A DNA stretch of 64,000 bases from Candidatus Kaiserbacteria bacterium (GTDB lineage: Bacteria > Patescibacteriota > Minisyncoccia > Phycocordibacterales > UBA2100): assembly GCA_016432285.1 (NCBI GenBank), contig CP066682.1, positions 188,273 through 252,272 on the forward strand, in the 5' to 3' direction. Positions 1 through 64,000 of the stretch are shown piece by piece. Made by a program: the position numbers and the translations under genes. The notes below the pieces were generated by a model. It was not told where the DNA came from and did not search any database. It saw nothing but the letters and a program-made list of their open reading frames with translations. Numbering within the stretch: the stretch's first letter is position 1; the number at the start of each line of letters is the position of its first letter.

Positions 1-1
1 A

Positions 2-415
2 GTGGTAACGACCGGCTCGTCGGCCACCTTCTACAAATACCGCACGCCGCCCGCAGGAGAGCTGTGCGATGCTTCGAAGCTCACGCGCACCTGCACCAAC
101 GGCACTTTGGGCGGCAGCAACGACTACGTCTACGCCTCCTGCACCAACACCACTTCCTGCACGCAGGGTGGTATCACACTCGGGCACAGCAGCTCGTCAC
201 TCTTTTACAGCACGAGCACGGTTGCCTTCGGCTCCACCTGCGCAGGCGTCTCGCTCGAGCGTACCTGCACCAACGGCAAGCTCTCCGGTGCAGACACGTA
301 TTCGTACGGCAGTTGCAGCGTGCGTGCGCCGTCCGCCTCTGTGCAGCAGAGTCTTGCCAACGCACTCACGGCCCTTGAGCGCGCAATTCGCGGTATACTG
401 GATATGTTGAGATAG
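2..415 (+). CDS. C-terminal fragment (5' end outside window) of a Cys/Thr/Ser-rich repeat protein; repeated motif L-x-RTCTNG-x-L-x-G-x-x-x-Y-x-Y-x-SC
   Basis: Open frame running to the window edge; internal ~40-aa repeat carrying conserved Cys seen in the translation. Confidence 0.4.
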   Translation: MVTTGSSATFYKYRTPPAGELCDASKLTRTCTNGTLGGSNDYVYASCTNTTSCTQGGITLGHSSSSLFYSTSTVAFGSTCAGVSLERTCTNGKLSGADTYSYGSCSVRAPSASVQQSLANALTALERAIRGILDMLR

Positions 416-558
416 AGTTGTATGAGCGATGAGTACCACAGGGATGGAACGCACGTACAAGATGGCGAGCACCGCCCCGTCGGGGGTATCGCCTTCGCGC
501 TCGTGCTCGCCCTCGCGCTGCTCGCCGGTATTGAGTTTGCGCGCTTTGTGAATTGAGT

Positions 559-1290
559 ATGCAACACCGACTTTCATTCAAACAACTCTTCGCCATCCTC
601 TTCCTCGCGTTCGCCGCGCTGCTCGCCGCATCCTCTCTTTCCGCCTGGGTCGGCCCCACCGCTTCTCCCCCCGACGACAACGTCCCCGCTCCGGTCAACG
701 TGGGCACCACTGACCAGATCAAGAGCGCCGGCCTCTCACTCGATGCACTCGCGGTCTTCGGATCGCAATACGTCGAAGACAAACTCGGCATTGGCCGCGT
801 ATCTCCCGTTGTCGCGCTCGACGTGGACGGCACGCTGCGTCTTGGGAACGGCGACGAATCCTGCCAAGCGGTGACCGCCGGAAGCATTCGCTTCAACAGC
901 GGCACGAGTGTGATCGAATTCTGCAACGGCGTGGAATGGAGCACGCTCACTGGGAGTGGTTCAGCACCGAGCGGAGCCGTCATGGCCTTCGACCTCACCG
1001 CCTGCCCTTCGGGGTGGAGTGAATACACCCCCGCGTATGGCCGTTTCATCCGCGGTATCGACAAGAGCGGCACCAGTATTGATCCAAGCGGCCAGCGTGC
1101 GCCGGGTAGTACCCAAGGGGATGATTTCGGTGCGCACACGCACAGTGCCGCGATCGTGGCGGGCACCAACTGGACCGGTGAGTCATACACATACTCATTC
1201 AGCGGCACGGGAAACGGTTCCACAGGAAGCGCTGGTGGCAGCGAGACGCGTCCGAAAAACGTCGCTCTTTTGTACTGCGAAAAATCATAA
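559..1290 (+). CDS. secreted protein with phage tail collar (MdpB-like) C-terminal domain
   Basis: N-terminal signal/TM (LFAILFLAFAALLAASSLSA); C-terminal GWSEY...RFIRG...HTH...ETRPKNVALLYC matches the tail-collar domain pattern; ATG at 559 (ORF-track start at 553 is TTG). Confidence 0.6.
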   Translation: MQHRLSFKQLFAILFLAFAALLAASSLSAWVGPTASPPDDNVPAPVNVGTTDQIKSAGLSLDALAVFGSQYVEDKLGIGRVSPVVALDVDGTLRLGNGDESCQAVTAGSIRFNSGTSVIEFCNGVEWSTLTGSGSAPSGAVMAFDLTACPSGWSEYTPAYGRFIRGIDKSGTSIDPSGQRAPGSTQGDDFGAHTHSAAIVAGTNWTGESYTYSFSGTGNGSTGSAGGSETRPKNVALLYCEKS

Positions 1291-1294
1291 GCCC

Positions 1295-2266
1295 ATGCGC
1301 GCTCTTTCATTCCGCCAACTCTTCGCCATCCTCTTCCTCGCGTTCGCGGCCTTGCTCGCCGCATCCTCTCTCTCGGCGTGGGTCGGCCCCACCGCTTCTC
1401 CCCCCGACGAGAACGTCCCGGCTCCGGTCAACGTCGGTGCCGACAGTCAGATTAAAGAAGGCGGACTCGCGGTCGACTTTTTCAGTGTGTTCGGGACGCA
1501 ATATATTGAGGACAAGTTGGGTATCAATAAGACAAGCCCGGTCGTCGCACTTCATGTCGTCGGCTCCATGATCTTGGGCAACGGCGGCGAAGTATGCCAA
1601 GAGGTAACTGAAGGAGGCATCCGTTACAATTCGAGCTCCAATCAGCTCGAAGTTTGTGACGGCTCGGATTGGAGCGCGGTCGGTGGGGCATCCTCCGGTC
1701 CTGGTGCCGTTCAATACTCGACGCCCGGCACATACGAATTCACTGTCCCAACATACACGTCGTTGACGGCGACCGTGAAAGGAGCCGGAAGCGGCGGCGG
1801 AGGTGCTCAAGGCGCGAGCCATCACCCGTCGGAATATTCCTATATCTACTCGCACGGTACCGGCGGTACCGGGTCCGCTGGATCTGCGAGTTCATTTAAC
1901 ACGTCAGTCGTCGGTAATGGCGCGACGGGAGGGACGGGCGGTGGAGGCGGGCAGTATGGTTATAGCGCCGGGTCTGCAGGCACTCCAGGCACGGCGAGCG
2001 GCGGCACGACGAATACTACGGGTGGAGGCGCTCCAGGTGGAAGCGGGGGCGGATACTGCTACTACGGCGGACTCAATGGTGGCAGCGGTGCCGCGGGAGG
2101 CAATGCGGTCAAGACATACGCAAGTGGAGATCTGACACCGGGCACATCGATCACGGTTGTCGTCGGTACGAGCGGCGGAGGCGCAGGCGGATCTGTCGGG
2201 GACTACTGCACGGGAGGCGCTGGTACTTCTGGCTCGAACGGCTCAGTAACGATTTCGTGGGAGTGA
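1295..2266 (+). CDS. secreted Gly-rich protein; N-terminal ~60 aa nearly identical to the product of 559..1290
   Basis: Internal ATG 4 nt after the upstream stop; shared N-terminal module (..LSFKQLFAILFLAFAALLAASSLSAWVGPTASPPDxNVPAPVNVG); long GGxGG-rich C-terminus. Confidence 0.55.
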   Translation: MRALSFRQLFAILFLAFAALLAASSLSAWVGPTASPPDENVPAPVNVGADSQIKEGGLAVDFFSVFGTQYIEDKLGINKTSPVVALHVVGSMILGNGGEVCQEVTEGGIRYNSSSNQLEVCDGSDWSAVGGASSGPGAVQYSTPGTYEFTVPTYTSLTATVKGAGSGGGGAQGASHHPSEYSYIYSHGTGGTGSAGSASSFNTSVVGNGATGGTGGGGGQYGYSAGSAGTPGTASGGTTNTTGGGAPGGSGGGYCYYGGLNGGSGAAGGNAVKTYASGDLTPGTSITVVVGTSGGGAGGSVGDYCTGGAGTSGSNGSVTISWE

Positions 2267-2279
2267 GACAACTATTTTC

Positions 2280-2307
2280 TTGACGCTCCAGACTCATTTG
2301 GTAGTAT
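2280..2307 (+). promoter_or_regulatory. sigma70-like promoter TTGACG-16nt-TGgTAGTAT upstream of tuf
   Basis: -35 TTGACG at 2280-2285; extended -10 TG-g-TAGTAT at 2299-2307; ~175-nt structured leader follows. Confidence 0.4.
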
Positions 2308-2485
2308 GTCGGCACGCACGCTCTGTGCGTATTCTTTTGCTTGCCCTGAGCGAAGTCGAAGGGCCGAAATATTGAATCGTGTGGCCTAGCGAACCACGTA
2401 CAGCGATCCAAAATTCCCAAAAGAACTACCGGAGCACTCAAAAGCGTTGGCGATTAGCAAATTAGTAGCTAATACAATTATTTGT

Positions 2486-3685
<1,200 letters not shown>

Positions 3686-3707
3686 TTCGCACTCGAATTA
3701 AACAGAG

Positions 3708-3735
3708 AAAACCCGCCGCAAGGCGGGTTTTCTCG
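3708..3735 (+). terminator. rho-independent terminator after tuf
   Basis: aaaACCCGCCgcaaGGCGGGTtttctc: GC stem plus T-run. Confidence 0.65.
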
Positions 3736-3860
3736 TAGCGGCGAACATGGTGAAAGACACCAAACGTTGTGCATGTACCGTGCTTGTGCCGCACAGGTAC
3801 CATGTGTGTTATTTCCGCATACCCCTTGATCTCCGGGGCCCAATCCCTATACTTTACTTT

Positions 3861-4259
3861 ATGGTTAAGTATTGGAATCCCGCGCGGATCAAGCGGATCC
3901 GCGAACGGCCCGAGCGCAAAGAACAGCGAATATACGATGAGGCGAAGAAAGAGCGAAAGAGGCTGCTTCGTGGGATGCCAGTTGGGAGAGATCCCGAACG
4001 CTTACTCGATGTACTCGGATTGCCGTTGCGGCGCAAAATGCTAGGCCGCTTGCAAAAGAGCGGTGCGATGTCCGTCTCCAAACTTGCAGAGCCGTTCGGG
4101 CTTACGCTGTCCGCAGCACTCAAACATGTCCGCTACCTGGAGTGGTCGGGCATTGTGAAGACGAAAAAACAGGGTCGCACGCGAATCTGTTCTTATAACC
4201 CCGGCGCGCTCCCAGAGCTTGCACGCTTCCTCGAATCCCGATACTTTAATCATAAGTAA
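3861..4259 (+). CDS. ArsR/SmtB-family winged-helix transcriptional regulator
   Basis: HTH segment SVSKLAEPFGLTLSAALKHVRYLEWSGIV; ~130 aa; internal ATG at 3861. Confidence 0.7.
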   Translation: MVKYWNPARIKRIRERPERKEQRIYDEAKKERKRLLRGMPVGRDPERLLDVLGLPLRRKMLGRLQKSGAMSVSKLAEPFGLTLSAALKHVRYLEWSGIVKTKKQGRTRICSYNPGALPELARFLESRYFNHK

Positions 4260-4270
4260 AGTATCGGGAT
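4235..4270. promoter_or_regulatory. 14-bp perfect inverted repeat (ATCCCGATACTTTA/TAAAGTATCGGGAT) overlapping the stop of the ArsR-family gene
   Basis: Palindrome read directly from the sequence; the related motif TACTTTACTTTAT lies at the gene start (3850-3862); candidate operator or terminator. Confidence 0.35.
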
Positions 4271-4599
4271 TCTGCCCGCGCTCGTCTTCTAGCGGGTTTT
4301 CCCGCCTGGCCGTTCGATTCGATTACAAGCAGGTATACTGGCAGTATGAAAGCACCGCCGTTTACGAATCTCGCCGTCTTCGTGCTTTTCTTCGGCCTCG
4401 CGCTTATTGAGGCGATGCAGCGGGGCAACTGGATCGGCGCGGCCCTCTTTCTCGCACTCGGCGCCCTTTCCCTGTGGGCCGACTTTTCCAAGCGATAGGC
4501 GTCCAAGACAAAGCCTTGCAAATACGTGCGGCAAGGCGAGGCCTTGCCGCGCGTTCACATCGCCGGAGTCCGACATTTCGGCGGGAGTATAATGGCGAC

Positions 4600-4980
4600 A
4601 TGAAAGTCTGGGTCAGACGTGTCGTGTATGCGATTGTGCTCTGGGCGCTGCTTTTCGTGGCAGCGATTCCGCTTTTGCCGCTCCAGACGGCCGACCTTGC
4701 GGCGTTCAAGGCCGTGATGGCCATGCTCGGCTCCCTCGCCGGCGCGGCGCTCGCCTCGCATTACTTCCTCGGCGTGCAAAGCAACTACCTGCGGGAGGGC
4801 ATCTACACCGCAATCACATGGATGGCGGTCAATTGGCTCCTGGATCTCGTCGCGCTCCTTCCCTTTACCGGACAATCGATTCCGCAGTACTTCCTGCAAA
4901 TCGGCATCGAGTATCTCGGTATGTTTGGCATCCTCGTCGCGATCGGCTACGTGCTCGAAAAAAAGACGCCGCGCTTGTAA
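4600..4980 (+). CDS. small polytopic membrane protein (about 4 TM), unknown function
   Basis: Hydrophobic helices; TATAAT at 4588-4593, 6 nt upstream of ATG 4600. Confidence 0.5.
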   Translation: MKVWVRRVVYAIVLWALLFVAAIPLLPLQTADLAAFKAVMAMLGSLAGAALASHYFLGVQSNYLREGIYTAITWMAVNWLLDLVALLPFTGQSIPQYFLQIGIEYLGMFGILVAIGYVLEKKTPRL

Positions 4981-4991
4981 GAGAGCGGATA

Positions 4992-5020
4992 TTGCACACT
5001 CGGAGGGAATAGTGCATACT
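4992..5020 (+). promoter_or_regulatory. promoter TTGCAC-17nt-TGcATACT for rpsJ
   Basis: -35 at 4992-4997; extended -10 at 5013-5020; 11 nt to the ATG. Confidence 0.45.
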
Positions 5021-5031
5021 CTGCGGGTTCT

Positions 5032-5448
5032 ATGACAGCGGAAGCGACAAAGAAGCCTCGCGCCTCGCGCGCGAAGACGGCCAAGAAGGCCGACGATTCC
5101 GCTGCACCCCAAGCTCCGGCCCGCGCCAAAAAAGCGGAGGCTGCGCACCGCCTTCGCATCAAGGTCCGCGCCTACGAGCACGGCGTCCTCGATAATTCCG
5201 TGAAGCAGATCATCGACACGGCTGCCCGCTACAATGCGGAAGTCGTTGGTCCGGTGCCGCTTCCGATCGACATCAAAAAGTACACCGTCAACCGCGCCGC
5301 ATTCATCGACAAAGACTCCCGCGAGCAGTTCGAGATGCGTATCCACAAGCGCATGATCGACATCCTCAACCCAGCACCGAAAGTCATCGAAGCCCTCACC
5401 AACATCGACCTCCCTTCGGGTGTTTCGATAGATGTAAAGATGATGTAG
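5032..5448 (+). CDS. rpsJ: 30S ribosomal protein S10, with ~40-aa Lys/Ala-rich N-terminal extension
   Basis: Core HRLRIKVRAYEH...VVGPVPLP...matches S10; the only in-frame Met is at 5032. Confidence 0.9.
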   Translation: MTAEATKKPRASRAKTAKKADDSAAPQAPARAKKAEAAHRLRIKVRAYEHGVLDNSVKQIIDTAARYNAEVVGPVPLPIDIKKYTVNRAAFIDKDSREQFEMRIHKRMIDILNPAPKVIEALTNIDLPSGVSIDVKMM

Positions 5449-5513
5449 ACGCTCGCCCCGTTAGATGCGCAGCTATCTAACCGGGGTGAAGATGATGTAG
5501 GTTCTCTGCGTGG

Positions 5514-5543
5514 AAAACGGCCCGCGCGAGCGGGCCGTTTTTT
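5514..5543 (+). terminator. rho-independent terminator after rpsJ
   Basis: aaaACGGCCCGCgcgaGCGGGCCGTtttttc; preceded by a second hairpin at 5456-5486. Confidence 0.65.
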
Positions 5544-5578
5544 CATAACGACAGGTCGACCCGTGCTAAGCTACCGGC

Positions 5579-6451
5579 ATGCGGGCGTTCACCTGCGGCC
5601 GGAGGCAACCAGGCGACACGTTCTATCTTGATTTCAATCCCTGTGTACGCGAGCCAAAAACGTGGAAGGAGGAAATCTATGCCGCCGCGAAGCTCCTGGC
5701 GAATCGTGCGGGCTCAAGGCCGATCTGGCTCGCTTCGAGCGGAGGAACAGACAGCGAAGTCATGTGTCGCGCCTTTTTTGACCAAGGAATTAATTTTTCA
5801 GTACTCACGGTAGAGCACATCGCTGGCACCAACCGTCACGACACGGCCTACGCACGTGCCTGGTGTCGCGCACGAGCGATTCCCCAGAAGATCGTTGAAC
5901 TCGACATGCCGGCGTTCCTCTCAAATGACGTTTTTGAATATACGCGAAAGGAGTACGTAACTGGAAACGTGTATCGCTACTTTCAAATTCGGTTGCTCGA
6001 GGAAATCGATCGCCTCGGAGGCTTCGGCGTCATTGGAAGCGGCGAACAGCTGTATCAAGCAGCGTCCGGCGCCGTTCCGTATCTCGAATACGAAGTGGGG
6101 ATTATGGCTCCGCTTCAGTGGAGCGAGCGGCACAACACCGAGCACGAGCCTTTTTTCTACATGAGCACACCCGAAATCTATCGGTCGTACATGGATATTC
6201 CGATCATCGCGCGCAACCTCCACTACCGCGACATCTTCATCCACCGCAAGAACGCGTTTCTCCTGAAGCGTATTGCCACAAATGCCGTGTGGGACGATTT
6301 GCGCGACAGACCGAAGTTCACCGGGTACGAGCACATACGGCCGCACCGCCTCGCCGCGCAAAAAAAGTTGAGGGGAATGTTCGGCGACCGCATACAAACG
6401 CTCCGGATTCCCGTCGATGAGGTGCGGAACCAGCTCGACGCGCGGTCATAA
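5579..6451 (+). CDS. PP-loop (SGGxDS) ATP pyrophosphatase family protein, unassigned subfamily
   Basis: IWLASSGGTDSEVM motif near residue 50; 290 aa; lacks the QueC zinc-Cys cluster and the TilS length. Confidence 0.6.
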   Translation: MRAFTCGRRQPGDTFYLDFNPCVREPKTWKEEIYAAAKLLANRAGSRPIWLASSGGTDSEVMCRAFFDQGINFSVLTVEHIAGTNRHDTAYARAWCRARAIPQKIVELDMPAFLSNDVFEYTRKEYVTGNVYRYFQIRLLEEIDRLGGFGVIGSGEQLYQAASGAVPYLEYEVGIMAPLQWSERHNTEHEPFFYMSTPEIYRSYMDIPIIARNLHYRDIFIHRKNAFLLKRIATNAVWDDLRDRPKFTGYEHIRPHRLAAQKKLRGMFGDRIQTLRIPVDEVRNQLDARS

Positions 6452-6498
6452 TCAGGAAACCTCTTACTACGTATGCAGAGTGATCGATAAAGAAGTAT

Positions 6499-6520
6499 CC
6501 CCGGCCGAAAGCGGCCGGGG
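6499..6520. terminator. hairpin between convergent genes (CCCCGGCCG-aaag-CGGCCGGGG)
   Basis: Perfect 9-bp GC stem in the 85-nt convergent intergenic space. Confidence 0.4.
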
Positions 6521-6535
6521 ACCAGTCGAAGGAGC

Positions 6536-7990
6536 CTATGTTCGCCGCCGCCATGTCGCGATGAGGACGATAATCCCCGACGCGAGCACGGAAAAGAGCG
6601 AACCGCCGATGATCATCGGCGTCACCTTGTAGAGGTTGCCGTAGGCGAAGATCGGCAACCCGATCACGATTGAGGTGATAATTCCCCAGAACATCCCCGG
6701 TTCACTCACCTGCTTTTTCAAGATCGTGATCACTGTCGGGAGCAGCGTGGATGCCCGCAGCGTTCCATAAAAGAGGAACAAGTACGGGATTGTCATCCCC
6801 GGGATATTCGCGATCGCGATGCCGCCGACGACGAGGACGAGCATCGCGCCGCGCGAGAACCACGAGAATCCGCGACGATCTAGGCTCTCGCCGTGACCAG
6901 CGCGTCCGGCGATATCGTGACCAGCGAGGCTTGATATCGCCGTCAGGTTGGAATCCAATGTCGACACAAGCCCCGAGAGGAGCAGGTAGACAAACATGAT
7001 AAGGATCCAGCCTGGCAGCAGTTTGCGCTCCACGAGATTCCCGACCACTTCAAGATTGACCCGCTGTGTGTCTACTGCAGTGAGCCCCATTCCCGCGCCA
7101 AGGAAGCCGAGAAGTGAGAGTGTAATCGGGACCACGCCGAATATGAATGCGGCGAGGATAAATGCCAGCCGTACGGAATCCTTGCGGATGGCAAATGCCC
7201 GCTGCCAGAAGCTTTGATCGCCAAATGGCCCTGCGAGCAGTCCGATTGTCACGGGGATCCCGAAGGTCAAGAACACCGTCAGGCCGTCTCCAGAGAAAAG
7301 GTCGGTAAATGTCCCGCTCTTCCCGTAGAGACCCTTCTCGACGGTCTCCCATCCGCCTCCGGCTATGATCGTCCACGGGACGATCAGTGCGCCGACGGCG
7401 TAGATCATGAGGAGCTGAAGCGAATCACTGACCATCGAGCCCTTGAATCCGGAGTAGAGCGAGTACCCGACAGGAATGATGGCAAGGATGATCGTGAGCG
7501 ACCAGTACGGCAGACCCGTCAGTACAGAGAGGACCTTCGCGCCCGCCAAGAGTTGGACGGCAAACGAACACGTCGCAAGCCCGATCAATGCGGTCAGGTA
7601 CACGTTTTGCACCCGGCCCGAGTACCGCTCCCGCATGCAACCGGAGAGGGTGTAGCCATCCGGAAAGAGCGAGCGGAGCTTCCACGCGAAGAAGGCGAAG
7701 ATCACCAGGGTCGCCATGTTGGGCACGACGAACCAGAAGACCCCCACCCACCCTTGCGTATAGGCTTTTTCGGCGGCGAGGAACAGGGCTGGTGCCCAGA
7801 TCCACGCCGCTGCGGTCGACATCGCGCCGACAAGCGGCCCGACTTCGTGGTTAGCCACCAAGAATTGCGGCTTGGTGAACTTCACCCCTCGCGAGAAGAA
7901 CCACACGATTCCCGAGAGAGGCAGCGCGAAGCCGAAAATAAGGAAGGCCACCCCCTGGACGGGAGTGAACATCTGTAGTGCGCGAATCAT
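6536..7990 (-). CDS. sodium:solute symporter family (SSF) transporter
   Basis: 484 aa, ~13 TM; SSF-type signature and overall PutP/PanF-like architecture. Confidence 0.85.
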   Translation of the reverse strand: MIRALQMFTPVQGVAFLIFGFALPLSGIVWFFSRGVKFTKPQFLVANHEVGPLVGAMSTAAAWIWAPALFLAAEKAYTQGWVGVFWFVVPNMATLVIFAFFAWKLRSLFPDGYTLSGCMRERYSGRVQNVYLTALIGLATCSFAVQLLAGAKVLSVLTGLPYWSLTIILAIIPVGYSLYSGFKGSMVSDSLQLLMIYAVGALIVPWTIIAGGGWETVEKGLYGKSGTFTDLFSGDGLTVFLTFGIPVTIGLLAGPFGDQSFWQRAFAIRKDSVRLAFILAAFIFGVVPITLSLLGFLGAGMGLTAVDTQRVNLEVVGNLVERKLLPGWILIMFVYLLLSGLVSTLDSNLTAISSLAGHDIAGRAGHGESLDRRGFSWFSRGAMLVLVVGGIAIANIPGMTIPYLFLFYGTLRASTLLPTVITILKKQVSEPGMFWGIITSIVIGLPIFAYGNLYKVTPMIIGGSLFSVLASGIIVLIATWRRRT

Positions 7991-8092
7991 TGTCAGAGCT
8001 CCTTTGCTGTTGGTTTTTTCGCGGCACCATGCCGCCTACGAGCGACACTATCACCGCGTGCAGGTCGGCACAAGAAATGGCGCAAAGAAAAA

Positions 8093-8121
8093 GCCCCGGG
8101 ACGTGCCCGAGGCTTCTTTTT
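8093..8121. terminator. bidirectional hairpin plus T/A-runs between the small peptide gene and the symporter gene
   Basis: GCCCCGGGacgtgCCCGAGGC followed by ttcttttt. Confidence 0.5.
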
Positions 8122-8137
8122 CCGAGTCGCGCCGGTT

Positions 8138-8353
8138 CTACCTGACCGGCTTACCGCTGACCGGAGTGGTCGCGCCGCGACACTTCGCTGCGCTGCACTT
8201 GTCAATGCTTTTAGCCTTGCGGCTGCCGCCCCGGCCGCAGGTGTTTGACGGACAGGTGACCGTGTTGAGTCCGCGCTGCGCCTGTACCGGTTTCGTGTCG
8301 ATCGTTGTCGCGGCGAGAGCGATCGCCGCAGAGAACAAGAGGCTCTTCATCAT
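8138..8353 (-). CDS. small secreted Cys-rich peptide (Sec signal peptide plus ~46-aa mature region with 6 Cys)
   Basis: GGAGG 7 nt upstream of ATGATG (start 8353; ORF-track start 8374 is GTG); signal MMKSLLFSAAIALAATTIDTKPVQA; own promoter-like TTGACG...TGcATATAA upstream. Confidence 0.5.
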   Translation of the reverse strand: MMKSLLFSAAIALAATTIDTKPVQAQRGLNTVTCPSNTCGRGGSRKAKSIDKCSAAKCRGATTPVSGKPVR

Positions 8354-8428
8354 CTCGGTATCCTCCGAACTCACCAGCGCGGGATGCGCCGATGGCAGCC
8401 TTTTATATGCATTACAATTGCTTGCTCG

Positions 8429-9529
8429 TCAAGAGAAGTCGTTGTGCGGTTCGTAGTACGTTTCGGGGGAAAGGTCGTCGTGGAAACCGAGCTTCTCGTC
8501 GATAAAGCTGTAGGAGTGCTGCTGGAGAAAGAGCGCCTTCAGCGAGCCGCGCTTGATCTTCGAATCACGGTACTCGCGATCCTTGGTGTAATCGTAAATG
8601 ATGTCCTTGGCGGGCCACTTGTAGGTGTTCCATGTGTCTTTGATGCGCTTGTCGGGATTCGCCATGCTCCACCGCTGGAAGTCGTCGGTGCCGAAGAAGT
8701 GCACGTACTTCGTATCGATATAGCGCTGATCAATGTTACGGATGTTGCGTGGAGCCGTATGCAAAAGCCGCCGCAGATGCACAGCCTGCCACTTGAGGGC
8801 GAAGTTGATCCACCACAGATAGAGAAAATTCGTTTCGATTGAGAGGGGAGCGGCGGCCTTGAGGCGCTCGAAGAGGTCGAGATAGAAATCAGTCGTCGCC
8901 TGGTCTCCGAGCGATCGGCCGAAAAAGTCTGAAAAAAGATCGCGGCTGTACGGCTTGTGGAGATGCTCATCACCGAGCTGGTGGATGAGCTTGCCGACCA
9001 CGTCCGATCCGAAGAGCTGATCGTTGTGCTCGCCATCGAGGAGCACGTCCTTGGTGCCGAGTCGGTGCGAAAAGAGCACCGATGAGTCGACGCGCAGTTT
9101 GCCGTGGATATGCTCCTCCCAAAATCGCGGATTTTCCGTGATTGACTCCTCGCTGAGGAGCACCACGATGCGCCTCTTCTGCTCGTTGCTCCCCATCTTG
9201 AGGAGCGATATGAGGACGAGCGTGCTATCGATGCCGCCCGACCACGAGACACACACATCCACGTCCGCCACATCGGCTTTGGAGAGGATTTCCCTCGCCC
9301 GCGCGTCGCATATTTCTTCGTAGGTTTTTGTGAATCCTTCAAATGCGGGGAGGGGAGCGAGAGCTTTGAGCTTGATCGGCATGCGAATCGTGGCCGTCCG
9401 ATCCACGATCACGACCCCGGGCCCGTAGATATCAAAAAAGCGCGAGAACTTCGTGAAGCCGGGAAAGCGGTCCGGGTCGGCGCGCAGGACCTTCCGCGGT
9501 CTGTAGTAGAGCAGCCGCATGAGCCTCAC
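8429..9529 (-). CDS. asparagine-synthetase-C-domain-like PP-loop ATP pyrophosphatase (no glutaminase domain)
   Basis: VDVCVSWSGGIDSTLVL (AsnB-type SGGxDS); GTG 9529 overlaps the upstream stop (GTGA); alternative ATG at 9520. Confidence 0.7.
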   Translation of the reverse strand: MRLMRLLYYRPRKVLRADPDRFPGFTKFSRFFDIYGPGVVIVDRTATIRMPIKLKALAPLPAFEGFTKTYEEICDARAREILSKADVADVDVCVSWSGGIDSTLVLISLLKMGSNEQKRRIVVLLSEESITENPRFWEEHIHGKLRVDSSVLFSHRLGTKDVLLDGEHNDQLFGSDVVGKLIHQLGDEHLHKPYSRDLFSDFFGRSLGDQATTDFYLDLFERLKAAAPLSIETNFLYLWWINFALKWQAVHLRRLLHTAPRNIRNIDQRYIDTKYVHFFGTDDFQRWSMANPDKRIKDTWNTYKWPAKDIIYDYTKDREYRDSKIKRGSLKALFLQQHSYSFIDEKLGFHDDLSPETYYEPHNDFS

Positions 9530-10218
9530 GAGAGCGTGCCGACGTACGGGTCGCGAAAGAAAGTCTCCGTGATCGCATCCAGTTCCGCCACAGCCTTCGC
9601 CTTCTTTATTTTGTTGAAGTAGATGATCCGCAGGAGCTCCGTCTTCGCGAGCTGCTCCGTAGCGATCTTTGATTTGAAAATAATGTCGTCGGCTGCCTGG
9701 CGGGGCGACAGGCCGGCGTAGTCGGCGTACAGGAGCACGTGCGGATATTCGGGAAGTACGACCTCGTCGTACCCCGCGTTCTTAAAAGAGAGCGCTTCGA
9801 TCCGTTTTTCGAGGTACACCGAATCCTGAAGCGAAATTCCCGTCTCGAATCGGAGGCGAAGACGGCTGATGTTGCGCATGATCGTTTGCACGACTTTCAA
9901 CTTGCCGACCGCGAGCGCGGACTTCTCTCGGATCTCTTTCGTAAGAAGCTTCGGTGGCGTTTGCTCAAAGAGTCGCTGCTCAAAGTTCCATGTCCACGTG
10001 GGGTACTCCGCAGGTCCCGTCGTCGTGAGAAAGAGGGAGTCGCGGTAGTGCGGATACTGGATCCCGTAGGCGCCGATCGTATCTCCCGTGCACTCGTTGA
10101 GAAAGACGATGCCGGGCGCGGTCGTATCGAAAGCGAGCACAATATGCGTGCCGTATTCCACAAGAATGCTCGGAAGAAAAGGTGGTTGCATACGATCGTT
10201 TGGATTCAATAGTATCAA
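9526..10218 (-). CDS. hypothetical protein, translationally coupled to the AsnB-like gene
   Basis: 230-aa ORF; 4-nt overlap with the downstream gene; no recognisable motif. Confidence 0.5.
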   Translation of the reverse strand: MILLNPNDRMQPPFLPSILVEYGTHIVLAFDTTAPGIVFLNECTGDTIGAYGIQYPHYRDSLFLTTTGPAEYPTWTWNFEQRLFEQTPPKLLTKEIREKSALAVGKLKVVQTIMRNISRLRLRFETGISLQDSVYLEKRIEALSFKNAGYDEVVLPEYPHVLLYADYAGLSPRQAADDIIFKSKIATEQLAKTELLRIIYFNKIKKAKAVAELDAITETFFRDPYVGTLS

Positions 10219-10282
10219 AATACTGCAACTTTATCCCCATGGATGCACTAGGTATTTGCGCTGCGCGTTCCATACTTGTTGT

Positions 10283-10564
10283 ATGAACCGGCTCGTGCGT
10301 GTGGGAAGGCAAGCAGGGAGAGTGGTACGCTCGCTTTCTCTCGTCGTAGCCGGGCTCTTCGTCGTTGCATTCGGGGTCGGCGGCAGAAATGCGGAATCCG
10401 ACGGACAAAATCAGGGTGTGCTCGCCAACATCAAGGACGAATTTACCGCGTACGCCGACGCACCCTATTCGCAGGCATCCTACTACTCCCAGGCGGACTA
10501 CGGCTGGTGGGGCGGTGGCGACGGCGGTGGCGACAGCGGCGACGCTGGCGGTGGGGACGCCTGA
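10283..10564 (+). CDS. module copy 1, small TM peptide (93 aa): basic N-terminus, TM helix, AYADAPY motif, Tyr-rich, GWWGG, Gly/Asp-rich acidic tail
   Basis: Internal ATG at 10283 in ORF 10088..10564; paralogous to 17141..17392 and 49292..49570. Confidence 0.55.
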   Translation: MNRLVRVGRQAGRVVRSLSLVVAGLFVVAFGVGGRNAESDGQNQGVLANIKDEFTAYADAPYSQASYYSQADYGWWGGGDGGGDSGDAGGGDA

Positions 10565-10571
10565 TACACCT

Positions 10572-11741
10572 ATGCAACCGAGCATCAAGATCATCCTCTC
10601 GGCCGTTTTGATTCTCGGCGCCCTCTCTTTTGCCGCCTTCTACTACTTCGCGATCGCGCCATTGAGTCAGCCGTCGGACGAGGGGCGACCGCGCGCCGAG
10701 AGTCTGACGGAGGCCATGCAAAAGCAGCTCGCGGGCGACCGGACGGGAGCCTATCAAAGCGCGCAGCGGCAGATCGCGGAAGGCGGCACCGAAGAAGATA
10801 CGGTGCTTGCGAAAATCACCGCGGCCAATTCGCTTTTCCAGATTGCGACTACGACCGAGGGCAGAATTGCCGCGATGCGGATACTAGCAAACGCGTATTC
10901 GGAAGGACAGAGCCCGCAGAGCAAAGCACTTGTCCTCAATGCGCTCGTGTGGACGCTGATTTTTAATGCCAATACCGAGCCTGTTACGCTCGCCGCGTTT
11001 GGTTTCAATGAGTTCCAGCCGTTTGCGGTCGAAGGTGCCAACGGAAAGTCGTTTCAGAACCTCCTGAAGCAATCGATCAGTCTCGCGCCGACACGCCGGG
11101 CGTACTACATGCGTGCAGTCGTCGCGTCGCGAGAGCTCGAGCGCAATTTCGCACCGGACTCCGCAAAGCTCCTGTCCGCCGCCTCTTCCGATTCGGTGCG
11201 CGAAATTGCGCAGAACATTCTCAAATTTATCGAGCAGGGAGATGCGCTCGCGCGGGCAGCGCCGCTCGACTCGGGGATAGAGGAACTCGACGACATCACG
11301 GAAGCGCAAAATCAAATCTACCGAGGGCTCGCGCTCTCCGCGGTCGCACTTGTCGACTCCTCGCAGCTTTCAAGCGCCCTCGGTGCTTTCCAAGCGGTCT
11401 TGGATACGGCCAGAAGCGGGGAGCCCACCGTGGCCGTGAATGTGATGGCCGCATACGCGCACCTGTATGCCGGTCGGATCGCGGCTGCAGTGGGTGGATC
11501 GGCGAATACGGCAGTTGCTCGCTCGCACCTTGCCGACTTCGCGGCATCCGCAGAGGCATCGCCGAAGGATTACGTCAAGATTTACGAAATGTTCCAGTGG
11601 CTCCGAGGCGGCGCTTCGATTCCCGCATCCGAGCAGGCGGAGAGCAGGCAGTATCGCCTCTACCAAACGTACTCATCGCTCGCGGCGCTCTCTCCCGATT
11701 TCAAAAATTTCCTCGCTTCAGTCGGTTGGCAGTTCGAGTAG
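10572..11741 (+). CDS. module copy 1, ~390-aa N-terminally anchored protein (paralog of 17408..18595 and 49578..50771)
   Basis: ATG 8 nt after the peptide stop; N-terminal TM; shared early motif LQ.L..G.Y.AA and C-terminal F(K)NFL.S.GW.(F/L)E. Confidence 0.6.
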   Translation: MQPSIKIILSAVLILGALSFAAFYYFAIAPLSQPSDEGRPRAESLTEAMQKQLAGDRTGAYQSAQRQIAEGGTEEDTVLAKITAANSLFQIATTTEGRIAAMRILANAYSEGQSPQSKALVLNALVWTLIFNANTEPVTLAAFGFNEFQPFAVEGANGKSFQNLLKQSISLAPTRRAYYMRAVVASRELERNFAPDSAKLLSAASSDSVREIAQNILKFIEQGDALARAAPLDSGIEELDDITEAQNQIYRGLALSAVALVDSSQLSSALGAFQAVLDTARSGEPTVAVNVMAAYAHLYAGRIAAAVGGSANTAVARSHLADFAASAEASPKDYVKIYEMFQWLRGGASIPASEQAESRQYRLYQTYSSLAALSPDFKNFLASVGWQFE

Positions 11742-11941
11742 CCTCTTCATAAAAAGAGAGGGAGTCGGCGCGGTGTGTTTTGTGCAGCGCCGACCCCCCT
11801 TATGGTGCGCGCCGCAGGGCGCGCAGTGGTGTAGGAGCTTGCGCTCCGTAAATCCAGCGTACATTTCGCGGAATGAAACGTCAATGACGAATCACTGACG
11901 CCCGTTCCGGCGGACAGTTTCCCGTCCGCCGGTCCGGGCAG

Positions 11942-12142
11942 CTACCTCGCGGCAGGTGCCTTCTTGATGCGCTCCAGCACTGCGCGCTGGAACACCGCTT
12001 CCGCGCTCGCGTCGTCTTCCGAGGACGCGGTCGCTTCAGCAGAAGTACCCCTGCCCGACACCACGGCAATGGCCGTAATGACGTTGGCGACGGCGATGAC
12101 CGCCACCAACGTGATGAGCAGAGCCATTCCAAGTACCCGCAT
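11942..12142 (-). CDS. small membrane protein (66 aa)
   Basis: Strong SD: GGAGG 4 nt upstream of ATG 12142; hydrophobic segment; GC hairpin downstream at 11907-11932. Confidence 0.4.
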   Translation of the reverse strand: MRVLGMALLITLVAVIAVANVITAIAVVSGRGTSAEATASSEDDASAEAVFQRAVLERIKKAPAAR

Positions 12143-12240
12143 TGCACCTCCATACGGGTTTACGGCCTATCGAAGCCACCACAGCCTCGATTCAGCCACA
12201 CCGACCCTAACGCCCTCCCGCCTCCCAGTCAACTTTTTTC

Positions 12241-12270
12241 TTGACTTTGAGTGCAAAATCAATGCATAAT
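12241..12270 (+). promoter_or_regulatory. promoter TTGACT-18nt-TGcATAAT for the small secreted protein gene
   Basis: -35 at 12241-12246; extended -10 at 12263-12270. Confidence 0.4.
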
Positions 12271-12322
12271 ATGCCCTCACGGCATGAGAGACCTCATGAC
12301 GAAACGTTCAAGGAGAGGAGAA

Positions 12323-12589
12323 ATGAAAAAACTGATCTTTACGGCCGCGACGGCACTGCTCGGCTTGTTCAGCTTGGCCGGGTCAAACTCTGCCTCGGCG
12401 CAGTGGCCCACAAGCTGCCTCGAAACCAAGACCAAGGGGGACTGCCCCAAGTGCCTGCAGTCTCGCAATGAGGCCGGCTCGTCGGGGGGCTTCAATCACT
12501 GCGCGGCGAACTGGCGCGGTCCCCAGGCCGGAATTACGACGACCGGGGGGCAAGCTCCACGCATGAGGGGTAGAGGCCGTAAGAAGTAA
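12323..12589 (+). CDS. small secreted basic Cys-containing protein (88 aa)
   Basis: aggagaggag SD upstream of ATG 12323; signal MKKLIFTAATALLGLFSLAGSNSASA; 4 Cys; Arg/Lys-rich C-terminus. Confidence 0.5.
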   Translation: MKKLIFTAATALLGLFSLAGSNSASAQWPTSCLETKTKGDCPKCLQSRNEAGSSGGFNHCAANWRGPQAGITTTGGQAPRMRGRGRKK

Positions 12590-12611
12590 GCGACCCCACT
12601 CATCAAAGCGA

Positions 12612-12640
12612 GGCCCGGCGGTCAATGCCGGGCCTTTTCT
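12612..12640. terminator. bidirectional rho-independent terminator (GGCCCGGCggtcaatGCCGGGCCtttt)
   Basis: Perfect 8-bp GC stem plus T-run between convergent genes. Confidence 0.55.
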
Positions 12641-13845
12641 TAGTCATTAGCTGGCAGTGATCCGCTCTTTTCCGTATACCTCTCGAGCGCAGCGATACAG
12701 ACGTGTGGCTCGGAGACGCGCCCGCACTCCGCAGAGAGCGAGTCCACGCGTGTCTCGGATTCCATATTTTGAAACGCTGCATTAAAACACTGTTGCTCTC
12801 TCTCGCTTTCTCCCACGGCACGACAGTACTCAAGCGCTTCCGTGTAGTTTCTGTTATCCACGTACTTGAGTACGACACCGACGCTGCACGCATCCCTTTG
12901 CGAAACATTCCCAAAGTTTCCGCACTGACCCGGGTCGCTCGAGGCACTTTGATTGAGCTGCTCGACACTTGAATAGCCGTACCCCGTATAGCAATCTCGC
13001 TGGTCGCCCCCCGTGAACGCATTGCACGCCTCAACGATGAGCGCCGCCCGCTCGCTTGTATCACGTCTTGTTCGCGCCAGCAGATCACGCTGAAAACCGG
13101 CAAGCTCGAAGAAGCATGCGTGTCGATATTGCGCGTCAACGGAGTCGCACGGGTAAGCAGGATCGTCTGTTGCGATCGTCGCGGATGCGGAGCGAAAAGC
13201 GAGCGAGTTTTCTTCGCCCACCGCTTCCATAAAGACCCCGAGGTAACACCGCTCCGCCTCGTCTCCATCGGCGATTGATTCGCAACTTTTGAGTGCTTCA
13301 TCGAAATCCTGCGTGGCGATGTAGAGTAAGTGTCCGATGCCGTGGCAGAGCTGCGTCTTAGCCGTACAGTACTTTGCGCCGATCGCGCCTATCGTCGCAG
13401 CATCGGCGTGCGCGATATCCTCGTCGTACGCATCGGCGAGTTCTGCGACGGCTGCCGCAGCGATAGCGCCGTGCTTACAGCCATTGCGACACAGGCCTGT
13501 GCATGCAGCGAGCGTCTCCTCAAGCCCGTCTCCTCTCTCTATGGACAGCTGACCGATTGCGTGCGCCGTTACGTGGCAGCTCGATACGACCGATGGGGGA
13601 GACGATTCGTTCGTAATGTACCGCATAAGCTTCGGCGTGGAGAATTGTTGCATGAGTTGATTCACGGTTTCTTGCACGCAAGAAAAATCCGCGCGATAGC
13701 CATGGGAGGCGGCAGGGTTCTCCGAGAAACAGCGCGCAAGCTCCTCGGGCGTCATCATTTTCGGTGATTGCATGTACGCGAAAATGAAAACGACGATTGC
13801 GATCACGCCGATGACGAGAATCTTTTGCCCGCTCCAACGGTTCAT
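12640..13845 (-). CDS. membrane-anchored Cys-rich repeat protein (~26 Cys)
   Basis: N-terminal TM, then repeated C...C(Y/F) motifs; 4-nt start/stop overlap with the upstream gene. Confidence 0.55.
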   Translation of the reverse strand: MNRWSGQKILVIGVIAIVVFIFAYMQSPKMMTPEELARCFSENPAASHGYRADFSCVQETVNQLMQQFSTPKLMRYITNESSPPSVVSSCHVTAHAIGQLSIERGDGLEETLAACTGLCRNGCKHGAIAAAAVAELADAYDEDIAHADAATIGAIGAKYCTAKTQLCHGIGHLLYIATQDFDEALKSCESIADGDEAERCYLGVFMEAVGEENSLAFRSASATIATDDPAYPCDSVDAQYRHACFFELAGFQRDLLARTRRDTSERAALIVEACNAFTGGDQRDCYTGYGYSSVEQLNQSASSDPGQCGNFGNVSQRDACSVGVVLKYVDNRNYTEALEYCRAVGESEREQQCFNAAFQNMESETRVDSLSAECGRVSEPHVCIAALERYTEKSGSLPAND

Positions 13846-15551
13846 GCCTTCTTTTCGTCCTTCTCAACGCAATAGATTTCGTTGGCGAAGGTTGGTACGA
13901 AGAATCGGCTGGTCTCCGCGTTGTACGCGATCTTGTTGGTTATCCGTTCTGTAAGGGTGATAGAAGCCTGTTCCTTCCCGGTGCGTGCGTCGATTTCCGT
14001 CAGCCGACCGGTGTTCGATCCAATGAAGACGCTGTCGCCGATAATCTTCGGGCTCGCGAAAATGCGGGCGCCGCTGCTCCAGCGCCATACCTCCTGGAAG
14101 CTCGAAAGGTCAACGCAGTAGAGATTCTTATCGAGCGACCCGATAATCGCCGTGTTCTCATAGAGCGCGGGAGTCGCGTAGAAGCCGTACTCCGCCTGGA
14201 ATCGGCCGGCCTCTGTGCCGGTGCGGCGATCAACGAAGTAAAGAGTTCCAGCGGTGCTGCCGAAGATCACACGGTCGTGATTCCTGTCGTATGCAAAAGA
14301 CTCCTTGATGTCGTTACTGCTGAAACCAACGTCAAGTTCCGCGTCCGATGGTTCGGCCGGCGAAAACTTCCACTTCAGCGCCCCCGTCTTGGCATCGAGG
14401 AGGTACGCGGCACCGTCGTTTGATCCGACGATAACTTCGCGGGTGTCTTTTAGGTAAAGCGGCGAAGAGTGCGTATAGCAGGGCATCTCCCGGTATTCCC
14501 ATATTTTTTTTCCGCTGTGCGCATCGAGCGCCACGACCCCTCCCCGCTTTCTCCAGAGGCCGAACTCAAGGCCCACGAAGACAAGATTCAAATCGACAGC
14601 GACGGCGGGGGAGGAGCCGATCCAATCTGCTTCAAGAAATACCCACTTTCGCTTGCCGGACGTCCGGTCGAGGGCGTAGAAGTTGCCGTCGTATCCACCG
14701 AAAAAGACGCTCTCGCCAAGGAGTGCGGGGGATGAAAAGATCCCCTTTCCCTTCATGTGCAGCAGAATGCGGTACGACCAAGCCACTTGACCCGTGTCCT
14801 GCCGGATCGCCCACATGGTCCCGTCGTCAGAGCCAACGTATACATGCGTGTCGTCAATCGCTGGTTCGGATTTTGGCACCACGTAAAAAAAGCTCGGGTT
14901 CTTGGCGGCGAATTTCCAGCGAACCATGAAGGGCCTTGAATGCACGGGCTCCTTGTGGGTCAAATTGCTGACGCCGAGAGTTTCACTAAAGTCATCGAGC
15001 GTAAATACGGAGAAAAGTTCGATGTTCTTTTTCCGCAGGTATTCGTAGTGCTCAAGATCTCGGAACCGTATCAGCGTCCACACGGCCTGCACCCGGTGTC
15101 CGAGCGCCTCCAGCACTTCCACCTGTCGCTCGATGCTCTTGCCGCTGTTTATCAGATCATCGACCAGAATGATCGGAGCGCCCGGAGCGATTTCGCCTTC
15201 AATGGCGCGCATCAATCCATCCTTTTTTCGCGACTTACGAATAAAAAATCCGGAAGTCTTCTTTTTTGATACCTCTCCCGCGTGGACGGTGAGCGCAGTA
15301 ACGAGTGTGATAGCGGCTGTCTCTATTCCTCCTATTTGGAAGGGGAAACGTTCGCGGAATGTATCCCAAAAAATCTCGGCAATATCCTCGAGCGCATCGC
15401 TTCGCAAGAGAATACGTCGCAGGTCAAAGAGCCAGCCGCTCTCCTTTAATTTTTTCCTACTCGAGACGATGTTCTCATGCTCGGCCCGGACATACGCGCT
15501 GTTCTCAATGAGTTCTTTTAGGTGCGCTTTATGTTCTTCGATTCCATCCAT
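13842..15551 (-). CDS. fusion protein: N-terminal type-I phosphoribosyltransferase (OPRTase-like) domain plus C-terminal PQQ-like beta-propeller repeats
   Basis: PRPP-binding motif PIILVDDLINSGKSI; about 7 repeats of G(T/N)hY(A/C)hD..(T/S)G...W; minus-strand TGCTATAGT promoter at 15575-15583. Confidence 0.65.
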   Translation of the reverse strand: MDGIEEHKAHLKELIENSAYVRAEHENIVSSRKKLKESGWLFDLRRILLRSDALEDIAEIFWDTFRERFPFQIGGIETAAITLVTALTVHAGEVSKKKTSGFFIRKSRKKDGLMRAIEGEIAPGAPIILVDDLINSGKSIERQVEVLEALGHRVQAVWTLIRFRDLEHYEYLRKKNIELFSVFTLDDFSETLGVSNLTHKEPVHSRPFMVRWKFAAKNPSFFYVVPKSEPAIDDTHVYVGSDDGTMWAIRQDTGQVAWSYRILLHMKGKGIFSSPALLGESVFFGGYDGNFYALDRTSGKRKWVFLEADWIGSSPAVAVDLNLVFVGLEFGLWRKRGGVVALDAHSGKKIWEYREMPCYTHSSPLYLKDTREVIVGSNDGAAYLLDAKTGALKWKFSPAEPSDAELDVGFSSNDIKESFAYDRNHDRVIFGSTAGTLYFVDRRTGTEAGRFQAEYGFYATPALYENTAIIGSLDKNLYCVDLSSFQEVWRWSSGARIFASPKIIGDSVFIGSNTGRLTEIDARTGKEQASITLTERITNKIAYNAETSRFFVPTFANEIYCVEKDEKKA

Positions 15552-15611
15552 ACGAGCGATTTCGAGGCCGGTATACTATAGCACCGCGCCCACAGTATAA
15601 TAATTTATCGT

Positions 15612-16904
15612 ATGAGCCCCGGTGCTTCATTCTTTGACTCTCGCGCCGAGCAGAGCTTTCTGCGTTTTTATCGTCGTATCTTTTCGATTGCTGAGATAGA
15701 AGGAAGTAGAGTGCTGCAGTGGGTGTTTGGCGCGACGATCCTCTCATACTTCATCGCATTTGATTCTCGGCTTTACTCCGACGCGCTCACCGTAGATGCC
15801 TTTTTATCGGGTACGCACCGATGCTGGCCATACTTTCAATCGTGCGGTGAGTGGCTCTTTCTGCGTGCGCTCCCAGCCGGCTACTCCCAAATGCTGCTTT
15901 ACATGGCGCTCTTCGGTCTTCTGGCGCTTGCCGTGTATCTCATGTACAAGAAAGAATGGGTACTGGCGCATATCGCGCTCATCCCGAGTTTCCTCTGGCA
16001 CTTCCTCGGTTCGTTCGTCCTTAGCGGAGAGCTTGCGGGCAATTATGACTACTACCTTTTTCTTCTTGCGTTCGTGTTGCTTTTTGTGCCATACAAGGAG
16101 TTCTTTCTCAAACTTCTCTTGGTGCTCTTCTATTTCCTGGCATCGTTATCGAAAATTCACGAATCGTGGATTCTCGGCACGTACTTCTCCTCGTTGAAGA
16201 CAGGATTGCCACTCTTTCCAGACTGGTCGATACCGATTTGGACCAACCTCGTGATCTTTATGGAAATGGTCGCGGCGTGGTTCCTGCTCTCGGGCCGGAG
16301 GCTACTACAGCGTGCCGTATTCATTTTTTTCGTCGCTTTTCATCTCTACTCCGGCATTTTTGTGGGATTCCGGTATCCGGCCACCGTGCTGCCGACACTC
16401 CTCATCCTCTTCGGTCCTCTCTACGCCTATACGCCGCCGCCGCTTACGCGTCGCGCACTCGCCGGGTGGATACTGGTCTCTCTCATGTTTATGGCACAAC
16501 TTTCGCCACTCCTCGTGCGGGGCGATGAGAAACTCACACTCGAAGCAAATAAGTTCGGTCTCTACATGTTTGAATCCAACCACCAGTGCGTCTCAAGCGC
16601 GACGGTATTTCTGAAGGATGGTACGCAATACGAAGTTCGGGCCGAGAGCGTTTCCGCCCGGTCGCGGTGCGATCCGTACTATTACTGGTTTTCGCTCCGC
16701 GCGCCGTGCGAGAGGGATCAAGCAATTGGGCGAATTGTGTGGACGTTTGACCACTCGATCAACGGCGGTCCGTTTCTCCGGATCGTCGACGAGCAGGACG
16801 CGTGCTCGCTTTCGTATGATCCCTTTCGACACAATGCGTGGATCAAAACGGAAACCGACGCTCCAGAGGTTATCGGATGGCCCGTAGAAAATGTCTATGA
16901 TTGA
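15612..16904 (+). CDS. polytopic membrane protein with C-terminal Cys-containing soluble domain, unknown function
   Basis: ~8 hydrophobic helices then a soluble ~140 aa; TATAAT at 15596-15601, 10 nt upstream of the ATG. Confidence 0.55.
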   Translation: MSPGASFFDSRAEQSFLRFYRRIFSIAEIEGSRVLQWVFGATILSYFIAFDSRLYSDALTVDAFLSGTHRCWPYFQSCGEWLFLRALPAGYSQMLLYMALFGLLALAVYLMYKKEWVLAHIALIPSFLWHFLGSFVLSGELAGNYDYYLFLLAFVLLFVPYKEFFLKLLLVLFYFLASLSKIHESWILGTYFSSLKTGLPLFPDWSIPIWTNLVIFMEMVAAWFLLSGRRLLQRAVFIFFVAFHLYSGIFVGFRYPATVLPTLLILFGPLYAYTPPPLTRRALAGWILVSLMFMAQLSPLLVRGDEKLTLEANKFGLYMFESNHQCVSSATVFLKDGTQYEVRAESVSARSRCDPYYYWFSLRAPCERDQAIGRIVWTFDHSINGGPFLRIVDEQDACSLSYDPFRHNAWIKTETDAPEVIGWPVENVYD

Positions 16905-17109
16905 AGCAACGTCGAGCATCCCGATTCTGGCGCTAACCGGGCTCGAAGGAAACGCGCCGACCGCACTGTCCCCTCTACAGGTCTTTCTTGCTTCCCAATT
17001 CGATACGATCGCCGCATTCTGGTGGACGATCAGCGTCATCGTCCTCCTCACCGTCGTTATTCGCGCGTTTTCTGCGATACATAAGCAGTTTCCCCAGGGT
17101 GATCGTTGA
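16897..17109 (+). CDS. possible small single-TM protein overlapping the stop of the upstream gene
   Basis: ATGATTGA overlap with the upstream stop; one hydrophobic helix; weak support. Confidence 0.25.
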   Translation: MIEATSSIPILALTGLEGNAPTALSPLQVFLASQFDTIAAFWWTISVIVLLTVVIRAFSAIHKQFPQGDR

Positions 17110-17140
17110 CGATTTGGCGTTCAGCACCCATGATTCAAGT

Positions 17141-17392
17141 ATGGAAGTCTCCCTCCGGCGGGTCCTGAAGATCCTCGTTTACGCTCTCATGCTTGCCGCG
17201 GGGGTCATTCTCGCGTTCGTGTCATATCGGGATAAGGAAAACGCGACAGGGGGTTTAGTATCGACTGCCTACGCGGATGCGCCGTATGCGCAGAGCGCGT
17301 ATTACGGACAGGGGGGATATGGGTGGTGGGGCGGCGACGGCGGCGACGGAGACGATGACGGCGATGATGATAGTGGCGATGGCGATAGCTGA
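17141..17392 (+). CDS. module copy 2, small TM peptide (83 aa) with AYADAPY, GWWGG and poly-Gly/Asp tail
   Basis: Internal ATG 17141; motifs STAYADAPYAQSAYYGQGGYGWWGGDGGDGDDDGDDDSGDGDS. Confidence 0.55.
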   Translation: MEVSLRRVLKILVYALMLAAGVILAFVSYRDKENATGGLVSTAYADAPYAQSAYYGQGGYGWWGGDGGDGDDDGDDDSGDGDS

Positions 17393-17407
17393 TTTTACTG
17401 ATTCACC

Positions 17408-18595
17408 ATGCCAGAAGCAGGAGAAGTACAGCAGCCTCAAACGCACTACGGTCGATCGATCTTGATCGGCAGTACCGTACTTCTCGTTGTCGGATTCGGA
17501 GTCGCGTACTTTCTCATCGTCATGCAGGTCCCCTCGCGCGGGGGAACTACCGGCGGAGTAGGCAGATTGCAGCCACAAACGCTCCAGCAGCTCAAAAAGG
17601 CTGGCAACTACGAGGCCGCGCTTGCGGAATACGAACGGATCATGAGCGATCCCCTTAAGGACGCGAATGAGAAAGGGTTTGCGGTCATCAGTGGAACCAA
17701 CCTCAAGTTCACGCTGACGGCGGACATAAAAGACATGATCGAGGACGTGCAGCGATTAAAGGAGGTCGTGCTTGATCCGTCGGTGGAGACTCGCGTGCGT
17801 GTCGAGGCGCTCAATACGCTTTCGGCATCCGTCTGCCGATCCGGACGAGATCCGATCATTTTCGATGAGCTCTATAAGGATGAGCCATTCAAGCGATACC
17901 TCGTGCCGGGCGATCCCGATCTCTCCGCGCGTCTCATGGCGGAGTGGTCATATGACATGTCGCCCACGTCCTTTGCCGCGATTCGTATTGCACGTTGGTA
18001 CTCCGATCAAGTATTCAGAAACGGCACGCTCTCGGGAGAGAAGGTGAGTGAATACACGGCAGAAGCAGAAAAGTATATGGAGATCGCGGGGCAGCTCGTG
18101 GAAAAGGAGCTCAAGCGCTCCACGGATCGCACGCGGAGCATTACTTATATCGCGTATCGTATGTGGACGGCGATCACCGTTGGCCGACTTGCGACGGTGA
18201 AGGACGAGTACCGGGCGCAGTACAAAACCGAATTCGAAGACTTACTGAACTTCCTCACGGCCAATAAGAACGTGGGCGTTTTCGATTACCTGTACCTGGT
18301 GCGCGAGCACTACGCGCGCTTCATGATCCGCATAGACGGCAACACCGCCGGAGCAAAGGCCCAGCTCGACATCCTTGCGCGCGAGCTCCAAGAGTTTCCA
18401 ATACCGGACTCCAGTACCTACGTGAGACTTATGCGCAACGAGTCTACGTACAATCCCGGCGGATACCTCTGGAACAACTACAAAACCCTCATGTCGATCT
18501 CGCCGAGTTTCAAAGCGACGGTAGAGGAGCTCCTCATTCCCGACCCTGAGACTATCGGCAGTTCTGCGGCACCCCTGGAAACAGCGGAGTTTTAA
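17408..18595 (+). CDS. module copy 2, ~395-aa N-terminally anchored protein
   Basis: ATG 15 nt after the peptide stop; N-terminal TM; LQQLKKAGNYEAALAEY motif shared with paralogs. Confidence 0.6.
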   Translation: MPEAGEVQQPQTHYGRSILIGSTVLLVVGFGVAYFLIVMQVPSRGGTTGGVGRLQPQTLQQLKKAGNYEAALAEYERIMSDPLKDANEKGFAVISGTNLKFTLTADIKDMIEDVQRLKEVVLDPSVETRVRVEALNTLSASVCRSGRDPIIFDELYKDEPFKRYLVPGDPDLSARLMAEWSYDMSPTSFAAIRIARWYSDQVFRNGTLSGEKVSEYTAEAEKYMEIAGQLVEKELKRSTDRTRSITYIAYRMWTAITVGRLATVKDEYRAQYKTEFEDLLNFLTANKNVGVFDYLYLVREHYARFMIRIDGNTAGAKAQLDILARELQEFPIPDSSTYVRLMRNESTYNPGGYLWNNYKTLMSISPSFKATVEELLIPDPETIGSSAAPLETAEF

Positions 18596-18599
18596 TCTT

Positions 18600-19382
18600 G
18601 TGCGAGTCGCACTCCTGTCATTACGAGGGGGCCGGTTGGCAGCCGTTGCTGTAGTGCTTGGCGTATTGGCATTCGTTGGAAGCAGCGACATGACAGTACT
18701 TCTCCAAAACGCTCAGTTACTTTTCTTTCCGTCTGCCGCCTCAGCGTATAACTTTGGCAATCAGCACTTCGACGCGCGCAGTGGATACGAATACGACATC
18801 GACCGGGCGGAGTCGCTCTACCAAGAAGCGCTCCGCATCGACCCACAGTTTCCCTACGCGCGACACCAGCTCGCCCGCATCTCATTTTTGAGGGGCGATT
18901 TCAAGAGCGCGCTTGTGCTGATCAACGAAGAGCTCTTCACGAATCCCGATCCCTCTCCGTCCTCGTACTACATCCGGGGCCTCATTGAGGGGTACGCAGG
19001 ACGCTACGACGACGCAGCCAAAAGCTACGAGCGCTATCTGGAGCGTGATCCGCGCAATTGGGCGGCGATCAATGATTACGCGTGGGTGCTCCTGCGGGCA
19101 GGGAGGTCAGAGGATGCCGCGATCGCCACCGCCGAGGGCCTCGCATATTTTCCCGAGAATCCATGGCTTTTGAACAGCAACGCGACCGCGCTTTTTGAGC
19201 TTGGCCTCACGAAGGAGGCGAGCGCCGTCATACAAAAGGCGGGGGAGAGCGCAGCTTCCATCACCGAACCAATGTGGCTCACGGCGTATCCCGGCAACGA
19301 TCCTCGGATCGCGCGACAGGGAATCGAGACGCTCCAGCGTGCGATTGCGTCCAATAAGCTCCGCTTTGCCGATCCCGAATAA
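18600..19382 (+). CDS. TPR-repeat protein with N-terminal TM/signal
   Basis: GTG start 4 nt after the upstream stop; repeats of Y..G.......A...Y...L..DP. Confidence 0.6.
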   Translation: MRVALLSLRGGRLAAVAVVLGVLAFVGSSDMTVLLQNAQLLFFPSAASAYNFGNQHFDARSGYEYDIDRAESLYQEALRIDPQFPYARHQLARISFLRGDFKSALVLINEELFTNPDPSPSSYYIRGLIEGYAGRYDDAAKSYERYLERDPRNWAAINDYAWVLLRAGRSEDAAIATAEGLAYFPENPWLLNSNATALFELGLTKEASAVIQKAGESAASITEPMWLTAYPGNDPRIARQGIETLQRAIASNKLRFADPE

Positions 19383-19416
19383 TTTTCCGCACTGACTGTC
19401 AACAGCGCGAAGAAAA

Positions 19417-19911
19417 TTGCGCTCCATGAAGCGCGAGCGTGTGTATACTGAAGTTATGAGTTCGCGCTTCGCGACCTACGCGTTTCTCGTTTTTCTCGCG
19501 CTCACACTGCTCGTTTCTTTCGCCTCGTTTGCATACGCGCAGACCGACGAAGAGCTCCGCTCCACTGTCCGTGCGGCGATTCTCTCGGATCCACGCTCGG
19601 CAAGTATGAGCGAAGCGGAAATCGACGCGATGGTTGAAGCTCTTTCGGGTCAGGCGGCGGAGCAAGGCGTAACGGCCTCCGACATAACGTGGCAGCCGCA
19701 GCAGAGCGAGTTCCCTGCGACTTCCAAAGGGGAGCCGACCTCCTGCGCCTACCCCACACTCCTCTGCTCGCTCAATGAGGCGTTCGGCCTATCCGGATCG
19801 TCGATTCTGTTACCCACAGCTCTCGGGGTGGTCTCGGCGCTCCTCCTTGCGGTTGTTGCTATGATGATTGAACACCACCGCAAAGAGCGGTTCTCCGCAC
19901 AACGCGCATGA
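19417..19911 (+). CDS. secreted/tail-anchored small protein, paralog A (signal peptide, DEELRSTVRAAILSDPRSASMSEAEIDAMVEAL core, C-terminal TM ...MMIEHHRK)
   Basis: ~50% identical to 20906..21358; start uncertain (19417, 19426 or 19456). Confidence 0.5.
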   Translation: MRSMKRERVYTEVMSSRFATYAFLVFLALTLLVSFASFAYAQTDEELRSTVRAAILSDPRSASMSEAEIDAMVEALSGQAAEQGVTASDITWQPQQSEFPATSKGEPTSCAYPTLLCSLNEAFGLSGSSILLPTALGVVSALLLAVVAMMIEHHRKERFSAQRA

Positions 19912-20894
19912 TCCCTACCAGTACGTCCAGGTCAGTCCGAGCTCGCCTGATTGTTGCCGCGGCTCTCACGATCATCGCTCTCCTTGTATACGCGGCGACG
20001 GTTTCGAGCGACCGTGCGGGTTTCGCATCTTCGGAAGTGCAATTCGCCGACGCCTCGCAAGGCGGCGCGCTCATCGTGCCAGCTTCGTGCCCCTCGAATC
20101 CACACTACGCGGGCGAGTGCAGCGGCGGAGGTGGCGGAGGTGGCAGCAACAATCCACCCGCAGCGCCCTCAAGCAATGCCTGCATCATCGCGCTCTCTCC
20201 CTCCACCATCGTGAGCGGCCAGAGCGCGTTCATGGGCTGGTCATCCACGTACGCGATTTTCGGCATTCCCTTCGTCGTGTCGGGCACGATCACGCCGACT
20301 CCTGGGGCGGTTGCCGATGCTGGCGTAACAACCGTCAACCCGACACAGACGACCACCTACAGCGGCACTTTTACCCCAAGCGGTAGCGTGCAGGGCATAC
20401 CGCAGAGCTGGCTCACGCCCGTCAATTGTTCGGCGGCGCTCACGGTCCTCACGAGCGCACCGGGTGCGGGAGCGTGCGCGCAGGTCAACTTCTGCAACGG
20501 CAGCGCGCTCTACCAGCAGCAAACCAACTGCACTGACGTGCTCGTGCAGCAATGCCCCTACGGCTGCTCCAACGGTGCATGCCAGGGAGCCGCAGCACCC
20601 ACCGCGTTCATCAGAGCGGTGCCCTCGCTCGTGCGCGCTGGCGAGCAGAGCACGATCTCGTGGAGCTCCTCCAACGCGGCTTCGTGCAACGTCACGAGCG
20701 TACCGGCCGTCGGAGGGACCCCGTGGTCGGGTCTCTCGGGGAGTCAGGATACGCCAATCGGCTACCAGACCACCTTTACGCTCTCGTGCCTCGGCCTCAA
20801 CGGCTCCACGATCAACCGCTCTGCGGTCGTCGACATCCTCCCGGTCTTCTGCGAAGTCGGCGCACCGGATTGCGATATTCAGCCCGGACAATAA
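19908..20894 (+). CDS. membrane-anchored secreted Cys-rich protein (328 aa)
   Basis: ATGA overlap with the upstream gene; N-terminal TM; poly-Gly; ~18 Cys; Thr/Ser-rich. Confidence 0.5.
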   Translation: MIPTSTSRSVRARLIVAAALTIIALLVYAATVSSDRAGFASSEVQFADASQGGALIVPASCPSNPHYAGECSGGGGGGGSNNPPAAPSSNACIIALSPSTIVSGQSAFMGWSSTYAIFGIPFVVSGTITPTPGAVADAGVTTVNPTQTTTYSGTFTPSGSVQGIPQSWLTPVNCSAALTVLTSAPGAGACAQVNFCNGSALYQQQTNCTDVLVQQCPYGCSNGACQGAAAPTAFIRAVPSLVRAGEQSTISWSSSNAASCNVTSVPAVGGTPWSGLSGSQDTPIGYQTTFTLSCLGLNGSTINRSAVVDILPVFCEVGAPDCDIQPGQ

Positions 20895-20905
20895 TCCTCA
20901 ATACT

Positions 20906-21358
20906 ATGCACGCATATCTGAAACTTCGCACCGCATTCATCGTTACGCTTGCCCTCATCACCCTGAGCGCGCTTCCGCTCTTTGCCCATGCGCAGAGCGA
21001 CGAGGAGCTGCGCTCCACGATTCGCGCCGCAATCGTCGCAGATCCCCGCTCGGCCAGCATGAGTGAGGCGGAAATCGACGTGATGGTGGAGGCACTCGCC
21101 ACACAGGCGAAGGCCACCGGCGTCACGGCACGCGACGTCGAGAGTGCCGCGCGGGCGAGTCAGAATACACAGCGCCGCTCACCGTACGCGAGCGAATGCA
21201 CGAGCTTCATCTGCAAGGTCAACGAGGCGTTCGGCATCACCGGCAACGCAAGTGTGATCGCGGTTGCCATGGGCGTGACCGCCGCCGTGCTCCTCTTTGT
21301 GATCGGCATGCTCATCGAACACCATCGCCGCAAGCTCACAGGCTCCAATCCGCTCTAG
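20906..21358 (+). CDS. paralog A-prime of 19417..19911
   Basis: Shared motifs AQSDEELRSTIRAAIVADPRSASMSEAEIDVMVEAL, NEAFGITG and C-terminal TM MLIEHHRRK. Confidence 0.5.
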   Translation: MHAYLKLRTAFIVTLALITLSALPLFAHAQSDEELRSTIRAAIVADPRSASMSEAEIDVMVEALATQAKATGVTARDVESAARASQNTQRRSPYASECTSFICKVNEAFGITGNASVIAVAMGVTAAVLLFVIGMLIEHHRRKLTGSNPL

Positions 21359-21375
21359 CGCTCTCGTGTGTGGGG

Positions 21376-21404
21376 TTGCATTTCACGGGGCGCGCCTGTA
21401 TAGT
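21376..21404 (+). promoter_or_regulatory. promoter TTGCAT-17nt-TGTATAGT for the rplC operon
   Basis: -35 at 21376-21381; extended -10 at 21397-21404. Confidence 0.45.
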
Positions 21405-21410
21405 GCCCGC

Positions 21411-21487
21411 ACATTCTCTTTGAGAATGTCCCATGTCCCCATACGGGACCAATGGTTCGGGAAAACGCCCGCCATTGTGGGCGTTTT
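21411..21487 (+). promoter_or_regulatory. structured 5' leader of the rplC operon: three hairpins, the last (AACGCCCgccattgtGGGCGTTttgt) terminator-like, 12 nt before the ATG
   Basis: Hairpins at 21411-21429, 21435-21449 and 21463-21487 read directly; candidate attenuator. Confidence 0.35.
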
Positions 21488-21498
21488 GTCATAACACT

Positions 21499-22107
21499 AT
21501 GAAATTCATGCTCGGCACCAAGGGTCGTATGACGCAGATTTTCGATGAAAGCGGCGTCGTGAAGGCCGCGACGATCGTCGTCGCGGGGCCTCTCACCGTG
21601 ACACAGGTGAAAACCAAGGATAAGGATGGTTACGCCGCCGCGCAGGTGGGCTTTGGATCCATGAAGGAAAAGAACGTGTCGCAGGCAAAAAAGGGCCACC
21701 TCAAGGACCTCGCGTTTTCTCGGCATCTTCGAGAGTTTCAGCCGGAGGGCGAGGTGAAGCGCGGGGATTCCATCGACGTGTCGATCTTCGCGCCGGGCGA
21801 CACGGTCGCCGTTTCGGCGATCTCCAAGGGCAAAGGATTCCAGGGCGTCGTAAAGCGACACGGCTTTTCGGGCGGCCCCCGCAGCCACGGCCAGAAAAAT
21901 AAGGAGCGCGCACCCGGCTCCATCGGTGGCGGCGGACGCGCGGGTGGCCGCGTAGTGAAGGGCATGCGGATGGCTGGTCGCATGGGAGGAGATCGGATCA
22001 CCGTCAAAAACCTGAAAGTCTTGCAGGTCGACCCTGCGTCGCACACGCTTCTCATTTCCGGCGCCATTCCCGGCTCACCCGGCACGCTCGTCGAGATTCG
22101 CGGCTAA
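21499..22107 (+). CDS. rplC: 50S ribosomal protein L3
   Basis: MTQIFDE...; gene order; internal ATG at 21499. Confidence 0.95.
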   Translation: MKFMLGTKGRMTQIFDESGVVKAATIVVAGPLTVTQVKTKDKDGYAAAQVGFGSMKEKNVSQAKKGHLKDLAFSRHLREFQPEGEVKRGDSIDVSIFAPGDTVAVSAISKGKGFQGVVKRHGFSGGPRSHGQKNKERAPGSIGGGGRAGGRVVKGMRMAGRMGGDRITVKNLKVLQVDPASHTLLISGAIPGSPGTLVEIRG

Positions 22108-22117
22108 TTTCAATACT

Positions 22118-22786
22118 ATGGAAGCACCAATCTACAATGCGGCAGGAAAAAAGAGCGGTTCGCTCGAGCTTCCGGAGCAGATCTTCAGCATCGAGTGGAA
22201 CGACTCGCTCATGCACCAGGTGGTAACCGCGATGCAAGGCAACGCGCGCCCCACGGTCGCGCACACGAAGACTCGCGGCGACGTGCGCGGCGGCGGTCGC
22301 AAGCCATGGCAGCAGAAGGGTACCGGCCGCGCGCGGCACGGATCGATCCGAAGTCCGATCTGGCGGGGCGGCGGTATCACGCACGGTCCGCGTGCCGACA
22401 AAAACTACTCGCGCACGATCCCGAAAAAGATGCGCGCCCGCGCTCTCTTCATGGCGCTCTCCCGCAAGATGAAAGACGGCGAGATCCTGTTCGTCGATTC
22501 CTTCGGCATCGACTCTCCCAAGACGGCGGCAGCCAAAAAGGCGCTCGTCTCCTTCTCGAAAATCTCCGGGTTTGAAAAGCTCGCCACCAAAAAGAAAAAT
22601 GCGGCGATCGTCGCCTTCGCGATGCCGAACGACGCTTCCGAAAAGTCTTTCCGCAACATCGGCAATGTGAAGACGCTCGACGTGCGCAGCTTGAATCCGG
22701 TCGCGGTGCTCGGGAGCACGTTCGTCATCATCGAAAACCCCGAGGCGTCCGTCGCCACCCTCTTGAGCCGCTCGGCCAAAAAATAG
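22118..22786 (+). CDS. rplD: 50S ribosomal protein L4
   Basis: Sequence and position. Confidence 0.95.
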   Translation: MEAPIYNAAGKKSGSLELPEQIFSIEWNDSLMHQVVTAMQGNARPTVAHTKTRGDVRGGGRKPWQQKGTGRARHGSIRSPIWRGGGITHGPRADKNYSRTIPKKMRARALFMALSRKMKDGEILFVDSFGIDSPKTAAAKKALVSFSKISGFEKLATKKKNAAIVAFAMPNDASEKSFRNIGNVKTLDVRSLNPVAVLGSTFVIIENPEASVATLLSRSAKK

Positions 22787-22787
22787 T

Positions 22788-23174
22788 ATGGCGCTCTTCT
22801 CACGAAAAAAGACAGCCGCTCCCGCAAAAGCTGCGGACACTGAAGAAAAGAAAGTGGCACGTGCGGAAAATGCTCCGCAGACTGGCTCGGGCGCTCGTAC
22901 GGCACACGTCTTGAAAAATCCGCGCATCACCGAAAAGGCCACTGCTCACAGCGCCGAGGGCATCTACACCTTCGATGTGGCCGATGAGGCGACGAAGCGC
23001 CAGATTCTTCAGGCGGTCGCTGCGGTGTACGGCGTCCACCCGAAGTACGTGCGGATCGCGCAGGTGCCGCAGAAAATCCGCAAAAGCATGCGGACAGGGA
23101 AGCGCGGCATCAAAAAGGGCGGCAAAAAAGCCTACGTGTATCTCAAGAAAGGAGACACGATAACCATTCTCTAA
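22788..23174 (+). CDS. rplW: 50S ribosomal protein L23 (with N- and C-terminal extensions)
   Basis: Core AHVLKNPRITEKA...YTFDV; position between L4 and L2. Confidence 0.9.
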   Translation: MALFSRKKTAAPAKAADTEEKKVARAENAPQTGSGARTAHVLKNPRITEKATAHSAEGIYTFDVADEATKRQILQAVAAVYGVHPKYVRIAQVPQKIRKSMRTGKRGIKKGGKKAYVYLKKGDTITIL

Positions 23175-23178
23175 TTCT

Positions 23179-24021
23179 ATGAAGCAATACAAACCGACAA
23201 CTAAGAGCAGCCGCGCGAAGACGACGATCGAGTTCCGCAATCTCTTGAGCGGACACCGTCCGCACAAGGCGCTTCTCAAAGGCAAAGGCTCGACCGGAGG
23301 CCGCAACGTCTACGGCCGCATCACCACCCGCCACCATGGCGGCGGTCACAAGAAGCGCCTGCGGCTCGTGGATTTTCGTTTCGACAAAAAGAATATTCCC
23401 GCGACGATCAAGAGCATTGAGTACGATCCTTTCCGCAGCGCTTTCATCGGGCTCGCGGTGTATGCCGACGGCGAAAAGCGATACGTCGTCGTGCCGCGGA
23501 CCTTGAAGGTGGGCGACACCTTCATGGTGGGCGAGAACGCTCCTCTCAAGAGCGGCAACCGCCTTCCACTTTCCAATATCCCGGTGGGTACCTTCGTCTA
23601 CAACGTTTCGCTGAAGCCCGGCGCAAAGGCAGCGCTCGTCCGCTCGGCCGGCAACTACGCGGAAGTGATCGCGCAGGATTCCGGGTACACGCACCTGAAG
23701 CTCCCGTCGACCGAAGTGCGCCGCATCATCGGCTCCTCCTGGGCGTCCGTCGGCGAGGTCTCGAACGAAGAGCACCGACTCGTGAATATCGGCAAGGCGG
23801 GAAGAAGCCGCTGGATGGGAGTGCGCCCGACCGTGCGCGGATCAGCGATGAACCCGGTGGATCACCCGCACGGCGGCGGTGAAGGTCGCCAGGGTCGCGG
23901 ACACCGGCGCCAGCGCACGCTCTGGGGCAAGCCCGCGGGCAAAGGCCAGAAGACGCGCCGCCCGAAAAAATATTCCAACGTGTTTATCGTTTCGCGCAGA
24001 AAGGTTGGTAAACGCTCATAA
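23179..24021 (+). CDS. rplB: 50S ribosomal protein L2
   Basis: [24 protein letters not shown]. Confidence 0.97.
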
Positions 24022-24026
24022 TTTTG

Positions 24027-24034
24027 TGTATAGT
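24027..24034 (+). promoter_or_regulatory. internal extended -10 element TGTATAGT, 10 nt upstream of the rpsS ATG
   Basis: Identical 8-mer to the rplC-operon -10 at 21397-21404. Confidence 0.3.
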
Positions 24035-24044
24035 CGCCACTTGT

Positions 24045-24383
24045 ATGTCACGATCGCTTAAAAAAGGTCCGTACGTCGATGAGAAGCTCATGAAAAAAGT
24101 GGGCGCTCGAAAGCCGTCCGGCGGAGCGATCAAAACCTGGGCGCGCGCCTCGCAAATCGCCCCCGAATTCGTCGGTTACACCTTTCTCGTGCACAAGGGC
24201 AAGGACTTCGAAGAGGTGTTCGTGACCGAAGATATGGTGGGGCACCGGCTCGGCGAGTTCGCGCCGACGACGAAATTCATCAAACACGGCGGAAAGATGC
24301 AGAAAGAAGCCGAGATGGCCGCGAAGGCGGCTGAGGTCGCCGCCGCGCAGGCAGCCAAGGCCACGGCCGACGCGAAGAAATAG
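24045..24383 (+). CDS. rpsS: 30S ribosomal protein S19 (with ~30-aa Ala/Lys-rich C-terminal extension)
   Basis: [12 protein letters not shown] start. Confidence 0.93.
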
Positions 24384-24384
24384 T

Positions 24385-24774
24385 ATGAAAGCCCTCCTCA
24401 CCAACTACCGCCAGTCGCCCCGTAAGGTCCGCCTTGTGGCCGACCTCATTCGCGGCAAATCGATCGCGCAAGCGAAGGCCGCGCTCAAATACCTGCCGAA
24501 GAAATCGTCGCCCGCGATTGAGCGGCTCCTTGACTCCGCGGTCGCCAACGCGCGCTCTCGCGGCATCGGGCCAGAGAACCTCATCGTCGGCAAAATCACC
24601 GTCGACAAGGGCACGGTGATGCGCCGCTACCGTCCCTTCGCTCGCGGCCGCGCCGGCTCCGTCAGGAAGACCATGAGCATCGTCAACCTTGAGCTCGCGA
24701 TGGCAAAACCGAAAGCCGCAAAAAAGGCGAACATCGCGAAACCCACCGCTAAAAAAGGAGACGAGACAAAATAA
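24385..24774 (+). CDS. rplV: 50S ribosomal protein L22 (with C-terminal extension)
   Basis: Sequence and position. Confidence 0.93.
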   Translation: MKALLTNYRQSPRKVRLVADLIRGKSIAQAKAALKYLPKKSSPAIERLLDSAVANARSRGIGPENLIVGKITVDKGTVMRRYRPFARGRAGSVRKTMSIVNLELAMAKPKAAKKANIAKPTAKKGDETK

Positions 24775-24775
24775 T

Positions 24776-25453
24776 ATGACACACACCGTACATCCATATG
24801 CACACCGCCTCGGCGTGATCCGCGACTGGAAGAGCCGCTGGTTTGCCAAATCGCCCGCCGAGTACCGCACCAACGTGATGATCGACACGACGATCCGCCG
24901 TTTCCTCAAGAAGCGCCTTCGCGGCATGTACGTTACGTCGGTTGAGATCGAGCGCAACCAGAGTGCCATCCGCATCGTCATCAAGACCTCGCGGCCGGGT
25001 CTCGTGATCGGGCGCGGGGGAGAGGGCTCGCAGAAACTCCAGAAGGAAGTTGAGGCGAAGGTCCGCACGGTGAAGGGTGCGCCGAAGATGGCGGTCCGTA
25101 TCGATATCGAAGAAGTACGTTCGCCGGAGAGCCAGGCGCCGGTCGTCGCGTACATGATCGCCGAGGGACTCGAGAAGCGCCAGACCTTCCGCCGCGTGCT
25201 GAAGCAGACGGTGGAGAAGGTGATGGCGAACCGCGACGTTCAGGGAGTGCGCATCGGGATTTCCGGCCGCCTCGGCGGCGCAGAAATGTCGCGCCAAGAA
25301 GAGATCAAACGCGGTCGCGTGCCGCTCCAGACCCTGCGGGCCGACATCGACTTCGCTCGCGAGGAGGCGTACCTTCCGTACGGTGTGATCGGGATTAAGG
25401 TGTGGATTTACCGCGGTGAGATTTTCGCCAAAAAGGACGAGCGCCGCGCATAA
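24776..25453 (+). CDS. rpsC: 30S ribosomal protein S3
   Basis: MTHTVHPYAHRLG...; KH domain; internal ATG at 24776. Confidence 0.95.
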   Translation: MTHTVHPYAHRLGVIRDWKSRWFAKSPAEYRTNVMIDTTIRRFLKKRLRGMYVTSVEIERNQSAIRIVIKTSRPGLVIGRGGEGSQKLQKEVEAKVRTVKGAPKMAVRIDIEEVRSPESQAPVVAYMIAEGLEKRQTFRRVLKQTVEKVMANRDVQGVRIGISGRLGGAEMSRQEEIKRGRVPLQTLRADIDFAREEAYLPYGVIGIKVWIYRGEIFAKKDERRA

Positions 25454-25457
25454 AAAT

Positions 25458-25880
25458 ATGTTGGCACCGAAAAAAGCAAAATTCAGAAAGTGGCAGACCG
25501 GACGCCGCCGCGGCGCGCGCCTCAATAAGCCCGAGACCCGTGGCATTCATGTCGCCTTCGGCGCCTTTGGTTTGAAGGCCGTAACGCAGGCGCGCATCAC
25601 TTCCAACCAGCTCGAGGCCGCTCGGCGTGCGCTCACGCACTCTGCCGGCAAGACCGCCAAGATCTGGATCCGCGTTTTCCCTGACCGCCCTTTTACGCAG
25701 AAAGCGGCGGAGGTTGGTATGGGATCCGGCAAGGGCGATGTGATGGGGTACGTCGTCGACGTGCGCCCGGGTCGCATTCTTTTTGAGATCGATGGCGCAC
25801 CGGAAGAGATGGCGCGTGAAGCGCTTCGGAAGGCCGGCACGAAGCTCCCGCTCAAAGCACGCGTCGTCGCCCGCGAATAG
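25458..25880 (+). CDS. rplP: 50S ribosomal protein L16
   Basis: MLAPKKAKFRK start. Confidence 0.95.
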   Translation: MLAPKKAKFRKWQTGRRRGARLNKPETRGIHVAFGAFGLKAVTQARITSNQLEAARRALTHSAGKTAKIWIRVFPDRPFTQKAAEVGMGSGKGDVMGYVVDVRPGRILFEIDGAPEEMAREALRKAGTKLPLKARVVARE

Positions 25881-25904
25881 TTCGACAAGCTCACCACAGG
25901 TACT

Positions 25905-26108
25905 ATGACTGACTACAAGGACAAAAATAGGGAGGATCTTCTCAAGGTTGTCTCGCAAAAACGCGAAGCCCTGCGGCTCTTCCGCTTCGGAGGTGCTGGT
26001 AGCCGCACCCGCAACACGCGTGAGGGCCGTACGCTCCGCAAAGAAATCGCGCAGATTCTCACCGAGCTTCGATCGCGGGAAATTGCATCCGTCGCGAAGA
26101 CGAAGTAG
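25905..26108 (+). CDS. rpmC: 50S ribosomal protein L29
   Basis: Size, position and basic helical sequence. Confidence 0.85.
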   Translation: MTDYKDKNREDLLKVVSQKREALRLFRFGGAGSRTRNTREGRTLRKEIAQILTELRSREIASVAKTK

Positions 26109-26120
26109 AGTAGCTTTTTT

Positions 26121-26363
26121 ATGGAAACAACCGCAAAAACTGGAAAGGTATTCAAGGGCGTCGTCGTCAAGTCGGCGATGAAGGACACCGTTACCGTGTC
26201 GGTGGAGCGCTACGTGCAGCACCCGAAATACAAGAAGTACCTGCGCCGTTCCAAGAAGTACCTCGTCCACAACCCGGGCAACACCTTGCAGGTGGGCGAT
26301 ACGGTAACGATTCGCGAGACGCGTCCGATCTCGAAGCGCAAGCGCTTCGTGGTCGCTCAATAA
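26121..26363 (+). CDS. rpsQ: 30S ribosomal protein S17
   Basis: G.VVS.KM.KT..V.VER....P.Y.K. Confidence 0.9.
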   Translation: METTAKTGKVFKGVVVKSAMKDTVTVSVERYVQHPKYKKYLRRSKKYLVHNPGNTLQVGDTVTIRETRPISKRKRFVVAQ

Positions 26364-26367
26364 TTCT

Positions 26368-26748
26368 ATGTTGCAAGATCGAAGCCTCGTGAAAATAGCG
26401 GACAACTCGGGCGGCATTATCGGCCGCGTCTTCAAGGTTTTGGGCGGCTCCAAAAAACGCTATGCCGGCATCGGCGAGGAGGTGGTGATCTCGATCCAGA
26501 CCGCGCAGCCGAGAAAGCTCGTCAAGAAAAAGGAAGTGCACCGCGCGGTCGTCGTCCGCCAGAGCAAGCCCTTCCGCCGCAAAGACGGCTCGTACGTGCG
26601 CTTCGACGAGAACGCCGTCGTGCTCGTCGTCGGCTCCGGCAAAGAGCCGAAGGAGCCGAAGGCCAACCGCGTGTTCGGCCCGATTCCGCGCGAAGTCGGC
26701 GAGGCCGGATACCAAAAGATTGCATCGCTCGCGCCCGAAGTCGTATAA
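26368..26748 (+). CDS. rplN: 50S ribosomal protein L14
   Basis: MLQDRSLVKIADNSGG. Confidence 0.95.
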   Translation: MLQDRSLVKIADNSGGIIGRVFKVLGGSKKRYAGIGEEVVISIQTAQPRKLVKKKEVHRAVVVRQSKPFRRKDGSYVRFDENAVVLVVGSGKEPKEPKANRVFGPIPREVGEAGYQKIASLAPEVV

Positions 26749-26752
26749 CGAT

Positions 26753-27064
26753 ATGAAACTCAAAAAAGGAGACAAAGTGATGGTCGTCGCCGGAAAAAGC
26801 CGCGGCAAGAGCGGTACGATCGTGCGCGTGCTGCCGCGCGAGAATCTCGTCGTGCTCGACGGCGTCAATCTCGTAAAGCGCCACCGCCGCCCCAACGCGC
26901 AAAACCGCAAGGGCCAGATCATCGACAAGCCGGCTCCGATTCACGCTTCCAACGTAATGATCCTCGACCCGAAAAGCGGCAAGCCCACGCGCATCAAGTT
27001 TCAGCGTAGTGCCGAAGGCGTGCGCACCCGCATCGCGGTAAAGAGTGGACAGGCACTCAAATAA
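26753..27064 (+). CDS. rplX: 50S ribosomal protein L24
   Basis: MKLKKGDKVMVVAGKSRGKSG. Confidence 0.9.
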   Translation: MKLKKGDKVMVVAGKSRGKSGTIVRVLPRENLVVLDGVNLVKRHRRPNAQNRKGQIIDKPAPIHASNVMILDPKSGKPTRIKFQRSAEGVRTRIAVKSGQALK

Positions 27065-27065
27065 T

Positions 27066-27611
27066 ATGGCAAACCCCACCACACAACAGAACACATTCAA
27101 CGCCCTCAAGGGGGATCTCGGCTTTTCCAACGTGATGCAGGCGCCGAAGATCCAGAAGGTCGTCGTCTCGGTCGGCGTCGGCAAGGTGAGCAAGGACAAA
27201 AAGCGACTCGATCTCATCCTCGATCGGCTCACGCGGATCACGGGGCAAGCTCCTGCGCCGCGCGCCGCCAAGAAGGCGATCGCCAACTTCAAGAGCCGCG
27301 TCGGCGACATCGTGGGCTACCAGGTCACGCTCCGGGGGCAACGCATGCAGACCTTTCTCGACAAGCTGATCCACATCGTGCTCCCACGCGTGAAGGACTT
27401 CCGCGGACTGAAGGCGAGCGCCATCGACGAGATGGGCAACATCACGCTCGGTATCAAGGAGCACGCGGTCTTCCCCGAGACGGCGGACGAAGACTCGAAG
27501 GATCTCTTCGGGCTCGCGATCACGATCACGACGAGCGCGAAAAATAAGAAAGACGCTGAAGCTTTCCTCCGCCACGTTGGCCTCCCTCTCCAGGCTCCTG
27601 ACAACAAATAA
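27066..27611 (+). CDS. rplE: 50S ribosomal protein L5
   Basis: Sequence and position. Confidence 0.95.
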   Translation: MANPTTQQNTFNALKGDLGFSNVMQAPKIQKVVVSVGVGKVSKDKKRLDLILDRLTRITGQAPAPRAAKKAIANFKSRVGDIVGYQVTLRGQRMQTFLDKLIHIVLPRVKDFRGLKASAIDEMGNITLGIKEHAVFPETADEDSKDLFGLAITITTSAKNKKDAEAFLRHVGLPLQAPDNK

Positions 27612-27616
27612 AACAA

Positions 27617-27643
27617 ACGGCCGCCCGAGGGCGGCCGTTTGCG
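27617..27643 (+). terminator. terminator-like 10-bp GC hairpin (ACGGCCGCCC/GGGCGGCCGT) right after rplE
   Basis: Perfect inverted repeat; short T-stretch. Confidence 0.4.
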
Positions 27644-27672
27644 TGTTGAACGTTCTCCAAAAATGCAATTCG

Positions 27673-27701
27673 TTGACTTTGCCGGAGGCATCGCCTATAG
27701 T
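27673..27701 (+). promoter_or_regulatory. internal promoter TTGACT-17nt-TATAGT between rplE and rpsN
   Basis: Near-consensus -35/-10 with 17-nt spacer; followed by ~180-nt leader. Confidence 0.45.
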
Positions 27702-27884
27702 GTCGAAGCCTCGTAAGGGGCTTTGTTTTTTAGCAAGTCCTGAGCTTGTCGAAGGAGACTGCGAGAAACGAAGCACGGAGGAAGCGTCTCTAACCCAACA
27801 TCCGAAAGGTGGGGTGCCAGAGCTTCCAACACTCCTTTAAGGCACCCTTCGACTTCGCTCAGGGTAAAATTTTTTCAAAATTTT

Positions 27885-28070
27885 ATGGCCAAAAAATCAA
27901 TGATCGTCAAAGCCAATCGGAAGCCGAAGTTTTCTTCGCGCACCGTGCGGCGCTGCTTCAAGTGCGGACGCCCGCGCGGCTTTATGCGCGATTTCAATCT
28001 CTGCCGTATCTGCTTCCGCGAGGAGGCTCTCGAGGGCAACATCCCCGGTGTCAAAAAAAGCTCATGGTAA
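27885..28070 (+). CDS. rpsN: 30S ribosomal protein S14, zinc-binding Z-type (61 aa)
   Basis: CFKCGRPRG...CRIC four-Cys motif. Confidence 0.85.
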
Positions 28071-28459
28071 ACGATCCCGTCGCAGACTTTCTCGTGCGCC
28101 TCAAGAGCGCAGCAGACATCCGCCGCTCCAGCGTGAGCGTGCCGTTCTCCTCCTTTAAAATGGCGATCGCCGAGAAGCTCAAAGACGCGGGCTTTCTGAA
28201 AGCGATCGAAAAGAAGGGCAAGAAGGTACGGAAGACGCTCGACGTAACGCTCAGCTACCTCGAGAGCGGCCAGCCCGCGATTCTCGGCGTGAAGCGCATC
28301 TCGAAGCCCGGCCGCCGCGTCTACCGCGGCGTCAACGAGATTCACCGCGTGCGATACGGCAAGGGCGCCCTCATCCTCTCGACCCCGAAAGGCATCAAGA
28401 CCGATAAAGAAGCCCGTAAAGAGAAGATTGGTGGGGAAGCCCTTTTCGAAATCTGGTAG
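28064..28459 (+). CDS. rpsH: 30S ribosomal protein S8
   Basis: [16 protein letters not shown]; ATG overlaps the rpsN stop. Confidence 0.9.
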
Positions 28460-28489
28460 TTCGACGATGCTCACTATAAATAAATCACT

Positions 28490-29035
28490 ATGAGTCGCAC
28501 CGGCAAACAGATCATCAAGATTCCCGCAGGCACCGAAGTCTCGGTGGGAGAGGGTGCCGTGACGGTAAAGGGCAAGGGCGGCACGCTCGTGAAGCAGCTG
28601 CACCGCGCGATCAACATCGTCGTTCAAAACGGTGAGGTATCGGTGCAGCCGGTGGAAAAGACGCGGTTGGCGCGCGCGCTGTGGGGCACCTACGCCGCGC
28701 ATGTCCGCAACATGATCTCCGGCGTCAACACGCCGTTTGTCAAAAAGCTCCAGGTGGAAGGCATCGGCTATCGCGCGGAGCTCTCCGGCAAACAGCTGAA
28801 GCTCGCGGTCGGGCTCTCTCATCCCGTGCTGGTCGCAATTCCCGAAGGCATTTCTGTCGCCGTGGAGAAGAACATCATCTCCGTATCGGGCGCCAATAAA
28901 GAAGACGTCGGCGAATTCGCCGCGAGCGTGCGCGCCGTCAAAAAGCCGGAGCCGTACAAGGGCAAGGGCATTCGCTACGAAGGCGAAGTCGTACGCCAGA
29001 AGCAGGGCAAGAAGGCAGCCGCCGCAGCCGCATAA
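28490..29035 (+). CDS. rplF: 50S ribosomal protein L6
   Basis: Sequence and position. Confidence 0.95.
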   Translation: MSRTGKQIIKIPAGTEVSVGEGAVTVKGKGGTLVKQLHRAINIVVQNGEVSVQPVEKTRLARALWGTYAAHVRNMISGVNTPFVKKLQVEGIGYRAELSGKQLKLAVGLSHPVLVAIPEGISVAVEKNIISVSGANKEDVGEFAASVRAVKKPEPYKGKGIRYEGEVVRQKQGKKAAAAAA

Positions 29036-29038
29036 TCT

Positions 29039-29386
29039 ATGAGTACTTCGCAAAAACAGATGCAACGAGAACGACGCCACCGCCGCGTGCGAGCCCGCGT
29101 CGCAGGCAGCGCCACGCGGCCGCGCCTTTCGATCTACAAGTCCAACACGCGCATCATCGCGCAGATCATCGACGACGAAGCCGGGAAGACGCTGGTAGCG
29201 GTTTCCTCCGCATCCGAAAAGGGCAAAACTCCGCGCGAGCGCGCCGAGAGTGCCGCGGCAAGCCTCGCCAAGCGGGCGAAAGAGGCGGGCGTGAAGGCTG
29301 TCGTCTTTGACCGCGGCGGCTTCCAGTATGCCGGGACGATTAAAGCATTTGCAGACGCGGCACGAGAGGCCGGATTGGAGTTTTAA
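29039..29386 (+). CDS. rplR: 50S ribosomal protein L18
   Basis: Sequence and position. Confidence 0.9.
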   Translation: MSTSQKQMQRERRHRRVRARVAGSATRPRLSIYKSNTRIIAQIIDDEAGKTLVAVSSASEKGKTPRERAESAAASLAKRAKEAGVKAVVFDRGGFQYAGTIKAFADAAREAGLEF

Positions 29387-29401
29387 TATTCAGCTATTCG
29401 T

Positions 29402-29989
29402 ATGGCACAAGAGACACAAGACGAAAAGGTAGTTACGGCCCCAGAAGTCGCCGCCCCGGTGGCGGTGCAGCCAGAGCGCCGCGCGCCGCGCGGCCGAATG
29501 GGTGATCGACGCGGAGGTCCGCGTGAGCGGCGTGGGGGTCCGCGCGACGAGCGGCGCAGCGAATTCGCGCAAAAGCTCATCGGCATCCGCCGCGTGGCCC
29601 GCGTCATGGCAGGCGGTCGCCGTTTCAATTTCTCGGCCGCGCTCGTCTTGGGCGACAAGAAAGGACGCGTCGGCGTGGGGCTCGGCAAAGCAGCCGATAC
29701 ACAGCTTGCGATCGAAAAAGCCACCCGCTCCGCGAAGCGCCACATGCTGACCCTCAACCTCACCAAAACCCGCAGCATCCCGCACAACATCGGCGCAAAA
29801 TTCACCGCATCCCGCGTGGAGATCCGCCCCAGCCCAGGCCGCGGACTCGTCGCCGGCTCTTCGGTGCGCACCGTCCTCGAGCTCGGCGGCGTGACCGACG
29901 TAACGGCAAAGATTCTTTCGCGAAGCCACAACCCGGTCAACAACGCGCGCGCGGCACTCGCGGCCCTGAAGGAGATTTCCAAAAAATAG
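29402..29989 (+). CDS. rpsE: 30S ribosomal protein S5
   Basis: Sequence and position. Confidence 0.95.
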   Translation: MAQETQDEKVVTAPEVAAPVAVQPERRAPRGRMGDRRGGPRERRGGPRDERRSEFAQKLIGIRRVARVMAGGRRFNFSAALVLGDKKGRVGVGLGKAADTQLAIEKATRSAKRHMLTLNLTKTRSIPHNIGAKFTASRVEIRPSPGRGLVAGSSVRTVLELGGVTDVTAKILSRSHNPVNNARAALAALKEISKK

Positions 29990-29990
29990 T

Positions 29991-30440
29991 ATGGCCACGC
30001 TCAATTTGATTAAGAGAGTAGGGAAGCGCGTGAAGCAACGTGTCGGACGCGGGCAGTCGAGTGGCCGCGGCAAAACAGCCGGGCGCGGCACCAAGGGGCA
30101 GAACGCGCGCTCGGGCCGCAAGAAGCGCCCAGAGATCCGCGACATCATCAAAAAGATCCCGAAGCGTCGCGGCTTCGGCAAAAACCGCGGTCGCACGGTC
30201 GTCGGCACTCGCCTCGACGCGCTGCCGGTCTCTCTCGGGGATCTCGAAACGCTTTTTGATACGGGCGCGGAGGTCTCGACTGGCTCCCTCATCGAGCGCG
30301 GCGTCATGAAGGAGCGCAACGCGCAGCCCGTGAAAATCGTGGGCGGCGGTACGCTCACCAAAAAGCTTTCCGTGAAGGGCCTCAGCGTATCCGCTTCGGC
30401 GCGCGCGGCTATCGAAAAGGCCGGTGGCACGATTGCATAA
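29991..30440 (+). CDS. rplO: 50S ribosomal protein L15 (immediately follows S5; no L30 gene)
   Basis: Sequence; 1-nt spacing after the rpsE stop leaves no room for rpmD. Confidence 0.9.
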   Translation: MATLNLIKRVGKRVKQRVGRGQSSGRGKTAGRGTKGQNARSGRKKRPEIRDIIKKIPKRRGFGKNRGRTVVGTRLDALPVSLGDLETLFDTGAEVSTGSLIERGVMKERNAQPVKIVGGGTLTKKLSVKGLSVSASARAAIEKAGGTIA

Positions 30441-30443
30441 ACT

Positions 30444-31718
30444 ATGTGGCAGGCATTCCTCAGAAAAACGCGCCTCATCATCGAGGACGAAACACTGCGC
30501 TCGCGCGTCCTCTTTGTCTTGGGCGCGCTCATCGTTTTCCGCGTGCTCGGCGCGATCCCGATTCCCGGCATTGATGCGGCGGCACTCTCGAACTACTTGC
30601 AGAACAACCAGTTTCTCGGACTTTTGAACATCTTCTCTGGCGGCGGCTTTTCCACGCTCTCGATCGTGATGATCGGCGTCTCGCCCTACATCACCGCATC
30701 CATCGTCATGCAACTCGCCACCGTCCTCTCTCCGCGCCTCAAGGCGATCTATCAGGAAGAGGGGGACGCGGGGCGCCAGCGCTTCATGCAGTACTCGCGC
30801 TACCTCACGATTCCGCTCGCATTCATCCAGGCATTCGGCTTCCTCATTCTTTTGGAGCAGAACGGCGTCGTGCCGCAGCTTGGCGCGATGCAGACGATGA
30901 CCAACATCTTTGTGATCGCCGCCGGTGCCATGCTCTTGATGTGGATTGGAGAGCTGATCACCGAGTACGGCGTCGGCAACGGCGTTTCCCTCATCATCTT
31001 CGCGGGCATCGTCGCCTCGATTCCCGCCTCGATCGCACAATTCGTCTTTTCATTCGACATCGCGCAGCTTCCGGCGTATGTCGGCTTTCTCATAGCGGCC
31101 GTGCTCATCGTGGCGGGCGTCGTATTCATCTCCGAGGCGGAGCGTCCGATTCCCGTCACCTACGCGCGCCGCGTGCGCGGCATGAAGGTCATGGGCGGCA
31201 TCTCCACGTACCTGCCGCTGCGGGTCAACCAGGCGGGCGTCATGCCCATCATCTTCGCGCTCTCGATTCTGCTTTTTCCGCAGATGATCGGATCGTTCCT
31301 CGCCAAGAGCTCGATCCCGCTCGTCGCCTCGATCGCGAGCGCCGTGGTCTCCGGCCTCGCCAATCAGTGGATCTACGGCACGCTCTATTTCCTCATGGTG
31401 GTCATCTTCACGTACTTCTACACCGCGATCACCTTCGAGCCGCACCAGATCGCCAAGAACCTCCAGAAGAACGGCGCTTTCGTGCCGGGTGTGCGCCCCG
31501 GCGGCACGACCTCCGACTATCTCGGCAACATCATCACGCGCATCACGCTCGTCGGCGCGCTTTTCCTCGGCTTTCTGGCGGTACTCCCGATCATTCTCCA
31601 AGGCCTCACGGGCATCACGGCGCTCACGATCGGCGGCACCGCGCTTTTGATCGTTGTCTCGGTGGTGCTCGATGTGGTGAAAAAGATTGACGCGCAAACC
31701 TCCATCAGGGAATATTAG
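30444..31718 (+). CDS. secY: preprotein translocase subunit SecY
   Basis: 10-TM protein with SecY signature. Confidence 0.97.
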   Translation: MWQAFLRKTRLIIEDETLRSRVLFVLGALIVFRVLGAIPIPGIDAAALSNYLQNNQFLGLLNIFSGGGFSTLSIVMIGVSPYITASIVMQLATVLSPRLKAIYQEEGDAGRQRFMQYSRYLTIPLAFIQAFGFLILLEQNGVVPQLGAMQTMTNIFVIAAGAMLLMWIGELITEYGVGNGVSLIIFAGIVASIPASIAQFVFSFDIAQLPAYVGFLIAAVLIVAGVVFISEAERPIPVTYARRVRGMKVMGGISTYLPLRVNQAGVMPIIFALSILLFPQMIGSFLAKSSIPLVASIASAVVSGLANQWIYGTLYFLMVVIFTYFYTAITFEPHQIAKNLQKNGAFVPGVRPGGTTSDYLGNIITRITLVGALFLGFLAVLPIILQGLTGITALTIGGTALLIVVSVVLDVVKKIDAQTSIREY

Positions 31719-31727
31719 GCGCACGAT

Positions 31728-32318
31728 ATGACGGGGCTCGGCAAACAGGTCATCGTCATTGCCGGTCCTTCCGGGAGCGGCAAGAACGTGATCATTCGCG
31801 AGATCATGCAGCGCTACCCAAAGTGCGAGCGCCTCGTGACGGCCACGACACGGAAGGCGCGTCCGGGAGAGCGGGACGGCGTCGACTACTATTTTTTTAC
31901 ACAGGAACAATTCGATAGGGAGCGCGGGCTCGGGCACATCCCCGAGCACCGCTTTGTGCCGGCCTTGAACACCTACTACGGCACCTATCTGCCGGATCTG
32001 GAGAAGCGCATTCAGAAAGGAAAGATCGTCTTCGCGCAGGTGGATATCGAAGGCGCCCGACTCCTCAAGGAGCGCTACAAGGCGGTTACGATTTTCATCA
32101 TGCCAGAATCGCTCGATCAGTTTCGCGGGCGTCTTCGGGCGCGCAATCCGGAGTGGTCGCAGAAAGAATTCGACGCCCGCATGAAAATCACCGAACAGGA
32201 GATTCGGGTACACGCGCCGCAGTACGATCACCGCGTGGTCAACGCCGATGGTGCCCTCCACGAAACGGTCAATCGCGTCATAGAGATTTTGCAAAAAGAA
32301 GGCTACAATCTCGCATAA
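31728..32318 (+). CDS. gmk: guanylate kinase
   Basis: GPSGSGK P-loop, TTR motif, GE.DG.DY.F; atypical position between secY and adk. Confidence 0.8.
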   Translation: MTGLGKQVIVIAGPSGSGKNVIIREIMQRYPKCERLVTATTRKARPGERDGVDYYFFTQEQFDRERGLGHIPEHRFVPALNTYYGTYLPDLEKRIQKGKIVFAQVDIEGARLLKERYKAVTIFIMPESLDQFRGRLRARNPEWSQKEFDARMKITEQEIRVHAPQYDHRVVNADGALHETVNRVIEILQKEGYNLA

Positions 32319-32321
32319 CGT

Positions 32322-32918
32322 ATGCAACCGATCACTGTCGCATTTTTTGGTATTTCCGGCTCCGGCAAGGGGACGCAGTGCGTGCTCCTGGAGAAATTCC
32401 TCCAAGAAAACGACGCGTCGCGAGCGGTCGTGCGGCCGGAAATGGGCGATCTGCTGCGCACGTTCATGCAAAGCGGTACCTCGCTCGCCAAGGCCACCGG
32501 CGAGATCGTGAATTCCGGGGGCCTCGTGCCCTCCTTTATCCCGATCTACATGCTGACGGGCGTCTTAAACGAATCCTTCGATGGCACGCAGCATCTCATT
32601 CTCGACGGCACCTGTCGCCGCCCCGACCAGTCGCGCGCCGTCGACGAGATGATGCGGCTGTGGAAGCGGGAGAACCTCCAGGCAATCGTACTCACGCTCT
32701 CGCGCGAATCCGCCAAAAAGCGCCTCATCGCACGCGGACGCGTCGATGACGCCAAAGACGAAGCCCTCGCGAGCCGCTTCGCGTGGTACGAGGAGCACGT
32801 TGTGCCTTCCATCGAGGAGCTGCGCACACTCGGCTGGACAATCCACGAAGTAGACGGCGAGCCGGAGGTTGAGACAGTGCAAAAAGAAATCCGCAAAGCG
32901 CTCGGACTCACACAATGA
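32322..32918 (+). CDS. adk: adenylate kinase (divergent)
   Basis: GISGSGKGTQ, ILDG, RGRVDD motifs. Confidence 0.8.
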   Translation: MQPITVAFFGISGSGKGTQCVLLEKFLQENDASRAVVRPEMGDLLRTFMQSGTSLAKATGEIVNSGGLVPSFIPIYMLTGVLNESFDGTQHLILDGTCRRPDQSRAVDEMMRLWKRENLQAIVLTLSRESAKKRLIARGRVDDAKDEALASRFAWYEEHVVPSIEELRTLGWTIHEVDGEPEVETVQKEIRKALGLTQ

Positions 32919-33685
32919 TCGTACGCAATCAGGAAGACATCGAGATACTGCGCGAAGGGGGCCGCAGGCTCGCACGGCACGTCCGCACCTTGAGCGAAAT
33001 GGCGCGCCCAGGCGTACAGGCGGCCGATCTCGAGAAGGCGGCACGCGACATGGTGGAAAGCGACGGCGACGAGCTCGCCTTTTACAATTACAAGACGAAG
33101 CGCGATACGCACGGCTTTCCCTCCGGGCTCTGCCTTTCGGTCAACGACGTCATCGTGCACTCGCCGGCTGGGCAGAACAACGCAGTTATACAGGAGGGGG
33201 ATGTCGTGTGCATCGATTTTGGCATCAAGCATCGCGGCCTTTTTACCGACCACGCGACTACGGTGATCGCGGGGAAGCCGAAGAGTGCTGAAGACGAGCG
33301 CCTCGTCAAAGGCACCTTCGAGGCGCTTGCCGCCGGCATCAAAGAGGCGAGAGTCGGCAACACGACGGGCGACATCGGCCATGCAGTGGAAAAAATCGCG
33401 AAAAAATACAAGTTCGGCTTCCCCCGCAATCTCTCCGGGCACGGCGTCGGTCTCCATGTACACGAAGAGCCGCACGTGCCGAATTTTGGCAAACCGGGAG
33501 AAGGCGAGACGCTCGTCGAAGGTCTCGTGATCGCGATTGAGCCTATGATGACGCTCGGCTCCGGCGACCTCTACATCGACGACGACGGACACTCATACCG
33601 CACGAAAGACGGCTCCCGCACCGCGCACGCCGAGCATACCGTTTTAATCACTGCGAGCGGCCCTGAGATTTTGACGAAGGAATAG
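32915..33685 (+). CDS. map: methionine aminopeptidase type I
   Basis: Pita-bread-fold metal ligands (D, D, H, E, E) in the conserved context. Confidence 0.93.
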   Translation: MIVRNQEDIEILREGGRRLARHVRTLSEMARPGVQAADLEKAARDMVESDGDELAFYNYKTKRDTHGFPSGLCLSVNDVIVHSPAGQNNAVIQEGDVVCIDFGIKHRGLFTDHATTVIAGKPKSAEDERLVKGTFEALAAGIKEARVGNTTGDIGHAVEKIAKKYKFGFPRNLSGHGVGLHVHEEPHVPNFGKPGEGETLVEGLVIAIEPMMTLGSGDLYIDDDGHSYRTKDGSRTAHAEHTVLITASGPEILTKE

Positions 33686-33700
33686 AGTACACTGTTCCGC

Positions 33701-34972
33701 ATGATCGACGTACTGCTCGTCGGAGGCGGTGGCAGAGAGCACGCGATCGCGTGGAAGCTGAAGCAATCGCCCCGCCTCGGGAAGCTCTTTATCGCGCCCG
33801 GCAACGGCGGCACGCGACTCGTGGGTGAAAACGTACCGATCGGTGCGATGGAATTCGAGAAGCTGGCGAATTTCGCTGAAGAAAAGAAGATAGGGCTCAC
33901 GATCTGCACCATGGACGACCCGCTCGTGGAGGGCATCGTGGATTTTTTTCAATCGCGCGGACTCCGAATTTGGGGTCCGTCGAAGGCGGCCGCACAGCTC
34001 GAAGGATCGAAAGCGTTCTCGAAGCTTTTCATGCAAGAAGCGGGTATTCCCACCGCAGAGTTCGGCGTCTTCACCGAATACGAAAAAGCCCTCGATTACG
34101 TCCGAGCGAAGGGAGCACCGATCGTCGTGAAAGCGAGTGGCCTCGCGCTCGGGAAAGGGGTTACGGTCTGTACGTCCATGCAAGAAGCCGAAGCAGCCCT
34201 CGAAGCTATCTTCGTCAAAAAGCTGTTCGGCGACTCCGGCAAGCAAGTCGTGATCGAGGAGTTCCTCGACGGCCCCGAAATCTCAATCCACGCGATCTCC
34301 GACGGGAACACGTACACGATGTTTCCTCCTTCGCAGGATCACAAGCGCGCGCTCGATCATGACGAGGGCAAAAATACCGGCGGCATGGGCGTGATCGCCC
34401 CGCTTCCTTTCGTCGACGAGTCGCTCACAGAGGAAATCGAGCGAACGATCGTCCGGCCGACGTTTGAGGCGCTGAAAAAGAGAGGAATTCTTTTTTCCGG
34501 CGTGCTCTATCCTGGGCTCATACTGAGCAAAAAGGGTCCGAAAGTGCTTGAATACAACGCTCGCTTCGGTGATCCGGAAACGCAGGTGTACATGCGCCTC
34601 TTGAAGACCGATGTGTTGGACATATGTGAGGCCTGCGTCGACGGTACGCTCGCCGATCAGCCGATAGAGTGGCTTCGCGGCTTCGCGGCGAATATCGTTC
34701 TCGCTTCCGGCGGCTATCCCGACGAATATAAAAAGGGTGTGCCGATCGGCGGTATCGAAGAAGCGGAAAAGATCGACGGCATCGTGGTCTTCCACGCCGG
34801 CACGACGTTCGATGGGGAACTAAAGACAAATGGCGGTCGCGTGCTCGGCGTCTCTGCGATCGGAAAGACACTCAAGGAGGCGCTCGACACCGCGTACGAA
34901 GCGGTAGAAAAAATTCAGTTCGAAGGCAAGCAGTTTCGCCGCGACATCGGCACCAGGATCTTTCAGATCTGA
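33701..34972 (+). CDS. purD: phosphoribosylamine--glycine ligase
   Basis: ATP-grasp with PurD N- and C-terminal domains. Confidence 0.93.
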   Translation: MIDVLLVGGGGREHAIAWKLKQSPRLGKLFIAPGNGGTRLVGENVPIGAMEFEKLANFAEEKKIGLTICTMDDPLVEGIVDFFQSRGLRIWGPSKAAAQLEGSKAFSKLFMQEAGIPTAEFGVFTEYEKALDYVRAKGAPIVVKASGLALGKGVTVCTSMQEAEAALEAIFVKKLFGDSGKQVVIEEFLDGPEISIHAISDGNTYTMFPPSQDHKRALDHDEGKNTGGMGVIAPLPFVDESLTEEIERTIVRPTFEALKKRGILFSGVLYPGLILSKKGPKVLEYNARFGDPETQVYMRLLKTDVLDICEACVDGTLADQPIEWLRGFAANIVLASGGYPDEYKKGVPIGGIEEAEKIDGIVVFHAGTTFDGELKTNGGRVLGVSAIGKTLKEALDTAYEAVEKIQFEGKQFRRDIGTRIFQI

Positions 34973-35415
34973 GTTCCCTGATCGTTTTTCTCCTCTGCGA
35001 TTTCGATTATTTTAGCCCCTGCCGGCGAGTGGATGATAGACTCGAGTTTTCTAGTGGCGTCATCCCGGATCGTCAGCAATTGAGTCTTGGCATTATCGAG
35101 AAGAGGCTGATCGACGGACCTCCCCCCCATTTCCCTTATCGTACTTGCATAGCCGGTCAACGTCTCAAGGTTACCGATGGTCCTTACCGCATCGTTCAAT
35201 ATAGTCAGATAGGCAGTGTGTGCTTTAAAAAAAGCATCCTGGATTTGTTCCATCGGTCTGCCGGCACGGTCGAACGTAGCATTTGCACCTACATTCTGAA
35301 GTTTATTCCCGAGACTGTCCACTTTATCCGCGATATCCTCATAGCCGTTCCTAACAACCTGGTCGAGCGTATTGAATTCACTTTTTTTCTCCTGATTCTT
35401 CGACAGTTCTTCCAT
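34963..35415 (-). CDS. hypothetical helical protein (151 aa) in a compositionally AT-richer segment
   Basis: Internal ATG at 35415; K/N/I/T-rich; local GC visibly below surroundings. Confidence 0.4.
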   Translation of the reverse strand: MEELSKNQEKKSEFNTLDQVVRNGYEDIADKVDSLGNKLQNVGANATFDRAGRPMEQIQDAFFKAHTAYLTILNDAVRTIGNLETLTGYASTIREMGGRSVDQPLLDNAKTQLLTIRDDATRKLESIIHSPAGAKIIEIAEEKNDQGTQI

Positions 35416-35511
35416 AAGGATGTACGTGGATAATGAGTATGTCTCCAAAATACCCCCCCTCCCCAATTTCGCAAGCAGCCCCGCCGGATAAGTCAATGCT
35501 ATACTTTTTGC

Positions 35512-38358
35512 ATGCCTCCATCGACGATGGAGCGGCCGATCCGCCAGTTGGCGGAGCCGCAATCAGAAAAATTTAAGACGCCCGAAGACGAGCTCCGCTA
35601 TTTACGCGAGCGCGTGAAGGAGGCGGAAGCGCAGCTTGAGGCGGCACCTAACCGCTTTGAGAGCGATCGCATCGCCAAGCGCGAGGTAGCGGCGTACGCC
35701 GAGATACCGCAAGCCACGATTCTCCACGAGAGTTTTGTCATGCCGGAGCATGAGAGCGTGCGGCACAAGCTCCGCCTCGAGCCGGAGGCACACGACGTGC
35801 AGATGGACGAGCTTTTGAAGATTGTAACGGAGCGGGGGGTACGCAACGCACTTGCGGTCTGCGCCAAGATGCGCAATCCGCACCTTCAAGACGACTTCCA
35901 CCGGGTGATCACACGCTACATCGCCGAAGGTTTGCCGCAAAATGGCGCGCCGCCTCCCGAGAAAATCCGGCGCGCGCTCGACCTGGTGCTCTTTGCGGTC
36001 GACCCGCAGGCGCACGGCGAGCGCGACAAGCAAGACAACAGCCAACACCGCCTCGAGCAGGTGCTCGCCTCTTCTGAGCAGCTCTACGCCGGCCTCCTCT
36101 CGCTCATTTCGCCGCACGAGGGTTTCTCGCTGGAGATCGCGGTGCCCGAGGGCACCGAAGCGGCCGCACTCTTTTTAGCAGTACCGCGCTTTAAAAAGGA
36201 TCTTGCGGAGCGTCTGATCGCATCAGTCTTCCCCAACGCGCGCATTTCTGAGGAGCGCGGAGACTACAACATCTTCAACGTCGAGGGTGAGAGCGCGGCC
36301 GCGTATGCGACCCTCGCCGACCATCCGGCGTACCCGCTGAAAACACCCGACATGTTTGAGCACGATCCCATGAACGTCCTCCTCGCGGCCTTCGCGAAGA
36401 TCGCCAAGCACGGCGAGGGCGCCGCGCTCCAGATCCTCGTCTCGACCGAGGGTGACCGGTACAACCACCACTTCAAAAAGATGATCCGTCGCCTCGAAAA
36501 AGGCAAAACGCTGCACCGCGCGCTCGCCGTCCCGGAGAGCGCCATCGGCGAAATGCTCTACGATCTCTCGCATACGATGCTGAAGAGCAAAAAGCAGCTC
36601 GAAGACGAACAGCAGCGCCAGTTTCGACGCAACGCCGACAAGGTGGCGAGCGAGGAGATGGAGCGGAAGATCAAGAGCCGCATCGGGCCTACCATTATCC
36701 GCTTGGCAGCCTCGGCGAAAACGAAAGAGCGCGCCGAAGACATCCTCGGCAATCTCATTGCGCCCTTCAACCAGTACGACGACCCGAAGGGCAATCACCT
36801 CGTCTTTAAACACGTCTCGAAGTGGAGCCTCCAGTCGTTCCTGCGCGATTTTACCTTCCGCATTTTCGATCACTCGTACGCGATGCCGCTCTCGCTCTCG
36901 GAAATCACCTCGATCTTCCACTTCACCGCCGAGCGCGTGCACACTTCGCGCGAGCTGAAGCGCTCCTTCGCGAAGCAAGCCCCCGCTCCGGTGGAGATGC
37001 CGGGCGAGGGGATCACGCTCGGGGTCAACAGGTACGGCGCGGAGGAGCGCCCGGTCAAGTTCGGCACTATGGATCGCCTCCGCCACTGTTACGTGATCGG
37101 TCAGACCGGTACCGGTAAGACGGGACTTTTGAAAAACATGATCATTCAGGACATCAAAAACGGCGAGGGGGTGGCCTACGTCGACCCGCACGGCACTGAC
37201 ATCGAGGATATTCTCGCGGCGATCCCGCCGGAGCGCGTGAAGGATCTCATCTACTTCGATCCCGCCCACACGGAGCGCCCGATGGGTCTCAACATGCTGG
37301 AGTACGACCGTTCACGGCCCGAGATGAAGACCTTCGTCGTCGACGAAGTGTACGGCATTTTCCGCAAGCTCTATGCCGACGTGCCCGAAGCCTTCGGCCC
37401 GATGTTTGAGCAGTACTACCGCAACGCCGTCCAGCTCGTCGTCGAAGACCCGGATTCCGGCAGCACCTTCGTCGAGATTCCGCGTATTTTTGCGGACCCA
37501 ACATTCAGGAACCTGAAGCTCTCTCGCTGCCAGAATCCGATCATCGTGCAGTTTTGGAAAAAGATCGCACTTGAGGCGCAGGGTGATCCGTCGCTCGAAA
37601 ATGTCGCGCCCTACATCACTTCCAAATTCGACGTCTTCCTCACCAACGACATCATGCGCCCCGTGGTGGCGCAGGAAAAATCCGCCTTCGATTTCCGCAA
37701 AATAATGGACGAAAAGAAGATCTTTCTCGCCAACCTCTCAAAAGGGCGGCTCGGGGACCGGAACACCTCGCTCCTCGGCCTCATCCTCGTATCGAAGTTC
37801 CTCCAGGCCGCCTTTTCTCGCGTGGAGGCGCGCGGAGAATTTCCGGTCTTCTACCTCTACATCGACGAGTTCCAAAACTTCGCGACGCCCTCGATCGGCA
37901 CGATCCTTTCGGAAGCCCGCAAATACAAACTCTCGCTCGTGATCGCGCACCAGTTTATCGCGCAGCTCGACGAAAAGATTCGCGATGCGGTCGTCGGCAA
38001 CGTGGGCACCAAGGCAGCCTTTCGCGTGGGTACGACCGACGCAGAATTTCTCGCCAAGCAATTCGAGCCCGTGTTCGGACAGCAGGATCTCGAAAACCTC
38101 CCGAACCGCCATGCGGTACTCGCGCTTCTCGTGAACGGCGTGCCGGCGCGGCCCTTCTCGATCAGCACCGAAAACCTGCCAACCTTCGACTTCAGCAACG
38201 TGGAGACTTTGAAACAGCTTTCGTACGAGACTTTCGGGCGCGCTCGCGAGGAGGTGGAGGCGGAAATCCGCAAAAAGTTCGACGCGAGCTACGGCCAAAA
38301 AGCGCCCGCATCGGATCCGTTTGCGCCCCCCGACTTTGCCCCGCACCCATCCGTATAA
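35512..38358 (+). CDS. large P-loop NTPase (948 aa): C-terminal TraD/TraG/VirD4-HerA-FtsK-like ATPase domain and ~500-aa N-terminal domain of unknown function
   Basis: Walker A GQTGTGKTG; DPHG; Walker B FYLYIDEF; LVIAHQ; no TM. Confidence 0.55.
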   Translation: MPPSTMERPIRQLAEPQSEKFKTPEDELRYLRERVKEAEAQLEAAPNRFESDRIAKREVAAYAEIPQATILHESFVMPEHESVRHKLRLEPEAHDVQMDELLKIVTERGVRNALAVCAKMRNPHLQDDFHRVITRYIAEGLPQNGAPPPEKIRRALDLVLFAVDPQAHGERDKQDNSQHRLEQVLASSEQLYAGLLSLISPHEGFSLEIAVPEGTEAAALFLAVPRFKKDLAERLIASVFPNARISEERGDYNIFNVEGESAAAYATLADHPAYPLKTPDMFEHDPMNVLLAAFAKIAKHGEGAALQILVSTEGDRYNHHFKKMIRRLEKGKTLHRALAVPESAIGEMLYDLSHTMLKSKKQLEDEQQRQFRRNADKVASEEMERKIKSRIGPTIIRLAASAKTKERAEDILGNLIAPFNQYDDPKGNHLVFKHVSKWSLQSFLRDFTFRIFDHSYAMPLSLSEITSIFHFTAERVHTSRELKRSFAKQAPAPVEMPGEGITLGVNRYGAEERPVKFGTMDRLRHCYVIGQTGTGKTGLLKNMIIQDIKNGEGVAYVDPHGTDIEDILAAIPPERVKDLIYFDPAHTERPMGLNMLEYDRSRPEMKTFVVDEVYGIFRKLYADVPEAFGPMFEQYYRNAVQLVVEDPDSGSTFVEIPRIFADPTFRNLKLSRCQNPIIVQFWKKIALEAQGDPSLENVAPYITSKFDVFLTNDIMRPVVAQEKSAFDFRKIMDEKKIFLANLSKGRLGDRNTSLLGLILVSKFLQAAFSRVEARGEFPVFYLYIDEFQNFATPSIGTILSEARKYKLSLVIAHQFIAQLDEKIRDAVVGNVGTKAAFRVGTTDAEFLAKQFEPVFGQQDLENLPNRHAVLALLVNGVPARPFSISTENLPTFDFSNVETLKQLSYETFGRAREEVEAEIRKKFDASYGQKAPASDPFAPPDFAPHPSV

Positions 38359-38394
38359 TTTCCGCGCCGCGGAAAATATGGTAGTCTCCTTTCC

Positions 38395-38997
38395 ATGCAA
38401 CACCCCAAAGAAGAGCGAACGCTCGTAATCGTCAAGCCTGACGGCGTGCAGCGCGGCCTCATTGGAGAGCTGATAAAGCGGTATGAGCGCACCGGCCTGA
38501 AGCTCGTGGGGATCCGCTTCGGGATCGCCGACGAAAAGAAGCTCTGGGAGCACTACAACAAGACCGACGAGTGGTTCCTCAAAAAGGGAGCGAAGATCGC
38601 GGAGGACAAAAAAGCCAACGGGCTTCCGGTCCAGAAAGAGCCGATCGAATACGGCAAGGACATCATCCGCCAGCTCGTGCATTTTATGACAAGCGGCCCC
38701 GTTCTTTTTTTGGTGTGGGAAGGCAACCAGGCGGCGGCGGTCGTGCGAAAGATCACCGGCGACACCGAACCTGCAACCTCCGACGTGGGGACCATTCGCG
38801 GGGATTTGACGCTCGATTCGTACACCATCGCAGCGGTCGACGATCGCGCCGTCCGCAACCTCATCCACTGTTCGGAAGACGCGGCGGACGCGAAGCGGGA
38901 GGTCGCGCTCTGGTTTGACGAGAAAGATCTCATCGACTACCGTCTCTTCAGCGAGGAAATACTCTACGAAATCGATCTTCGCAAGATACTGAACTAG
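38395..38997 (+). CDS. ndk: nucleoside-diphosphate kinase with ~40-aa insertion and C-terminal extension
   Basis: LVIVKPDGVQRGL...; active-site NLIHCSED (NxxHGSD variant). Confidence 0.8.
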   Translation: MQHPKEERTLVIVKPDGVQRGLIGELIKRYERTGLKLVGIRFGIADEKKLWEHYNKTDEWFLKKGAKIAEDKKANGLPVQKEPIEYGKDIIRQLVHFMTSGPVLFLVWEGNQAAAVVRKITGDTEPATSDVGTIRGDLTLDSYTIAAVDDRAVRNLIHCSEDAADAKREVALWFDEKDLIDYRLFSEEILYEIDLRKILN

Positions 38998-39053
38998 CAA
39001 GTCGCCGCACCCTTCATAGAGACTTCCGGCAGGCTGGTGCTATACTTTCGGTA

Positions 39054-39212
39054 GCGGCTGGTACTTAAACCTGCTTGGTTCAAGTAAGGGATTCTCATAT
39101 CGCTTCGCGCCTTGGCGCGAATGCTGCGGAAACCCACCTGGTCTCCAAAGCCCAGGCTTGCCGTACCTGCCGCAACAAAAAATCCACTGTACACAGTGGA
39201 TTTTTTGTTTTT
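39054..39212 (+). ncRNA. candidate small RNA (~160 nt) with its own TGCTATACT promoter (39038-39046) and an intrinsic terminator (39177-39212)
   Basis: No credible ORF; promoter motif identical to the genome-typical -10; three internal hairpins; AAAAAATCCACTGTacaCAGTGGATTTTTTGTTTTT terminator; a separate promoter for the downstream gene follows. Confidence 0.3.
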
Positions 39213-39254
39213 AAGACGCACGATTCTCAACGTTCTTGGTGGTACAATCCCACG

Positions 39255-39632
39255 ATGTCGGCGCGCGCACTTCTCTTTTCGCAGTTTTTGGCGCTCCTGG
39301 CGCTCTCGCTTATCCATATTTTCGGCCTCACCTACTATTGGTACTGGATCTGGCGCTGGCTCGACATCGTTACCCACCTCCTTGGGGGATTGTGGGCGGG
39401 CTTTTTTGTGCTGTGGCTCGCAACACTGCTCGGGAAGCGCGTCTCGCTCATACAAGCGGTCATCATCGGGTTTCTCATTGGAATTGTGTGGGAGATATTC
39501 GAGAACTCCATCGGCGCGCTCGACCTGCGGGCTGAGTGGCTCGACACGCTCAAGGATCTTTCCATGGACGTGGTCGGTGCCTGCATCGCGTGGTTTGTAT
39601 CCCGCGCGCTCTCGAATCGCGCCGAAAAGTGA
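39255..39632 (+). CDS. small membrane protein (125 aa, Trp-rich TM helices)
   Basis: Extended -10 TGgTACAAT at 39240-39248, 6 nt upstream of the ATG. Confidence 0.5.
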   Translation: MSARALLFSQFLALLALSLIHIFGLTYYWYWIWRWLDIVTHLLGGLWAGFFVLWLATLLGKRVSLIQAVIIGFLIGIVWEIFENSIGALDLRAEWLDTLKDLSMDVVGACIAWFVSRALSNRAEK

Positions 39633-39649
39633 TGCTATACTGAATCGCA

Positions 39650-40336
39650 ATGTCCGCGCGCAAGATTATCGATCCGAACCACATGGCGGTTCCGCGCAAT
39701 TTCTGCCGCCTGCCGCAAAGTTACGGCGTGGTCAAAATCTGCGTATCCGGAGCCGCCGACACGGGGTATTGCGGGCTCGATGCGTTTGAAAAGGCAAAAG
39801 AGGTGGGCCGCGAGATCGCGCGACAGGGCGCGATCATCACGACCGGCGCTACCACCGGCTTTCCGCTCTACGCAGCCATGGGCGCCAAGGACGAATGCGG
39901 ATTTTCGATCGGTTTTTCTCCCGCCGCTACGGAGCGCGAGCACGTCGAGGTCTACAAGCTGCCGCTCGAATATATGGACGTGATTTTGTATACCGGTTTC
40001 GGCTATTCGGGTCGCGATTTGCTGCTGGTGCGCTCGTCGGACGCCGTCATCATCGGATGCGGCCGCATCGGCACCCTCAATGAGTTTTCCGTCGCCTTTG
40101 AAGACCACCGCCCCATCGGAGTGCTTGAGGGCACGTGGGAGACCGACGAGATCATTCGCCGCGTCATCGAATCGGCGCATCGCCCCAACAGCAAGATCAT
40201 CTACGACTCCGACCCGAAGGCGATGGTAGAGCGGCTCATCGAGCTTGCCATGAAAGACAAGGAGAATGCGAATCTCGTCTTCAACAACCCCGAAAAGTGG
40301 GACGCCGCCGGCAAGAACGCCGAGTACATTCTCTAA
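39650..40336 (+). CDS. LOG/TIGR00725-family Rossmann-fold protein
   Basis: Motifs KICVSGAAD, IITTGATTG, VIIGCGRIGTLNE; TGCTATACT 8 nt upstream of the ATG. Confidence 0.65.
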   Translation: MSARKIIDPNHMAVPRNFCRLPQSYGVVKICVSGAADTGYCGLDAFEKAKEVGREIARQGAIITTGATTGFPLYAAMGAKDECGFSIGFSPAATEREHVEVYKLPLEYMDVILYTGFGYSGRDLLLVRSSDAVIIGCGRIGTLNEFSVAFEDHRPIGVLEGTWETDEIIRRVIESAHRPNSKIIYDSDPKAMVERLIELAMKDKENANLVFNNPEKWDAAGKNAEYIL

Positions 40337-40890
40337 AAGTCGTACACGTACAAAATGTGCTGATTGTGGCCCCCTTCCCGCATGTGGAGCCGCACGCCGG
40401 AAACAGGCTCCCGCTCCTTGAAGCTGAAGGCACGCGAGACGAGTCGTCCCCGAAAGTCGCGTGCGAGCAGCGGTTCCAACCGGGCGAGATTTGAAGCGAG
40501 AAGATACGCATATATTTTTGTCGCACCCGAAAAGTCCGATGCAAAGAGATCGCCGCGCTGAAAACGCATATTGCGAGGGTTGCCCGCGAGCAGCTTTCTC
40601 AAAAGCGCAATGAGGTGCAGGGTGCGGCTTTGCTCGATACCGACGAATCGTGCCCCTGGCAAAAGCTTCGCACAGCGAAGCAGGAGGCGCCCGTCGCCGC
40701 TTCCGAGGTCGTACACCACATCGCCGTCCGTAGCTTCGAGCGCATGCAAAACCGCCTGTGCAAAGGCGGGCGGGGTCGGCACAAAGGGCGCGTCGCTCGC
40801 GGCCGAGGCTGCGAATTTCACCGCACGGAGCAGAAAAAAGAAAAGCGCTGCAAGCAGCGCGATCTGGAGGAGAATGACGAAGGCAAGCAT
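40333..40890 (-). CDS. class I SAM-dependent methyltransferase with N-terminal TM
   Basis: Motif I VVYDLGSGDGRLLL. Confidence 0.65.
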   Translation of the reverse strand: MLAFVILLQIALLAALFFFLLRAVKFAASAASDAPFVPTPPAFAQAVLHALEATDGDVVYDLGSGDGRLLLRCAKLLPGARFVGIEQSRTLHLIALLRKLLAGNPRNMRFQRGDLFASDFSGATKIYAYLLASNLARLEPLLARDFRGRLVSRAFSFKEREPVSGVRLHMREGGHNQHILYVYDF

Positions 40891-40912
40891 CGCCTCACTC
40901 TAGCATCTGCTT

Positions 40913-41260
40913 CTACTGTGAGAGCTGCTTGAGAACGCGTTCGAACACCTGCGGGTGATCCTTTGCGAGCGCGGAGAGCGATTTGCGATCGAGGGCGATC
41001 TTGCTCCGCTTGAGGGCCCCGATCAGCTTCGAGTACGAAAAGCCCAAGGGGCGGGCCGCAGCGTTGATGCGAAGCGACCAGAGGTTGCGGAATTCGCGCT
41101 TTTTGGTGCGGCGATGGCGGAAGGCGTAGTTGCCGGCGTGAAAAATCGCTTCGCGCGCCACACGCTCCTTACTCTTGCGGTCGAAGCGGTAGCCCTTGGT
41201 CTGCGCAAGAATGTTCTTGCGACGCTTCGTTTTTTGTACTCCTCGTTTGACGCGTGCCAT
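40913..41260 (-). CDS. rplT: 50S ribosomal protein L20
   Basis: MARVKRGV...; conserved L20 sequence. Confidence 0.93.
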   Translation of the reverse strand: MARVKRGVQKTKRRKNILAQTKGYRFDRKSKERVAREAIFHAGNYAFRHRRTKKREFRNLWSLRINAAARPLGFSYSKLIGALKRSKIALDRKSLSALAKDHPQVFERVLKQLSQ

Positions 41261-41266
41261 ACGATG

Positions 41267-41455
41267 TTAGCGAGGGAGGAAGCGGCTCTTTGCCGTGTTG
41301 TCGAGCGCTGCGTGGAAGGCAGTCGCGCGGCGGCGGCGGATGCGGCCGGTGCCGGATTCCTTGGCGTTGAAATGGTTGTGCCCGGGCACGCGTGCGACGA
41401 TCTTACCCTTGCGGGTTACCCGGAGTCGCTTCGAGTAGGATTTGTTGGTCTTCAT
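41267..41455 (-). CDS. rpmI: 50S ribosomal protein L35
   Basis: Small basic protein in the infC-rpmI-rplT arrangement. Confidence 0.85.
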   Translation of the reverse strand: MKTNKSYSKRLRVTRKGKIVARVPGHNHFNAKESGTGRIRRRRATAFHAALDNTAKSRFLPR

Positions 41456-41514
41456 AGAAAGACTGCGGCACAGCCGCAGTTCTGGCAGTATGCCGGAAAA
41501 AAGGGAAAACGCAA

Positions 41515-42126
41515 CTACCCCTCTTTCTTTTGCGGAGGCGTCTCCGAAGCCACCGCGACTACCCTCGCCACCGCGTTGCGCTTCTGGGGATCACGCTCCA
41601 GGGTCACCGCGAGCCCTTTCGGGCTCTTCTGGACCGGCTCGGCGATCTTGTAGTGTTCGGGGATGATGGCGAGGAATCGCTCGAGACGCTCCTTGAGGAA
41701 GTTGAACTCCATGTATTTGTAGCGGCCCCACAAAAAGAGGTCGACCTTCACGCGGTGTCCCTCTTTGAGCCACTCGGCTGCCTTCGAGGCCTTGATGTGC
41801 ATGTCGCGCTCCGACGTGCCGATCTTCACCTGCGTGACTTTCGTTTCGGTGATGTGCGCTTTCGCCTTCACCTCCTTCTCCTTCTTTTTCTGCTCGTACT
41901 TAAACTTGCCGTAGTCGGTGATTTTGCACACTGGCGGTTGCGCGTTGGGGGAGATCTCGATGAGATCGAGTCCGGCTTCCTGCGCCCGCGCGATTGCCTC
42001 TTTGAGCGGAAGCACGCCGACGTTTTGGCCTTCGGGCCCGATGACGCGAACTTCAGAGGCGCGGATACCCTCGTTCATGCGAACGCGCTCCTTCTCCGCT
42101 TGCGAGGTGTATTTGGTAAAACCCAT
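41515..42126 (-). CDS. infC: translation initiation factor IF-3
   Basis: NEGIRASEVRVIGPEGQ..., DLIEISPNAQPPVCKI; ATG at 42126 with TGCTATAGT 10 nt upstream (ORF-track start 42150 is TTG). Confidence 0.85.
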   Translation of the reverse strand: MGFTKYTSQAEKERVRMNEGIRASEVRVIGPEGQNVGVLPLKEAIARAQEAGLDLIEISPNAQPPVCKITDYGKFKYEQKKKEKEVKAKAHITETKVTQVKIGTSERDMHIKASKAAEWLKEGHRVKVDLFLWGRYKYMEFNFLKERLERFLAIIPEHYKIAEPVQKSPKGLAVTLERDPQKRNAVARVVAVASETPPQKKEG

Positions 42127-42193
42127 TTGTCGAAAGACTATAGCACGCAAGGCGCGAGCGCGACAATTCTACAAAAGCACGCGTCTTTGCAGC

Positions 42194-43573
42194 CTATTCG
42201 TAGATCTCCTCGTCATCGTACGGCGGCGGACTCCTGAAGCTGAAGGGCTTCAGATAGTTGAGAATACCGAGCACGGTGCCTTTTAAATCGTTGAGCACTT
42301 TCAAGAGGTTGGATTGCGGCTCCGTGGTGCCCGTACCCGCGTTGCCCCTGAAGTCGTCGGAGATAAATGTCTCCTGCGAGGTAGGCACGAGCGTGCCCGC
42401 GTTTGTACCTCCCTGCGAGACTTGTTGCTGCTGCGAGGCTTGGAGCCGCGCCGCATCCTCTGCACTCACCACAATGATGGGCGGGGCAATCTCCGGTTGC
42501 TGCTGGTTCGCGTTGGGGCCCGCGATCGAATTGATCTGATCGATCGCTGACACTTTTGTCGTGCTCGTGCTGCTCGTCCCTTTCGGCGCGTTCTTCAGTG
42601 CTTCCGCGAGTAAGTCGGATGTGGGCGAAGGATTGCATTCCGTGCCCGTGCAGCCGTTGGGGCAGCTCTGGTAGAGCTGATCGACGCAGGTGCTCGTGCG
42701 GTAGTAGCGATCCGACCCGAGGCAGCGAAACGCGGGCGCGCAGACCCCCTGCTGGTACGCAGTGGAATTGACTGCACTCGCGGGGGGAGGGGCCGACCCT
42801 ACTGGTGCGGCGCCGCCACTCGGAGCTCCTCCACCACCTCCGCCGCCCGGCGGCGCACTTCCGCTGTTTTGGATCGCATTACAAGGGACTCGCAAACCGT
42901 CGGGAAGCGTGCACATCTGCTGCGATTGGTCGCCTTTTCCGAGGAGTCCTTCTCGGAGCGCTCCGGAGATGCCCGAAGAGGGGGAGAGGCTCAAGCCTGG
43001 CGCCGCGCCTCCTGAAGCAATTTCGCCCGCGACGGCACCGGATGGCTCGATGTGCCATGGCTCGTTGCCCAAGCGGAATGTCAGTCCGACTCGTGCGGCC
43101 GCCTGCTGGGGAATGCCATCGTCAGGCATATTACAGAGATCGGCCGCGAGCCCCTTATTGTGATTGGAGCCGCCTGGAGGCGCCACCCATTTTCGCGCTA
43201 TCTCCGCGCTTCCATATTTTGCAAGCGCTCGCTGCCAAAGCACCGCTTGTGTCGCGTTGGATCGGTAGGCGCTGTTGATACAGACACTCGGGTACGCGGC
43301 AAGCAATTTGGCGAGGCGGCACCCGAAGTCGCCATTCAGTTTGTTGATACCATCGGCGCCCTCGACCGCGCTTTTGGGGCCGGGCGTGTAGCGCGAGCGG
43401 AGCAATGGATACGGATTGCTTTCGCAGCCGCCGGTTACCTTTTTCAGATCCTCCGCATTCAGGATGTCGGCGTTGCCCTCAATGAGCGCGGCAAACGACG
43501 GCAGCGCGAGCGAAAGCGCGATAAGCGGCACGAGGAGAGCGATCAGTGCGTGGGATTTTTTGCGACTCGGCAT
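42194..43573 (-). CDS. secreted peptidase M15 (VanY-like D-Ala-D-Ala carboxypeptidase fold) with Cys-rich and Gln-rich C-terminal regions
   Basis: Signal peptide; SNHNKGLAADL and EPWHIEP zinc-ligand motifs. Confidence 0.7.
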   Translation of the reverse strand: MPSRKKSHALIALLVPLIALSLALPSFAALIEGNADILNAEDLKKVTGGCESNPYPLLRSRYTPGPKSAVEGADGINKLNGDFGCRLAKLLAAYPSVCINSAYRSNATQAVLWQRALAKYGSAEIARKWVAPPGGSNHNKGLAADLCNMPDDGIPQQAAARVGLTFRLGNEPWHIEPSGAVAGEIASGGAAPGLSLSPSSGISGALREGLLGKGDQSQQMCTLPDGLRVPCNAIQNSGSAPPGGGGGGGAPSGGAAPVGSAPPPASAVNSTAYQQGVCAPAFRCLGSDRYYRTSTCVDQLYQSCPNGCTGTECNPSPTSDLLAEALKNAPKGTSSTSTTKVSAIDQINSIAGPNANQQQPEIAPPIIVVSAEDAARLQASQQQQVSQGGTNAGTLVPTSQETFISDDFRGNAGTGTTEPQSNLLKVLNDLKGTVLGILNYLKPFSFRSPPPYDDEEIYE

Positions 43574-43580
43574 ATTGTAG

Positions 43581-44195
43581 CTACGCACCCCCGCACGCGG
43601 TCCACATGCCGCGCTTCAACTCTCTCGCCGCCGCCTCTGCGGACTTGAAATCGTCTTGATACTTGTAGGCAATTCCTTTGAATGTGTACTCGCGTCCGTA
43701 TCCTCCGGAGATGAGGTACTCGTTGACGAGTACGCCGTCCGGATTCGCGCTCGTCGGCACATACACATACGCGAGGAGGCGGCCGTACGAGTCGTAGAGG
43801 TTTTGCGTCGGGTCGGTTTCGATCCGCACCGACGAGCCGCCAAGGAGCTTTTGCGCTTCGTCGGTAGCCTCCTTTGCAAAGCACTCGCGCGGCTCGGCCA
43901 TTTCTGGGGTGTCGACGCCGATGAGACGGATGGAAACCGTCTTGTCTCCGTTTCTGATCGAAAGCGTATCGCCGTCGGTTACTTTCGCGACCGGATACCA
44001 TTGGTACGCCGGGACGTAGACTTGCTTTTCGGCTTTCTTCACGTTACCCGGTGCCTCGCCGACCATCTCTTGCGTTGGCTGTCCTGAACCGGATTTGATT
44101 TTGAGCGTGGCTGAGACCGCCTGGTATCCGAAGAGAACGATGACGCCGACGCCGATCACCGAGGTAACGAGCGTGGCGATCTGCTTGGCGCGCAT
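43581..44195 (-). CDS. membrane-anchored thermonuclease (SNase-like)
   Basis: VTDGDTLSIRNGDKTVSIRLIGVDTPE; minus-strand TGcgcTACAAT promoter 6 nt upstream. Confidence 0.8.
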   Translation of the reverse strand: MRAKQIATLVTSVIGVGVIVLFGYQAVSATLKIKSGSGQPTQEMVGEAPGNVKKAEKQVYVPAYQWYPVAKVTDGDTLSIRNGDKTVSIRLIGVDTPEMAEPRECFAKEATDEAQKLLGGSSVRIETDPTQNLYDSYGRLLAYVYVPTSANPDGVLVNEYLISGGYGREYTFKGIAYKYQDDFKSAEAAARELKRGMWTACGGA

Positions 44196-44236
44196 CGCTC
44201 CATTGTAGCGCAGGGTTTTCGGGGTAGTATGGCCCC

Positions 44237-44662
44237 ATGGTGGAAGTTGTGCGTTTGGAAAGAGCCGACCAGAAGGCGCTCGCGGAGGTGAATGCGGTGT
44301 TGGCGCAGCTCGATGAAAACAAAGTGGCGACTCTCGAATCCCTCCAAGCTCTCGTTAAAAGTCCTGATGCCGAGCTGTGGACCGCGCAGGTGGACGGAGC
44401 AATCGTGGGTATAACGACCCTCTGTTTTTCCCGGCGACTCACCGGCCTTTCGGCGCGTATCGAAGATGTGGTGGTGAGCGAATCGCAGCGTGGTAAAGGA
44501 CTCGGGAAAGCCCTCTGCCAGGCCGTAATCGAAAGCGCGCGCGCGAAGGGCGCGCGCTGGGTCAACCTCACAAGCCGGCCGGAGCGGGTGGCGGCAAATC
44601 AGATGTATCAGAAACTCGGTTTTGAAAAAAAAGAGACAAATGCGTATCGGATGAAACTCTAA
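44237..44662 (+). CDS. GNAT family N-acetyltransferase
   Basis: QRGKGLGKAL acetyl-CoA binding motif. Confidence 0.75.
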   Translation: MVEVVRLERADQKALAEVNAVLAQLDENKVATLESLQALVKSPDAELWTAQVDGAIVGITTLCFSRRLTGLSARIEDVVVSESQRGKGLGKALCQAVIESARAKGARWVNLTSRPERVAANQMYQKLGFEKKETNAYRMKL

Positions 44663-44684
44663 AACGAAGGGCTGCTATCCCTCT

Positions 44685-46094
44685 ATGCAGTACATTTCCA
44701 CCCGCGGTAAGGCACCGGCGAAGCGTTTCTCAGAAATTCTGCTCGAAGGACTCGCTGCGGACGGAGGTCTCTACGTACCGGAAGCGTATCCGATCGTTTC
44801 GGACGAAGAGCTCACGCACATGCGGAGCATGAGCTACCCGGAGCTCGCCTTCGCGGTGCTCTCGAAATTTGTCGACGACATTCCGGCCGACGATTTGAAG
44901 CGGATCATCGATGCCACCTACACGAAGGAGGTTTTCGGCAGCCGCGACATCGTGCCCCTCAAGAAGCTCGAGGACGGTTTGTACCTCCTCGATCTCTCGG
45001 AAGGACCGACGCTGGCCTTCAAAGACATCGCCTTGCAGTTGCTCGGGAGGCTGTTCGAGTATGCGCTTTCAAAAACCGGCGATTCGCTCAATATCCTCGG
45101 CGCCACGTCGGGCGATACCGGCTCCGCTGCGGAATATGCGATGCGCGGTAGGAGCGGCGTCAATGTCTTCATGCTCTCGCCGTGGGGGCGCATGAGCGAC
45201 TTCCAGCGCAAGCAGATGTATACGCTCCAGGACGCAAACATTTTCAACATCGCGATTCGCGGCGCCTTCGACGACTGCCAGGATGCGGTGAAAGCGGTCA
45301 ATGAGGACGCGGATTTCAAGCGAACGTATAAGCTGGGCGCGGTCAATTCGATCAATTGGGCGCGCATCGCGGCGCAGGCCGTGTACTACTTCAAGGGCTA
45401 CTTCGCCGCCACCTCGTCGAATGCGGAGATGGTTTCCTTTGCCGTGCCGAGCGGCAATTTCGGCGACGTGCTCGCGGGATATATCGCAAAGCGCATGGGA
45501 TTACCAATCGCGCGACTTCTGGTGGCCACCAACGAGAACAACGTGCTCGACGAGTTTTTCAAAACAGGCACCTACCGCCCGCGGCCAACCTCCGAAGTGG
45601 CCGTTACGTCGTCGCCCTCGATGGACATCTCCAAAGCATCGAACTTCGAGCGGTACGTCTTTGATCTCGTGAGGCGCGATGCAGCGCGCATGGCGAAGCT
45701 GTGGGGCGATCTCAAAACGAAAGGCTCGTTTACGATTTCTCCGGAGGAATTTTCGCGGATCGCCGCCGACGGTTTCGCTTCGGGATCGTCTACACACGCC
45801 GACCGCCTCGCGACCATCACATCGTTGTACGAAACATACGGCGTGCTCATCGACCCGCACACCGCGGACGGCGTCACGACCGGACAGAGACTGAAAGGGG
45901 AGGAGCCGCTGATCTGCCTCGAGACGGCGCTTCCGGCGAAGTTTGCGGCGACGATCAAGGAAGCGATCGGGAAGGAGCCGGAAGCGCCGGAGAGCTTCGC
46001 GAAACTCCTCGACCTCCCGGAGCGAGTGGAAGTGATGGACGCGGACCCTCAAAAAATCAAAGACTTCATCGCCTCCCACGCCCCACTTACCTAG
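44685..46094 (+). CDS. thrC: threonine synthase
   Basis: PLP fold, PTLAFKD lysine motif, length 469 aa. Confidence 0.9.
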   Translation: MQYISTRGKAPAKRFSEILLEGLAADGGLYVPEAYPIVSDEELTHMRSMSYPELAFAVLSKFVDDIPADDLKRIIDATYTKEVFGSRDIVPLKKLEDGLYLLDLSEGPTLAFKDIALQLLGRLFEYALSKTGDSLNILGATSGDTGSAAEYAMRGRSGVNVFMLSPWGRMSDFQRKQMYTLQDANIFNIAIRGAFDDCQDAVKAVNEDADFKRTYKLGAVNSINWARIAAQAVYYFKGYFAATSSNAEMVSFAVPSGNFGDVLAGYIAKRMGLPIARLLVATNENNVLDEFFKTGTYRPRPTSEVAVTSSPSMDISKASNFERYVFDLVRRDAARMAKLWGDLKTKGSFTISPEEFSRIAADGFASGSSTHADRLATITSLYETYGVLIDPHTADGVTTGQRLKGEEPLICLETALPAKFAATIKEAIGKEPEAPESFAKLLDLPERVEVMDADPQKIKDFIASHAPLT

Positions 46095-46102
46095 CACAGA
46101 GA

Positions 46103-46156
46103 CCTGTCCTCTGGGAAATGCAGTGAGGTGTCACCTCACTGCATTTCCCAGACAGG
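46103..46156. repeat. 54-nt near-perfect inverted repeat (CTGGGAAATGCAGTGAGGTG / CACCTCACTGCATTTCCCAG arms) between thrC and lexA
   Basis: 20+ bp perfect arms read directly; no T-run. Confidence 0.5.
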
Positions 46157-46157
46157 C

Positions 46158-46186
46158 TTGACGGTGAACGATCGTTCACTTAGAGT
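46158..46186 (+). promoter_or_regulatory. lexA promoter (TTGACG-17-TAGAGT) with a Cheo-type LexA box TGAACGATCGTTCA (46165-46178) in the spacer
   Basis: Perfect GAAC-N4-GTTC palindrome immediately upstream of lexA. Confidence 0.7.
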
Positions 46187-46192
46187 TGAGGG

Positions 46193-46756
46193 ATGTACCA
46201 GACGTACAAAAACAAGGTCATTGCTTTTTACGAGCGTCAGCGGCGGATGCCGAGCTACGCTGAGATCATGGCGGCGACAGGTCTTCGATCGAAGAACGCC
46301 GTCTTCAAGCTCGTCGCGAAACTGATCGAGGAGGGAATCGTCCGCAAAGACGCACGTGGACGTTTGCTGCCGCACAAGATGGGATACGCCCGCCTCCTCG
46401 GTGTCGTGGAAGCCGGATTTCCTTCGGCGGCCGAGGAGGAGCTTCTCGACGTGATGGATTTCGACGAATATCTCGTGCCCAACAAAGAGTCGAGCTACAT
46501 CCTGAAGGTGAAAGGGGATTCCATGATCGAAGCGGGCATCCAGCCGGGAGACATGGTGATCGTCGAGCGGAAGGCCTCGTACAAGCCGGGGCAGATCGTG
46601 GTCGCGAGCATCGACGGCGAGTACACTATGAAGTACCTCCGCAAAAAGGGCGACTCTTATTTTTTGGAGCCGGCGAATCCGAAATACAAACCGATCTATC
46701 CGGGCGAGAGCTTTCGCGTGGAGGCAGTCGTTACCGCCGTCGTCCGCAAATACTGA
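46193..46756 (+). CDS. lexA: LexA repressor
   Basis: N-terminal wHTH; S24 peptidase KGDSM and catalytic Lys region. Confidence 0.9.
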   Translation: MYQTYKNKVIAFYERQRRMPSYAEIMAATGLRSKNAVFKLVAKLIEEGIVRKDARGRLLPHKMGYARLLGVVEAGFPSAAEEELLDVMDFDEYLVPNKESSYILKVKGDSMIEAGIQPGDMVIVERKASYKPGQIVVASIDGEYTMKYLRKKGDSYFLEPANPKYKPIYPGESFRVEAVVTAVVRKY

Positions 46757-46892
46757 TATGACACACGCACTTGGCGCATTTCGTCGTTGCGGGCTCCGCT
46801 GCTCCCTCAATGTACTGTTCGTACATCTCGGTTCACTCCTCGCCCGCGCCTCGAACTGCATCCAAGTGCGCGCGTCATATTGAAAGTGAGGT

Positions 46893-48197
46893 ATGTGGAA
46901 TGAGCCGCGATCCTTTCCGAGAGCGATCCTCCACATCGACGGCGATTCTTTTTTCGCTTCATGCGAGGTGGCAAGAAATCCGAAACTGCGCGGCAAACCG
47001 GTCATCACCGGCAAAGAGCGTGGGATCGTCTCGGCGTGCACCTACGAAGCGAAGCGCCGCGGCGTGAAGCGCGGCGTCTCTCTTTCCGAGGCCCTGAAGG
47101 CATGCCCCGATGCGATCGTGCTTCCTTCCGACTACGAGACCTACAGCCTCTACTCCGCGCGCATGTACGAGATCGTGCGCCGCTACACTCCTTCTGTCGA
47201 AGAGTACTCGATCGACGAATGCTTCGCGGATCTCACCGGCCTTCGCCACAGGCACCGGATGTCGTACCAGAAAATCGCGGCGGCGATACAGCGGGATCTC
47301 ACGCGCGAGCTCGACATTACTTTTAGCATCGGCCTCTCGTGCACGAAGGTGCTCTCGAAGATCGGATCGAAATGGCAGAAGCCTGCGGGGTTCACCGTGA
47401 TTCCGCTTACGGAGGCCGAGCGGTATTTGCAAAAGACACCCTGTGTGAAGGTGTGGGGGATCGGCCACAACACCGCCGCGTACCTTGAGAAATTCGGCGT
47501 GCACACGGCCCTCGACCTTGCGCGTAAAGACGAGCCCTGGGTGCGCGCGAAGCTCTCGAAGCCTTTCTTCGAGCTCTGGAGGGAACTTCGGGGCGAGGTT
47601 GTTTTCGAGCTCGATACGAAAGGGCGCGAGAGCTACCAGTCGATCCAGAAGACCAAGACCTTCACGCCGCCCTCCCGGGATCCGCAGTTCGTGTGTGCGC
47701 AGCTCTCGAAAAACGTGGAGAACGCATGCATCAAGGCGCGCCGCTGGAACCTCGCCACCTCGCACATTTTCTTTTTCCTGAAGACGCAGGATTTTCACTA
47801 CCACGGCTTTGAAATAAAACTCCCGCATTCCACCTCGGTGCCGCAGGATATGCTGCGCGAGATCTCGCGCTTTTTTCCGCACGTTTGGCAGCCCCGCACA
47901 CTCTACCGGGCGACGGGAATCACGCTCTACAAACTGCACCGCAACGACTCCACCCAGCTCGATCTTTTTGGCGCGGTGCACAAGAGCGAGGGTTTGCGGA
48001 AAGTGTACGAGAGCGTCGACGCGATCTCCGAGCGATACGGCAAACACTCGGTCTTTCTCGGATCCAGCTTTGCCGCGATGAAGTACGGCGCCCATCTGGG
48101 GACGCGTGGCGATACGCCCGAGCGCCTGAAGCACCTTTTCAAAGGCGAAACGAAGCGTCGGCACCTGCCACTTCCGGTTTTGGGAGAGGTGGGGTGA
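46893..48197 (+). CDS. dinB: Y-family DNA polymerase (DinB/Pol IV-like)
   Basis: ILHIDGDSFFASCE, SIDECFADLTG motifs. Confidence 0.85.
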   Translation: MWNEPRSFPRAILHIDGDSFFASCEVARNPKLRGKPVITGKERGIVSACTYEAKRRGVKRGVSLSEALKACPDAIVLPSDYETYSLYSARMYEIVRRYTPSVEEYSIDECFADLTGLRHRHRMSYQKIAAAIQRDLTRELDITFSIGLSCTKVLSKIGSKWQKPAGFTVIPLTEAERYLQKTPCVKVWGIGHNTAAYLEKFGVHTALDLARKDEPWVRAKLSKPFFELWRELRGEVVFELDTKGRESYQSIQKTKTFTPPSRDPQFVCAQLSKNVENACIKARRWNLATSHIFFFLKTQDFHYHGFEIKLPHSTSVPQDMLREISRFFPHVWQPRTLYRATGITLYKLHRNDSTQLDLFGAVHKSEGLRKVYESVDAISERYGKHSVFLGSSFAAMKYGAHLGTRGDTPERLKHLFKGETKRRHLPLPVLGEVG

Positions 48198-48220
48198 AAA
48201 AATCCTGCTATACTCACGGC

Positions 48221-48871
48221 ATGAGTCGAATTCTCGCGTACGTGTTTGCGGCCATCGTGGTGCTCGGGGGCGCTTACCTCCTGCTTACCAAGAGTCCTGC
48301 GCAAAACGCCGATAGTATCACCGCGCAGTCGATCGTAGAGCAAACGGCCGCGTATACGATCGACGCGAAATATCCGCAGGTCGGCAACCCCGCCATCGAC
48401 GCCGACATCGAAGCCACTGTGCGCGCGGCCGTCGAGGAGTTTAAGACGTATCCCCAGAATCCGCCGGATTCGGCCGTCCCGCAAAACGAGTTCATCGGCC
48501 TCTACGACGAGGTGTACACGGGAGCCGATGTCGTAAGCGTGGAGCTGATCTTTTCCGAGTACACGGGCGGCGCGCATCCGAATGCGGCCATCGTTGGATT
48601 AAATTACAACCCCGCCACTGGCGCGAAGGTAACACTCGACGAGGCGCTTTCCATGATCGGCCTTTCGCTGTCGCAGGTGGCCGCGAAAGCGCAAGCACAG
48701 TTTGAGACGGATCTTGCCGACGCGTACTTTCCTGAGGGGGCAGAGCCGACACTCGAAAATTACGGCACGTTTGTGGTGAGTGCCGACGCCGTCACCTTTA
48801 TCTTCCAAAACTACCAGGTCGCTCCGTACGCGGCCGGTCCGCAAGAGGTCTCCTTCTCGCGCGTGCGTTAG
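48221..48871 (+). CDS. membrane-anchored DUF4163/DUF3298-like (RsiV-type) domain protein
   Basis: N-terminal TM; TGCTATACT 6 nt upstream of ATG 48221. Confidence 0.5.
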   Translation: MSRILAYVFAAIVVLGGAYLLLTKSPAQNADSITAQSIVEQTAAYTIDAKYPQVGNPAIDADIEATVRAAVEEFKTYPQNPPDSAVPQNEFIGLYDEVYTGADVVSVELIFSEYTGGAHPNAAIVGLNYNPATGAKVTLDEALSMIGLSLSQVAAKAQAQFETDLADAYFPEGAEPTLENYGTFVVSADAVTFIFQNYQVAPYAAGPQEVSFSRVR

Positions 48872-49170
48872 CGCTTCAGAGAGAGTCGGTGCAGGATCCG
48901 GCACGGCTCCACGATCCGCGGGTCGACGATATTGTAAAAGGCGCTGGTGCCGCTTCGGCGTACCGTTACGAGCCCCGCATGCCGCAGGAGCGCGAGGTGC
49001 TGGGAAACGTTCGTCTTTGAAATGCCGAGCTCCTCGATGAGATCGTGCACGCCCAGCTCCTGCTCGCGGAGGAGATTCAGAATCTCCAACCGCTTCGGGT
49101 TGGCGAGCAGTTTGTAGGTCTCCGAGTTTTTCTCGTACGCGGAACGGGGGAGCGGGCGCTTGATGCTCAT
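48868..49170 (-). CDS. ArsR/SmtB-family transcriptional regulator (second copy)
   Basis: HTH GVHDLIEELGISKTNVSQHLALLRHAGLV; minus-strand TGCATACT 10 nt upstream of the ATG. Confidence 0.7.
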   Translation of the reverse strand: MSIKRPLPRSAYEKNSETYKLLANPKRLEILNLLREQELGVHDLIEELGISKTNVSQHLALLRHAGLVTVRRSGTSAFYNIVDPRIVEPCRILHRLSLKR

Positions 49171-49291
49171 TGTTTCCAAAGTATGCAATCAGTGCGCCCG
49201 GCGCGCAAGCGCGCCGCTTGTCCCCACGCGGCTGCGGGTCGCATCCGCGCCTCCTGTACAATGAGTTGCATAGTTTCGCAATTATCTAACT

Positions 49292-49570
49292 ATGATCTAC
49301 GTTGAGACACCGCTCCGACGCCTCCGCAGGCTCTGGCGAATTGGCGCGGGCGCGCTCCTTCTTGTGGGCGGCTTCGTATTGCTGCTGCTCGCACCGAGCG
49401 CGCGGCAAGAATCGCACACGGTGGTTTTCGACGACTCATCCATCGCATACGCCGATGCGCCATACGTGCCGCCGCCACCGGATCCGCTTCCGCCGCCGCA
49501 GGATCCGGGATGGGGGTGGTCGCAGAGTTCGGGCGACGGTGCAGGGGATGGCGGCGGCGACTGCCCGTAA
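49292..49570 (+). CDS. module copy 3, small TM peptide (92 aa): AYADAPY, Pro-rich, GWGW, Gly/Asp tail
   Basis: Motif SIAYADAPYVPPPPDPLPPPQDPGWGWSQSSGDGAGDGGGDCP; TGTACAAT -10 at 49255-49262. Confidence 0.55.
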   Translation: MIYVETPLRRLRRLWRIGAGALLLVGGFVLLLLAPSARQESHTVVFDDSSIAYADAPYVPPPPDPLPPPQDPGWGWSQSSGDGAGDGGGDCP

Positions 49571-49577
49571 CTAACGT

Positions 49578-50771
49578 ATGGATGAATTCGAGCAGGCAGG
49601 AAAAAACAGGATCGGCGTCGTGGCCATCGCCCTCGGGATCGTTGGTTTTGCGCTCGTCGCGCTTTTTTTCTACGAGTTTGCTCTCCTGAAGCGCGACGTC
49701 GGTGATCTTGCGGGTCCGAAGCCGGTGGGCGCGATCGAGGCCGTCCAACTACAAAAGCTCTACAACCTCGCGGAGGGTGGCGACTACGCGGCCGCCAGTC
49801 GGGAGGCCGAAGAAGGGATCGCGCTGTGGAGCGAGGACACGGTGGCTGGACAGCGCGCGCGCTCCGTCAAAGTGACAGCCGATTTTTGGAGCGGGGAAAA
49901 GGAGAAGCGTCTCGATGCCGTGCGCGCGACCAAGGTGCAGCTCCAGGAGAGCCCGGGAACGCCCTACAATCAGGCGCTCTTCGTCAACCGCCTCCTCAGT
50001 TACATGACGACGGCCATGGAGCCGGAGATCATCGACGAGATTTTCAGCGGCGAGTTTGCATCCATGCGTGTGCCGGGCGACGACGTCGCCTCGCTCGGTA
50101 AGCTTGCGGAATACTCGCTCTCGAAGGACTATACGAATCTCGCCAATTTCAAAGTCGGCATCGTCCATGCGGCGGAGCTTTTCAAACACTTCGACGGCGT
50201 GAAGCAGCTCTCGTCGGCGGAACTTGCCGAGTACGTGAGCGCGATCCGCAAGGTGATTTCTGAAACCTCGTCGCACCTTGAGGAGGAAGAGCGGCGCATG
50301 TACGGTCGGCCGTACTGGGAGCTCCAGGCGCCCGCCTTCTACTACTTCCAAGGGTTCCTGCGCGCCTCGATCGCGCTCGCGTATCCAGAGTACCTCCCGA
50401 GCGCGAAAGAAGCTCTCCGCCAGGTGGAGCAGTACTACCGCGACCGTCGCACCGAAAGCGGCGGCCCCAACAAAATGATCGAGGCACGCGTCGTGTACAC
50501 CAACTTCTCGCTCGCCACCTTCATGTATGCGATCGAAGGCGAGCAGAGTAAGCCGCAGGTGCAGGCGGCACTCCAGACCATCATCGATTTGGTGGAAGCC
50601 GATCCCGAGGCGCACAAGGGCGCATTTCTCACATTCATGCGTCAAACGCTTGAGGATGGCCCCGATCAACCGAAAGGTCGCTGGTACAGCTACGGCCGGT
50701 TCGTGCAGATGGCCGACCTCTATCCGCCTTTCAAGCAATTCCTGAATTCGTACGGGTGGGATCTCGAGTAA
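49578..50771 (+). CDS. module copy 3, ~397-aa N-terminally anchored protein
   Basis: ATG 7 nt after the peptide stop; C-terminal FKQFLNSYGWDLE matches the copy-1 C-terminus FKNFLASVGWQFE. Confidence 0.6.
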   Translation: MDEFEQAGKNRIGVVAIALGIVGFALVALFFYEFALLKRDVGDLAGPKPVGAIEAVQLQKLYNLAEGGDYAAASREAEEGIALWSEDTVAGQRARSVKVTADFWSGEKEKRLDAVRATKVQLQESPGTPYNQALFVNRLLSYMTTAMEPEIIDEIFSGEFASMRVPGDDVASLGKLAEYSLSKDYTNLANFKVGIVHAAELFKHFDGVKQLSSAELAEYVSAIRKVISETSSHLEEEERRMYGRPYWELQAPAFYYFQGFLRASIALAYPEYLPSAKEALRQVEQYYRDRRTESGGPNKMIEARVVYTNFSLATFMYAIEGEQSKPQVQAALQTIIDLVEADPEAHKGAFLTFMRQTLEDGPDQPKGRWYSYGRFVQMADLYPPFKQFLNSYGWDLE

Positions 50772-50819
50772 ACGCGCTTCATCCGTATAACATCATCAGT
50801 CCTTACACTGTATTTTTAA

Positions 50820-51031
50820 TGGCGTGGCCACGCAGATCACGGATTCGCCGGTTGCGATCCCCGGTGAAGGACGAGTATGCGCCCGAGGAAGCTCGGGCCC
50901 GGGTCGCGTTTGATTCGGAGGGTAACGAAGTCGCGATGCCAAAAAAGGGCGAACGAGAGCCCCGCGTCATCACGCGTCTGCGGGAGGCCATGATCGTCGG
51001 CTGGGATGCCGCCCGCGCAAAGTCTGCCTAG
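50820..51031 (+). CDS. possible small charged protein (70 aa)
   Basis: Internal ATG in ORF 50756..51031; weak support. Confidence 0.25.
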
Positions 51032-51089
51032 CTTGCGCCCTCCCGTTTGCGGTGGGACACTGCCTTCATTACGAGGGTAACTTTTTTGC

Positions 51090-51587
51090 ATGGAACCTAC
51101 TTCCACAGGCAGCAACAAGTTGTATTACATTATCGGCGGTGTCGTCGCGCTTTTGGTGCTCGGCTGGCTTTTGACGCGAGGCTTTGGTGGCGCGGCGGGA
51201 GCGAATGTCGATCGCAATTTTGACGGCTCGACGACCTACTCCAATGAGGAGGGGAGCGTAACGGTGGGCGCGCAGAGCATGCCGGCCAATTGGCCGTCGG
51301 ATGCGCCGCAGAATTTCGCAGGCGCGACGATCAGCTTCTCGGGCGCGTCGAATCCGCAGACCGGACAGGCCGGTGCGGCCGTTTCGTACACCGTGCGCGC
51401 ATCCGCACAGGCGGTGATCGATTACTACCGCGGCAGCCTTACTTCAGCGGGCTGGACGATCGTGGGAAGCGCGAATGCGGGTGGCGCGACGGTGATCTCC
51501 GCCGCCAAAGACGAGCGCACCTTTGGCGTGTGGGCCACGGACAATGGCGACGGCAGCGCGACAGTGACGGCGGGCGTGGGGATGTAA
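51090..51587 (+). CDS. membrane-anchored hypothetical protein (165 aa), Gly/Ala/Ser-rich ectodomain
   Basis: N-terminal TM helix. Confidence 0.5.
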   Translation: MEPTSTGSNKLYYIIGGVVALLVLGWLLTRGFGGAAGANVDRNFDGSTTYSNEEGSVTVGAQSMPANWPSDAPQNFAGATISFSGASNPQTGQAGAAVSYTVRASAQAVIDYYRGSLTSAGWTIVGSANAGGATVISAAKDERTFGVWATDNGDGSATVTAGVGM

Positions 51588-51601
51588 AAAGTTTCTACCA
51601 C

Positions 51602-51628
51602 AAAAGCCGCCCCGCAGGGCGGCTTTTG
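51602..51628 (+). terminator. rho-independent terminator (GCCGCCCcgcaGGGCGGCtttt)
   Basis: GC stem plus T-run. Confidence 0.6.
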
Positions 51629-51888
51629 TATGTGTGGGGGAATCGATCACAAATAATGCGCTCGCGGTCGCATCGCAGGGAATCGGTCAGGCGCTCAAAA
51701 AGTCGCCGTCGCGACTTTTCTCCGCCTGACCACGATTCCAGCAGATGGGAATCGCCCGCGCCTCTCGCGCCGCCGTCGCGGCGCTCGGGCTGGGCACCGC
51801 CTCGCTGCCTCGCGTGCTCGCTCGGCATCGCTCCGGCGTTCGATTCCCCCACGCAGAGCGCGCAGGCGCTCTGCTCACCTCCACAAAA

Positions 51889-51923
51889 CAAAAAGCGCCT
51901 TGCGGCGCCAATTGTTTGTTTTG
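51889..51923 (-). terminator. terminator of ssrA (GGCGCCgcaaGGCGCtttttgttttg on the minus strand); its U-tract can also pair with the tmRNA 3' end (17-bp inverted repeat 51876-51892 / 51915-51931)
   Basis: Read directly from the sequence. Confidence 0.5.
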
Positions 51924-52321
51924 TGGAGGTGGGGGGAATCGAACCCCCGTGCAGAGAGAAACAGCATGCATGTGTCTACGGAGCGTAGATCATCTTGATC
52001 CGCCGGGTGGCGGATTTAAGCGTCGCGCATAAAAGATGAGCGAAAGCGCGCGAAACCGAGTCCAGTTTCTTAGATATCGCTCGGACAGGTCGACATCAGC
52101 GCTTGAGTGAAGTGACGTTCTGCCAATCGTAATCAAGCATCGGATTGGAGAACGGTCGCTTAGGCTATTGCGTAAGCGAACTGAAGGTCCTTCACCTGAA
52201 TCGGTGAAAGAACTCCCTGTGCTACTTTGTTCGCACTTGAGATTGTGAACGGGTTTGGAGAGACGTTCGCTCTCGCCCGCGCATGGATGTGTCGATCCCT
52301 CTGTCGAAGCCAGTCACCCCC
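51924..52321 (-). ncRNA. ssrA: tmRNA (SsrA), ~398 nt
   Basis: 5' end GGGGGUGACUGGCUUCGACAGAGGG (tRNA-Ala-like acceptor with G3:U70); 3' T-arm/acceptor GGGGGUUCGAUUCCCCC-CACCUCC-A; CCA not encoded; candidate tag ORF ends ...DLQFAYAIA-TAA. Confidence 0.8.
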
Positions 52322-52367
52322 GAAAAGCGCACTTCATTTCGCTTTTCACGAACGGCTGGATTCTCCT

Positions 52368-52811
52368 CTATTTGTTTTTCAACGAACGTTCGATCCTGCG
52401 TTTCTCCTCGCGCGCACGTATACTCTGACGCTTGTCGATCTTTTTCTTTCCACGCGCGATTGCGATCTGCAATTTCAGATTCCGGCCTTTATTATATACA
52501 CTAATCGGCACAATTGTCAACCCCTTTTCGCCCTCTGCCGAAGCCACATGCGCGATTTCTTTTTGCGAGAGGAGCAGCCGACGCGGCCGCTCCGGATCGT
52601 AGCTCTTCGGCGTGTTGCTCGCTTGCCACGGCGGGATCGTCGCGCCCACGAGGTACGCTTCGCCGCCGCGCGCGATCACGCGCGCGCCCTTGAGGGAGCC
52701 GCGCTTTGCGCGCAGCGATTTCACTTCGATACCGAGCAAATCCAAACCGGCCTCCATCTCTTCGACGATCGAGTAATCAAATCCGACACGATCGTTTCTG
52801 ACGAGCGACAT
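52368..52811 (-). CDS. smpB: SsrA-binding protein SmpB
   Basis: VGFDYSIVEEMEAGLDLLGIEVKSLR..., basic C-terminal tail; it is the C-terminal 147 codons of ORF 52368..54218. Confidence 0.9.
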   Translation of the reverse strand: MSLVRNDRVGFDYSIVEEMEAGLDLLGIEVKSLRAKRGSLKGARVIARGGEAYLVGATIPPWQASNTPKSYDPERPRRLLLSQKEIAHVASAEGEKGLTIVPISVYNKGRNLKLQIAIARGKKKIDKRQSIRAREEKRRIERSLKNK

Positions 52812-52856
52812 CGATTTACTATACCGCCAAAGGTCATTGTGTATAATGCGCTTCTT

Positions 52857-54791
52857 ATGGCACAGCCCCAGAGCGACCAGAAGCAGAAAAAGAGCAGCGG
52901 CCCCAAACTGCGCAGACCGCAGGGAGGCCCATCGATCTGGTTGCAGCTCGGGCTCGCGTTCGCGATCTTTTTGGTGCTCTCCGTGGGTTACTCCTTCCTG
53001 CGCGAATACATCGTTACCGAAAGCGAAACCGTATCGCTCTCCGAAATCGCGAGCGACATCGAAGCGGGGAAGATCACCGAAGTAACTGTCGCGGGAGACT
53101 CCGTGACCGCCACGTACGCCGACGGCACCGAAAAGAAATCCCGCAAAGAAACGGAAGCCTCCTTTACCGAAACGCTCGCCAACTACGACGTCTCGGCCAA
53201 TCGCATCAATGCGGTGAAGGTGTCGATCGAAGATGAGGGCGGAGCGCGCTTCTGGTTCCTCACCCTGGCGCCCCTCCTCGTGCCGGTGCTCCTCCTCTTT
53301 GGCATCATCTGGTACCTCTCGCGCCAGATGCGCGGAGCCGGCATGCAGGCCTTCACCTTCGGCCGCTCGCTCGCGCGTCTCGTTTCCCCAGAAGACCAGG
53401 CGCAGCGGGTTACCTTCGCCGACGTGGCCGGTGCGCGCGAAGCCAAGGAAGAGCTCACCGAGATCGTCGATTTTTTGAAAAATCCAAAGAAGTTCATCCA
53501 GATCGGCGCGCGCATCCCCAAAGGCGTGCTCCTCATGGGCGCTCCGGGCACCGGCAAGACGCTGCTCGCCCGCGCCGTCGCGGGAGAAGCCGGAGTGCCC
53601 TTTTTCACCATCTCTGGCTCGGAGTTCGTGGAGATGTTCGTGGGTGTGGGCGCATCGCGCGTTCGCGATCTTTTTGAAACGGCGAAGAAGGCAGGGCCCG
53701 CGATCGTCTTCATCGACGAGATCGATGCGGTGGGCCGCGTGCGCGGCACTGGCGTGGGAGGTGGCAACGACGAACGCGAGCAGACCCTCAACCAGATTCT
53801 CGTGGAGATGGACGGCTTTGAGCCCAACGAGAAGATTATCGTCATGGCGGCCACCAACCGCCCCGACGTCCTCGACCCCGCGCTCTTGCGGCCCGGCCGT
53901 TTCGACCGGCGCGTCATGATCGACCTCCCGGATCGGAAGGATCGCGAAGACATTTTGAAAACACACGCGCGTCAGAAGCCTCTCGGGCCCGACGTGAAGC
54001 TCTCCGTGATCGCGGAGCGCACCCCCGGGTTTTCGGGAGCCGATCTTGCCAATCTCATGAACGAGGGAGCGATTCTCGCCGCGCGAGAGAACAGGAAGGA
54101 GATCGCGCAGTTCGACCTCATCCGCTCCATCGAAAAGGTGATGCTCGGTCCCGAGCGCCGCAGCCATGTACTGAATAAAAAAGAGAAGGAGATCACGGCG
54201 TACCACGAGGCCGGGCACGCGCTCATCGCCTCAGTGCTGCCGTACGCCGATCCGGTGCACAAGGTGTCGATCATCTCGCGCGGCCGGGCGGCGGGCTACA
54301 CGCTGAAGCTGCCGCTTGAGGATCGGAAGATGCAATCGCGCAAGGAGTTTCTCGACGACATCGCCGTTTCGCTTGGCGGATTTATCGCCGAGAAAATGAT
54401 TTTTGAAGACGTTACCACCGGCGCCTCCAACGACCTCCAGGTGCTGACCGCGCTCGCGCGCAACATGGTCGCGCGTTACGGCATGTCGGAAAAAATGGGA
54501 CCGGTGGCCTTCGCCGCCTCGGCGCAGCGCGCCATTTTCGGCGAAGGAGTGGATGGTGAAGCCTCCGAAGAAGTAACGGCCGCGATTGACGCGGAGGTGC
54601 GCCGCATCATCGACGGTGCATACAAAAAAGCGGAAAAAGTGATGACGAAGCACCGCGGCGCCCTGGATGCGATTGCCAAAAAACTGGTGGAAGTGGAAAC
54701 GATCGAGCGCGACGACTTCGAGAAAATCCTCATTGCGCACGGCATCACCCCGAAGAAAAAAGAGGACATCGAGCACCAGCCGCTCGTCTGA
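52857..54791 (+). CDS. ftsH: ATP-dependent zinc metalloprotease FtsH
   Basis: Two N-terminal TM helices, AAA module ([13 protein letters not shown]), HEAGHA zinc motif; TATAAT at 52842-52847, 9 nt upstream of the ATG. Confidence 0.95.
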
Positions 54792-54800
54792 TCGGCGCGG

Positions 54801-55886
54801 CTACCTTTTCACCTGCCAGCGGATGACCTCGTTGCCGAGGCCGTGCTGCACATGGCCGATCGGCCACACCTTCACGCCCTCGGAGGTGATCACTGGCTCC
54901 GTAACCTGCCAGTCTTTTTTGATGAGCGTGATTCGCTCCTCGCTCGGCTGTATGCCATAAAAACGCGGACCGTTGATCGAAAGAAAGTTCTCCAGCTTGT
55001 CGAGCGCACCGAGCTCGTCAAAAACTCCCGTGTACATTTCGAGCGCGGCGGGGGAGCAGAAGACCCCGAAGGTAACGCATGAGGAGAATTTCTTGGATTC
55101 GGGATGCGGAGCGCTGTCGGAGCCCGCGGACACGAACGGGAGGCCCCTTTGTGCGAGCGCGCGCACCCGCTCCCGATCCTCGCGCCGCTTCACGAGCGGT
55201 TTCATGTGGATGAGCGTGCGGTAGCCGCCCGAAAACGCCTGGCGCCGATCGTAGAGGAGGTGCGTCGGCGTGATCGTCGCCACGAGTTTTCCCTCCGCGC
55301 CGTTCTTTTCAATGAAATCGGCGGCGATGGCGGTCGACATGTGCTCAAGCGAGATTTTGAGCCTCGGGAAGGCATCGAGGAGCCGCGGCAGTGTATCTTC
55401 CACAAAGAGCCGCTCGCCCTCGTACGGATCCTCCTCCTCGTCGTGGTCGTTGAGGTGCACTTCGCCGTGGAGCATGAGCGGCATGCCGACGCGCTCCATT
55501 TCCCGCAGCACGTCTTTCGCCTCGAGGATGCTCCGGTAGCCCCACTGCGAATTGGTCGTCGCGCCGTACGGGTACGACTTCACCGCATACACTTTTGCGC
55601 TCGCTTCGCCGGAGAAACCCTTCGCGATCTCGGCGGGCGAGAGATTTTTCGTGAGGTAGAAAGTCATCAGCGGCTCGAAAGTGCTGCCTTCCGGCACCGC
55701 TGCCATGATCTCCTCTTTGTATGCCGCTGCCGCTTCGGTGGTGTCGATCGGCGGATCGGTGTTGGGCATCACGATCGCGCTGAAGAATTTTTGTGCAGTG
55801 ATGGGCGTGACGGCCCGGAGCATCGCGCCCTGCCGCAGGTGCACATGGGAGTCGAACGGACGCCGTATCGTTATCGAATCCGTCAT
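54801..55886 (-). CDS. pyrC: dihydroorotase (type II, E. coli-like)
   Basis: DSHVHLR..., conserved alignment to class II PyrC; ATG at 55886 (ORF-track GTG at 55889); minus-strand TATACT 7 nt upstream. Confidence 0.9.
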   Translation of the reverse strand: MTDSITIRRPFDSHVHLRQGAMLRAVTPITAQKFFSAIVMPNTDPPIDTTEAAAAYKEEIMAAVPEGSTFEPLMTFYLTKNLSPAEIAKGFSGEASAKVYAVKSYPYGATTNSQWGYRSILEAKDVLREMERVGMPLMLHGEVHLNDHDEEEDPYEGERLFVEDTLPRLLDAFPRLKISLEHMSTAIAADFIEKNGAEGKLVATITPTHLLYDRRQAFSGGYRTLIHMKPLVKRREDRERVRALAQRGLPFVSAGSDSAPHPESKKFSSCVTFGVFCSPAALEMYTGVFDELGALDKLENFLSINGPRFYGIQPSEERITLIKKDWQVTEPVITSEGVKVWPIGHVQHGLGNEVIRWQVKR

Positions 55887-55931
55887 CACAGAGAGTATAC
55901 AGCAAAGGCCGCAGTGCTATACTGGCCCCTG

Positions 55932-56837
55932 ATGCAGCATCTCGTGGAGACACAGCAGTTTGACCGAGCAGCTCTGAAGCGACTTTTTGAACTCGCGTCC
56001 TCGCTCGAGGGCAAGCGAGAAGAATCTCTAAAAGGCAAAATACTTGCCTCTCTTTTTTATGCGCCCTCGACGAGGACGCGGCTTTCCTTCGAGTCCTCGA
56101 TGATGCGGCTCGGCGGCAACGTCATCTCCATGGAGAACGCGAGCGAATCCTCCTCCGCGACAAAGGGCGAGTCCATCGAAGACACGATCCGCATCGTTGA
56201 CGACTACGCCGACGTGATCGTGCTCCGCCACACCGAGGTCGGCACTGCCGCCCGGGCGGCAGCAGTTTCAAGAGTCCCCATTATCAACGCGGGAGACGGC
56301 GTCGGGCAGCACCCCACCCAATCGTTCCTCGATCTCTACACCATCGAGCGCGAGATCGGTCGCACCGACGACTTCCACATTGCCTTCGTCGGCAACCTCG
56401 CGTACTACCGGAGCGCCCGCTCGCTCGCGTACCTCCTCGGCAAATACAAAAACGTGAAGATGACCTTTGTCTCGGGCCCCGAGCTTGGCATGAAAGACGA
56501 CGTGAAGGAATACCTGAAAGAAAAGAATGTGGATTTTACGGAGACGGAGGATCTGGAAGGAACGATGCAGATCGCCGACGTGGTGTACCAGACGCGCATG
56601 GCCGAGGAGTGGATTCCCAAAGGTACGGATTTTGAAAAGCTGCGCCAGAAATACACGATCACGCGCCCCATGACCGATCACATGAAAGATGGGGCGATTC
56701 TCATCCATCCGCTGCCGCGCGCGGGCGAGATCTCGCCCGACGTCGACGACTCGCCGCACGCCGTTTACTTCAAACAAGCCGCGTACGGCGTGCTGGTGCG
56801 CATGGCGCTCCTCAAGCTGTTTTTCGGCAAGGCGTGA
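55932..56837 (+). CDS. pyrB: aspartate carbamoyltransferase catalytic subunit
   Basis: STRTR, HPTQ, HPLP motifs; TGCTATACT 8 nt upstream of the ATG. Confidence 0.9.
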   Translation: MQHLVETQQFDRAALKRLFELASSLEGKREESLKGKILASLFYAPSTRTRLSFESSMMRLGGNVISMENASESSSATKGESIEDTIRIVDDYADVIVLRHTEVGTAARAAAVSRVPIINAGDGVGQHPTQSFLDLYTIEREIGRTDDFHIAFVGNLAYYRSARSLAYLLGKYKNVKMTFVSGPELGMKDDVKEYLKEKNVDFTETEDLEGTMQIADVVYQTRMAEEWIPKGTDFEKLRQKYTITRPMTDHMKDGAILIHPLPRAGEISPDVDDSPHAVYFKQAAYGVLVRMALLKLFFGKA

Positions 56838-56874
56838 ATCGCGCTTTCCCCAGCGAGGTGCTATTGTGGCGCTC

Positions 56875-58008
56875 ATGAAGAAAACAGACGTCGCCAAGAA
56901 AGCGCTCGCGCTGCATAAAAGGCTCGGCGGCAAGATCCGCATCGTTCCCGCGGCGCCGATCCGCACCAAAGAGGAGCTCTCGCTCGTCTACACGCCCGGC
57001 GTCGCCGCCGTCTCGAGCCATGTCGCAAAGCACAAAAAAGACGCGTGCATGTACACCATGAAAGGCCGCAGCGTCGCCGTCATCTCCGACGGCTCCGCCG
57101 TGCTTGGCCTTGGCAACATCGGCGCACTCGGAGCGCTGCCGGTCATGGAAGGAAAGTCGGCGATTTTCAAAACCTTCGCCGACATCGATACGGTGCCGAT
57201 CGTGCTCGATACGCAAGATGCGGACGAGATCGTGGACACGGTGATCCGCATCGCGCCCGCTTTCGGCGGTATCAATCTCGAAGACATCGCCGCGCCGAAA
57301 TGTTTCGAGATCGAGCGGCGCGTCATCGAAGCACTCGACATCCCGGTGATGCACGACGATCAGCACGGTACCGCGATCGTGGTTGTCGCGGGACTCATCA
57401 ATGCCTTCAAAGTGGTCGGCAAACGCATGCAGAGCGCGCGCATCGTGGTTCTCGGCGCGGGCGCCGCCGGCACCGCGACCGCAAAGCTCTTGCACGTGGC
57501 CGGCGCCAAAAAAATTGTGGTGCTCGACAGCAAGGGCATCGTGAATCGAGGGCGGCCCGAGCCGCACAAGCGGGAGCTTGCGAAATTTAATACTGAGGGA
57601 ATCACGGGCGGGCTTGCGGAGGCCCTCACGGGCGCGGACGTGCTCCTTGGCGTCTCAGGTCCGAATCTCGTGAAGGCAGAGGACATCAGGCGCATGAATG
57701 AGAAAGCAATCGTCTTTGCGATGGCCAATCCGATCCCCGAGATCATGCCGGACGAGGCCAAGCGGGGAGGCGCGCTCGTCGTTGGGACCGGCCGCTCGGA
57801 TTTCCCGAATCAGATCAACAACTCGCTCGCTTTCCCGGGCGTCTTTCGCGGCGCGCTCGATCATGGTGTGACGAGAATCACCGACGCCATGAAACTGAAG
57901 GCGGCTCGCGCGATCGCCTCGCTCATCAAAAAGCCGACGGCCACCAAAGTGATCCCCGATATGTTCGACAAACGCGCTCCCAAGGCGGTCGCAAAAGCAA
58001 TACGCTAA
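56875..58008 (+). CDS. NAD(P)-dependent malic enzyme (short form)
   Basis: Malic-enzyme N-terminal and NAD-binding domains (GAGAAG); TGCTATTGT 7 nt upstream of the ATG. Confidence 0.85.
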   Translation: MKKTDVAKKALALHKRLGGKIRIVPAAPIRTKEELSLVYTPGVAAVSSHVAKHKKDACMYTMKGRSVAVISDGSAVLGLGNIGALGALPVMEGKSAIFKTFADIDTVPIVLDTQDADEIVDTVIRIAPAFGGINLEDIAAPKCFEIERRVIEALDIPVMHDDQHGTAIVVVAGLINAFKVVGKRMQSARIVVLGAGAAGTATAKLLHVAGAKKIVVLDSKGIVNRGRPEPHKRELAKFNTEGITGGLAEALTGADVLLGVSGPNLVKAEDIRRMNEKAIVFAMANPIPEIMPDEAKRGGALVVGTGRSDFPNQINNSLAFPGVFRGALDHGVTRITDAMKLKAARAIASLIKKPTATKVIPDMFDKRAPKAVAKAIR

Positions 58009-58070
58009 CCCAGGCTCACAACGCGAACCTTTGATGATATAATGTGGGGACCTCATTCGAAGGTTCACTT

Positions 58071-58736
58071 ATGACACGTTTTCTTGAAAGAGAAAGAGCG
58101 AAGAGCCTACGTGCGGAAGGGAAAAGCTACTCGGAAATCAAGGCGATTTTGGGCGTCAGTAAAAGCACGCTCAGTGAGTGGCTCCACGACCAGCCGCTCT
58201 CCGATAAGCGCATGCGCGAACTCCGCGACTCGAATCCTCGAAGAATAGAGAATTTCAGGCGAACAATGCAAAAGAAGCGGGAGTTTCGGCTACAGACCGC
58301 CTACGAACAAGCAAAATACGACATCGGCCCTCTATCTAAAAGAGATTTATCTATCGCAGGCTTCTATCTCTATTGGGGAGAAGGAATCAAAGCGCAAAGG
58401 GGCACTATTGGCGTCGCAAACACGGACCCTGCCATTATTCGCGCAGTTCTCAAGTGGATGGGATCATTCGGAATCGACAAAAAGGCGATTCGCGTGCGGC
58501 TGCATCTTTATTCCGACATGAATGAAAAAAAGGAAACAGCGTATTGGTCAAAAATGCTGGAAATTGGCACGGATAAATTTCGCAAACCGTATATTAAAAA
58601 ATCTGCGCTCACGGGTCTCACCTATAAGTCAGGGCATGGACACGGAACATGTAATCTTATTGTTGGAAATGTACCAATGTGGGAGTACATTACGATGGCA
58701 TTAAAGTATCTGCGTGAGCAGCACATGCGCCCGTAG
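58071..58736 (+). CDS. helix-turn-helix domain protein of unknown function
   Basis: N-terminal HTH KSYSEIKAILGVSKSTLSEWL; stop codon lies inside the 5' end of the tRNA. Confidence 0.5.
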   Translation: MTRFLERERAKSLRAEGKSYSEIKAILGVSKSTLSEWLHDQPLSDKRMRELRDSNPRRIENFRRTMQKKREFRLQTAYEQAKYDIGPLSKRDLSIAGFYLYWGEGIKAQRGTIGVANTDPAIIRAVLKWMGSFGIDKKAIRVRLHLYSDMNEKKETAYWSKMLEIGTDKFRKPYIKKSALTGLTYKSGHGHGTCNLIVGNVPMWEYITMALKYLREQHMRP

Positions 58737-58798
58737 CTCAAAGGTTAGAGTGACCGGCTTATATCCGGTTGATCCTGGTTCGAGTCCAGGCGGGCGTA
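58727..58798 (+). tRNA. tRNA-Ile with anticodon UAU (reads AUA)
   Basis: Manual cloverleaf: acceptor GCGCCCG/CGGGCGT (G1.U72), D-arm GCTC-AAAGGTTA-GAGT, anticodon stem ACCGG/CCGGT with loop CTTATAT, T-arm CCTGG-TTCGAGT-CCAGG, discriminator A. Confidence 0.75.
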
Positions 58799-58853
58799 CA
58801 AGCGGTGTGGAATAAGGCGTTGCGGCGGCCTGCTCGCGTGCGAGAATGGAGGC

Positions 58854-60515
58854 ATGACGATCACCGCACGCCTTCTGGGGAGCGCCATTGCGGCGCTGCT
58901 TCTGGCGCTGCCGCAGGTAAGCGCCGCCGCGCAGGTAAGCGTGTCGATGGGCCCCGCTTCGTTCGCGCCACCAAACATCACGATTACTTCGGGTGACACG
59001 GTGATGTGGGTCAACTCCTCCGGCGTGGCGCACACCGTTACTGCCGACAACAACAGCTTCGAAAGCGGTGTCTTGCAGCCCGGCTCGAGCTACGTGCAGG
59101 CCTTTACGATCCCCGGCACGTACACGTATCACTGCGCGCTGCATGCTGGCATGACAGGGACAATCACGGTGGTGGGGCAGACAAACTCGCTGCCGACATC
59201 GGAGACGACGGGCAACAATCCGACCGCCGACGCGCTGCGCGCGCAGGCGCAGGCGCTTTTGGAAAAGATCGTGCAGCTCCAGTCGCAGCTCGGCGCGGGC
59301 CAGTCGGGCCAAACGGTGACGACCACGGGCTCTGCGACGCCGCCGACGGTTACCGTCGACTCGAGTTCGTGCCCTCTCATCGGAAGATCGTTGAAGCGCG
59401 GATCGAGCGGGGACGATGTGACGAGGCTTCAGCAGTTTCTCGCGCGCGACAGTGCGATCTATCCGGAAGCGCAGATCACCGGCTACTACGGCGCGCTCAC
59501 GGAAGCGGCGGTGCAGCGGTGGCAGGTGAAATTTAATATCGTTTCTTCGGGCACGCCCGACACGACGGGCTACGGAGTGGTGGGGCCGCGCACGGCGGCC
59601 GCGATCGCGCTCGTGTGTTCCACGATGTCGACATCGGGCGGAGGTGTGAGCACGGTGCCGGGCAGCACCGCAGCCTCTGTCGGCGGGTTCATCCAGGTAA
59701 CCCCGATCGCAGGTCCGGCGCCGCTTTCAGTGCGCGTGGTGGCGACGGTCAACACGGTCAACTCGTGCGCAGGTGCCACCTACACGCTCGATTACGGCGA
59801 CGGCACGGTGCCGGCGCAGATCGTGGTACCGAGCGGCAATTGCCAGCAGCTGATCCAAAATCTCGGCCACACCTACGCATACGGCGGCGTGTACACCATC
59901 ACGCTTTCCGCCGGCGCGCATCGCACCTCGGCGACAGTGACGGTCACGGGCGCACCAGCCGTGGTGCAGGGGCTGCCCGCACAGGCGGATTCGCTTTCCG
60001 GCACTCCCACCTCCGGCAATGCGCCGCTCACCGTGAGCTTCAGCGGCACGATCAACGGCGCGCAGTCGTGCGCCGGCGGCACGTACACGCTCGTCTTCGG
60101 CGACGATCAGAGCGTGCCGCTGCCGTTCGACGCTTCCTCGTGTGCGCCGCGCTCCTTCTCGGTGTCGCATCAGTACGCGCAAGCAGGCACCTACGACGCG
60201 CGCCTGTATCGCGGCGGCGTCGGCGGGGTGGCGGCGGGCGGCGTAATCCGCATCACCGTCAGTCCGCAGACGAGCGGCTTCGGGGCCATGTCGGTCACGC
60301 CGAACTTCCAGGGAGATCCGCTTGCGGTGGAAGCGGAATTCCAAGGCGGATGCCAAACGTTTTCGATCAACTGGGGAGATGGCTCAGGGCCCTCGAGCGG
60401 CAATTGCAGCTCCGGCACGATGACGCGCTCGCACACGTACGCCACCGTCGGATCCTACACCGTAACGCTGACGCGCGGCTCGCAGGTGGATACCGCGGCC
60501 GTCGTCATCCAGTGA
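58854..60515 (+). CDS. secreted multidomain protein: cupredoxin (type-1 copper) domain, peptidoglycan-binding domain and beta-sandwich (PKD-like) repeats
   Basis: Signal peptide; YTYHCALHAGM copper site; RLQQFLARDSAIYPEAQITGYYGALTEAAVQRWQ (PG-binding motif). Confidence 0.65.
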   Translation: MTITARLLGSAIAALLLALPQVSAAAQVSVSMGPASFAPPNITITSGDTVMWVNSSGVAHTVTADNNSFESGVLQPGSSYVQAFTIPGTYTYHCALHAGMTGTITVVGQTNSLPTSETTGNNPTADALRAQAQALLEKIVQLQSQLGAGQSGQTVTTTGSATPPTVTVDSSSCPLIGRSLKRGSSGDDVTRLQQFLARDSAIYPEAQITGYYGALTEAAVQRWQVKFNIVSSGTPDTTGYGVVGPRTAAAIALVCSTMSTSGGGVSTVPGSTAASVGGFIQVTPIAGPAPLSVRVVATVNTVNSCAGATYTLDYGDGTVPAQIVVPSGNCQQLIQNLGHTYAYGGVYTITLSAGAHRTSATVTVTGAPAVVQGLPAQADSLSGTPTSGNAPLTVSFSGTINGAQSCAGGTYTLVFGDDQSVPLPFDASSCAPRSFSVSHQYAQAGTYDARLYRGGVGGVAAGGVIRITVSPQTSGFGAMSVTPNFQGDPLAVEAEFQGGCQTFSINWGDGSGPSSGNCSSGTMTRSHTYATVGSYTVTLTRGSQVDTAAVVIQ

Positions 60516-60516
60516 T

Positions 60517-62688
60517 CTACTCCACGTGGAGATCTTTTTCCGCGCTCGCCGTGCGCGCCAGGAGCGCGGGGTGCGCAGCGAGCGCCGGATCGCTTTTGAT
60601 GAGCAGTAGCGCCTCTTCGCGCGCGGCGCGGATGAGCTTCAGGTTTTTGAGTGCCTCCATGCCAAGATCCGAAACGCCCCACTGCTGTCTGCCGTAGAGA
60701 TCTCCCGCGCCGCGCGCTTCGAGATCCGCTTCGGCGAGCTTGAAGCCGTCGGCACTTTCCGCAAGCGCTTGGAGCCGCTTCGTGGACGCCTCACCCTTGC
60801 TCTCAGGCAGCAAGAAACAGTACGGCGAAAAGCTCGAGCGTTGCACGCGGCCACGGAGCTGGTGCAGCTGCGCGAGGCCGAAGCGCTCCGCGCCTTCGAT
60901 GAGGATGCAGGTGGCGTTCGGCACATTGATGCCCACCTCCACGACCGAGGTGGCCACGAGAATCCGGATCTTATTTTCGTCGAACTGCCGCATCACGTTT
61001 TCTTTCTCTTCCTTTTTCATGGCGCCATGGAGGAGCCCCACGGCATACTCGGGAAAGACGTCTTTCTGCAAACGCTTCGCCTCCGCTTTCGCCGATTTGG
61101 CCTGGAGCGCGCCGATTTTGGCAGGGTCGGGCTCTTCGATGCGCGGACAGATCACGTACGCCTGCCGCCCCTTCCGAAGCTCCTCGCGCACCTTTTCGTA
61201 CGCGATTTCGCGCTCCGTGGGAGCCACGATGTGTGTCGTGATCCGCGCCCGCCCGGGTGGCAGTTCGTCGAGGATCGAAAGATCCAAATCGCCATAGAGG
61301 GTGAGTGCGAGTGTACGGGGGATCGGCGTCGCGGTCATCGAGAGGAAGTGCGGCGCGGAATCGCCCTTACGGGCGAGTGCGCGCCGCTGCTTCGTGCCGA
61401 AGCGGTGCTGCTCGTCGACGATCGCATACGCGAGGTGCTGAAATTTGACGCTCTTTTGAATCAAGGCGTGCGTCCCGACGAGCATGGCAATCTCGCCCCC
61501 CGCCACCCATTTCAAAAGCTGCGCGCGCGAAATGTCCGTCGCCTTGGAGCGCGAGATTTTTGAGGGAAACTTTTTGCAGCCGCTTCCCGTAATGAGCGCG
61601 ATGTTGATCGGGAGGTGGCTGAAGTATTCGATAAAAGAGTTGAAGTGCTGCGTCGCCAGAATTTCCGTCGGCGCCATGTACGCCACCTGGAGCGTGCCCG
61701 ACGTGCGGCCCGGCGGGCGGGAGCAGACGACCGCATAGGCGCTCGCCGCCGCGACGAGCGTCTTGCCGCTCCCCACATCGCCCTCCAAAAGGCGCGCCAT
61801 GGGGTGCGGTTTCTCAAAGTCTGCGAGGATCTCGCGGATCGCTCGCTGTTGCGCGCCGGTCGGCTCCACGTCTTGCGCATCGAGGAATCTCGCAGCGAGT
61901 GCAGCCCCCTCCGCGATGGGGAAAGCCGGCTGCGAGTCGTTGTCGCGGCGCTCGCGCGCCCGCGCTACCTGGATCGAAAAGATCTCCTCAAATGCAAAAC
62001 GTTTCCGGGCCGCTTCCGCGTGCGTCTTTTTTTCCGGCTTGTGGATCCAGACGAGCGCCGAGCCGATGTCGGGAAGATTGTAGCGCTGTCGCACTATCGC
62101 AGGGACCGGATCTTCAATCTGCGCGGCCACACCGGAAGCGAAGACACGTTCGATCGCGTGGAAAAACCAGCGGGAGGTGATGCCGCGGCTTTCGGGGTAG
62201 ACGGGGAAGATGCTCGGACTCTCGCTCGCTTTGTGTTCGTCAAAAAGACCTTCAGCCTGCCCGGCCAGGGGAACCATGCCGGGCGGCAGGTGCTCGATCT
62301 CCGGGTTCGCGATGTACGGCCGATCCTGCTTGCCGCCCACGGTGCCCGTCATTTTTACGGCGCTGCCCTCCTGCACGTAGGAGGCTATGTACGGCTGGTT
62401 GAACCACATCACCTTCACGCGGCCGGAGGCATCCTCAAACACTCCTTCGGTGATGTTGCGGCGGCTTTTCCAGAGCTTTTTTGCCTTGAGTTTGCTGAGG
62501 GTCCCAAAGAGCGTGACCTTGGTGCCGGGGATCAGGTTTTGCACCCGCACCGAGGTGCCCGCCGATTCGTACCTCGTGGGGAAGTGCCGCAGCAGATCTC
62601 CCACCGTATGGAGCGAAAGTCGCCGCAGCGCGCTCAGTTGCGGCGGCGAGAGTCGAAAATGTTGCGAAAGAGGATCGTCAGGCTTCAC
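60517..62688 (-). CDS. recG: ATP-dependent DNA helicase RecG
   Basis: Wedge domain plus SF2 helicase motifs (GSGKT, DEQH); GTG start directly preceded by TATAAT. Confidence 0.9.
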   Translation of the reverse strand: MKPDDPLSQHFRLSPPQLSALRRLSLHTVGDLLRHFPTRYESAGTSVRVQNLIPGTKVTLFGTLSKLKAKKLWKSRRNITEGVFEDASGRVKVMWFNQPYIASYVQEGSAVKMTGTVGGKQDRPYIANPEIEHLPPGMVPLAGQAEGLFDEHKASESPSIFPVYPESRGITSRWFFHAIERVFASGVAAQIEDPVPAIVRQRYNLPDIGSALVWIHKPEKKTHAEAARKRFAFEEIFSIQVARARERRDNDSQPAFPIAEGAALAARFLDAQDVEPTGAQQRAIREILADFEKPHPMARLLEGDVGSGKTLVAAASAYAVVCSRPPGRTSGTLQVAYMAPTEILATQHFNSFIEYFSHLPINIALITGSGCKKFPSKISRSKATDISRAQLLKWVAGGEIAMLVGTHALIQKSVKFQHLAYAIVDEQHRFGTKQRRALARKGDSAPHFLSMTATPIPRTLALTLYGDLDLSILDELPPGRARITTHIVAPTEREIAYEKVREELRKGRQAYVICPRIEEPDPAKIGALQAKSAKAEAKRLQKDVFPEYAVGLLHGAMKKEEKENVMRQFDENKIRILVATSVVEVGINVPNATCILIEGAERFGLAQLHQLRGRVQRSSFSPYCFLLPESKGEASTKRLQALAESADGFKLAEADLEARGAGDLYGRQQWGVSDLGMEALKNLKLIRAAREEALLLIKSDPALAAHPALLARTASAEKDLHVE

Positions 62689-62832
62689 CCCCTCATTATA
62701 TTTGTTTTGTAGGTTTTCTCATTTCGAGCCTTGTTGCGTAGTTATGCACACATGCGCGCCGCGAGGCTTGCAAGCAAAAACACCCTCGGTACTATATTCG
62801 TGTTTGGCCATTAGAAGTCTAGGCAAACGGGT

Positions 62833-62970
62833 ATGTTTAGCGACGATCACGACGAAGAAAAAGATCAATTAAACGATGCGGCGATCGAGGAGGCGCTCGA
62901 CGACACTGAAGACGAAGAAGAGGAGGAGGTCGGCACGTCGGAGGGCGAGGGGGAGGAGCGGTACGAGTAG
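62833..62970 (+). CDS. possible ultra-acidic 45-aa peptide (MFSDDHDEEKDQLNDAAIEEALDDTEDEEEEEVGTSEGEGEERYE)
   Basis: ORF below the track cutoff, read directly; no SD. Confidence 0.25.
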   Translation: MFSDDHDEEKDQLNDAAIEEALDDTEDEEEEEVGTSEGEGEERYE

Positions 62971-62978
62971 GGCGCTCG

Positions 62979-63072
62979 CGGGGAAACCTCTCGCGAGTCC
63001 GGGTTTTTTCTGCTGAAAAAATCCTCGAATCCTCGGCCGCCGCCTGCGGAAGCCTCGCGAGAGGTTTCCCCG
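62979..63072. repeat. 19-bp perfect inverted repeat (CGGGGAAACCTCTCGCGAG / CTCGCGAGAGGTTTCCCCG) with 56-nt spacer containing an A/T palindrome
   Basis: Read directly from the sequence. Confidence 0.5.
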
Positions 63073-63111
63073 CTCGCTTGGAGGTTTAAAAAGAGGATGT
63101 AAAATTACACC

Positions 63112-63447
63112 ATGCATACCGCTCTCCGCTACCTCGGGACTGTCGCCGCGGTGTACCTCACGATCAATCTCGTACCCGGGATCACGGTGACGGGCGGCTG
63201 GATCACCATCCTCTTCGTCGCCCTCGCGTGGTCGGTCATCGTTATGGTCATCAAGCCCGTCCTCTCGATCCTCACGCTCCCGATCACGATCATCACCTTC
63301 GGGCTCTTTTCGCTCGTCTTGAATGCGCTCCTCTTTTACGCCATGACGTACGTCGTCCCGGGCTTTTTTGTCGCCGGGTTCGTGCCCGCACTCCTCGGAG
63401 CGATCGTACTCTCGATCATCTCCTGGCTCGTGCACCAGCTCCTCTAA
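63112..63447 (+). CDS. PF04020-like (phage holin 4_2 / YvlD-type) small membrane protein
   Basis: 111 aa, 4 TM; pattern ...LVPG..V.GGW...L.VAL......K.L....LP..I.T.GLF.L..NAL. Confidence 0.55.
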   Translation: MHTALRYLGTVAAVYLTINLVPGITVTGGWITILFVALAWSVIVMVIKPVLSILTLPITIITFGLFSLVLNALLFYAMTYVVPGFFVAGFVPALLGAIVLSIISWLVHQLL

Positions 63448-63449
63448 AA

Positions 63450-63472
63450 AAATCCCCGCGTGAGGCGGGTGA
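63450..63472 (-). terminator. hairpin with A-run on the plus strand (U-run on the minus strand) downstream of the CDF gene
   Basis: aaaaaatCCCCGCgtgagGCGGGt. Confidence 0.4.
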
Positions 63473-63492
63473 GCAAACGATGAAGCGGCGCG

Positions 63493-64000
63493 CTAGTTGA
63501 CCTCGATGTCGATGTGCCGGATCTGCGGAAAAGCTGCGCGGATCCTGGCCTCAAGGTCGTCGATTTTTTTGCCGATGAGGCGCGGGATGCGGTCGGCGTA
63601 ATCGGCGGAAAACTTTTTGAATGCCTCGAAGTCGTTCTGGATCTCTTCGAACTGCCGCTTGATGCCGCGGCCGCGGTGCGAGGTCCGGAGGAATGCGGCG
63701 CCGTTAAATTCGACTTCGCACTTGATCCGGTATTTGCCGAAGCCGACGGTCGAGGACTTGAAATCGAGCACGCGCTCGATCGCGGGGTCGGACTGGAGGA
63801 GCGCGATGATTTCCTCGCGCACCTCTTCGGGAAGCGCGGCACCGATGAGGTAGGAGCGGTTGCGCATGATGAGCGTGATCGCGACGACCGCGAGCATCGT
63901 TCCGATCACGATCGAGCCGAGGGCATCCCACAGCCCATCGCCGGTGAGGAAGGTGAGTGTGAGCGATCCCGCGGCGATCAGCACGCCGATCACCGCGACC
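63493..64000 (-). CDS. cation diffusion facilitator (CDF) transporter, 3' portion (5' end beyond the window)
   Basis: C-terminal cytoplasmic domain and last TM helices typical of CDF proteins; frame open to the window edge. Confidence 0.7.
   Translation of the reverse strand, partial: VAVIGVLIAAGSLTLTFLTGDGLWDALGSIVIGTMLAVVAITLIMRNRSYLIGAALPEEVREEIIALLQSDPAIERVLDFKSSTVGFGKYRIKCEVEFNGAAFLRTSHRGRGIKRQFEEIQNDFEAFKKFSADYADRIPRLIGKKIDDLEARIRAAFPQIRHIDIEVN

Follow-up and report, generated by a model that had tools for sequence, protein, structure and literature searches.

A conserved leader RNA upstream of rplC in the divided S10-spc cluster of a Candidatus Kaiserbacteria genome

Introduction

In cyanobacteria, plastids and archaea, rps10 is linked to tuf and rplC opens an operon of its own. 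In E. coli, the S10 leader lies upstream of rpsJ and mediates both L4/NusA-dependent attenuation and translational repression; it comprises hairpins HA-HE and HG, acts through a stabilised NusA-dependent pause without any antiterminator, and leaders of this type are restricted to Gammaproteobacteria (PMC3616713). A candidate L4 r-leader of Archaeoglobi is the only entry located upstream of rplC among 20 tabulated candidates (Eckert & Weinberg 2020, PMC7247131).

Here we analyse a 64,000-nt stretch (hereafter the window) of the genome of Candidatus Kaiserbacteria, an uncultured, Paceibacteria/Kaiserbacteria-like member of the candidate phyla radiation (CPR). A sequence-only reading had proposed that its S10-spc unit is broken into several and that an attenuator-like leader precedes rplC, and the features it described around rpsJ, rplC, rpsN and rpsS are all present where it placed them. 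We propose, with a probability of about 0.55, that the S10-spc genes form separately promoted units and that a new leader RNA governs the rplC unit through feedback attenuation by a ribosomal protein (r-protein). Split gene orders and ribosomal leaders have each been described before; the rplC-leader motif is new.

Results

As in cyanobacteria, plastids and archaea, the window's relatives carry rpsJ last, directly after tuf, with rplC opening a new unit, and in most of the split relatives that we read a terminator-like hairpin follows rpsJ. The window differs in that an HTH gene (3747-4259) and a membrane protein gene (4474-4980) separate tuf (EF-Tu, 2486..3685, plus strand, Pfam) from rpsJ, while 16 kb separate rpsJ from rplC. 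This interval (5579..21358) contains genes on both strands, including an SSF symporter (6536-7990, minus), a PQQ-propeller protein (13842-15551, minus) and a TPR protein (18600-19382, plus), all assigned by Pfam. L001 and L002, the closest relatives, share synteny with the window over much of this interval; thus, the 16-kb gap stands, but its description as "accessory" does not, because a shared block is no recent acquisition. Since minus-strand genes intervene, rpsJ and rplC have no common transcript in the window.

The rpsJ gene (5032-5448, plus; Pfam S10 domain at aa 42-136) had been credited with its own promoter, a strong terminator and a Lys/Ala-rich extension of S10, and sequence, fold and Pfam agree on all three. 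The promoter-like site (4992..5020, plus), formed by TTGCAC (4992-4997), 17 nt and TGcATACT (5013-5020), fits the lineage consensus TTGCAN-17-TATA(G/C)T, and the mRNA would be nearly leaderless because the -10 element ends 11 nt before the ATG. The predicted intrinsic terminator, AAAACGGCCCGC-GCGA-GCGGGCCGTTTTTT (5514..5545, plus), combines a strong hairpin with a U-tract, and a terminator-like hairpin occupies the same position in seven relatives read. The N-terminal extension measures about 40 aa and could be aligned in four relatives. In the window, rpsJ would therefore stand as a monocistronic unit.

Downstream, all on the plus strand and identified by Pfam, lie the tightly packed rplC-rplD-rplW-rplB (L3, L4, L23, L2; 21499..24021), rpsS...rplE (24045..27611) and rpsN-rpsH-rplF-rplR-rpsE-rplO-secY, which lacks rpmD (27885..31718). 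When we surveyed the gene junctions of 83 related loci, counting as expanded those longer than 150 nt, L2|S19 was the most often expanded (36/49), and S10|L3 and L5|S14 were expanded in 25/66 and 20/31. These are the only junctions often expanded, the medians of all others being 3-86 nt, and they are the same three places singled out by the sequence-only reading; L2|S19 and L5|S14 are breakpoints typical of this lineage, in addition to the cyanobacterial, plastid and archaeal arrangement. The genes inserted there are heterogeneous and found on both strands. [quoted passage not shown] The proposed breakage of the S10-spc unit is supported by this survey, by conserved promoters and leaders, and by the minus-strand genes between rpsJ and rplC.

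The window contains four matches to the lineage promoter pattern TTG[AC][ACT]-N16-18-TATA[GCT]T, where 0.2 would be expected, and none of 200 first-order Markov simulations reaches four. Two of these matches are the rplC and rpsN sites, where promoter use is predicted. At the rpsS boundary, a promoter-like TTGGTA-18-TATAGT (24005..24034, plus) lies across the end of rplB and the 23-nt spacer, which carries no terminator; as noticed earlier, the 8-mer of the rplC promoter, TGTATAGT, recurs here at 24027-24034, 10 nt before the rpsS ATG (24045), and the TATAGT is kept in L083 and, despite rearrangement, in L003. The rplE-rpsN spacer (27612-27884) contains, as described before, a hairpin, TTGACT-17-TATAGT and a leader of about 180 nt. 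The hairpin, directly after rplE (27614..27641, plus), is GC-rich with a weak U-tract and has equivalents in L001 and L003. Because of this weak U-tract and the terminator-free 23-nt spacer, read-through at rplB|rpsS and rplE|rpsN is likely in the window. The rpsN promoter (27673..27701, plus) and the leader are conserved in the clade: TTGACT-N17/18-TAnnAT is found upstream of rpsN even behind inserted minus-strand genes, and promoter and leader are kept together even where rplE is cut off from the promoter by intervening genes, opposite-strand ones among them. A promoter-proximal hairpin, GCCUC-GUAA-GGGGC followed by U6 (27704..27731, plus), is conserved in L001, L002, L003 and L081.

The start of rplC at 21499 is conserved; an in-frame ATG at 21433, inside the leader, is not. 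Its predicted promoter (21376..21404, plus) consists of TTGCAT (21376-21381), 17 nt and TGTATAGT (21397-21404), and the TTGCAN-17-TATA(G/C)T geometry is found 25-67 nt upstream of the leader motif in 10/10 relatives with upstream sequence. Sequence and fold bear out the earlier description of a promoter followed by three hairpins, the last of them terminator-like. The 5'-terminal hairpin (21411..21429, plus) is not conserved in sequence. The second is the conserved motif (21430..21456, plus), recognised from alignments, pair counts, covariance-model matches and unconstrained folds: P0 (CCCA/UGG), N, GU-[P1: CCC-cauac-GGG]-AC and a bulged CAA. The predicted terminator hairpin (21462..21489, plus; -20 kcal/mol, U4) ends about 10 nt before the ATG, a gap too short for a promoter. 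By MFE fold and complementarity, an antiterminator helix (21450..21477, plus) may pair CAAUGG-uu-CGGG with CCCG-CCAUUG; it has the UGG in common with P0, and the 5' arm and loop in common with the terminator. Thus, modelling places between promoter and start codon an intrinsic terminator and a mutually exclusive alternative helix.

The rplC leader is a conserved, position-specific structure in the 5' UTR of an r-protein operon, and its pairs show compensatory changes; conservation in related genomes had been set as a check by the earlier reading, and the motif passes it. With the consensus sCYA-N-SU-[hairpin]-AS-CNN-UGGs, it is present in 24 loci including the window (22 distinct sequences, four of the loci Chitinophagales-labelled), always just upstream of rplC. 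In a covariance-model search of 2.1 Mb on both strands, every match at E<0.05 lay on the coding strand immediately 5' of rplC. Pair counts gave 88% of cells paired, against 70-72% in shuffled alignments (0/500 reach the observed value) and 18-47% in slid controls, although the shuffle statistics overstate significance because the core was aligned by hand with the P1 interior masked and the sequences share ancestry. In P1, 6/7 pairs have changed on both sides, the first from G-C to C-G in three Chitinophagales-/Chitinophagaceae-labelled loci; P0 is only 3-4 bp long and has itself covaried little. When each sequence was folded singly and without constraints, P0 reappeared in 20/22 and the SU/AS pairs in 19/22. 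Between the two helices lies a 1x3 internal loop in which one C never varies, and the motif also has invariant A-U and U-A pairs. The core amounts to about 11 bp plus this loop, with P1 ranging from 10 to 60 nt and neither multi-helix junction nor pseudoknot. Rfam 15 holds no family matching the motif, and the window leader gives no ribosomal-leader family at E<=10; at the gathering threshold, the window yielded only the tmRNA and one tRNA, and neither the leaders nor the 8 related loci scanned gave a match. Our literature search found no description of the motif.

A terminator-like hairpin lies 3' of the motif in 16/19 sequences examined, with no U-tract in L031 and a poor one in L001; in six loci the motif instead adjoins the start codon, without a terminator. 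The 3' side of the motif is complementary to the terminator top in 17/17 sequences, with a summed duplex energy of -200.6 against -107 +/- 9.7 in shuffles, and in L082 the two words have covaried, CACUAG with CUAGUG. Given this complementarity to the apical part of the terminator, the predicted antiterminator and terminator folds compete. In the window, the MFE fold of the nascent leader is the antiterminator and the full leader folds into P0/P1 plus terminator; the nascent-leader antiterminator also appears in 9/11 group-1 sequences. In six group-2 sequences, the alternative helix begins just 3' of the UGG and competes with the terminator base rather than with P0, so the switch logic is not uniform.

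Discussion

Our best reading of the sequence is that the rplC operon is attenuated autogenously, through its leader, by one of its own protein products, which would be L4 by precedent or L3 by position. P0/P1 with its 1x3 loop would be the most likely binding site. In the absence of excess protein, CAAUGG and the next bases would pair with the terminator top, forming the antiterminator and letting RNA polymerase continue into rplC; when free protein is in excess, it would clamp P0/P1, the antiterminator could not form, and the terminator would fold and stop transcription. Where the motif lies at the start codon, protein binding would block translation initiation instead. We infer promoter use, termination at the leader, the binding of a protein and its identity. 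The ligand is a guess, because rRNA mimicry could not be shown: the candidates considered in E. coli 23S rRNA, the H96 loop and H18, were rejected.

The parallel with the E. coli L4 attenuator drawn by the sequence-only reading holds for mechanism and fails for homology. Both leaders belong to the operon of L3, L4, L23 and L2, both have a hairpin ahead of an intrinsic terminator ahead of the first gene, and negative feedback by an r-protein is by analogy the logic to be expected at rplC. In contrast, the window element precedes rplC, while rpsJ lies at a distance of 16 kb with a promoter of its own that would leave almost no leader. By position and similarity the element is not an E. coli-type S10 leader: it is not the rpsJ 5' UTR, shows no convincing HD/HE/HG homology and matches no Rfam family; between the two leaders we found only the short words CUACGU and CAAUG in common, in permuted order, and no convincing similarity. 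The Archaeoglobi L4 r-leader resembles ours in its position upstream of rplC and in having L4 assigned by precedent (PMC7247131), but it is archaeal and has a different motif. As in documented rRNA-mimic leaders, a single binding motif appears to be combined with different expression platforms across genomes; there, however, the ligands are known, whereas here the ligand is proposed from precedent and position. We tentatively suggest, at somewhat less than even odds, that the motif is recognised by a primary rRNA-binding protein encoded in the rplC operon (L4 or L3) and defines an r-leader class found both in Patescibacteria (CPR) and in genomes labelled Chitinophagales. This class would have no relation to the S10 leader of Gammaproteobacteria and would use modular platforms (terminator/antiterminator or start-codon occlusion).

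Could the cluster be split and the rplC hairpin with its U-tract merely end or insulate transcription arriving from the upstream gene and work as a leaky constitutive attenuator, the motif being a processing or stability element such as an RNase site or 5' structure? A plus-strand gene does end at 21358, 17 nt before the promoter, without a terminator of its own, an arrangement shared by L001. In relatives, moreover, both rpsS and rpsN are preceded by a hairpin with a U-tract close to the promoter, suggesting that such structures are common at mRNA 5' ends in this lineage. We nevertheless consider this unlikely, since neither a stability nor a termination element would need an invariant bulged C, invariant A-U/U-A pairs or covarying motif-terminator complementarity, and the motif also occurs at start codons without any terminator. 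That a single S10-spc transcript persists from rplC onwards, only rpsJ being separate and the rpsS and rpsN sites weak or unused, appears still less probable: the terminator-free rplB-rpsS spacer and the poor U-tract after rplE in the window would fit, but the rpsN promoter is conserved even behind inserted minus-strand genes, relatives carry insertions at L2|S19 and L5|S14, and L083, like the rearranged L003, still has TATAGT before rpsS.

Two further explanations would take the motif away from proteins or from RNA altogether. A small-molecule riboswitch or a tRNA- or RNA-sensing element would share the layout of an aptamer with interchangeable expression platforms, terminator or start-codon proximity; we regard it as improbable in view of the small core, the variable P1 with no multi-helix junction or pseudoknot, the restriction to rplC and the lack of an Rfam match. 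Very improbable, in our view, is a DNA operator for a dimeric transcription factor, formed by the inverted repeat CCAATGG...CCATTGG downstream of the promoter. Its two conserved words are indeed reverse complements and change together in L082, but their spacing varies from about 16 to more than 50 nt, their register is shifted in L002 and L072 (UGGUA/UACCR), some members lack the second word, P1 covaries as RNA, and the motif is strictly strand-specific.

If feedback attenuation at rplC is correct, this would be, as far as we found in the literature, the first autoregulatory r-protein RNA proposed for CPR bacteria. Together with the second conserved leader, at rpsN, it would mean that CPR bacteria have re-partitioned S10-spc into independently regulated modules. 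Alignment and pair counts outline in the rpsN leader a structured domain (27739..27865, plus) with the conserved core GGAGGAAGCGUC..UAACCC[hairpin]GGGUGCCAGAGCUUCC; its fold z is -3.15, and in the window it is closed by a long inverted repeat.

Gene order and separation of rpsJ

The window (59% G+C) carries rplC to rplE, rpsN to rplO and secY in their usual order by Pfam, with tuf at 2486-3685 and rpsJ at 5032-5448. The nearest L3 relatives in public genomes are those of Paceibacterota/Kaiserbacteria MAGs (loci L001 and L002, at 78% and 75% identity), which assigns the window to a CPR (Patescibacteria) bacterium. A missing L30 is a recognised hallmark of CPR bacteria, and in agreement with this placement rpmD is absent between rpsE and rplO, so that rpsE is directly followed by rplO (29402-30440). 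The only Rfam matches in the window are a tRNA-Ile with anticodon UAU (58727-58799) and a minus-strand tmRNA (51921-52321; tag peptide ANKVAQGVLSPIQVKDLQFAYAIA).

All features that the sequence-only reading had reported are found in the window where it had placed them. The rpsJ gene has a promoter-like site of its own (TTGCAC-17-TGcATACT, 4992-5020), 11 nt upstream of the ATG, and is followed by a predicted terminator, a hairpin of the -20 kcal/mol class with a U-tract (5514-5545). The proposed Lys/Ala-rich N-terminal extension of S10, about 40 residues long, is also real: the Pfam domain begins at residue 42, the window sequence offers no in-frame start codon closer to it, and the alignments with several relatives begin at residues 1-12. 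Sixteen kilobases do separate rpsJ from rplC, and because this interval holds minus-strand genes the two cannot be co-transcribed. Calling its contents accessory genes was wrong: synteny with L001 and L002 extends over much of it, which makes the split an old one. In relatives with the same split rpsJ lies 20-150 nt downstream of tuf, and a terminator-like hairpin follows it in seven of those read. An rpsJ set apart from rplC and joined to tuf is also known from cyanobacteria, plastids and archaea.

Two possible local rearrangements are visible in this region. The last 12 nt of rpsJ (AAGATGATGTAG, 5437-5448) recur at 5489-5500, and between the two copies lies a palindromic hairpin of about 37 nt (5453-5489); the arrangement resembles either a small insertion that duplicated its target or a duplication of local sequence. 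The ORFs at 19417-19911 and 20552-21358 both match a single gene of L001 and L002, the one that directly precedes rplC there, a pattern suggestive of tandem duplication in the window genome.

Three expandable junctions

We collected 160 genomic and metagenomic loci surrounding L3 relatives, placed the cluster genes by tblastn and restricted the junction survey to the 83 loci with L3 identity of at least 53%. The sequence-only reading had flagged three places in the cluster, and in these 83 loci precisely these junctions, S10|L3, L2|S19 and L5|S14, are the ones that are often expanded. S10|L3 exceeds 150 nt in 25 of 66 loci and 500 nt in 14 of 66 (maximum 9.8 kb); L2|S19 exceeds 150 nt in 36 of 49 (median 795 nt) and L5|S14 in 20 of 31. 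The remaining junctions have medians of 3-86 nt and exceed 500 nt in very few loci, if in any. These sizes are tblastn end-points, and the effects, of hundreds to thousands of nucleotides, are far above end-point error. Because the S10-spc cluster serves as a syntenic block in binning and phylogenomics of uncultured genomes, the three-hotspot pattern is of practical use.

The inserts are mixed in kind and lie on both strands. By eye they include toxin-antitoxin-like pairs, GIY-YIG-like and reverse-transcriptase-like ORFs, large surface proteins and small ORFs. Those in the rplE-rpsN gaps of L023, L002 and L081, and at about 9850-10150 of L081, comprise by the same reading a reverse-transcriptase-like ORF with a YADD motif, minus-strand RelE/YoeB-like toxin-antitoxin pairs and a GIY-YIG-like ORF that has inverted repeats on either side.

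A conserved leader upstream of rplC

The start of rplC lies at 21499. The frame can be extended by 22 codons to an ATG at 21433, inside the leader motif, which could mislead automatic annotation of the L3 start; this ATG is not conserved, and the distance from motif to ATG across relatives is not a multiple of three. The promoter proposed for rplC is present (TTGCAT-17-TGTATAGT, 21376-21404), as is the leader of three hairpins, the last being a predicted terminator that ends about 10 nt before the ATG. TTGC(A/T)N-17-TATA(G/C)T lies 25-67 nt 5' of the motif in all 10 members with sufficient upstream sequence, and the aligned rplC upstream regions of the closest relatives share an invariant GACCAATGG. 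In the 64 kb, the lineage-type promoter pattern occurs four times on both strands against 0.2 expected, a count reached in none of 200 simulations.

Conservation of the leaders in related genomes had been set in advance as a test, and by comparative sequence the rplC leader motif is kept among relatives. In the window it reads CCCA-U-GU-CCC(cauac)GGG-AC-CAA-UGG (21430-21456); with more loci the consensus becomes 5'-sCYA-N-SU-[P1 hairpin of 10-60 nt]-AS-C(A/G/U)(A/C)-UGGs-3'. Between a short helix, P0 (CYA/UGG), and the hairpin P1 lies a 1x3 internal loop, with an invariant C as the first base on its 3' side. In hand-made core alignments with the P1 interior masked by N, 88.1% of positions pair in 16 sequences (alignment A5) versus 72.0% in shuffles, and 88.3% in 21 sequences (alignment A7) versus 70.1%, figures that are indicative only as the sequences are related; none of 500 shuffles reaches the observed value in either case, and slid controls give 18-45% and 22-47%. 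Both-sided changes occur in six of the seven P1 pairs, and the loop-adjacent pair switches from G-C to C-G in L066, L076 and L137, loci labelled Chitinophagales or Chitinophagaceae. That the structure is no artefact of the alignment is shown by unconstrained folding of single sequences, which regains P0 in 20 and the SU/AS pairs in 19 of 22 cases.

Two covariance models were scanned over 2.1 Mb on both strands. All hits with E<0.05 lie directly 5' of rplC on the coding strand, at 24 loci (22 distinct sequences) including the window, and the models found members outside their training sets (L030, L055, L120). The motif is absent where rpsJ abuts rplC; where the position of S10 is known, all motif-bearing loci have an rpsJ-rplC gap of at least 111 nt.

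Alternative folds of the leader

A strong hairpin with a U-rich tail follows the motif in 16 of the 19 sequences examined. In all 17 tested, the 14 nt from the bulge onward are complementary to the apical part of this terminator-like hairpin; the summed duplex energy is -200.6 kcal/mol versus -107 +/- 9.7 in shuffles (individual p 0.004-0.15). The complementarity covaries: CAAUGG goes with CCAUUG in most sequences, CACUAG with CUAGUG in L082, UGGUA with UACCR in L002 and L072, and GGGCACAA with UUGUGCUC in the six sequences that we call group 2.

In the nascent leader of the window (21411-21478) the predicted fold combines P1 with an antiterminator, in which CAAUGG-uu-CGGG (21450-21461) pairs with CCCG-CCAUUG (21468-21477); in the complete leader it combines P0/P1 with the terminator (-38.3 kcal/mol). 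As the antiterminator shares UGG with P0 and the 5' arm and loop with the terminator, it excludes both. Across relatives, where the comparison is of nascent-leader folds only, the antiterminator is the MFE fold in nine of 11 group-1 sequences. In group 2 the alternative helix begins immediately 3' of UGG, and its competitor is instead the base of the terminator. We considered a further promoter 3' of the terminator; there is no room for one before the rplC ATG and nothing is conserved there, so expression of rplC needs read-through. In L030, L055, L066, L076, L120 and L137 the motif stands 5-25 nt from the start codon without a terminator, which suggests that the same predicted binding site acts there through a translational platform.

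Proposed regulation and candidate ligands

The comparative evidence supports an interpretation in which the operon is split and the rplC unit would have its own leader, and a mechanism of clamping and attenuation is plausible. A free ribosomal protein of the operon would clamp P0/P1 and prevent the antiterminator, so that the terminator forms; once rRNA has titrated this protein, the antiterminator would form first and RNA polymerase would read through. Candidate ligands are L4, by analogy with E. coli (PMC3616713), L3, as the product of the adjacent gene, and L23 and L2, which would also belong to the rplC unit if rpsS begins a new one. A separation of rplC from rplD would have pointed to L3, and the two are not separated in motif-bearing loci; the larger gaps between them resemble coding sequence rich in Lys codons, which would fit L4 proteins extended at the N terminus.

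Mimicry of rRNA by the motif was not found among the E. coli 23S candidates compared (H96, H18 and 1300). The resemblance of H96 (L3 region), UGUCAU-GCCA-AUGGCA, to CAUG..CCAAUGG had suggested a copy of its apical loop, and is countered by the would-be loop G and C, which covary as a base pair (GC in 18, CG in 3). For H18 (L4 region), the regex match at 281-359 is an ordinary helix of 13 bp according to the Rfam consensus. The likeness of GACCAAUGGUUCG to GACCAAGGGUUCC at 23S 1300 is at chance level, being extended only by a part not conserved in the family.

Both ribosomal-protein leaders and attenuators of the terminator/antiterminator kind are familiar elements. Autoregulatory leaders of this type are well studied in E. 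coli and mostly restricted to narrow lineages; the E. coli S10 leader lies upstream of rpsJ and occurs in Gammaproteobacteria only (PMC3616713). Direct comparison of the rplC motif with that leader gave no convincing similarity, and the motif does not belong to its family. In a 2020 survey, the sole rplC-upstream entry in a table of 20 leader candidates is L4-Archaeoglobi (PMC7247131), and the rpsJ motif of a 2024 survey of 50 genomes is unrelated (PMC11109978). Full-text searches for an rplC leader gave nothing relevant, we found no published autoregulatory ribosomal-protein leader in CPR bacteria, Rfam 15 matches neither the window leaders nor eight related loci, and a plasmid collection searched with the leader sequence gave no match. 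CPR bacteria account for much of bacterial diversity, and their ribosomes are unusual. A small, sharp motif with a terminator/antiterminator platform gives a testable handle on their ribosomal-protein balance, and could reveal which protein became the regulator after rpsJ left the operon.

Two other elements upstream of rplC were encountered. A second, distinct rplC leader (GGGGCTAGCGAAGGGCAATGTTGAGAA...TTCTCATTACTGTCCGCAAAACGCC), absent from Rfam 15, is conserved in another Paceibacteria subgroup 3' of a -10-like element, CTGTTAGTATAG (L085, about 1150-1417; also L156, L023 and L046). In Chitinophagales the rpsJ-rplC spacer of 250-360 nt holds a long conserved element, …AGTTCTTATAAA…CATCTCTCAA…AAGAGCTCTG…CAAGCCATTCAGGGTTTGTTTAC…GGAAAAGGTCGGTGGCAAACGGGGATTGA…, without an Rfam match in the one long-spacer locus scanned (L051) and also carried by L047, L048, L049, L054, L061, L067, L135 and L146.

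The rpsS and rpsN boundaries

The recurrence of the octamer TGTATAGT is confirmed: it lies at 24027-24034, 10 nt from the ATG of rpsS. L083 retains a TATAGT about 10 nt before this ATG, and so does L003, although its upstream sequence is rearranged; in other relatives TTGAC(G/T)-17-TAnnAT, a short hairpin and a U-tract precede rpsS. The 273-nt rplE-rpsN spacer contains the predicted hairpin (27614-27641) and promoter (TTGACT-17-TATAGT, 27673-27701), followed by a hairpin close to the promoter, with U6 (27704-27731), and by a folded domain of 127 nt (27739-27865; z = -3.15). A GC-rich hairpin follows rplE in the window, L001 and L003, and TTGACT-N17/18-TAnnAT precedes rpsN across the clade. The window, L001, L002, L003 and L081 share both the promoter with a GCCUC-GNRA-like-GGGGC hairpin/U-tract and a leader core, GAAGAAGCKUC..UAAC..[hairpin]..UGCAAGAGCUUC, and these are kept even though rplE and the promoter are set 0.5-1.8 kb apart by other genes, some of which run on the minus strand. 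In these five sequences only, 86% of positions pair versus 79% in shuffles, with seven two-sided pairs, mostly from L001, which is suggestive support for the leader structure. The domain might have been a mere inserted palindromic repeat; its core is kept in the four relatives, and a repeated 17-mer is confined to its outer arms. Read-through at both boundaries in the window is quite possible.

Operon-initial ribosomal-protein promoters in relatives are immediately followed by a short hairpin and U-tract, with the AUG within about 10 nt and without a Shine-Dalgarno sequence (rpsS in L001, L008, L013 and L027; rpsN in L008, L014, L028 and L040). Such a 5' end may be common to mRNAs of the lineage in general, where it could stabilise the transcript, act as an attenuator or signal initiation independently of a Shine-Dalgarno sequence.

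A repeat, CCYTTCGAC-N2-4-GCTCAGGR(T)AA, occurs in translation-gene leaders of several CPR genomes, a tentative association drawn from sampling biased to ribosomal-protein clusters. In the window it lies in the leaders of tuf (about 2340-2365, minus strand) and rpsN (27739-27755, minus; 27846-27865, plus), and elsewhere in L030 (11716 and 17966; rplB and rpsN), L094 (1281, minus), L138 (9964) and L072 (9804), where it sits inside P1 of the rplC leader.

Follow-up and report, generated by a model that had tools for sequence, protein, structure and literature searches.

A predicted AsnB-related enzyme with its own partner protein, conserved between rpsJ and rplC in one branch of the CPR and present in phages

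The gene block between rpsJ and rplC

The window (the whole 64-kb stretch of DNA analysed here) comes from a genome of Candidatus Kaiserbacteria, of the CPR. Given the positions of rpsJ and rplC (Table 1), the gap of about 16 kb between them, remarked on in a preliminary description of this DNA, is real. An ORF check of the window also bore out the reading frames which that description had set between 5579 and 10218: on the plus strand a stand-alone PP-loop protein (PP290), and on the minus strand a 230-aa protein, a second PP-loop protein (PP366), a small secreted peptide and a transporter. The larger cluster beyond this interval had been missed, as had the connection with phages; the cluster's neighbours are rpsJ and tuf.

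Table 1. Coordinates of genes and signals from rpsJ to rplC, numbered from the first letter of the window.
Feature	Coordinates	Strand	Remarks
rpsJ	5032..5448	+	Left border of conserved insert; PF00338, 1.5e-30
PP290	5579..6451	+	290 aa; stand-alone PP-loop enzyme, AsnB synthetase domain-like
Terminator-like hairpin	6522-6497		After SSF gene; consensus scan
SSF transporter	6536..7990	-	484 aa; last gene of minus-strand unit
Terminator-like hairpin and T-run	8084..8116	-	By eye: AAGCCTCGGG-CACG-TCCCGGGGCTT-TTTCTTT; after 71-aa peptide gene
Peptide ORF	8138..8374	-	78-aa ORF; 71 aa from ATG at 8353 (8138..8353)
PP366	8429..9529	-	366 aa; putative PP-loop amidoligase, AsnB synthetase domain-like
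PP366 partner	9526..10218	-	230 aa (221 aa with NCBI start); stand-alone
TAYADAPY peptide	10283..10564	+	93 aa, membrane-anchored; Gly/Asp/Trp-rich tail, no tail Cys
Membrane-anchored protein	10572..11741	+	~389 aa; directly after 10283..10564 peptide gene
Promoter-like site	12241-12270		For 12296..12589 peptide
Second Sec-type secreted peptide	12296..12589	+	Basic; 4 Cys after signal peptide
Terminator-like hairpin	12610-12636		For 12296..12589 peptide
Membrane-anchored Cys/His-rich protein	12640..13845	-	401 aa; 4-nt overlap with upstream gene
Phosphoribosyltransferase-like + PQQ/BamB-like beta-propeller fusion	13842..15551	-	Pfam matches
Polytopic membrane protein	15612..16904	+	430 aa; fused to propeller protein in Bdellovibrionales
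Second TAYADAPY peptide	17141..17392	+	83 aa; Gly/Asp tail
Membrane-anchored protein	17408..18595	+	395 aa; after second TAYADAPY peptide; 13 loci
rplC	21433..22107	+	Right border of conserved insert

PP366 and the 230-aa protein sit in an insert of 12-18 kb which is conserved in the lineage: at least five further genomes of Paceibacteria have the same genes between rpsJ and rplC. GC content is uniform across the window and no tRNA gene lies within the block. The label of accessory island was therefore wrong, and the possibility that the window contains a prophage or a recent island was rejected on the same grounds: the cassette belongs to a lineage-conserved gene block. Several other genes of the block recur as well. 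Homologues of the ~389-aa protein occur in four related loci and those of the 401-aa protein in ten, in two of which they are operonic with YcaO; the propeller fusion is found in 22, often directly upstream of the 230-aa and 366-aa pair.

Assignment of the transporter to the SSF family proved correct (PF00474 at 78.8 bits, cutoff 22.8, 5e-22). TIGR00813 scored 104.6 bits, under its cutoff of 184, the PanF model stayed far under its own, and no substrate-specific equivalog model reached cutoff. Its linkage to the cassette is conserved in the CPR: it lies no more than 10 kb from a 366-aa homologue in 16 loci, and directly downstream in at least eight.

The 71-aa peptide is basic and has a GGAGGA ribosome-binding site and a Sec-type N-terminus (MMK, a hydrophobic core, VQA/Q); of the signal peptide and six Cys first attributed to it, the former stands and the latter are four. 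By eye its gene has a promoter-like TTGACG-19 nt-TATAAA and a hairpin, as had been proposed, but a consensus scan flagged neither, and we consequently regard the hairpin as weak. This peptide and that at 12296-12589 are the only credible ones of the Sec-type Cys kind in the 64 kb. The suggestion that a Cys-rich peptide is a conserved partner of the enzymes failed: related loci hold no orthologue, only a compositionally similar class of peptide, and in one of them a peptide (L014, 5161-5403) shares the C-terminal TPVSGKP.R. Treating the Cys-rich secreted peptides as one family was also tried and rejected. A profile of seven similar peptides from related loci recovers its own members and misses those of the window, and so the idea that the peptide is a conserved orthologue was dropped.

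The PP-loop enzymes and the 230-aa protein

Both PP-loop motifs of the preliminary description, WSGGIDST in PP366 and SSGGTDS in PP290, are present, and the SGGxDS(T) loop, which binds pyrophosphate behind the first beta-strand of a Rossmann-like fold, places the two proteins in the PP-loop ATP pyrophosphatase superfamily. In PP366 the loop is at residue 97 and a second motif, DGEHNDQLFG, at residue 166. Among 140 non-identical relatives, drawn from CPR, proteobacteria and viral contigs, SGGIDST is conserved at 95-100%, which chance does not explain; 42 CPR sequences show no variation at E167 and D170, and in the 140 the two are conserved at 92% and 97%, respectively. Matched by eye, as a sequence pattern, D-G-E167-H-N-D170-Q-L-F-G may correspond to S-G-E348-G-S-D351-E-x-F-G-G of AsnB, its G-E-x-x-D-Q-x-F-G being likened to SGEGSDEVFGG. 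PP290 carries SSGGTDSE at residue 54 and GSGEQLY at residue 155; G-S-G-E-Q-L-Y is all there is of its second motif, and the Glu is not invariant.

Profile methods add little to the loop. PP366 has no Pfam or NCBIfam match at E<=0.01, the Asn_synthase model PF00733 included; hhalign against E. coli AsnB aligns the PP-loop alone, with a probability of 14-20%; and PDB searches with the 366-, 290- and 230-aa families, by single sequence and by profile, gave nothing significant beyond the PP-loop. The AF2 models of the two enzymes, predicted with high confidence (pLDDT 92.8 and 92.4), superpose on many PP-loop enzymes; the predicted structures have the fold of the AsnB synthetase domain and are closer to AsnB than to TilS or QueC. 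Their nearest counterparts are the synthetase (C-terminal) domain of AsnB, beta-lactam synthetase, the carbapenam synthetase CarA and the hydroxyamidotransferase TsnB9. From all of these they differ, at ~10-15% identity, in having no N-terminal glutaminase-like domain (both start shortly before the PP-loop, leaving no class II (Ntn) glutaminase with its Cys1), in their family-specific N- and C-terminal elements, and in the dedicated 230-aa partner of the cassette.

TilS and QueC share the PP-loop ATP-pyrophosphatase core with PP366 and PP290. That the latter are housekeeping enzymes of nucleic-acid modification (of TilS, QueC, MnmA or TtcA type), lying near ribosomal genes by chance, could be argued from weak, sub-threshold PP-loop and TilS_N matches of PP290 in Pfam/NCBIfam, from a phage homologue, near a tRNA gene, auto-annotated as MnmA, and from the adjacency of the cluster to rpsJ and tuf. 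Profile scores are however far under the cutoffs, the best NCBIfam match being TilS_N at 18.5 bits against 93.6; TIGR02432 and PF01171 at curated cutoff did not identify a TilS, neither profile match nor closest fold a QueC, and structural similarity to these enzymes is below that to AsnB. We consider the housekeeping explanation highly improbable, in keeping with the first description.

The GTGA stop/start overlap reported for the 230-aa and 366-aa genes exists; NCBI places the start of PP366 at an ATG 9 nt further on, which yields 363 aa, and coupling is tight with either start. Homologues of the 230-aa protein found by phmmer adjoin the PP366 gene in 34 loci, the two genes being adjacent, overlapping or almost touching; a profile search found them in prophage loci too, and among 95 PP366-like genes of viruses 52 have such a neighbour. 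A word-index search with the 230-aa protein had matched only itself, an artefact of sensitivity according to exhaustive search and neighbour comparison. The linkage proposed for the 290-aa, 230-aa and 366-aa genes is likewise conserved in relatives: in all the genomic contexts consulted the 290-aa gene lies beside the pair, in two of them in the same operon, and it accompanies the pair in 17 viral loci. PP290, a paralogue of PP366, is rare.

R121, A142, A165, I179 and E194 are invariant in the 230-aa family, and no catalytic motif was recognised in the protein. It had been suggested that the pair is a split asparagine synthetase, the 230-aa protein being a remnant of the glutaminase domain; the two would then make asparagine, from ammonia, for a genome-reduced host. 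The order of the genes and their combined length (596 aa; AsnB has 554 aa) invite this reading, as do the AsnB-like motifs and predicted fold of the synthetase and the automatic annotation of some viral homologues as 'asparagine synthase'. The family alignment, however, shows no conserved Cys, N-terminal or other, and no alternative nucleophile; hhalign against AsnB gives a probability of 0.1%, and no PDB sequence matches. The split reading is thus unsupported. Against it stand, further, the reversed gene order in two loci, the absence of fused forms among the best 150 of 204 representative partner clusters (which span 84-275 aa) and among the 120 enzyme homologues listed, the failure of PF00733 to match PP366, and, in phages, cupin and tailoring-enzyme neighbours that plain asparagine synthesis would not lead one to expect. 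We judge it quite improbable; family comparisons instead make the 230-aa protein a conserved and apparently always stand-alone partner of PP366.

The cassette in proteobacteria and phages

The partner-enzyme pair is found in the CPR, in Bdellovibrionales, in proteobacterial prophages and on more than 500 viral contigs of IMG/VR, some of which could be misclassified cellular fragments. It is often accompanied by a cupin gene, sometimes by the 290-aa paralogue; the cupin adjoins it in 38 viral and several CPR and proteobacterial loci, and none is present in the 64-kb window. The same cassette, often with a cupin, is thus common in uncultured tailed phages. Beside it in phages lie, among others, genes of the TauD and Asp/Asn-hydroxylase families and radical SAM, methyltransferase, desaturase-like and hydrolase genes; in Bdellovibrionales its neighbours include a carrier protein and methyltransferases. 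PHROG scans gave weak matches only for proteins of the window and none for the viral, prophage and Bdellovibrionales relatives; a search of the literature for a phage asparagine-synthase and cupin cassette found none.

In prophages of Xanthomonas, Undibacterium and Comamonas the pair comes after a tail-fibre gene, a typical site of accessory 'moron' genes, and in Pseudomonas phage Cygsa01 it is present twice, next to baseplate and tail genes. This setting, together with the viral abundance, would suit a phage-type conflict module domesticated in the CPR, with the partner as substrate or regulator of the PP-loop enzyme in the manner of QatB-QatC (QatABCD) or Cap9-CdnD, in which QueC-like PP-loop enzymes pair with, and possibly modify, a partner protein. 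A heterodimer of a PP-loop enzyme with a motif-less, possibly substrate partner has a precedent (PMC13376578), and the 230-aa family does have one invariant Glu and one invariant Arg. But the predicted fold of PP366 is AsnB-like, not QueC-like; no nuclease, ATPase, cyclase or other effector is conserved alongside; PADLOC-DB 2.0 has no model that matches any component (seven proteins of the region); and the CPR copies, 50-57% identical across classes and fixed in chromosomal position, do not resemble fast-turnover defence genes. A conflict module therefore seems improbable to us.

Putative chemistry and substrate

We favour, with somewhat better than even confidence, a two-gene enzyme cassette for amide formation, made up of PP366 and its coupled 230-aa partner, with PP290 as an accessory paralogue. 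By analogy with the family, its most likely chemistry would be ATP-dependent adenylation of a carboxylate followed by amide formation with ammonia or an amine: PP366 and PP290 would bind ATP through the SGGxDS loop, adenylate the carboxylate and release pyrophosphate, and an amine would then attack the adenylated carboxylate. As the cassette has no glutaminase, the nitrogen donor would be free ammonia or a co-substrate amine, not glutamine. The 230-aa protein would most likely be a binding or substrate-presenting subunit, and in the CPR the SSF symporter probably imports the solute on which PP366 acts. The downstream SSF gene, the adjacent cupin, and the tailoring-type genes in phages and carrier and methyltransferase genes in Bdellovibrionales incline us towards a small-molecule or sugar/lipid-head-group carboxylate as substrate, over a peptide.

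Counting against a small molecule is the operon that the pair shares, in several CPR genomes, with YcaO, nitroreductase and precursor-like peptides, a setting no less in keeping with peptide tailoring. In five related loci the YcaO, nitroreductase, propeller, 230-aa and 366-aa genes are co-directional and tightly packed, and in 19 YcaO and a flavin dehydrogenase lie beside a Cys/Ser/Thr-rich precursor, as in linear azole-peptide clusters. The peptides of relatives have Gly/Cys/Ser tails and adjoin YcaO. At least ten CPR loci encode precursor-like peptides with Gly/Cys/Ser/Asp tails, and the window encodes two, the TAYADAPY peptides, paralogues with 60% identity over 42 aa; that at 10283..10564 resembles linear azole-peptide precursors, yet the tails of both are without Cys and full of Asp-Gly. 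The window holds neither YcaO nor nitroreductase (tblastn with the relatives' sequences), and hence no linear azole-peptide cluster of its own. The RiPP connection first proposed gains indirect backing from the relatives.

Linear azole/azoline peptide clusters of microcin B17 type have been reported in CPR genomes (Sharrar et al. 2020, PMC7298704), and part of the rpsJ-rplC block corresponds to these predicted clusters. The likeness lies in the YcaO, nitroreductase and Gly/Cys/Ser-rich precursor that, in relatives, adjoin the cassette or share its operon, and the difference in the window, with no YcaO or nitroreductase and no tail Cys in its precursor-like peptides; the AsnB-like pair is not described in the part of that paper drawn on here.

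The AsnB-like enzymes might accordingly act on ribosomal peptides of the block, notably the TAYADAPY ones, adenylating Asp side chains or the C-terminus to yield Asn, isopeptide or aspartimide, with the 230-aa protein recognising the peptide. Lasso-peptide cyclases (C proteins) are AsnB homologues that have a B1/RRE partner and cluster with peptides and a transporter, so that both systems combine an AsnB-like ATP-dependent enzyme with a small partner protein. The clusters in relatives and those reported in the CPR speak for such tailoring, as do Asp-Gly-rich, Cys-free tails where YcaO is missing. Pfam, on the other hand, detects no RRE/PqqD domain, B (B2) protease or leader peptidase in the neighbouring ORFs, so that this is no lasso cluster; no lasso-type precursor, which would start with Gly, Ala, Ser or Cys and have Asp or Glu at core position 7-9, was detected at the cassette, which also exists where no candidate peptide does, and the caution already voiced over a lasso precursor was justified by the Sec signal of the 71-aa peptide. 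The TAYADAPY peptides resemble membrane anchors of N-in/C-out topology, with the tail then outside the cell and apart from a cytoplasmic enzyme; the SSF transporter and cupin suit small molecules better; and no peptide with a Gly-rich tail occurs in the cassette's viral, Bdellovibrionales and proteobacterial loci, so that such peptides cannot be the general substrate of the family. Tailoring of the block's peptides is possible but unlikely. We regard as doubtful the broader proposal of an undescribed amide-forming system, comprising the pair with the 290-aa paralogue and usually a cupin, which CPR bacteria share with a large population of uncultured phages and which in Paceibacteria has become part of the conserved block, where it modifies membrane-anchored Gly/Asp-rich peptides of a microcin-B17-like kind through amidation of Asp or the formation of isopeptide or aspartimide. 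If true, this would amount to new tailoring chemistry for RiPPs and would give phages a way to remodel the same target.

Going by sequence comparison, then, the cassette appears to be an undescribed AsnB-related enzyme system without the glutamine-splitting part, with its own partner, conserved in one CPR branch. CPR genomes are tiny and have few spare genes; that they keep the cassette at 50-57% identity in a fixed place, inside a split S10 ribosomal-protein operon, suggests that it matters to CPR biology. The cassette is claimed by no family of Pfam, NCBIfam, PHROG or PADLOC, and with its presence in hundreds of phage contigs and in the tail regions of prophages this amounts to a sizeable body of unannotated enzymology. 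The analysis offers a concrete handle on the conserved rpsJ-rplC block of Paceibacteria, and the substrate, once found, could reveal a step of nutrient salvage, surface modification or peptide tailoring common to ultra-small bacteria and phages.

Two AsnB-like PP-loop enzymes and a coupled partner

The gene coordinates of the preliminary description agree with the ORF list, and both PP-loop motifs (SSGGTDS in the 290-aa protein, WSGGIDST in the 366-aa protein) and the GTGA overlap of the 230-aa and 366-aa genes are present as claimed. A hypothetical protein of a Candidatus Kaiserbacteria MAG is 100% identical to the 366-aa protein, which places the window in CPR (Patescibacteria). Neither PP-loop protein is claimed by a curated family: the 366-aa protein has no match in Pfam, NCBIfam or PADLOC, and the 290-aa protein only sub-threshold ones, to PP-loop (16.9 bits; cutoff 27) and to the housekeeping subfamily TilS (TilS_N, 18.5 bits; cutoff 93.6). 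PDB sequence searches with both proteins gave no match outside the PP-loop. AlphaFold2 models, built from family alignments, are confident (pLDDT 92.8 for the 366-aa and 92.4 for the 290-aa protein). Compared with known structures, the former scored 13.3 with TsnB9, 12.3 with AsnB and with beta-lactam synthetase, and 10.9 with CarA; the latter scored 14.2 with human ASNS, 13.9 with AsnB, 13.2 with beta-lactam synthetase and 12.7 with CarA. The models thus show the predicted fold class of both.

In the 366-aa enzyme, D-G-E167-H-N-D170-Q-L-F-G resembles S-G-E348-G-S-D351-E-V-F-G-G of AsnB, as matched by eye rather than by superposition. Among 140 non-identical relatives (CPR, proteobacterial and viral-contig sequences) the PP-loop is kept at 95-100%, E167 at 92% and D170 at 97%; these are functional enzymes rather than decayed copies. 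Both proteins are therefore AsnB-synthetase-like enzymes that stand alone, with no glutaminase domain, and are distantly paralogous to each other (hhalign probability 84%, in the PP-loop region).

A word-index homologue search with the 230-aa protein retrieved nothing but itself; comparison of positional neighbours found its homologues beside the 366-aa gene in other genomes (E 1e-46 to 1e-54), and an exhaustive search yielded 204 representative clusters. The best 150 of these are only 84-275 aa long, hence none of those 150 is fused to an enzyme. The family alignment is conserved in its C-terminal half, where R121, A142, A165, I179 and E194 are invariant, and has no conserved Cys, at the N-terminus or elsewhere. 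The family resembles no PDB sequence, nor the AsnB of E. coli (0.1% probability in hhalign), and gene order is inverted in one lineage (loci L004 and L012). Hence the suggestion that the two genes are a split AsnB, the 230-aa protein being its Ntn-glutaminase remnant, finds no support at the level of sequence.

The block between rpsJ and rplC

About 11 kb of further genes separate the minus-strand genes from rplC (table). In five related CPR loci (L011, L013, L015, L024, L035) rplC and rpsJ likewise lie 12-18 kb apart with the window's gene families between them: a TPR protein, membrane-anchored proteins of 350-460 aa, the phosphoribosyltransferase-propeller fusion, the partner and the enzyme. 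The S10 operon is thus split in a lineage-conserved way, and with a uniform GC content across the window the block is not the accessory island it had been taken for. The genes tuf and rpsJ are also set apart (2447-5448), by the ArsR-type regulator and the 168-aa membrane protein; the N-terminus of RpsJ is extended by ~38 aa rich in Lys, Ala and Pro. Just 5' of rplC, a partial paralogue (20987-21334, 52% identical) of a 164-aa membrane or secreted protein (19417-19911) is found.

Features of the window from tuf to rplC
Feature	Position	Strand	Remarks
tuf	2447-3685		ORF list and profile scans
ArsR-type regulator	3747-4259		between tuf and rpsJ
168-aa small membrane protein	4474-4980		between tuf and rpsJ
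rpsJ	5032-5448		profile scan
290-aa PP-loop gene	5579-6451	+	directly after rpsJ in gene order
SSF (sodium:solute symporter family) symporter	6536-7990	-	ORF list and profile scans
71-aa peptide gene	8138-8353	-	
366-aa PP-loop gene	8429-9529	-	
230-aa gene	9526-10218	-	
TAYADAPY peptide 1	10283-10564	+	membrane-anchored
Second Sec-type secreted basic peptide with Cys	12296-12589	+	own promoter-like and terminator-like sites
Phosphoribosyltransferase-like domain fused to PQQ/BamB-like beta-propeller	13842-15551	-	divergent from 15612-16904
430-aa polytopic membrane protein	15612-16904	+	
TAYADAPY peptide 2	17141-17392	+	membrane-anchored; paralogue of 10283-10564
rplC	starts 21433		ORF list and profile scans

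In 19 loci the block also has a YcaO gene and one for a dehydrogenase of the nitroreductase family, often closely spaced and in the same direction as the genes of the propeller, partner and enzyme; they are joined by a membrane-anchored peptide that bears an A-H-A-D-A-P motif and a tail rich in Gly, Cys, Ser and Asp. This combination matches the linear azole/azoline peptide clusters reported from 93 CPR genomes (PMC7298704). That YcaO genes share an operon with the enzyme-partner pair in CPR makes peptide tailoring by the cassette the main rival to our interpretation. No YcaO, dehydrogenase or cupin gene lies within the 64-kb window, and its two TAYADAPY peptides, each followed by the gene for a membrane-anchored protein of ~390 aa, have Gly/Asp/Trp-rich tails without Cys, whereas the relatives' Gly/Cys/Ser tails occur beside YcaO and nitroreductase. 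The propeller fusion and the 430-aa membrane protein form a single gene in two Bdellovibrionales loci (L031, L032), suggesting that they act together.

The 71-aa secreted peptide has four Cys, not six as first counted. Of its supposed own promoter and terminator, a promoter-like site and a hairpin can be discerned by eye, but a consensus scan flagged neither. It has no orthologue in the related loci, and so is not a conserved partner of the enzymes. In many CPR loci, basic peptides of 70-96 aa with a signal peptide and Cys lie close to the cluster, compositionally similar though forming no single detectable family; the window holds only two credible ones, the 71-aa peptide and that at 12296-12589. 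This is suggestive of association with a class rather than a conserved gene.

Elsewhere in the window lie an ordinary tmRNA gene (51921-52321, minus strand; tag peptide ANKVAQGVLSPIQVKDLQFAYAIA) and a tRNA-Ile with anticodon UAU (58727-58799, plus strand; ARAGORN and Rfam). In most bacteria the AUA codon is read by a CAU tRNA that TilS modifies with lysidine; AUA decoding may thus differ in this genome.

Linkage in CPR, Bdellovibrionales and phages

Scanning one genome per species for the enzyme's pattern gave 63 related loci. Wherever a CPR or close Bdellovibrionales locus has sufficient flanking sequence, the partner accompanies the 366-aa gene, mostly overlapping it or a few bases away; in L010 it is ~9 kb distant. 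The partner's profile also matches beside more distant enzymes (35-39% identical) in Xanthomonas, Comamonas, Undibacterium and Polynucleobacter. The rare 290-aa family comprises 12 proteins, and its gene adjoins the pair in all genomic contexts looked up, in one operon with it in L007 and L025. An SSF symporter gene lies within 10 kb of the 366-aa gene in 16 CPR loci, immediately downstream in at least eight. The proposed linkage of PP-loop genes and transporter is thus borne out in CPR relatives.

Foldseek comparison with predicted viral structures revealed full-length enzyme homologues in uncultured tailed phages (top match TM 0.94, 27% identity), and an IMG/VR scan at least 521 confirmed contigs with enzyme relatives. 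In 80 of the IMG/VR loci, the partner is adjacent to 52 of the 95 enzyme genes; 38 loci have an adjacent cupin of ~215 aa, and 17 contain relatives of the 290-aa enzyme. Other neighbours are either typical of phages (PhoH, dCMP deaminase, exonuclease, pyrimidine-dimer glycosylase) or of tailoring kind (TauD-family, Asp/Asn-hydroxylase-family, radical SAM, methyltransferase, desaturase-like and alpha/beta-hydrolase). Several viral homologues are automatically named asparagine synthase; that the enzyme is a plain asparagine synthetase is less likely, as is a role in nucleic-acid modification.

In prophages of Xanthomonas, Undibacterium and Comamonas, Baseplate_J and a tail-fibre-like gene precede the pair. 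The pair is directly 3' of the tail-fibre-like gene (L040-L049, L068 and L137; ~8300-10950 in each), whose product has a C-terminal poly-proline tract of 50-100 residues and no obvious receptor-binding domain. Pseudomonas phage Cygsa01 (L072, PP179332.1 11421-13570) has two AsnB-like PP-loop genes downstream of its baseplate genes, distant members of the enzyme family; their annotation as tRNA-specific 2-thiouridylase MnmA is probably wrong. Bdellovibrionales loci carry two enzyme copies with a carrier protein, a cupin and a double methyltransferase. Peptides with Gly-rich tails were found in none of the viral, Bdellovibrionales or proteobacterial cassette loci, which counts against peptide tailoring.

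Possible chemistry and substrate

The chemistry of the PP-loop/AsnB superfamily is already known. What neither Pfam, NCBIfam, PHROG and PADLOC nor the literature searched describes is an architecture that lacks a glutaminase and depends on a partner, or its distribution in CPR and phages. The enzyme would adenylate a carboxylate and convert it to an amide with ammonia or an amine, since there is no glutaminase to supply nitrogen; the 230-aa partner would be non-catalytic. Less likely is a module of the Qat type, with the partner as the enzyme's substrate. Linkage to the transporter and the cupin, the neighbours in phages and the lack of candidate peptides outside CPR lead us to favour a small-molecule or head-group carboxylate as substrate. 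The interest of the system would grow should the Gly/Asp-rich peptides, or a component of the host surface, prove to be what the enzyme acts on.

Follow-up and report, generated by a model that had tools for sequence, protein, structure and literature searches.

The genome of this Candidatus Kaiserbacteria bacterium has three copies of a gene pair in which a small gene, probably encoding a precursor-like peptide to judge from its sequence, lies directly upstream of a gene for an N-terminally anchored protein with a predicted TPR-like solenoid. All three copies lie within one 64,000-nucleotide stretch of DNA, referred to here as the window. The reading that we favour, and hold as a whole to be rather probable, is that of a signal-anchored precursor-like peptide with an obligate, dedicated TPR-like binding partner exposed on the outside of the membrane. 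The leader would consist of a basic N-terminus and one TM helix, which would serve as signal anchor and leave the N-terminus on the inner side and the tail on the outer. The invariant A(H/Y)AD(A/V)P junction would mark the end of the leader, and the tail beyond it, hypervariable, strongly acidic and rich in Gly, would be the core. We infer that the anchored protein binds the exported peptide and holds or presents it, be it for processing at the junction, surface retention or self-protection. The pair would form the invariant core of a family of gene clusters; most relatives have in addition a YcaO cyclodehydratase of the SagD type and a SagB dehydrogenase, which would turn Cys and Ser residues of Cys-rich cores into azol(in)es.

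Three gene pairs under protein-level selection

The six ORFs of the three pairs reported in the preliminary description were all found on the + strand (Table 1), with gaps of 7, 15 and 7 nt between the peptide and large genes of copies 1, 2 and 3, and an HMM scan of all ORFs in the window recovered exactly three large and three small members, each time as pairs. Across the six frames of the window, the AYADAPY heptad is confined to the three peptides, each of which contains it; its back-translated pattern gave three matches against 0.00 expected from 100 shuffles. Synonymous codon differences among the three copies occur at six of the seven motif positions, indicating that the motif is conserved at the protein level and is not a recent DNA repeat. 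The GWWGG (copies 1 and 2) and GWGW (copy 3) segments and the Gly/Asp tails were likewise seen in the peptide sequences. The three large proteins are 20-26% identical. Large 3 aligned over its full length with both Large 1 (E=3e-12) and Large 2 (E=1e-7); the direct comparison of Large 1 with Large 2 was not significant, and both match the family HMM. These results bear out the earlier proposals that the large proteins are paralogous and that the pairs are old duplications held under selection: the pairs are anciently diverged, and the three small ORFs are real genes.

Table 1. Gene pairs of the window and their neighbours
Feature	Coordinates	Strand	Description
Second PP-loop/Asn-synthase-like protein	5579..6451	+	290 aa; ortholog inside L001 cluster (E=8e-70)
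Divergent PP-loop ATPase-like protein	8429..9529	-	366 aa; SGGxDS motif; 47-55% identity to orthologs
230-aa protein	9526..10218	-	Always paired with the 366-aa PP-loop-like gene
Peptide 1	10283..10564	+	93 aa; basic N-terminus, TM helix, AYADAPY, Tyr-rich segment YSQASYYSQADYGWWGG, Gly/Asp tail, Cys = 0; peptide HMM E=2e-31; identical protein on record HYS26_01110
Large 1	10572..11741	+	389 aa; N-terminal TM anchor and predicted TPR-like solenoid; family HMM E=6e-77; P0007; ATG at 10572, longest-ORF call opens further upstream at TTG
N-terminally anchored protein	12640..13845	-	401 aa; ortholog of the gene 3' of the L001 large gene (E=1e-20)
PRTase domain (cytoplasmic) fused to PQQ-like beta-propeller	13842..15551	-	Assigned by Pfam
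Polytopic membrane protein	15612..16904	+	430 aa; Cys-containing C-terminal domain; 42-59% identity to L011, L001, L004 and L009 orthologs
Small membrane protein	16891..17109	+	72 aa; ortholog of 64-68-aa genes in L011, L004 and L001
Peptide 2	17141..17392	+	83 aa; architecture as peptides 1 and 3; Cys = 0; HMM E=1e-30; HYS26_01145
Large 2	17408..18595	+	395 aa; anchored, predicted TPR-like family member; HMM E=4e-90
N-terminally anchored canonical TPR protein	18600..19382	+	260 aa; Pfam TPR_19 E=1e-21
164-aa protein	19417..19911	+	Signal peptide and C-terminal TM helix; cluster member
Anchored Cys-rich protein	19908..20894	+	328 aa; cluster member
ArsR-family regulator	48868..49188	-	Divergent from pair 3; HTH_5 E=9e-17; ortholog (76% identity) at the same position in L001
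Peptide 3	49292..49570	+	92 aa; AYADAPY, Pro-rich segment, GWGW, Gly/Asp tail with DCP end (1 Cys); HMM E=7e-36; HYS26_01380
Large 3	49578..50771	+	397 aa; anchored, predicted TPR-like family member; protein used for AF2 model

The anchored partner and the precursor-like peptide

Searches of curated families placed the large protein in no Pfam or NCBIfam family, and its own family comprises at least 619 clusters at 50% identity. The AF2 model of Large 3 alone, a check proposed earlier, has a pLDDT of 85 and shows a solenoid behind one N-terminal TM helix; Foldseek searches with it returned TPR proteins only, so that the large protein is, in this model, an N-terminally anchored TPR-like solenoid. 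The preliminary description had recognised neither component from a characterised family, which holds for curated families but not for the predicted fold of the large protein. The early G(D/N)Y.AA motif is present and is a TPR-consensus-like repeat.

The peptide gene lies just upstream of the large gene in 19 of 19 pairs inspected, a set with about 20% protein identity; 17 have motif-bearing peptides directly upstream, and the other two, one of them truncated and one lacking DNA, are consistent with the pairing. There was no counter-example among these 19 loci, the pairing was seen in searches from the peptide as well as from large proteins 16-24% identical to those of the window, and no neighbour of the peptide gene other than the large gene is universal. 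The pairing is thus obligate at the loci inspected, in agreement with the expectation that the two would always be co-encoded. So far, the pair family is known from CPR bacteria, in MAGs with the label Kaiserbacteria or Nomurabacteria, and from metagenome contigs without assignment.

Members of the peptide family share a basic N-terminus, a TM helix, a linker of 11-34 residues, the invariant junction and the hypervariable tail, in which K and R are almost absent and the net charge is -2 to -12. The flanks of the helix carry about three K+R residues on the N-terminal side versus about 1.5 on the C-terminal side. The same architecture was recovered from unrelated metagenomes, and the peptide is conserved across relatives, which speaks against non-coding small ORFs. 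The AYADAPY heptad follows the helix as first described, but its spacing in the window is 15-25 residues and not a fixed 15 or so. Near-identical leaders can precede different cores, as in L019 and L020, where the leaders differ by one substitution, and in P0169-P0179. Searches of Pfam and NCBIfam gave no curated family for the peptide, apart from weak matches of peptide 1 (E=3.5e-4) and P0168, the latter labelled as such in precomputed data, to PF25184 (YxzE-like putative bacteriocin). YxzE, itself uncharacterised, likewise combines small size with a TM helix at the N-terminus and a tail rich in Gly, but only 2 of 26 peptides match PF25184, both under its 40-bit cutoff.

The basic n-region, hydrophobic h-region and A-(H/Y)-A followed by an acidic part resemble Sec signal peptides with an A-x-A signal-peptidase site and the B. 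subtilis SdpC, a Sec-exported, further-processed peptide. Here, however, the A-x-A of the putative cleavage site lies 11-34 residues beyond the helix, too distant for a classical signal-peptidase site, and the six consecutive conserved positions are far above the need of signal peptidase I. By analogy only, the short motif, TM helix and basic cluster, with a polytopic membrane protein co-encoded, also resemble PEP-CTERM/exosortase systems, although the arrangement here is a mirror image at the N-terminus with only 1-3 substrates per genome, and searches detected no likeness between exosortases and the 430-aa membrane protein.

RiPP enzymes in relatives and the surrounding gene clusters

SagD-type YcaO and SagB dehydrogenase genes adjoin the pair in seven loci (L001, L010-L013, L018 and L020; YcaO, TIGR03604, E 1e-47 to 1e-60; SagB, TIGR03605, score over the curated cutoff), and an eighth locus contains a nitroreductase fragment. 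Peptide cores hold 2-8 Cys residues in the linked loci versus 0-2 in unlinked loci (p=0.002). The adjacent enzymes and the Cys-rich cores together mark the peptides of the linked loci as predicted TOMM/LAP-type RiPP precursors, which fits the earlier suggestion that the surface peptide is processed or modified, or is a substrate or partner of the adjacent protein. As in the TOMM/LAP systems of streptolysin S (SagBCD), microcin B17 (McbBCD) and phazolicin, a precursor gene stands beside SagD-type YcaO and SagB genes, a conserved leader precedes a hypervariable core, and Gly, Cys and Ser abound in the cores of the seven linked loci. Unlike in those systems, an invariant AHADAP junction and a TM helix are part of the leader, the loci inspected contained no SagC/E1-like or RRE partner, and no ABC exporter, immunity ABC gene or annotated leader peptidase was seen at these loci. 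Leaders of RiPPs seldom contain a TM helix, and the ATP-dependent modification in the cytoplasm must come before export.

The pair persists where YcaO is absent: neither YcaO nor SagB is encoded within the 64-kb window or within what is visible of L004 and L009. The window peptides, with 0-1 core Cys, are candidate RiPPs by homology only, and their Cys-poor cores together with the absence of the two enzymes from the window suggest that they are probably exported without azoles, either unmodified or with other chemistry, unless the enzymes lie elsewhere on the chromosome.

YcaO/nitroreductase "LAP" clusters have been predicted in CPR bacteria at the antiSMASH level (Sharrar et al. 2020, PMC7298704), one of which, likened here by description only, comprises a YcaO, a nitroreductase, a peptidase and an 84-aa precursor. 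The system is therefore not wholly undescribed, as had been thought. Its family is sizeable and unnamed, and its constant companions, an anchored TPR-like protein, a set of envelope proteins and a PRTase-propeller, are not described for LAP clusters.

Nor is the module free-standing: the pairing holds, but copy 2 lies within a conserved cluster of about nine genes, syntenic with the L011 and L012 clusters minus YcaO and SagB. The PRTase-propeller recurs in most related clusters, with orthologs in L001, L004, L009, L011 and L012 (38-47% identity) and also in L013 and L018. The 430-aa membrane protein is a highly conserved cluster member with no Pfam or PDB match, and the 401-aa protein has weak similarity to the L012 gene between YcaO and SagB (E=2e-4) and no detectable paralogy with the large family. 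In 10 loci the large gene is directly followed by the gene for the 260-aa TPR protein, which was noted earlier after copy 2 and is identified as such by Pfam. Co-clustered proteins have signal peptides, anchors or conserved pairs of Cys residues, features that point to the envelope. A single pair in L001 is surrounded by the whole set of genes found near copies 1 and 3 (for two PP-loop-like proteins, the 230-aa protein and the ArsR regulator, the last rightly named at the outset), and the 366-aa PP-loop-like gene recurs next to pairs in L001 and L004 (two copies). On the favoured reading the genome has triplicated the pair: copy 2 retains the conserved envelope and PRTase-propeller genes, and copies 1 and 3 are satellites beside recurrent accessory genes (PP-loop-like enzymes, ArsR).

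Topology and role of the TPR-like protein

It is unlikely, though worth weighing, that the TPR-like protein is a cytoplasmic, inward-facing leader-recognition subunit, which would bind the conserved leader or the junction and hand the core over to YcaO, thereby replacing the absent SagC/RRE, and in YcaO-less genomes would serve other enzymes, for instance PP-loop proteins. The lack of an E1-like or RRE protein in any cluster, the position of the large gene as sole universal neighbour of the peptide gene, and the nearest folds of the large protein, which are peptide-binding TPRs, are consistent with such a role, and the K+R count of its TM flanks alone (58 vs 46) leaves the topology undecided. 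However, the net charge is higher in the N-flank than in the C-flank in 111 of 147 cases and the reverse in 15, a bias for N-in/C-out; furthermore, the pair is kept in YcaO-less loci, the co-clustered proteins are mostly extracytoplasmic, and the YcaOs of linked loci carry about 100-130 extra N-terminal residues that could themselves bind the leader. A binding partner on the external side of the membrane remains our preferred reading.

We consider it quite improbable that the two form a toxin/immunity or toxin/retention pair, in which the exported peptide, azole-modified in relatives, would act as an antimicrobial or as an effector aimed at a host, its cognate anchored TPR protein would sequester it and guard the producer, and paralogous pairs would diversify jointly. 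The hypervariable cores would suit this, as would the fast divergence of the large paralogs within the genome (20-26% identity, versus 38-59% between genomes for accessory genes), the antibiotic nature of characterised LAPs (PMC7298704) and the "putative bacteriocin" matches of copy 1 and P0168; but those matches are few and below cutoff, the tails, strongly acidic, rich in Gly and free of K/R, do not resemble most membrane-active bacteriocins, and exporter and immunity ABC genes were not seen at the loci inspected.

Very improbable is a signalling pair resembling the RRNPP systems (Rap-Phr, PlcR-PapR, NprR-NprX and AimR-AimP), in which the peptide would be secreted and cleaved at the junction to act as a pheromone, with the TPR protein as receptor. 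A TPR-type solenoid gene does lie beside a gene for a small, here predictedly exported, peptide, and an ArsR regulator adjoins both copy 3 and the L001 pair; yet the large protein is membrane-anchored, and family searches and the model revealed no HTH, phosphatase or other output domain in it, its top structural matches are generic TPR scaffolds, the cluster has no oligopeptide importer, the peptide gene lies upstream and encodes a longer, acidic peptide, and linkage to SagD/SagB is foreign to RRNPP systems. Finally, the small ORFs might have arisen by chance in GC-rich DNA preceding a genuine TPR gene, as the low-complexity tails, the many spurious ORFs of the 59% GC window and one homolog overlooked by the gene caller (L016) could suggest, but the threefold, synonymously varied AYADAPY, the GC3 of peptide 3 (0.72, within the range of flanking genes) and the recurrence of architecture and motif in at least 17 pairs whose proteins share about 20% identity leave this next to no probability, and cross-genome conservation of the peptide effectively refutes it.

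The gene pairs and their two protein families

The three pairs of a small and a large open reading frame (ORF) noticed in the preliminary description were all recovered, with all six ORFs lying on the plus strand (table). The small ORFs, peptides 1-3, correspond to HYS26_01110, HYS26_01145 and HYS26_01380 of the window's genome, while the large protein of the third pair, large 3, has its exact match in HYS26_01385, a protein from a metagenome-assembled genome (MAG) of Candidatus Kaiserbacteria. A hidden Markov model (HMM) scan of all window ORFs of at least 50 aa returned three large and three small members and no others, every one of them in a pair. The heptad AYADAPY, which had been described as strictly conserved, is present in all three peptide ORFs and nowhere else in a six-frame motif scan of the window; as a degenerate DNA pattern it gave 3 matches against 0.00 expected (100 shuffles). 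Its codons differ synonymously among the three copies at six of the seven motif positions, indicating conservation of the protein sequence, not a recently repeated stretch of DNA. The proposed paralogy of the large proteins held in full-length alignment for large 3 with large 1 (E=3e-12) and with large 2 (E=1e-7), at 22-24% identity, whereas for copies 1 and 2 the only link is through large 3 and the family profile. All six proteins stayed below every Pfam and NCBIfam threshold, in agreement with the view that neither component belongs to a characterised family.

Table. Features of the window
Feature	Position	Strand	Remarks
Copy 1, peptide 1	10283-10564	+	93 aa
Copy 1, large 1	10572-11741	+	389 aa; gap to peptide 1, 7 nt
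Copy 2, peptide 2	17141-17392	+	83 aa
Copy 2, large 2	17408-18595	+	395 aa; gap to peptide 2, 15 nt
Copy 3, peptide 3	49292-49570	+	92 aa
Copy 3, large 3	49578-50771	+	397 aa; gap to peptide 3, 7 nt
PRTase/PQQ-like propeller	13842-15551	-	copy 2 cluster, tblastn ortholog
430-aa polytopic membrane protein	15612-16904		copy 2 cluster, tblastn ortholog
72-aa membrane protein	16891-17109		copy 2 cluster, tblastn ortholog
Canonical anchored TPR protein	18600-19382		copy 2 cluster, after large 2
164-aa and 328-aa proteins	19417-20894		copy 2 cluster, tblastn orthologs
401-aa gene	12640-13845		between copies 1 and 2
366-aa PP-loop ATPase-like protein with its 230-aa partner	8429-10218	-
PP-loop-like ATPase-like protein	5579-6451	+
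Small secreted protein	12251-12589	+
Terminator-like hairpin	12610-12636		11 pairs, 8 GC
PdaC/DUF3298-domain protein	48206-48868	+	anchored
tmRNA gene	51921-52321	-	Rfam 102 bits
tRNA-Ile	58727-58799	+	anticodon TAT (UAU)
EF-Tu	~2447-3685
Ribosomal-protein operon	~21000-33600		L2-like 23179-24021; L18-like 29039-29386

The peptide and the large gene were found together in 17 explicit pairs and 2 compatible fragments, with no counter-example, even though the paired large proteins share as little as 16-24% identity with those of the window. Starting from the large protein, a small ORF of the peptide architecture was found directly upstream in the related loci L001, L004 (two pairs), L013, L014, L016, where the gene finder had missed it, and L017. 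At the locus of the family protein P0140 a 120-aa ORF precedes the large gene, and L015 is truncated by the contig end, its visible part ending in a Cys-rich tail. Starting from the peptide, L009-L012 each carry a large-family member downstream, and the metagenomic loci L018-L020 have the same arrangement. The two genes adjoin in nearly all related loci, with a gap of 7-15 nt in the window, and in L009 a rhodanese gene is inserted between them. The pairing of peptide and large gene is thus obligate.

A profile of six peptides retrieved 26 database proteins, and these, together with the sequences read from the loci, share one architecture: a basic N-terminus, often K-R-x-L-K-I-x-x-Y-like, a single transmembrane (TM) helix, a linker of variable length (11-34 residues) and a near-invariant junction, (V/I)-A-(H/Y)-A-D-(A/V/I/T)-P. 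The tails beyond this junction could not be aligned between members (alignment A13), so that the family displays the conserved leader and hypervariable core characteristic of TOMM/LAP peptides. Tails come in three styles, namely Tyr/Gln/Ser-rich (PY.Q.SYY.Q..YG; window copies 1 and 2), Pro-rich (window copy 3) and Cys/Gly-rich, e.g. SCGTCGTCGSCGG..., and all of them finish in Gly/Asp/Glu runs, frequently with a terminal DCP, GCP or DCS; their net charge is -2 to -12, and Lys and Arg are essentially absent. Like leaders joined to unlike cores are the usual pattern of RiPPs, and near-identical leaders with differing cores were found in the P0169-P0179 set of family proteins and in L019 and L020. 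In the latter two, which come from one metagenome (L019 347-646 and L020 2778-3053), the 65-residue leaders are one substitution apart and the cores are Cys-rich; they may be strain variants or paralogs. The YxzE-like family PF25184 scored 22 bits with copy 1 against a gathering threshold of 40 bits and matched 2 of the 26 family peptides at E<0.1, and a characterisation of YxzE was not found in the literature.

An exhaustive profile search for the large protein matched the representatives of 619 clusters (50% identity) at E<=1e-3 (319 at E<=1e-10 and 110 at E<=1e-30), nearly all of them 360-400 aa long, and an N-terminal TM anchor is present in 147 of 154 members. Among 60 diverse members, no Pfam family, TPR models included, was matched by more than one. 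This is a sizeable family without a name. The AlphaFold2 (AF2) model of large 3, made from an 8-sequence alignment (pLDDT 84.9, pTM 0.81), begins with a TM helix, followed by a disordered linker and 16 more helices, with the stacked helix-turn-helix repeats forming a superhelix that are a feature of TPR-like solenoids. Foldseek returned mainly TPR and helical-repeat proteins (among them LGN, TTC5, LapB, Pex5 and NprR), although the matches were weak (E>=4e-3, TM 0.3-0.4), and the family profile matched consensus-TPR designs over the first repeat only (E=6e-9). It is to this TPR-consensus-like repeat that the early G(D/N)Y..A motif belongs, which had been reported as shared among the large proteins. 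On this evidence the large protein is a divergent membrane-anchored scaffold, TPR-like in its predicted fold and without a specific close relative. What was an anonymous pair of two hypothetical proteins is now a defined family, with a diagnostic A(H/Y)AD(A/V)P after the TM helix and a partner family of at least 619 clusters at 50% identity.

Putative azole-forming enzymes of related loci, and the neighbours of the window pairs

YcaO and SagB form the enzymatic core of TOMM/LAP RiPP clusters. In L001, L010, L011, L012, L013 (two sets), L018 and L020 the gene pair is flanked by a YcaO gene and a 'nitroreductase' gene, and the P0140 locus contains a nitroreductase fragment. The closest NCBIfam model to the cluster YcaOs is the thiazole/oxazole-forming SagD maturase TIGR03604 (E 1e-47 to 1e-60), with 162-202 bits falling just below the 219-bit cutoff, while the reductases match the SagB peptide dehydrogenase TIGR03605 at 99-119 bits (cutoff 78). 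The cores contain 2-8 Cys in YcaO/SagB-linked loci versus 0-2 in unlinked ones (one-sided Mann-Whitney p=0.002, n=7 vs 6). Neither a SagC/E1-like partner nor an RRE protein was recognised in any locus with Pfam or NCBIfam, where uncharacterised proteins of 352-457 aa could hide one, and neither an ABC exporter nor a leader peptidase was recognised in any locus. We rate the system as TOMM/LAP-related; its leader contains a TM helix, and its TPR-like partner is obligate. This is an unusual RiPP design, having a TM helix within the leader and no SagC/RRE partner or ABC exporter recognised. A survey with antiSMASH counted 110 LAP clusters in 93 CPR genomes, of which 51 were Parcubacteria, with a nitroreductase adjoining YcaO in most of the clusters, and gave one Microgenomates example, whose 84-aa precursor is accompanied by a peptidase (Sharrar et al. 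2020, PMC7298704). If these belong to the same family, it is now possible to name the likely substrates of at least some of the CPR 'LAP' clusters for which antiSMASH counts were the sole record. This survey was the only paper to emerge from our full-text literature search, in which we met no account of AHADAP peptides, of an anchored TPR-like partner or of YcaO-less versions.

Copy 2 sits in a cluster orthologous to those of the relatives (tblastn with the cluster genes), and the TPR protein noticed behind it is a canonical anchored one. Of the cluster genes only YcaO and SagB are missing: in the 64-kb window, which is part of an 859-kb contig, tblastn with four cluster YcaOs gave no match, and no SagB-type dehydrogenase was matched either. 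The window cores contain 0, 0 and 1 Cys and 3-4 Ser/Thr, and thus are not the Cys/Ser/Thr-rich cores of TOMM/LAP peptides. Further YcaO-less examples, likewise with Cys-poor cores, are L004, with its two pairs, and L009. Copy 1 has neighbours (a PP-loop-like 366-aa protein, a 230-aa protein, an SSF transporter and a second PP-loop-like protein of 290 aa) with orthologs around the single L001 pair, as does the 401-aa gene between copies 1 and 2, and the ArsR-family regulator reported beside copy 3 is indeed there and is 76% identical to its L001 ortholog. That these neighbours are packed around one L001 pair indicates that the three window pairs share one functional context and were spread by duplication. 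The window shows a triplicated YcaO-less form of the TOMM/LAP-related system, in which the peptides may be modified by some other chemistry or not at all.

Proposed topology and processing, and alternative readings

The peptide helix has a more basic flank on its N-terminal than on its C-terminal side, and the tail beyond it is acidic, with no Lys or Arg; this suggests an N-in/C-out topology. In the large family the net charge favours N-in in 111 of 147 members versus 15 the other way, K+R alone being ambiguous (58 vs 46), and most co-clustered proteins carry signal peptides, anchors or invariant Cys pairs. At the junction, the A-(H/Y)-A that precedes D is reminiscent of a signal-peptidase site. 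Classical signal peptidase I substrates consist of an n-region, an h-region and a short (3-7 aa) c-region ending in A-x-A; the peptides share the n-region, the h-region and A-x-A, but their helix-to-motif spacing of 11-34 residues is not the classical one. Given this distance, which is too long, and the conservation of six positions, the junction is more likely to be recognised or cut in a dedicated step. Peptide 3 has AYADAPY like its paralogs in the same genome, whereas the peptides of the closest large-protein relatives have AHADAPI (L001) and AHADVPY (L004a, one of the two L004 pairs); this identity within the genome, despite the codon differences among the window copies, hints at a shared genome-encoded factor recognising the junction, in this one genome. 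TPR-like scaffolds typically bind extended peptides, and the anchored TPR-like protein would bind the exported peptide for its presentation, retention or protection.

A broader reading, which we regard as unlikely, is that CPR bacteria have an envelope system that has so far gone unrecognised and is defined by the peptide/anchored-TPR pair, not by YcaO. In it, the basic cluster, the TM helix and AHADAP would together act as an N-terminal sorting signal, in mirror image, that sends the short, acidic and low-complexity peptides to the surface. Their processing or display there would fall to dedicated machinery, namely the anchored TPR-like protein, the 430-aa polytopic protein, small membrane proteins and a second TPR protein. 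Making azoles would be an optional step of tailoring, and in YcaO-less genomes such as this one the PP-loop ATPase-like enzymes and the PRTase-propeller would supply other, undescribed peptide chemistry. If this is true, the triplicated, co-diverged pairs would constitute a surface-peptide repertoire relevant to the episymbiotic lifestyle.

Two other readings concern the partner. With SagC unrecognised, the TPR protein might be a cytoplasmic leader-binding subunit that replaces it, which we consider quite improbable, and a bacteriocin/immunity pair is less probable still. An RRNPP-like signalling pair would share with the window the adjacent gene for a secreted pro-peptide, placed there 7-15 nt upstream; however, RRNPP receptors are cytoplasmic TPR proteins with an HTH or phosphatase effector, whereas the large protein is TM-anchored and neither it nor its family has such a domain in Pfam or NCBIfam, and RRNPP systems have no link to RiPP enzymes, which makes this reading very doubtful. 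That the small ORFs are non-coding can be dismissed in view of their cross-genome conservation.

The genomes of CPR/Patescibacteria are tiny, and few biosynthetic or surface systems have been recognised in them, so a cluster kept there in multiple copies is likely to be important to the host-associated lifestyle. Since the YcaO-less versions keep the remaining machinery, a conserved function without azoles becomes a directly testable question.

Further observations around the pairs

Divergent PP-loop (SGGxDS) ATPase-like proteins lie by the pairs in the window, in L001 (7307-9096 and 12401-13288) and in L004 (8405-10158 and 12893-14646). One of them always has a 213-231-aa partner. The proteins occur in YcaO-less genomes too, and their Pfam matches are all sub-threshold. 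These proteins could be a source of alternative ATP-dependent peptide chemistry. A lasso-peptide reading of the PP-loop/Asn-synthase-like genes was rejected, the proteins being too short, the matches sub-threshold and an acceptor Asp/Glu lacking at core positions 7-9. For the 430-aa, 366-aa and 230-aa accessory families, nothing of use came from profile searches of PDB sequences and Pfam, and a single-sequence model of the 430-aa membrane protein (pLDDT 42) had no usable fold. ArsR regulators usually have Cys/His metal-site motifs; on inspection the one beside copy 3 lacks them, and a metal-binding reading was abandoned. A 'FADA' match of the 328-aa protein to the peptide HMM was due to chance, its orthologs lacking the motif, and the ~400-aa anchored neighbours (the 401-aa window protein and L001 11196-12404) have no detectable similarity to the large family. 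Defence-system models gave no match, and promoter and terminator scans stayed at chance level.

L013 (143-1129, 2372-4653 and 9325-11170) contains, on one contig, two YcaO+SagB sets around a single visible pair, together with an Asp/Arg beta-hydroxylase-family gene (PF05118). Within its cluster L001 has two adenylate-forming enzymes of the CapK/LuxE-like type, paralogs of 450 and 403 aa (13341-15997), with no window counterpart, and the rhodanese (7316-7750) and a nearby DsbA/thioredoxin-like gene (9826-10599) of YcaO-less L009 are hints at sulfur or disulfide chemistry. A small secreted protein lies beside the cluster in four genomes (the window, L011 1241-1504, L001 16091-16321 and L013 2021-2278); each has a signal peptide, a mature part of about 50-80 residues, a basic tail and several Cys. 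They have no mutual BLAST homology and could represent a basic counterpart of the acidic peptides.

The strongest terminator-like hairpin of the region lies where two genes converge, one ending at 12589 (+) and the other at 12640 (-), and may work both ways. Just past the ArsR gene is the PdaC/DUF3298-domain protein, for which the longest ORF in frame begins at a TTG at 47885. The window also carries EF-Tu and a ribosomal-protein operon, in which the longest-ORF heuristic made many wrong-strand picks, ORF length being misleading at 59% GC. The tag peptide of the tmRNA is ANKVAQGVLSPIQVKDLQFAYAIA, and the tRNA-Ile would read AUA directly, and not via a lysidine-modified CAU tRNA.
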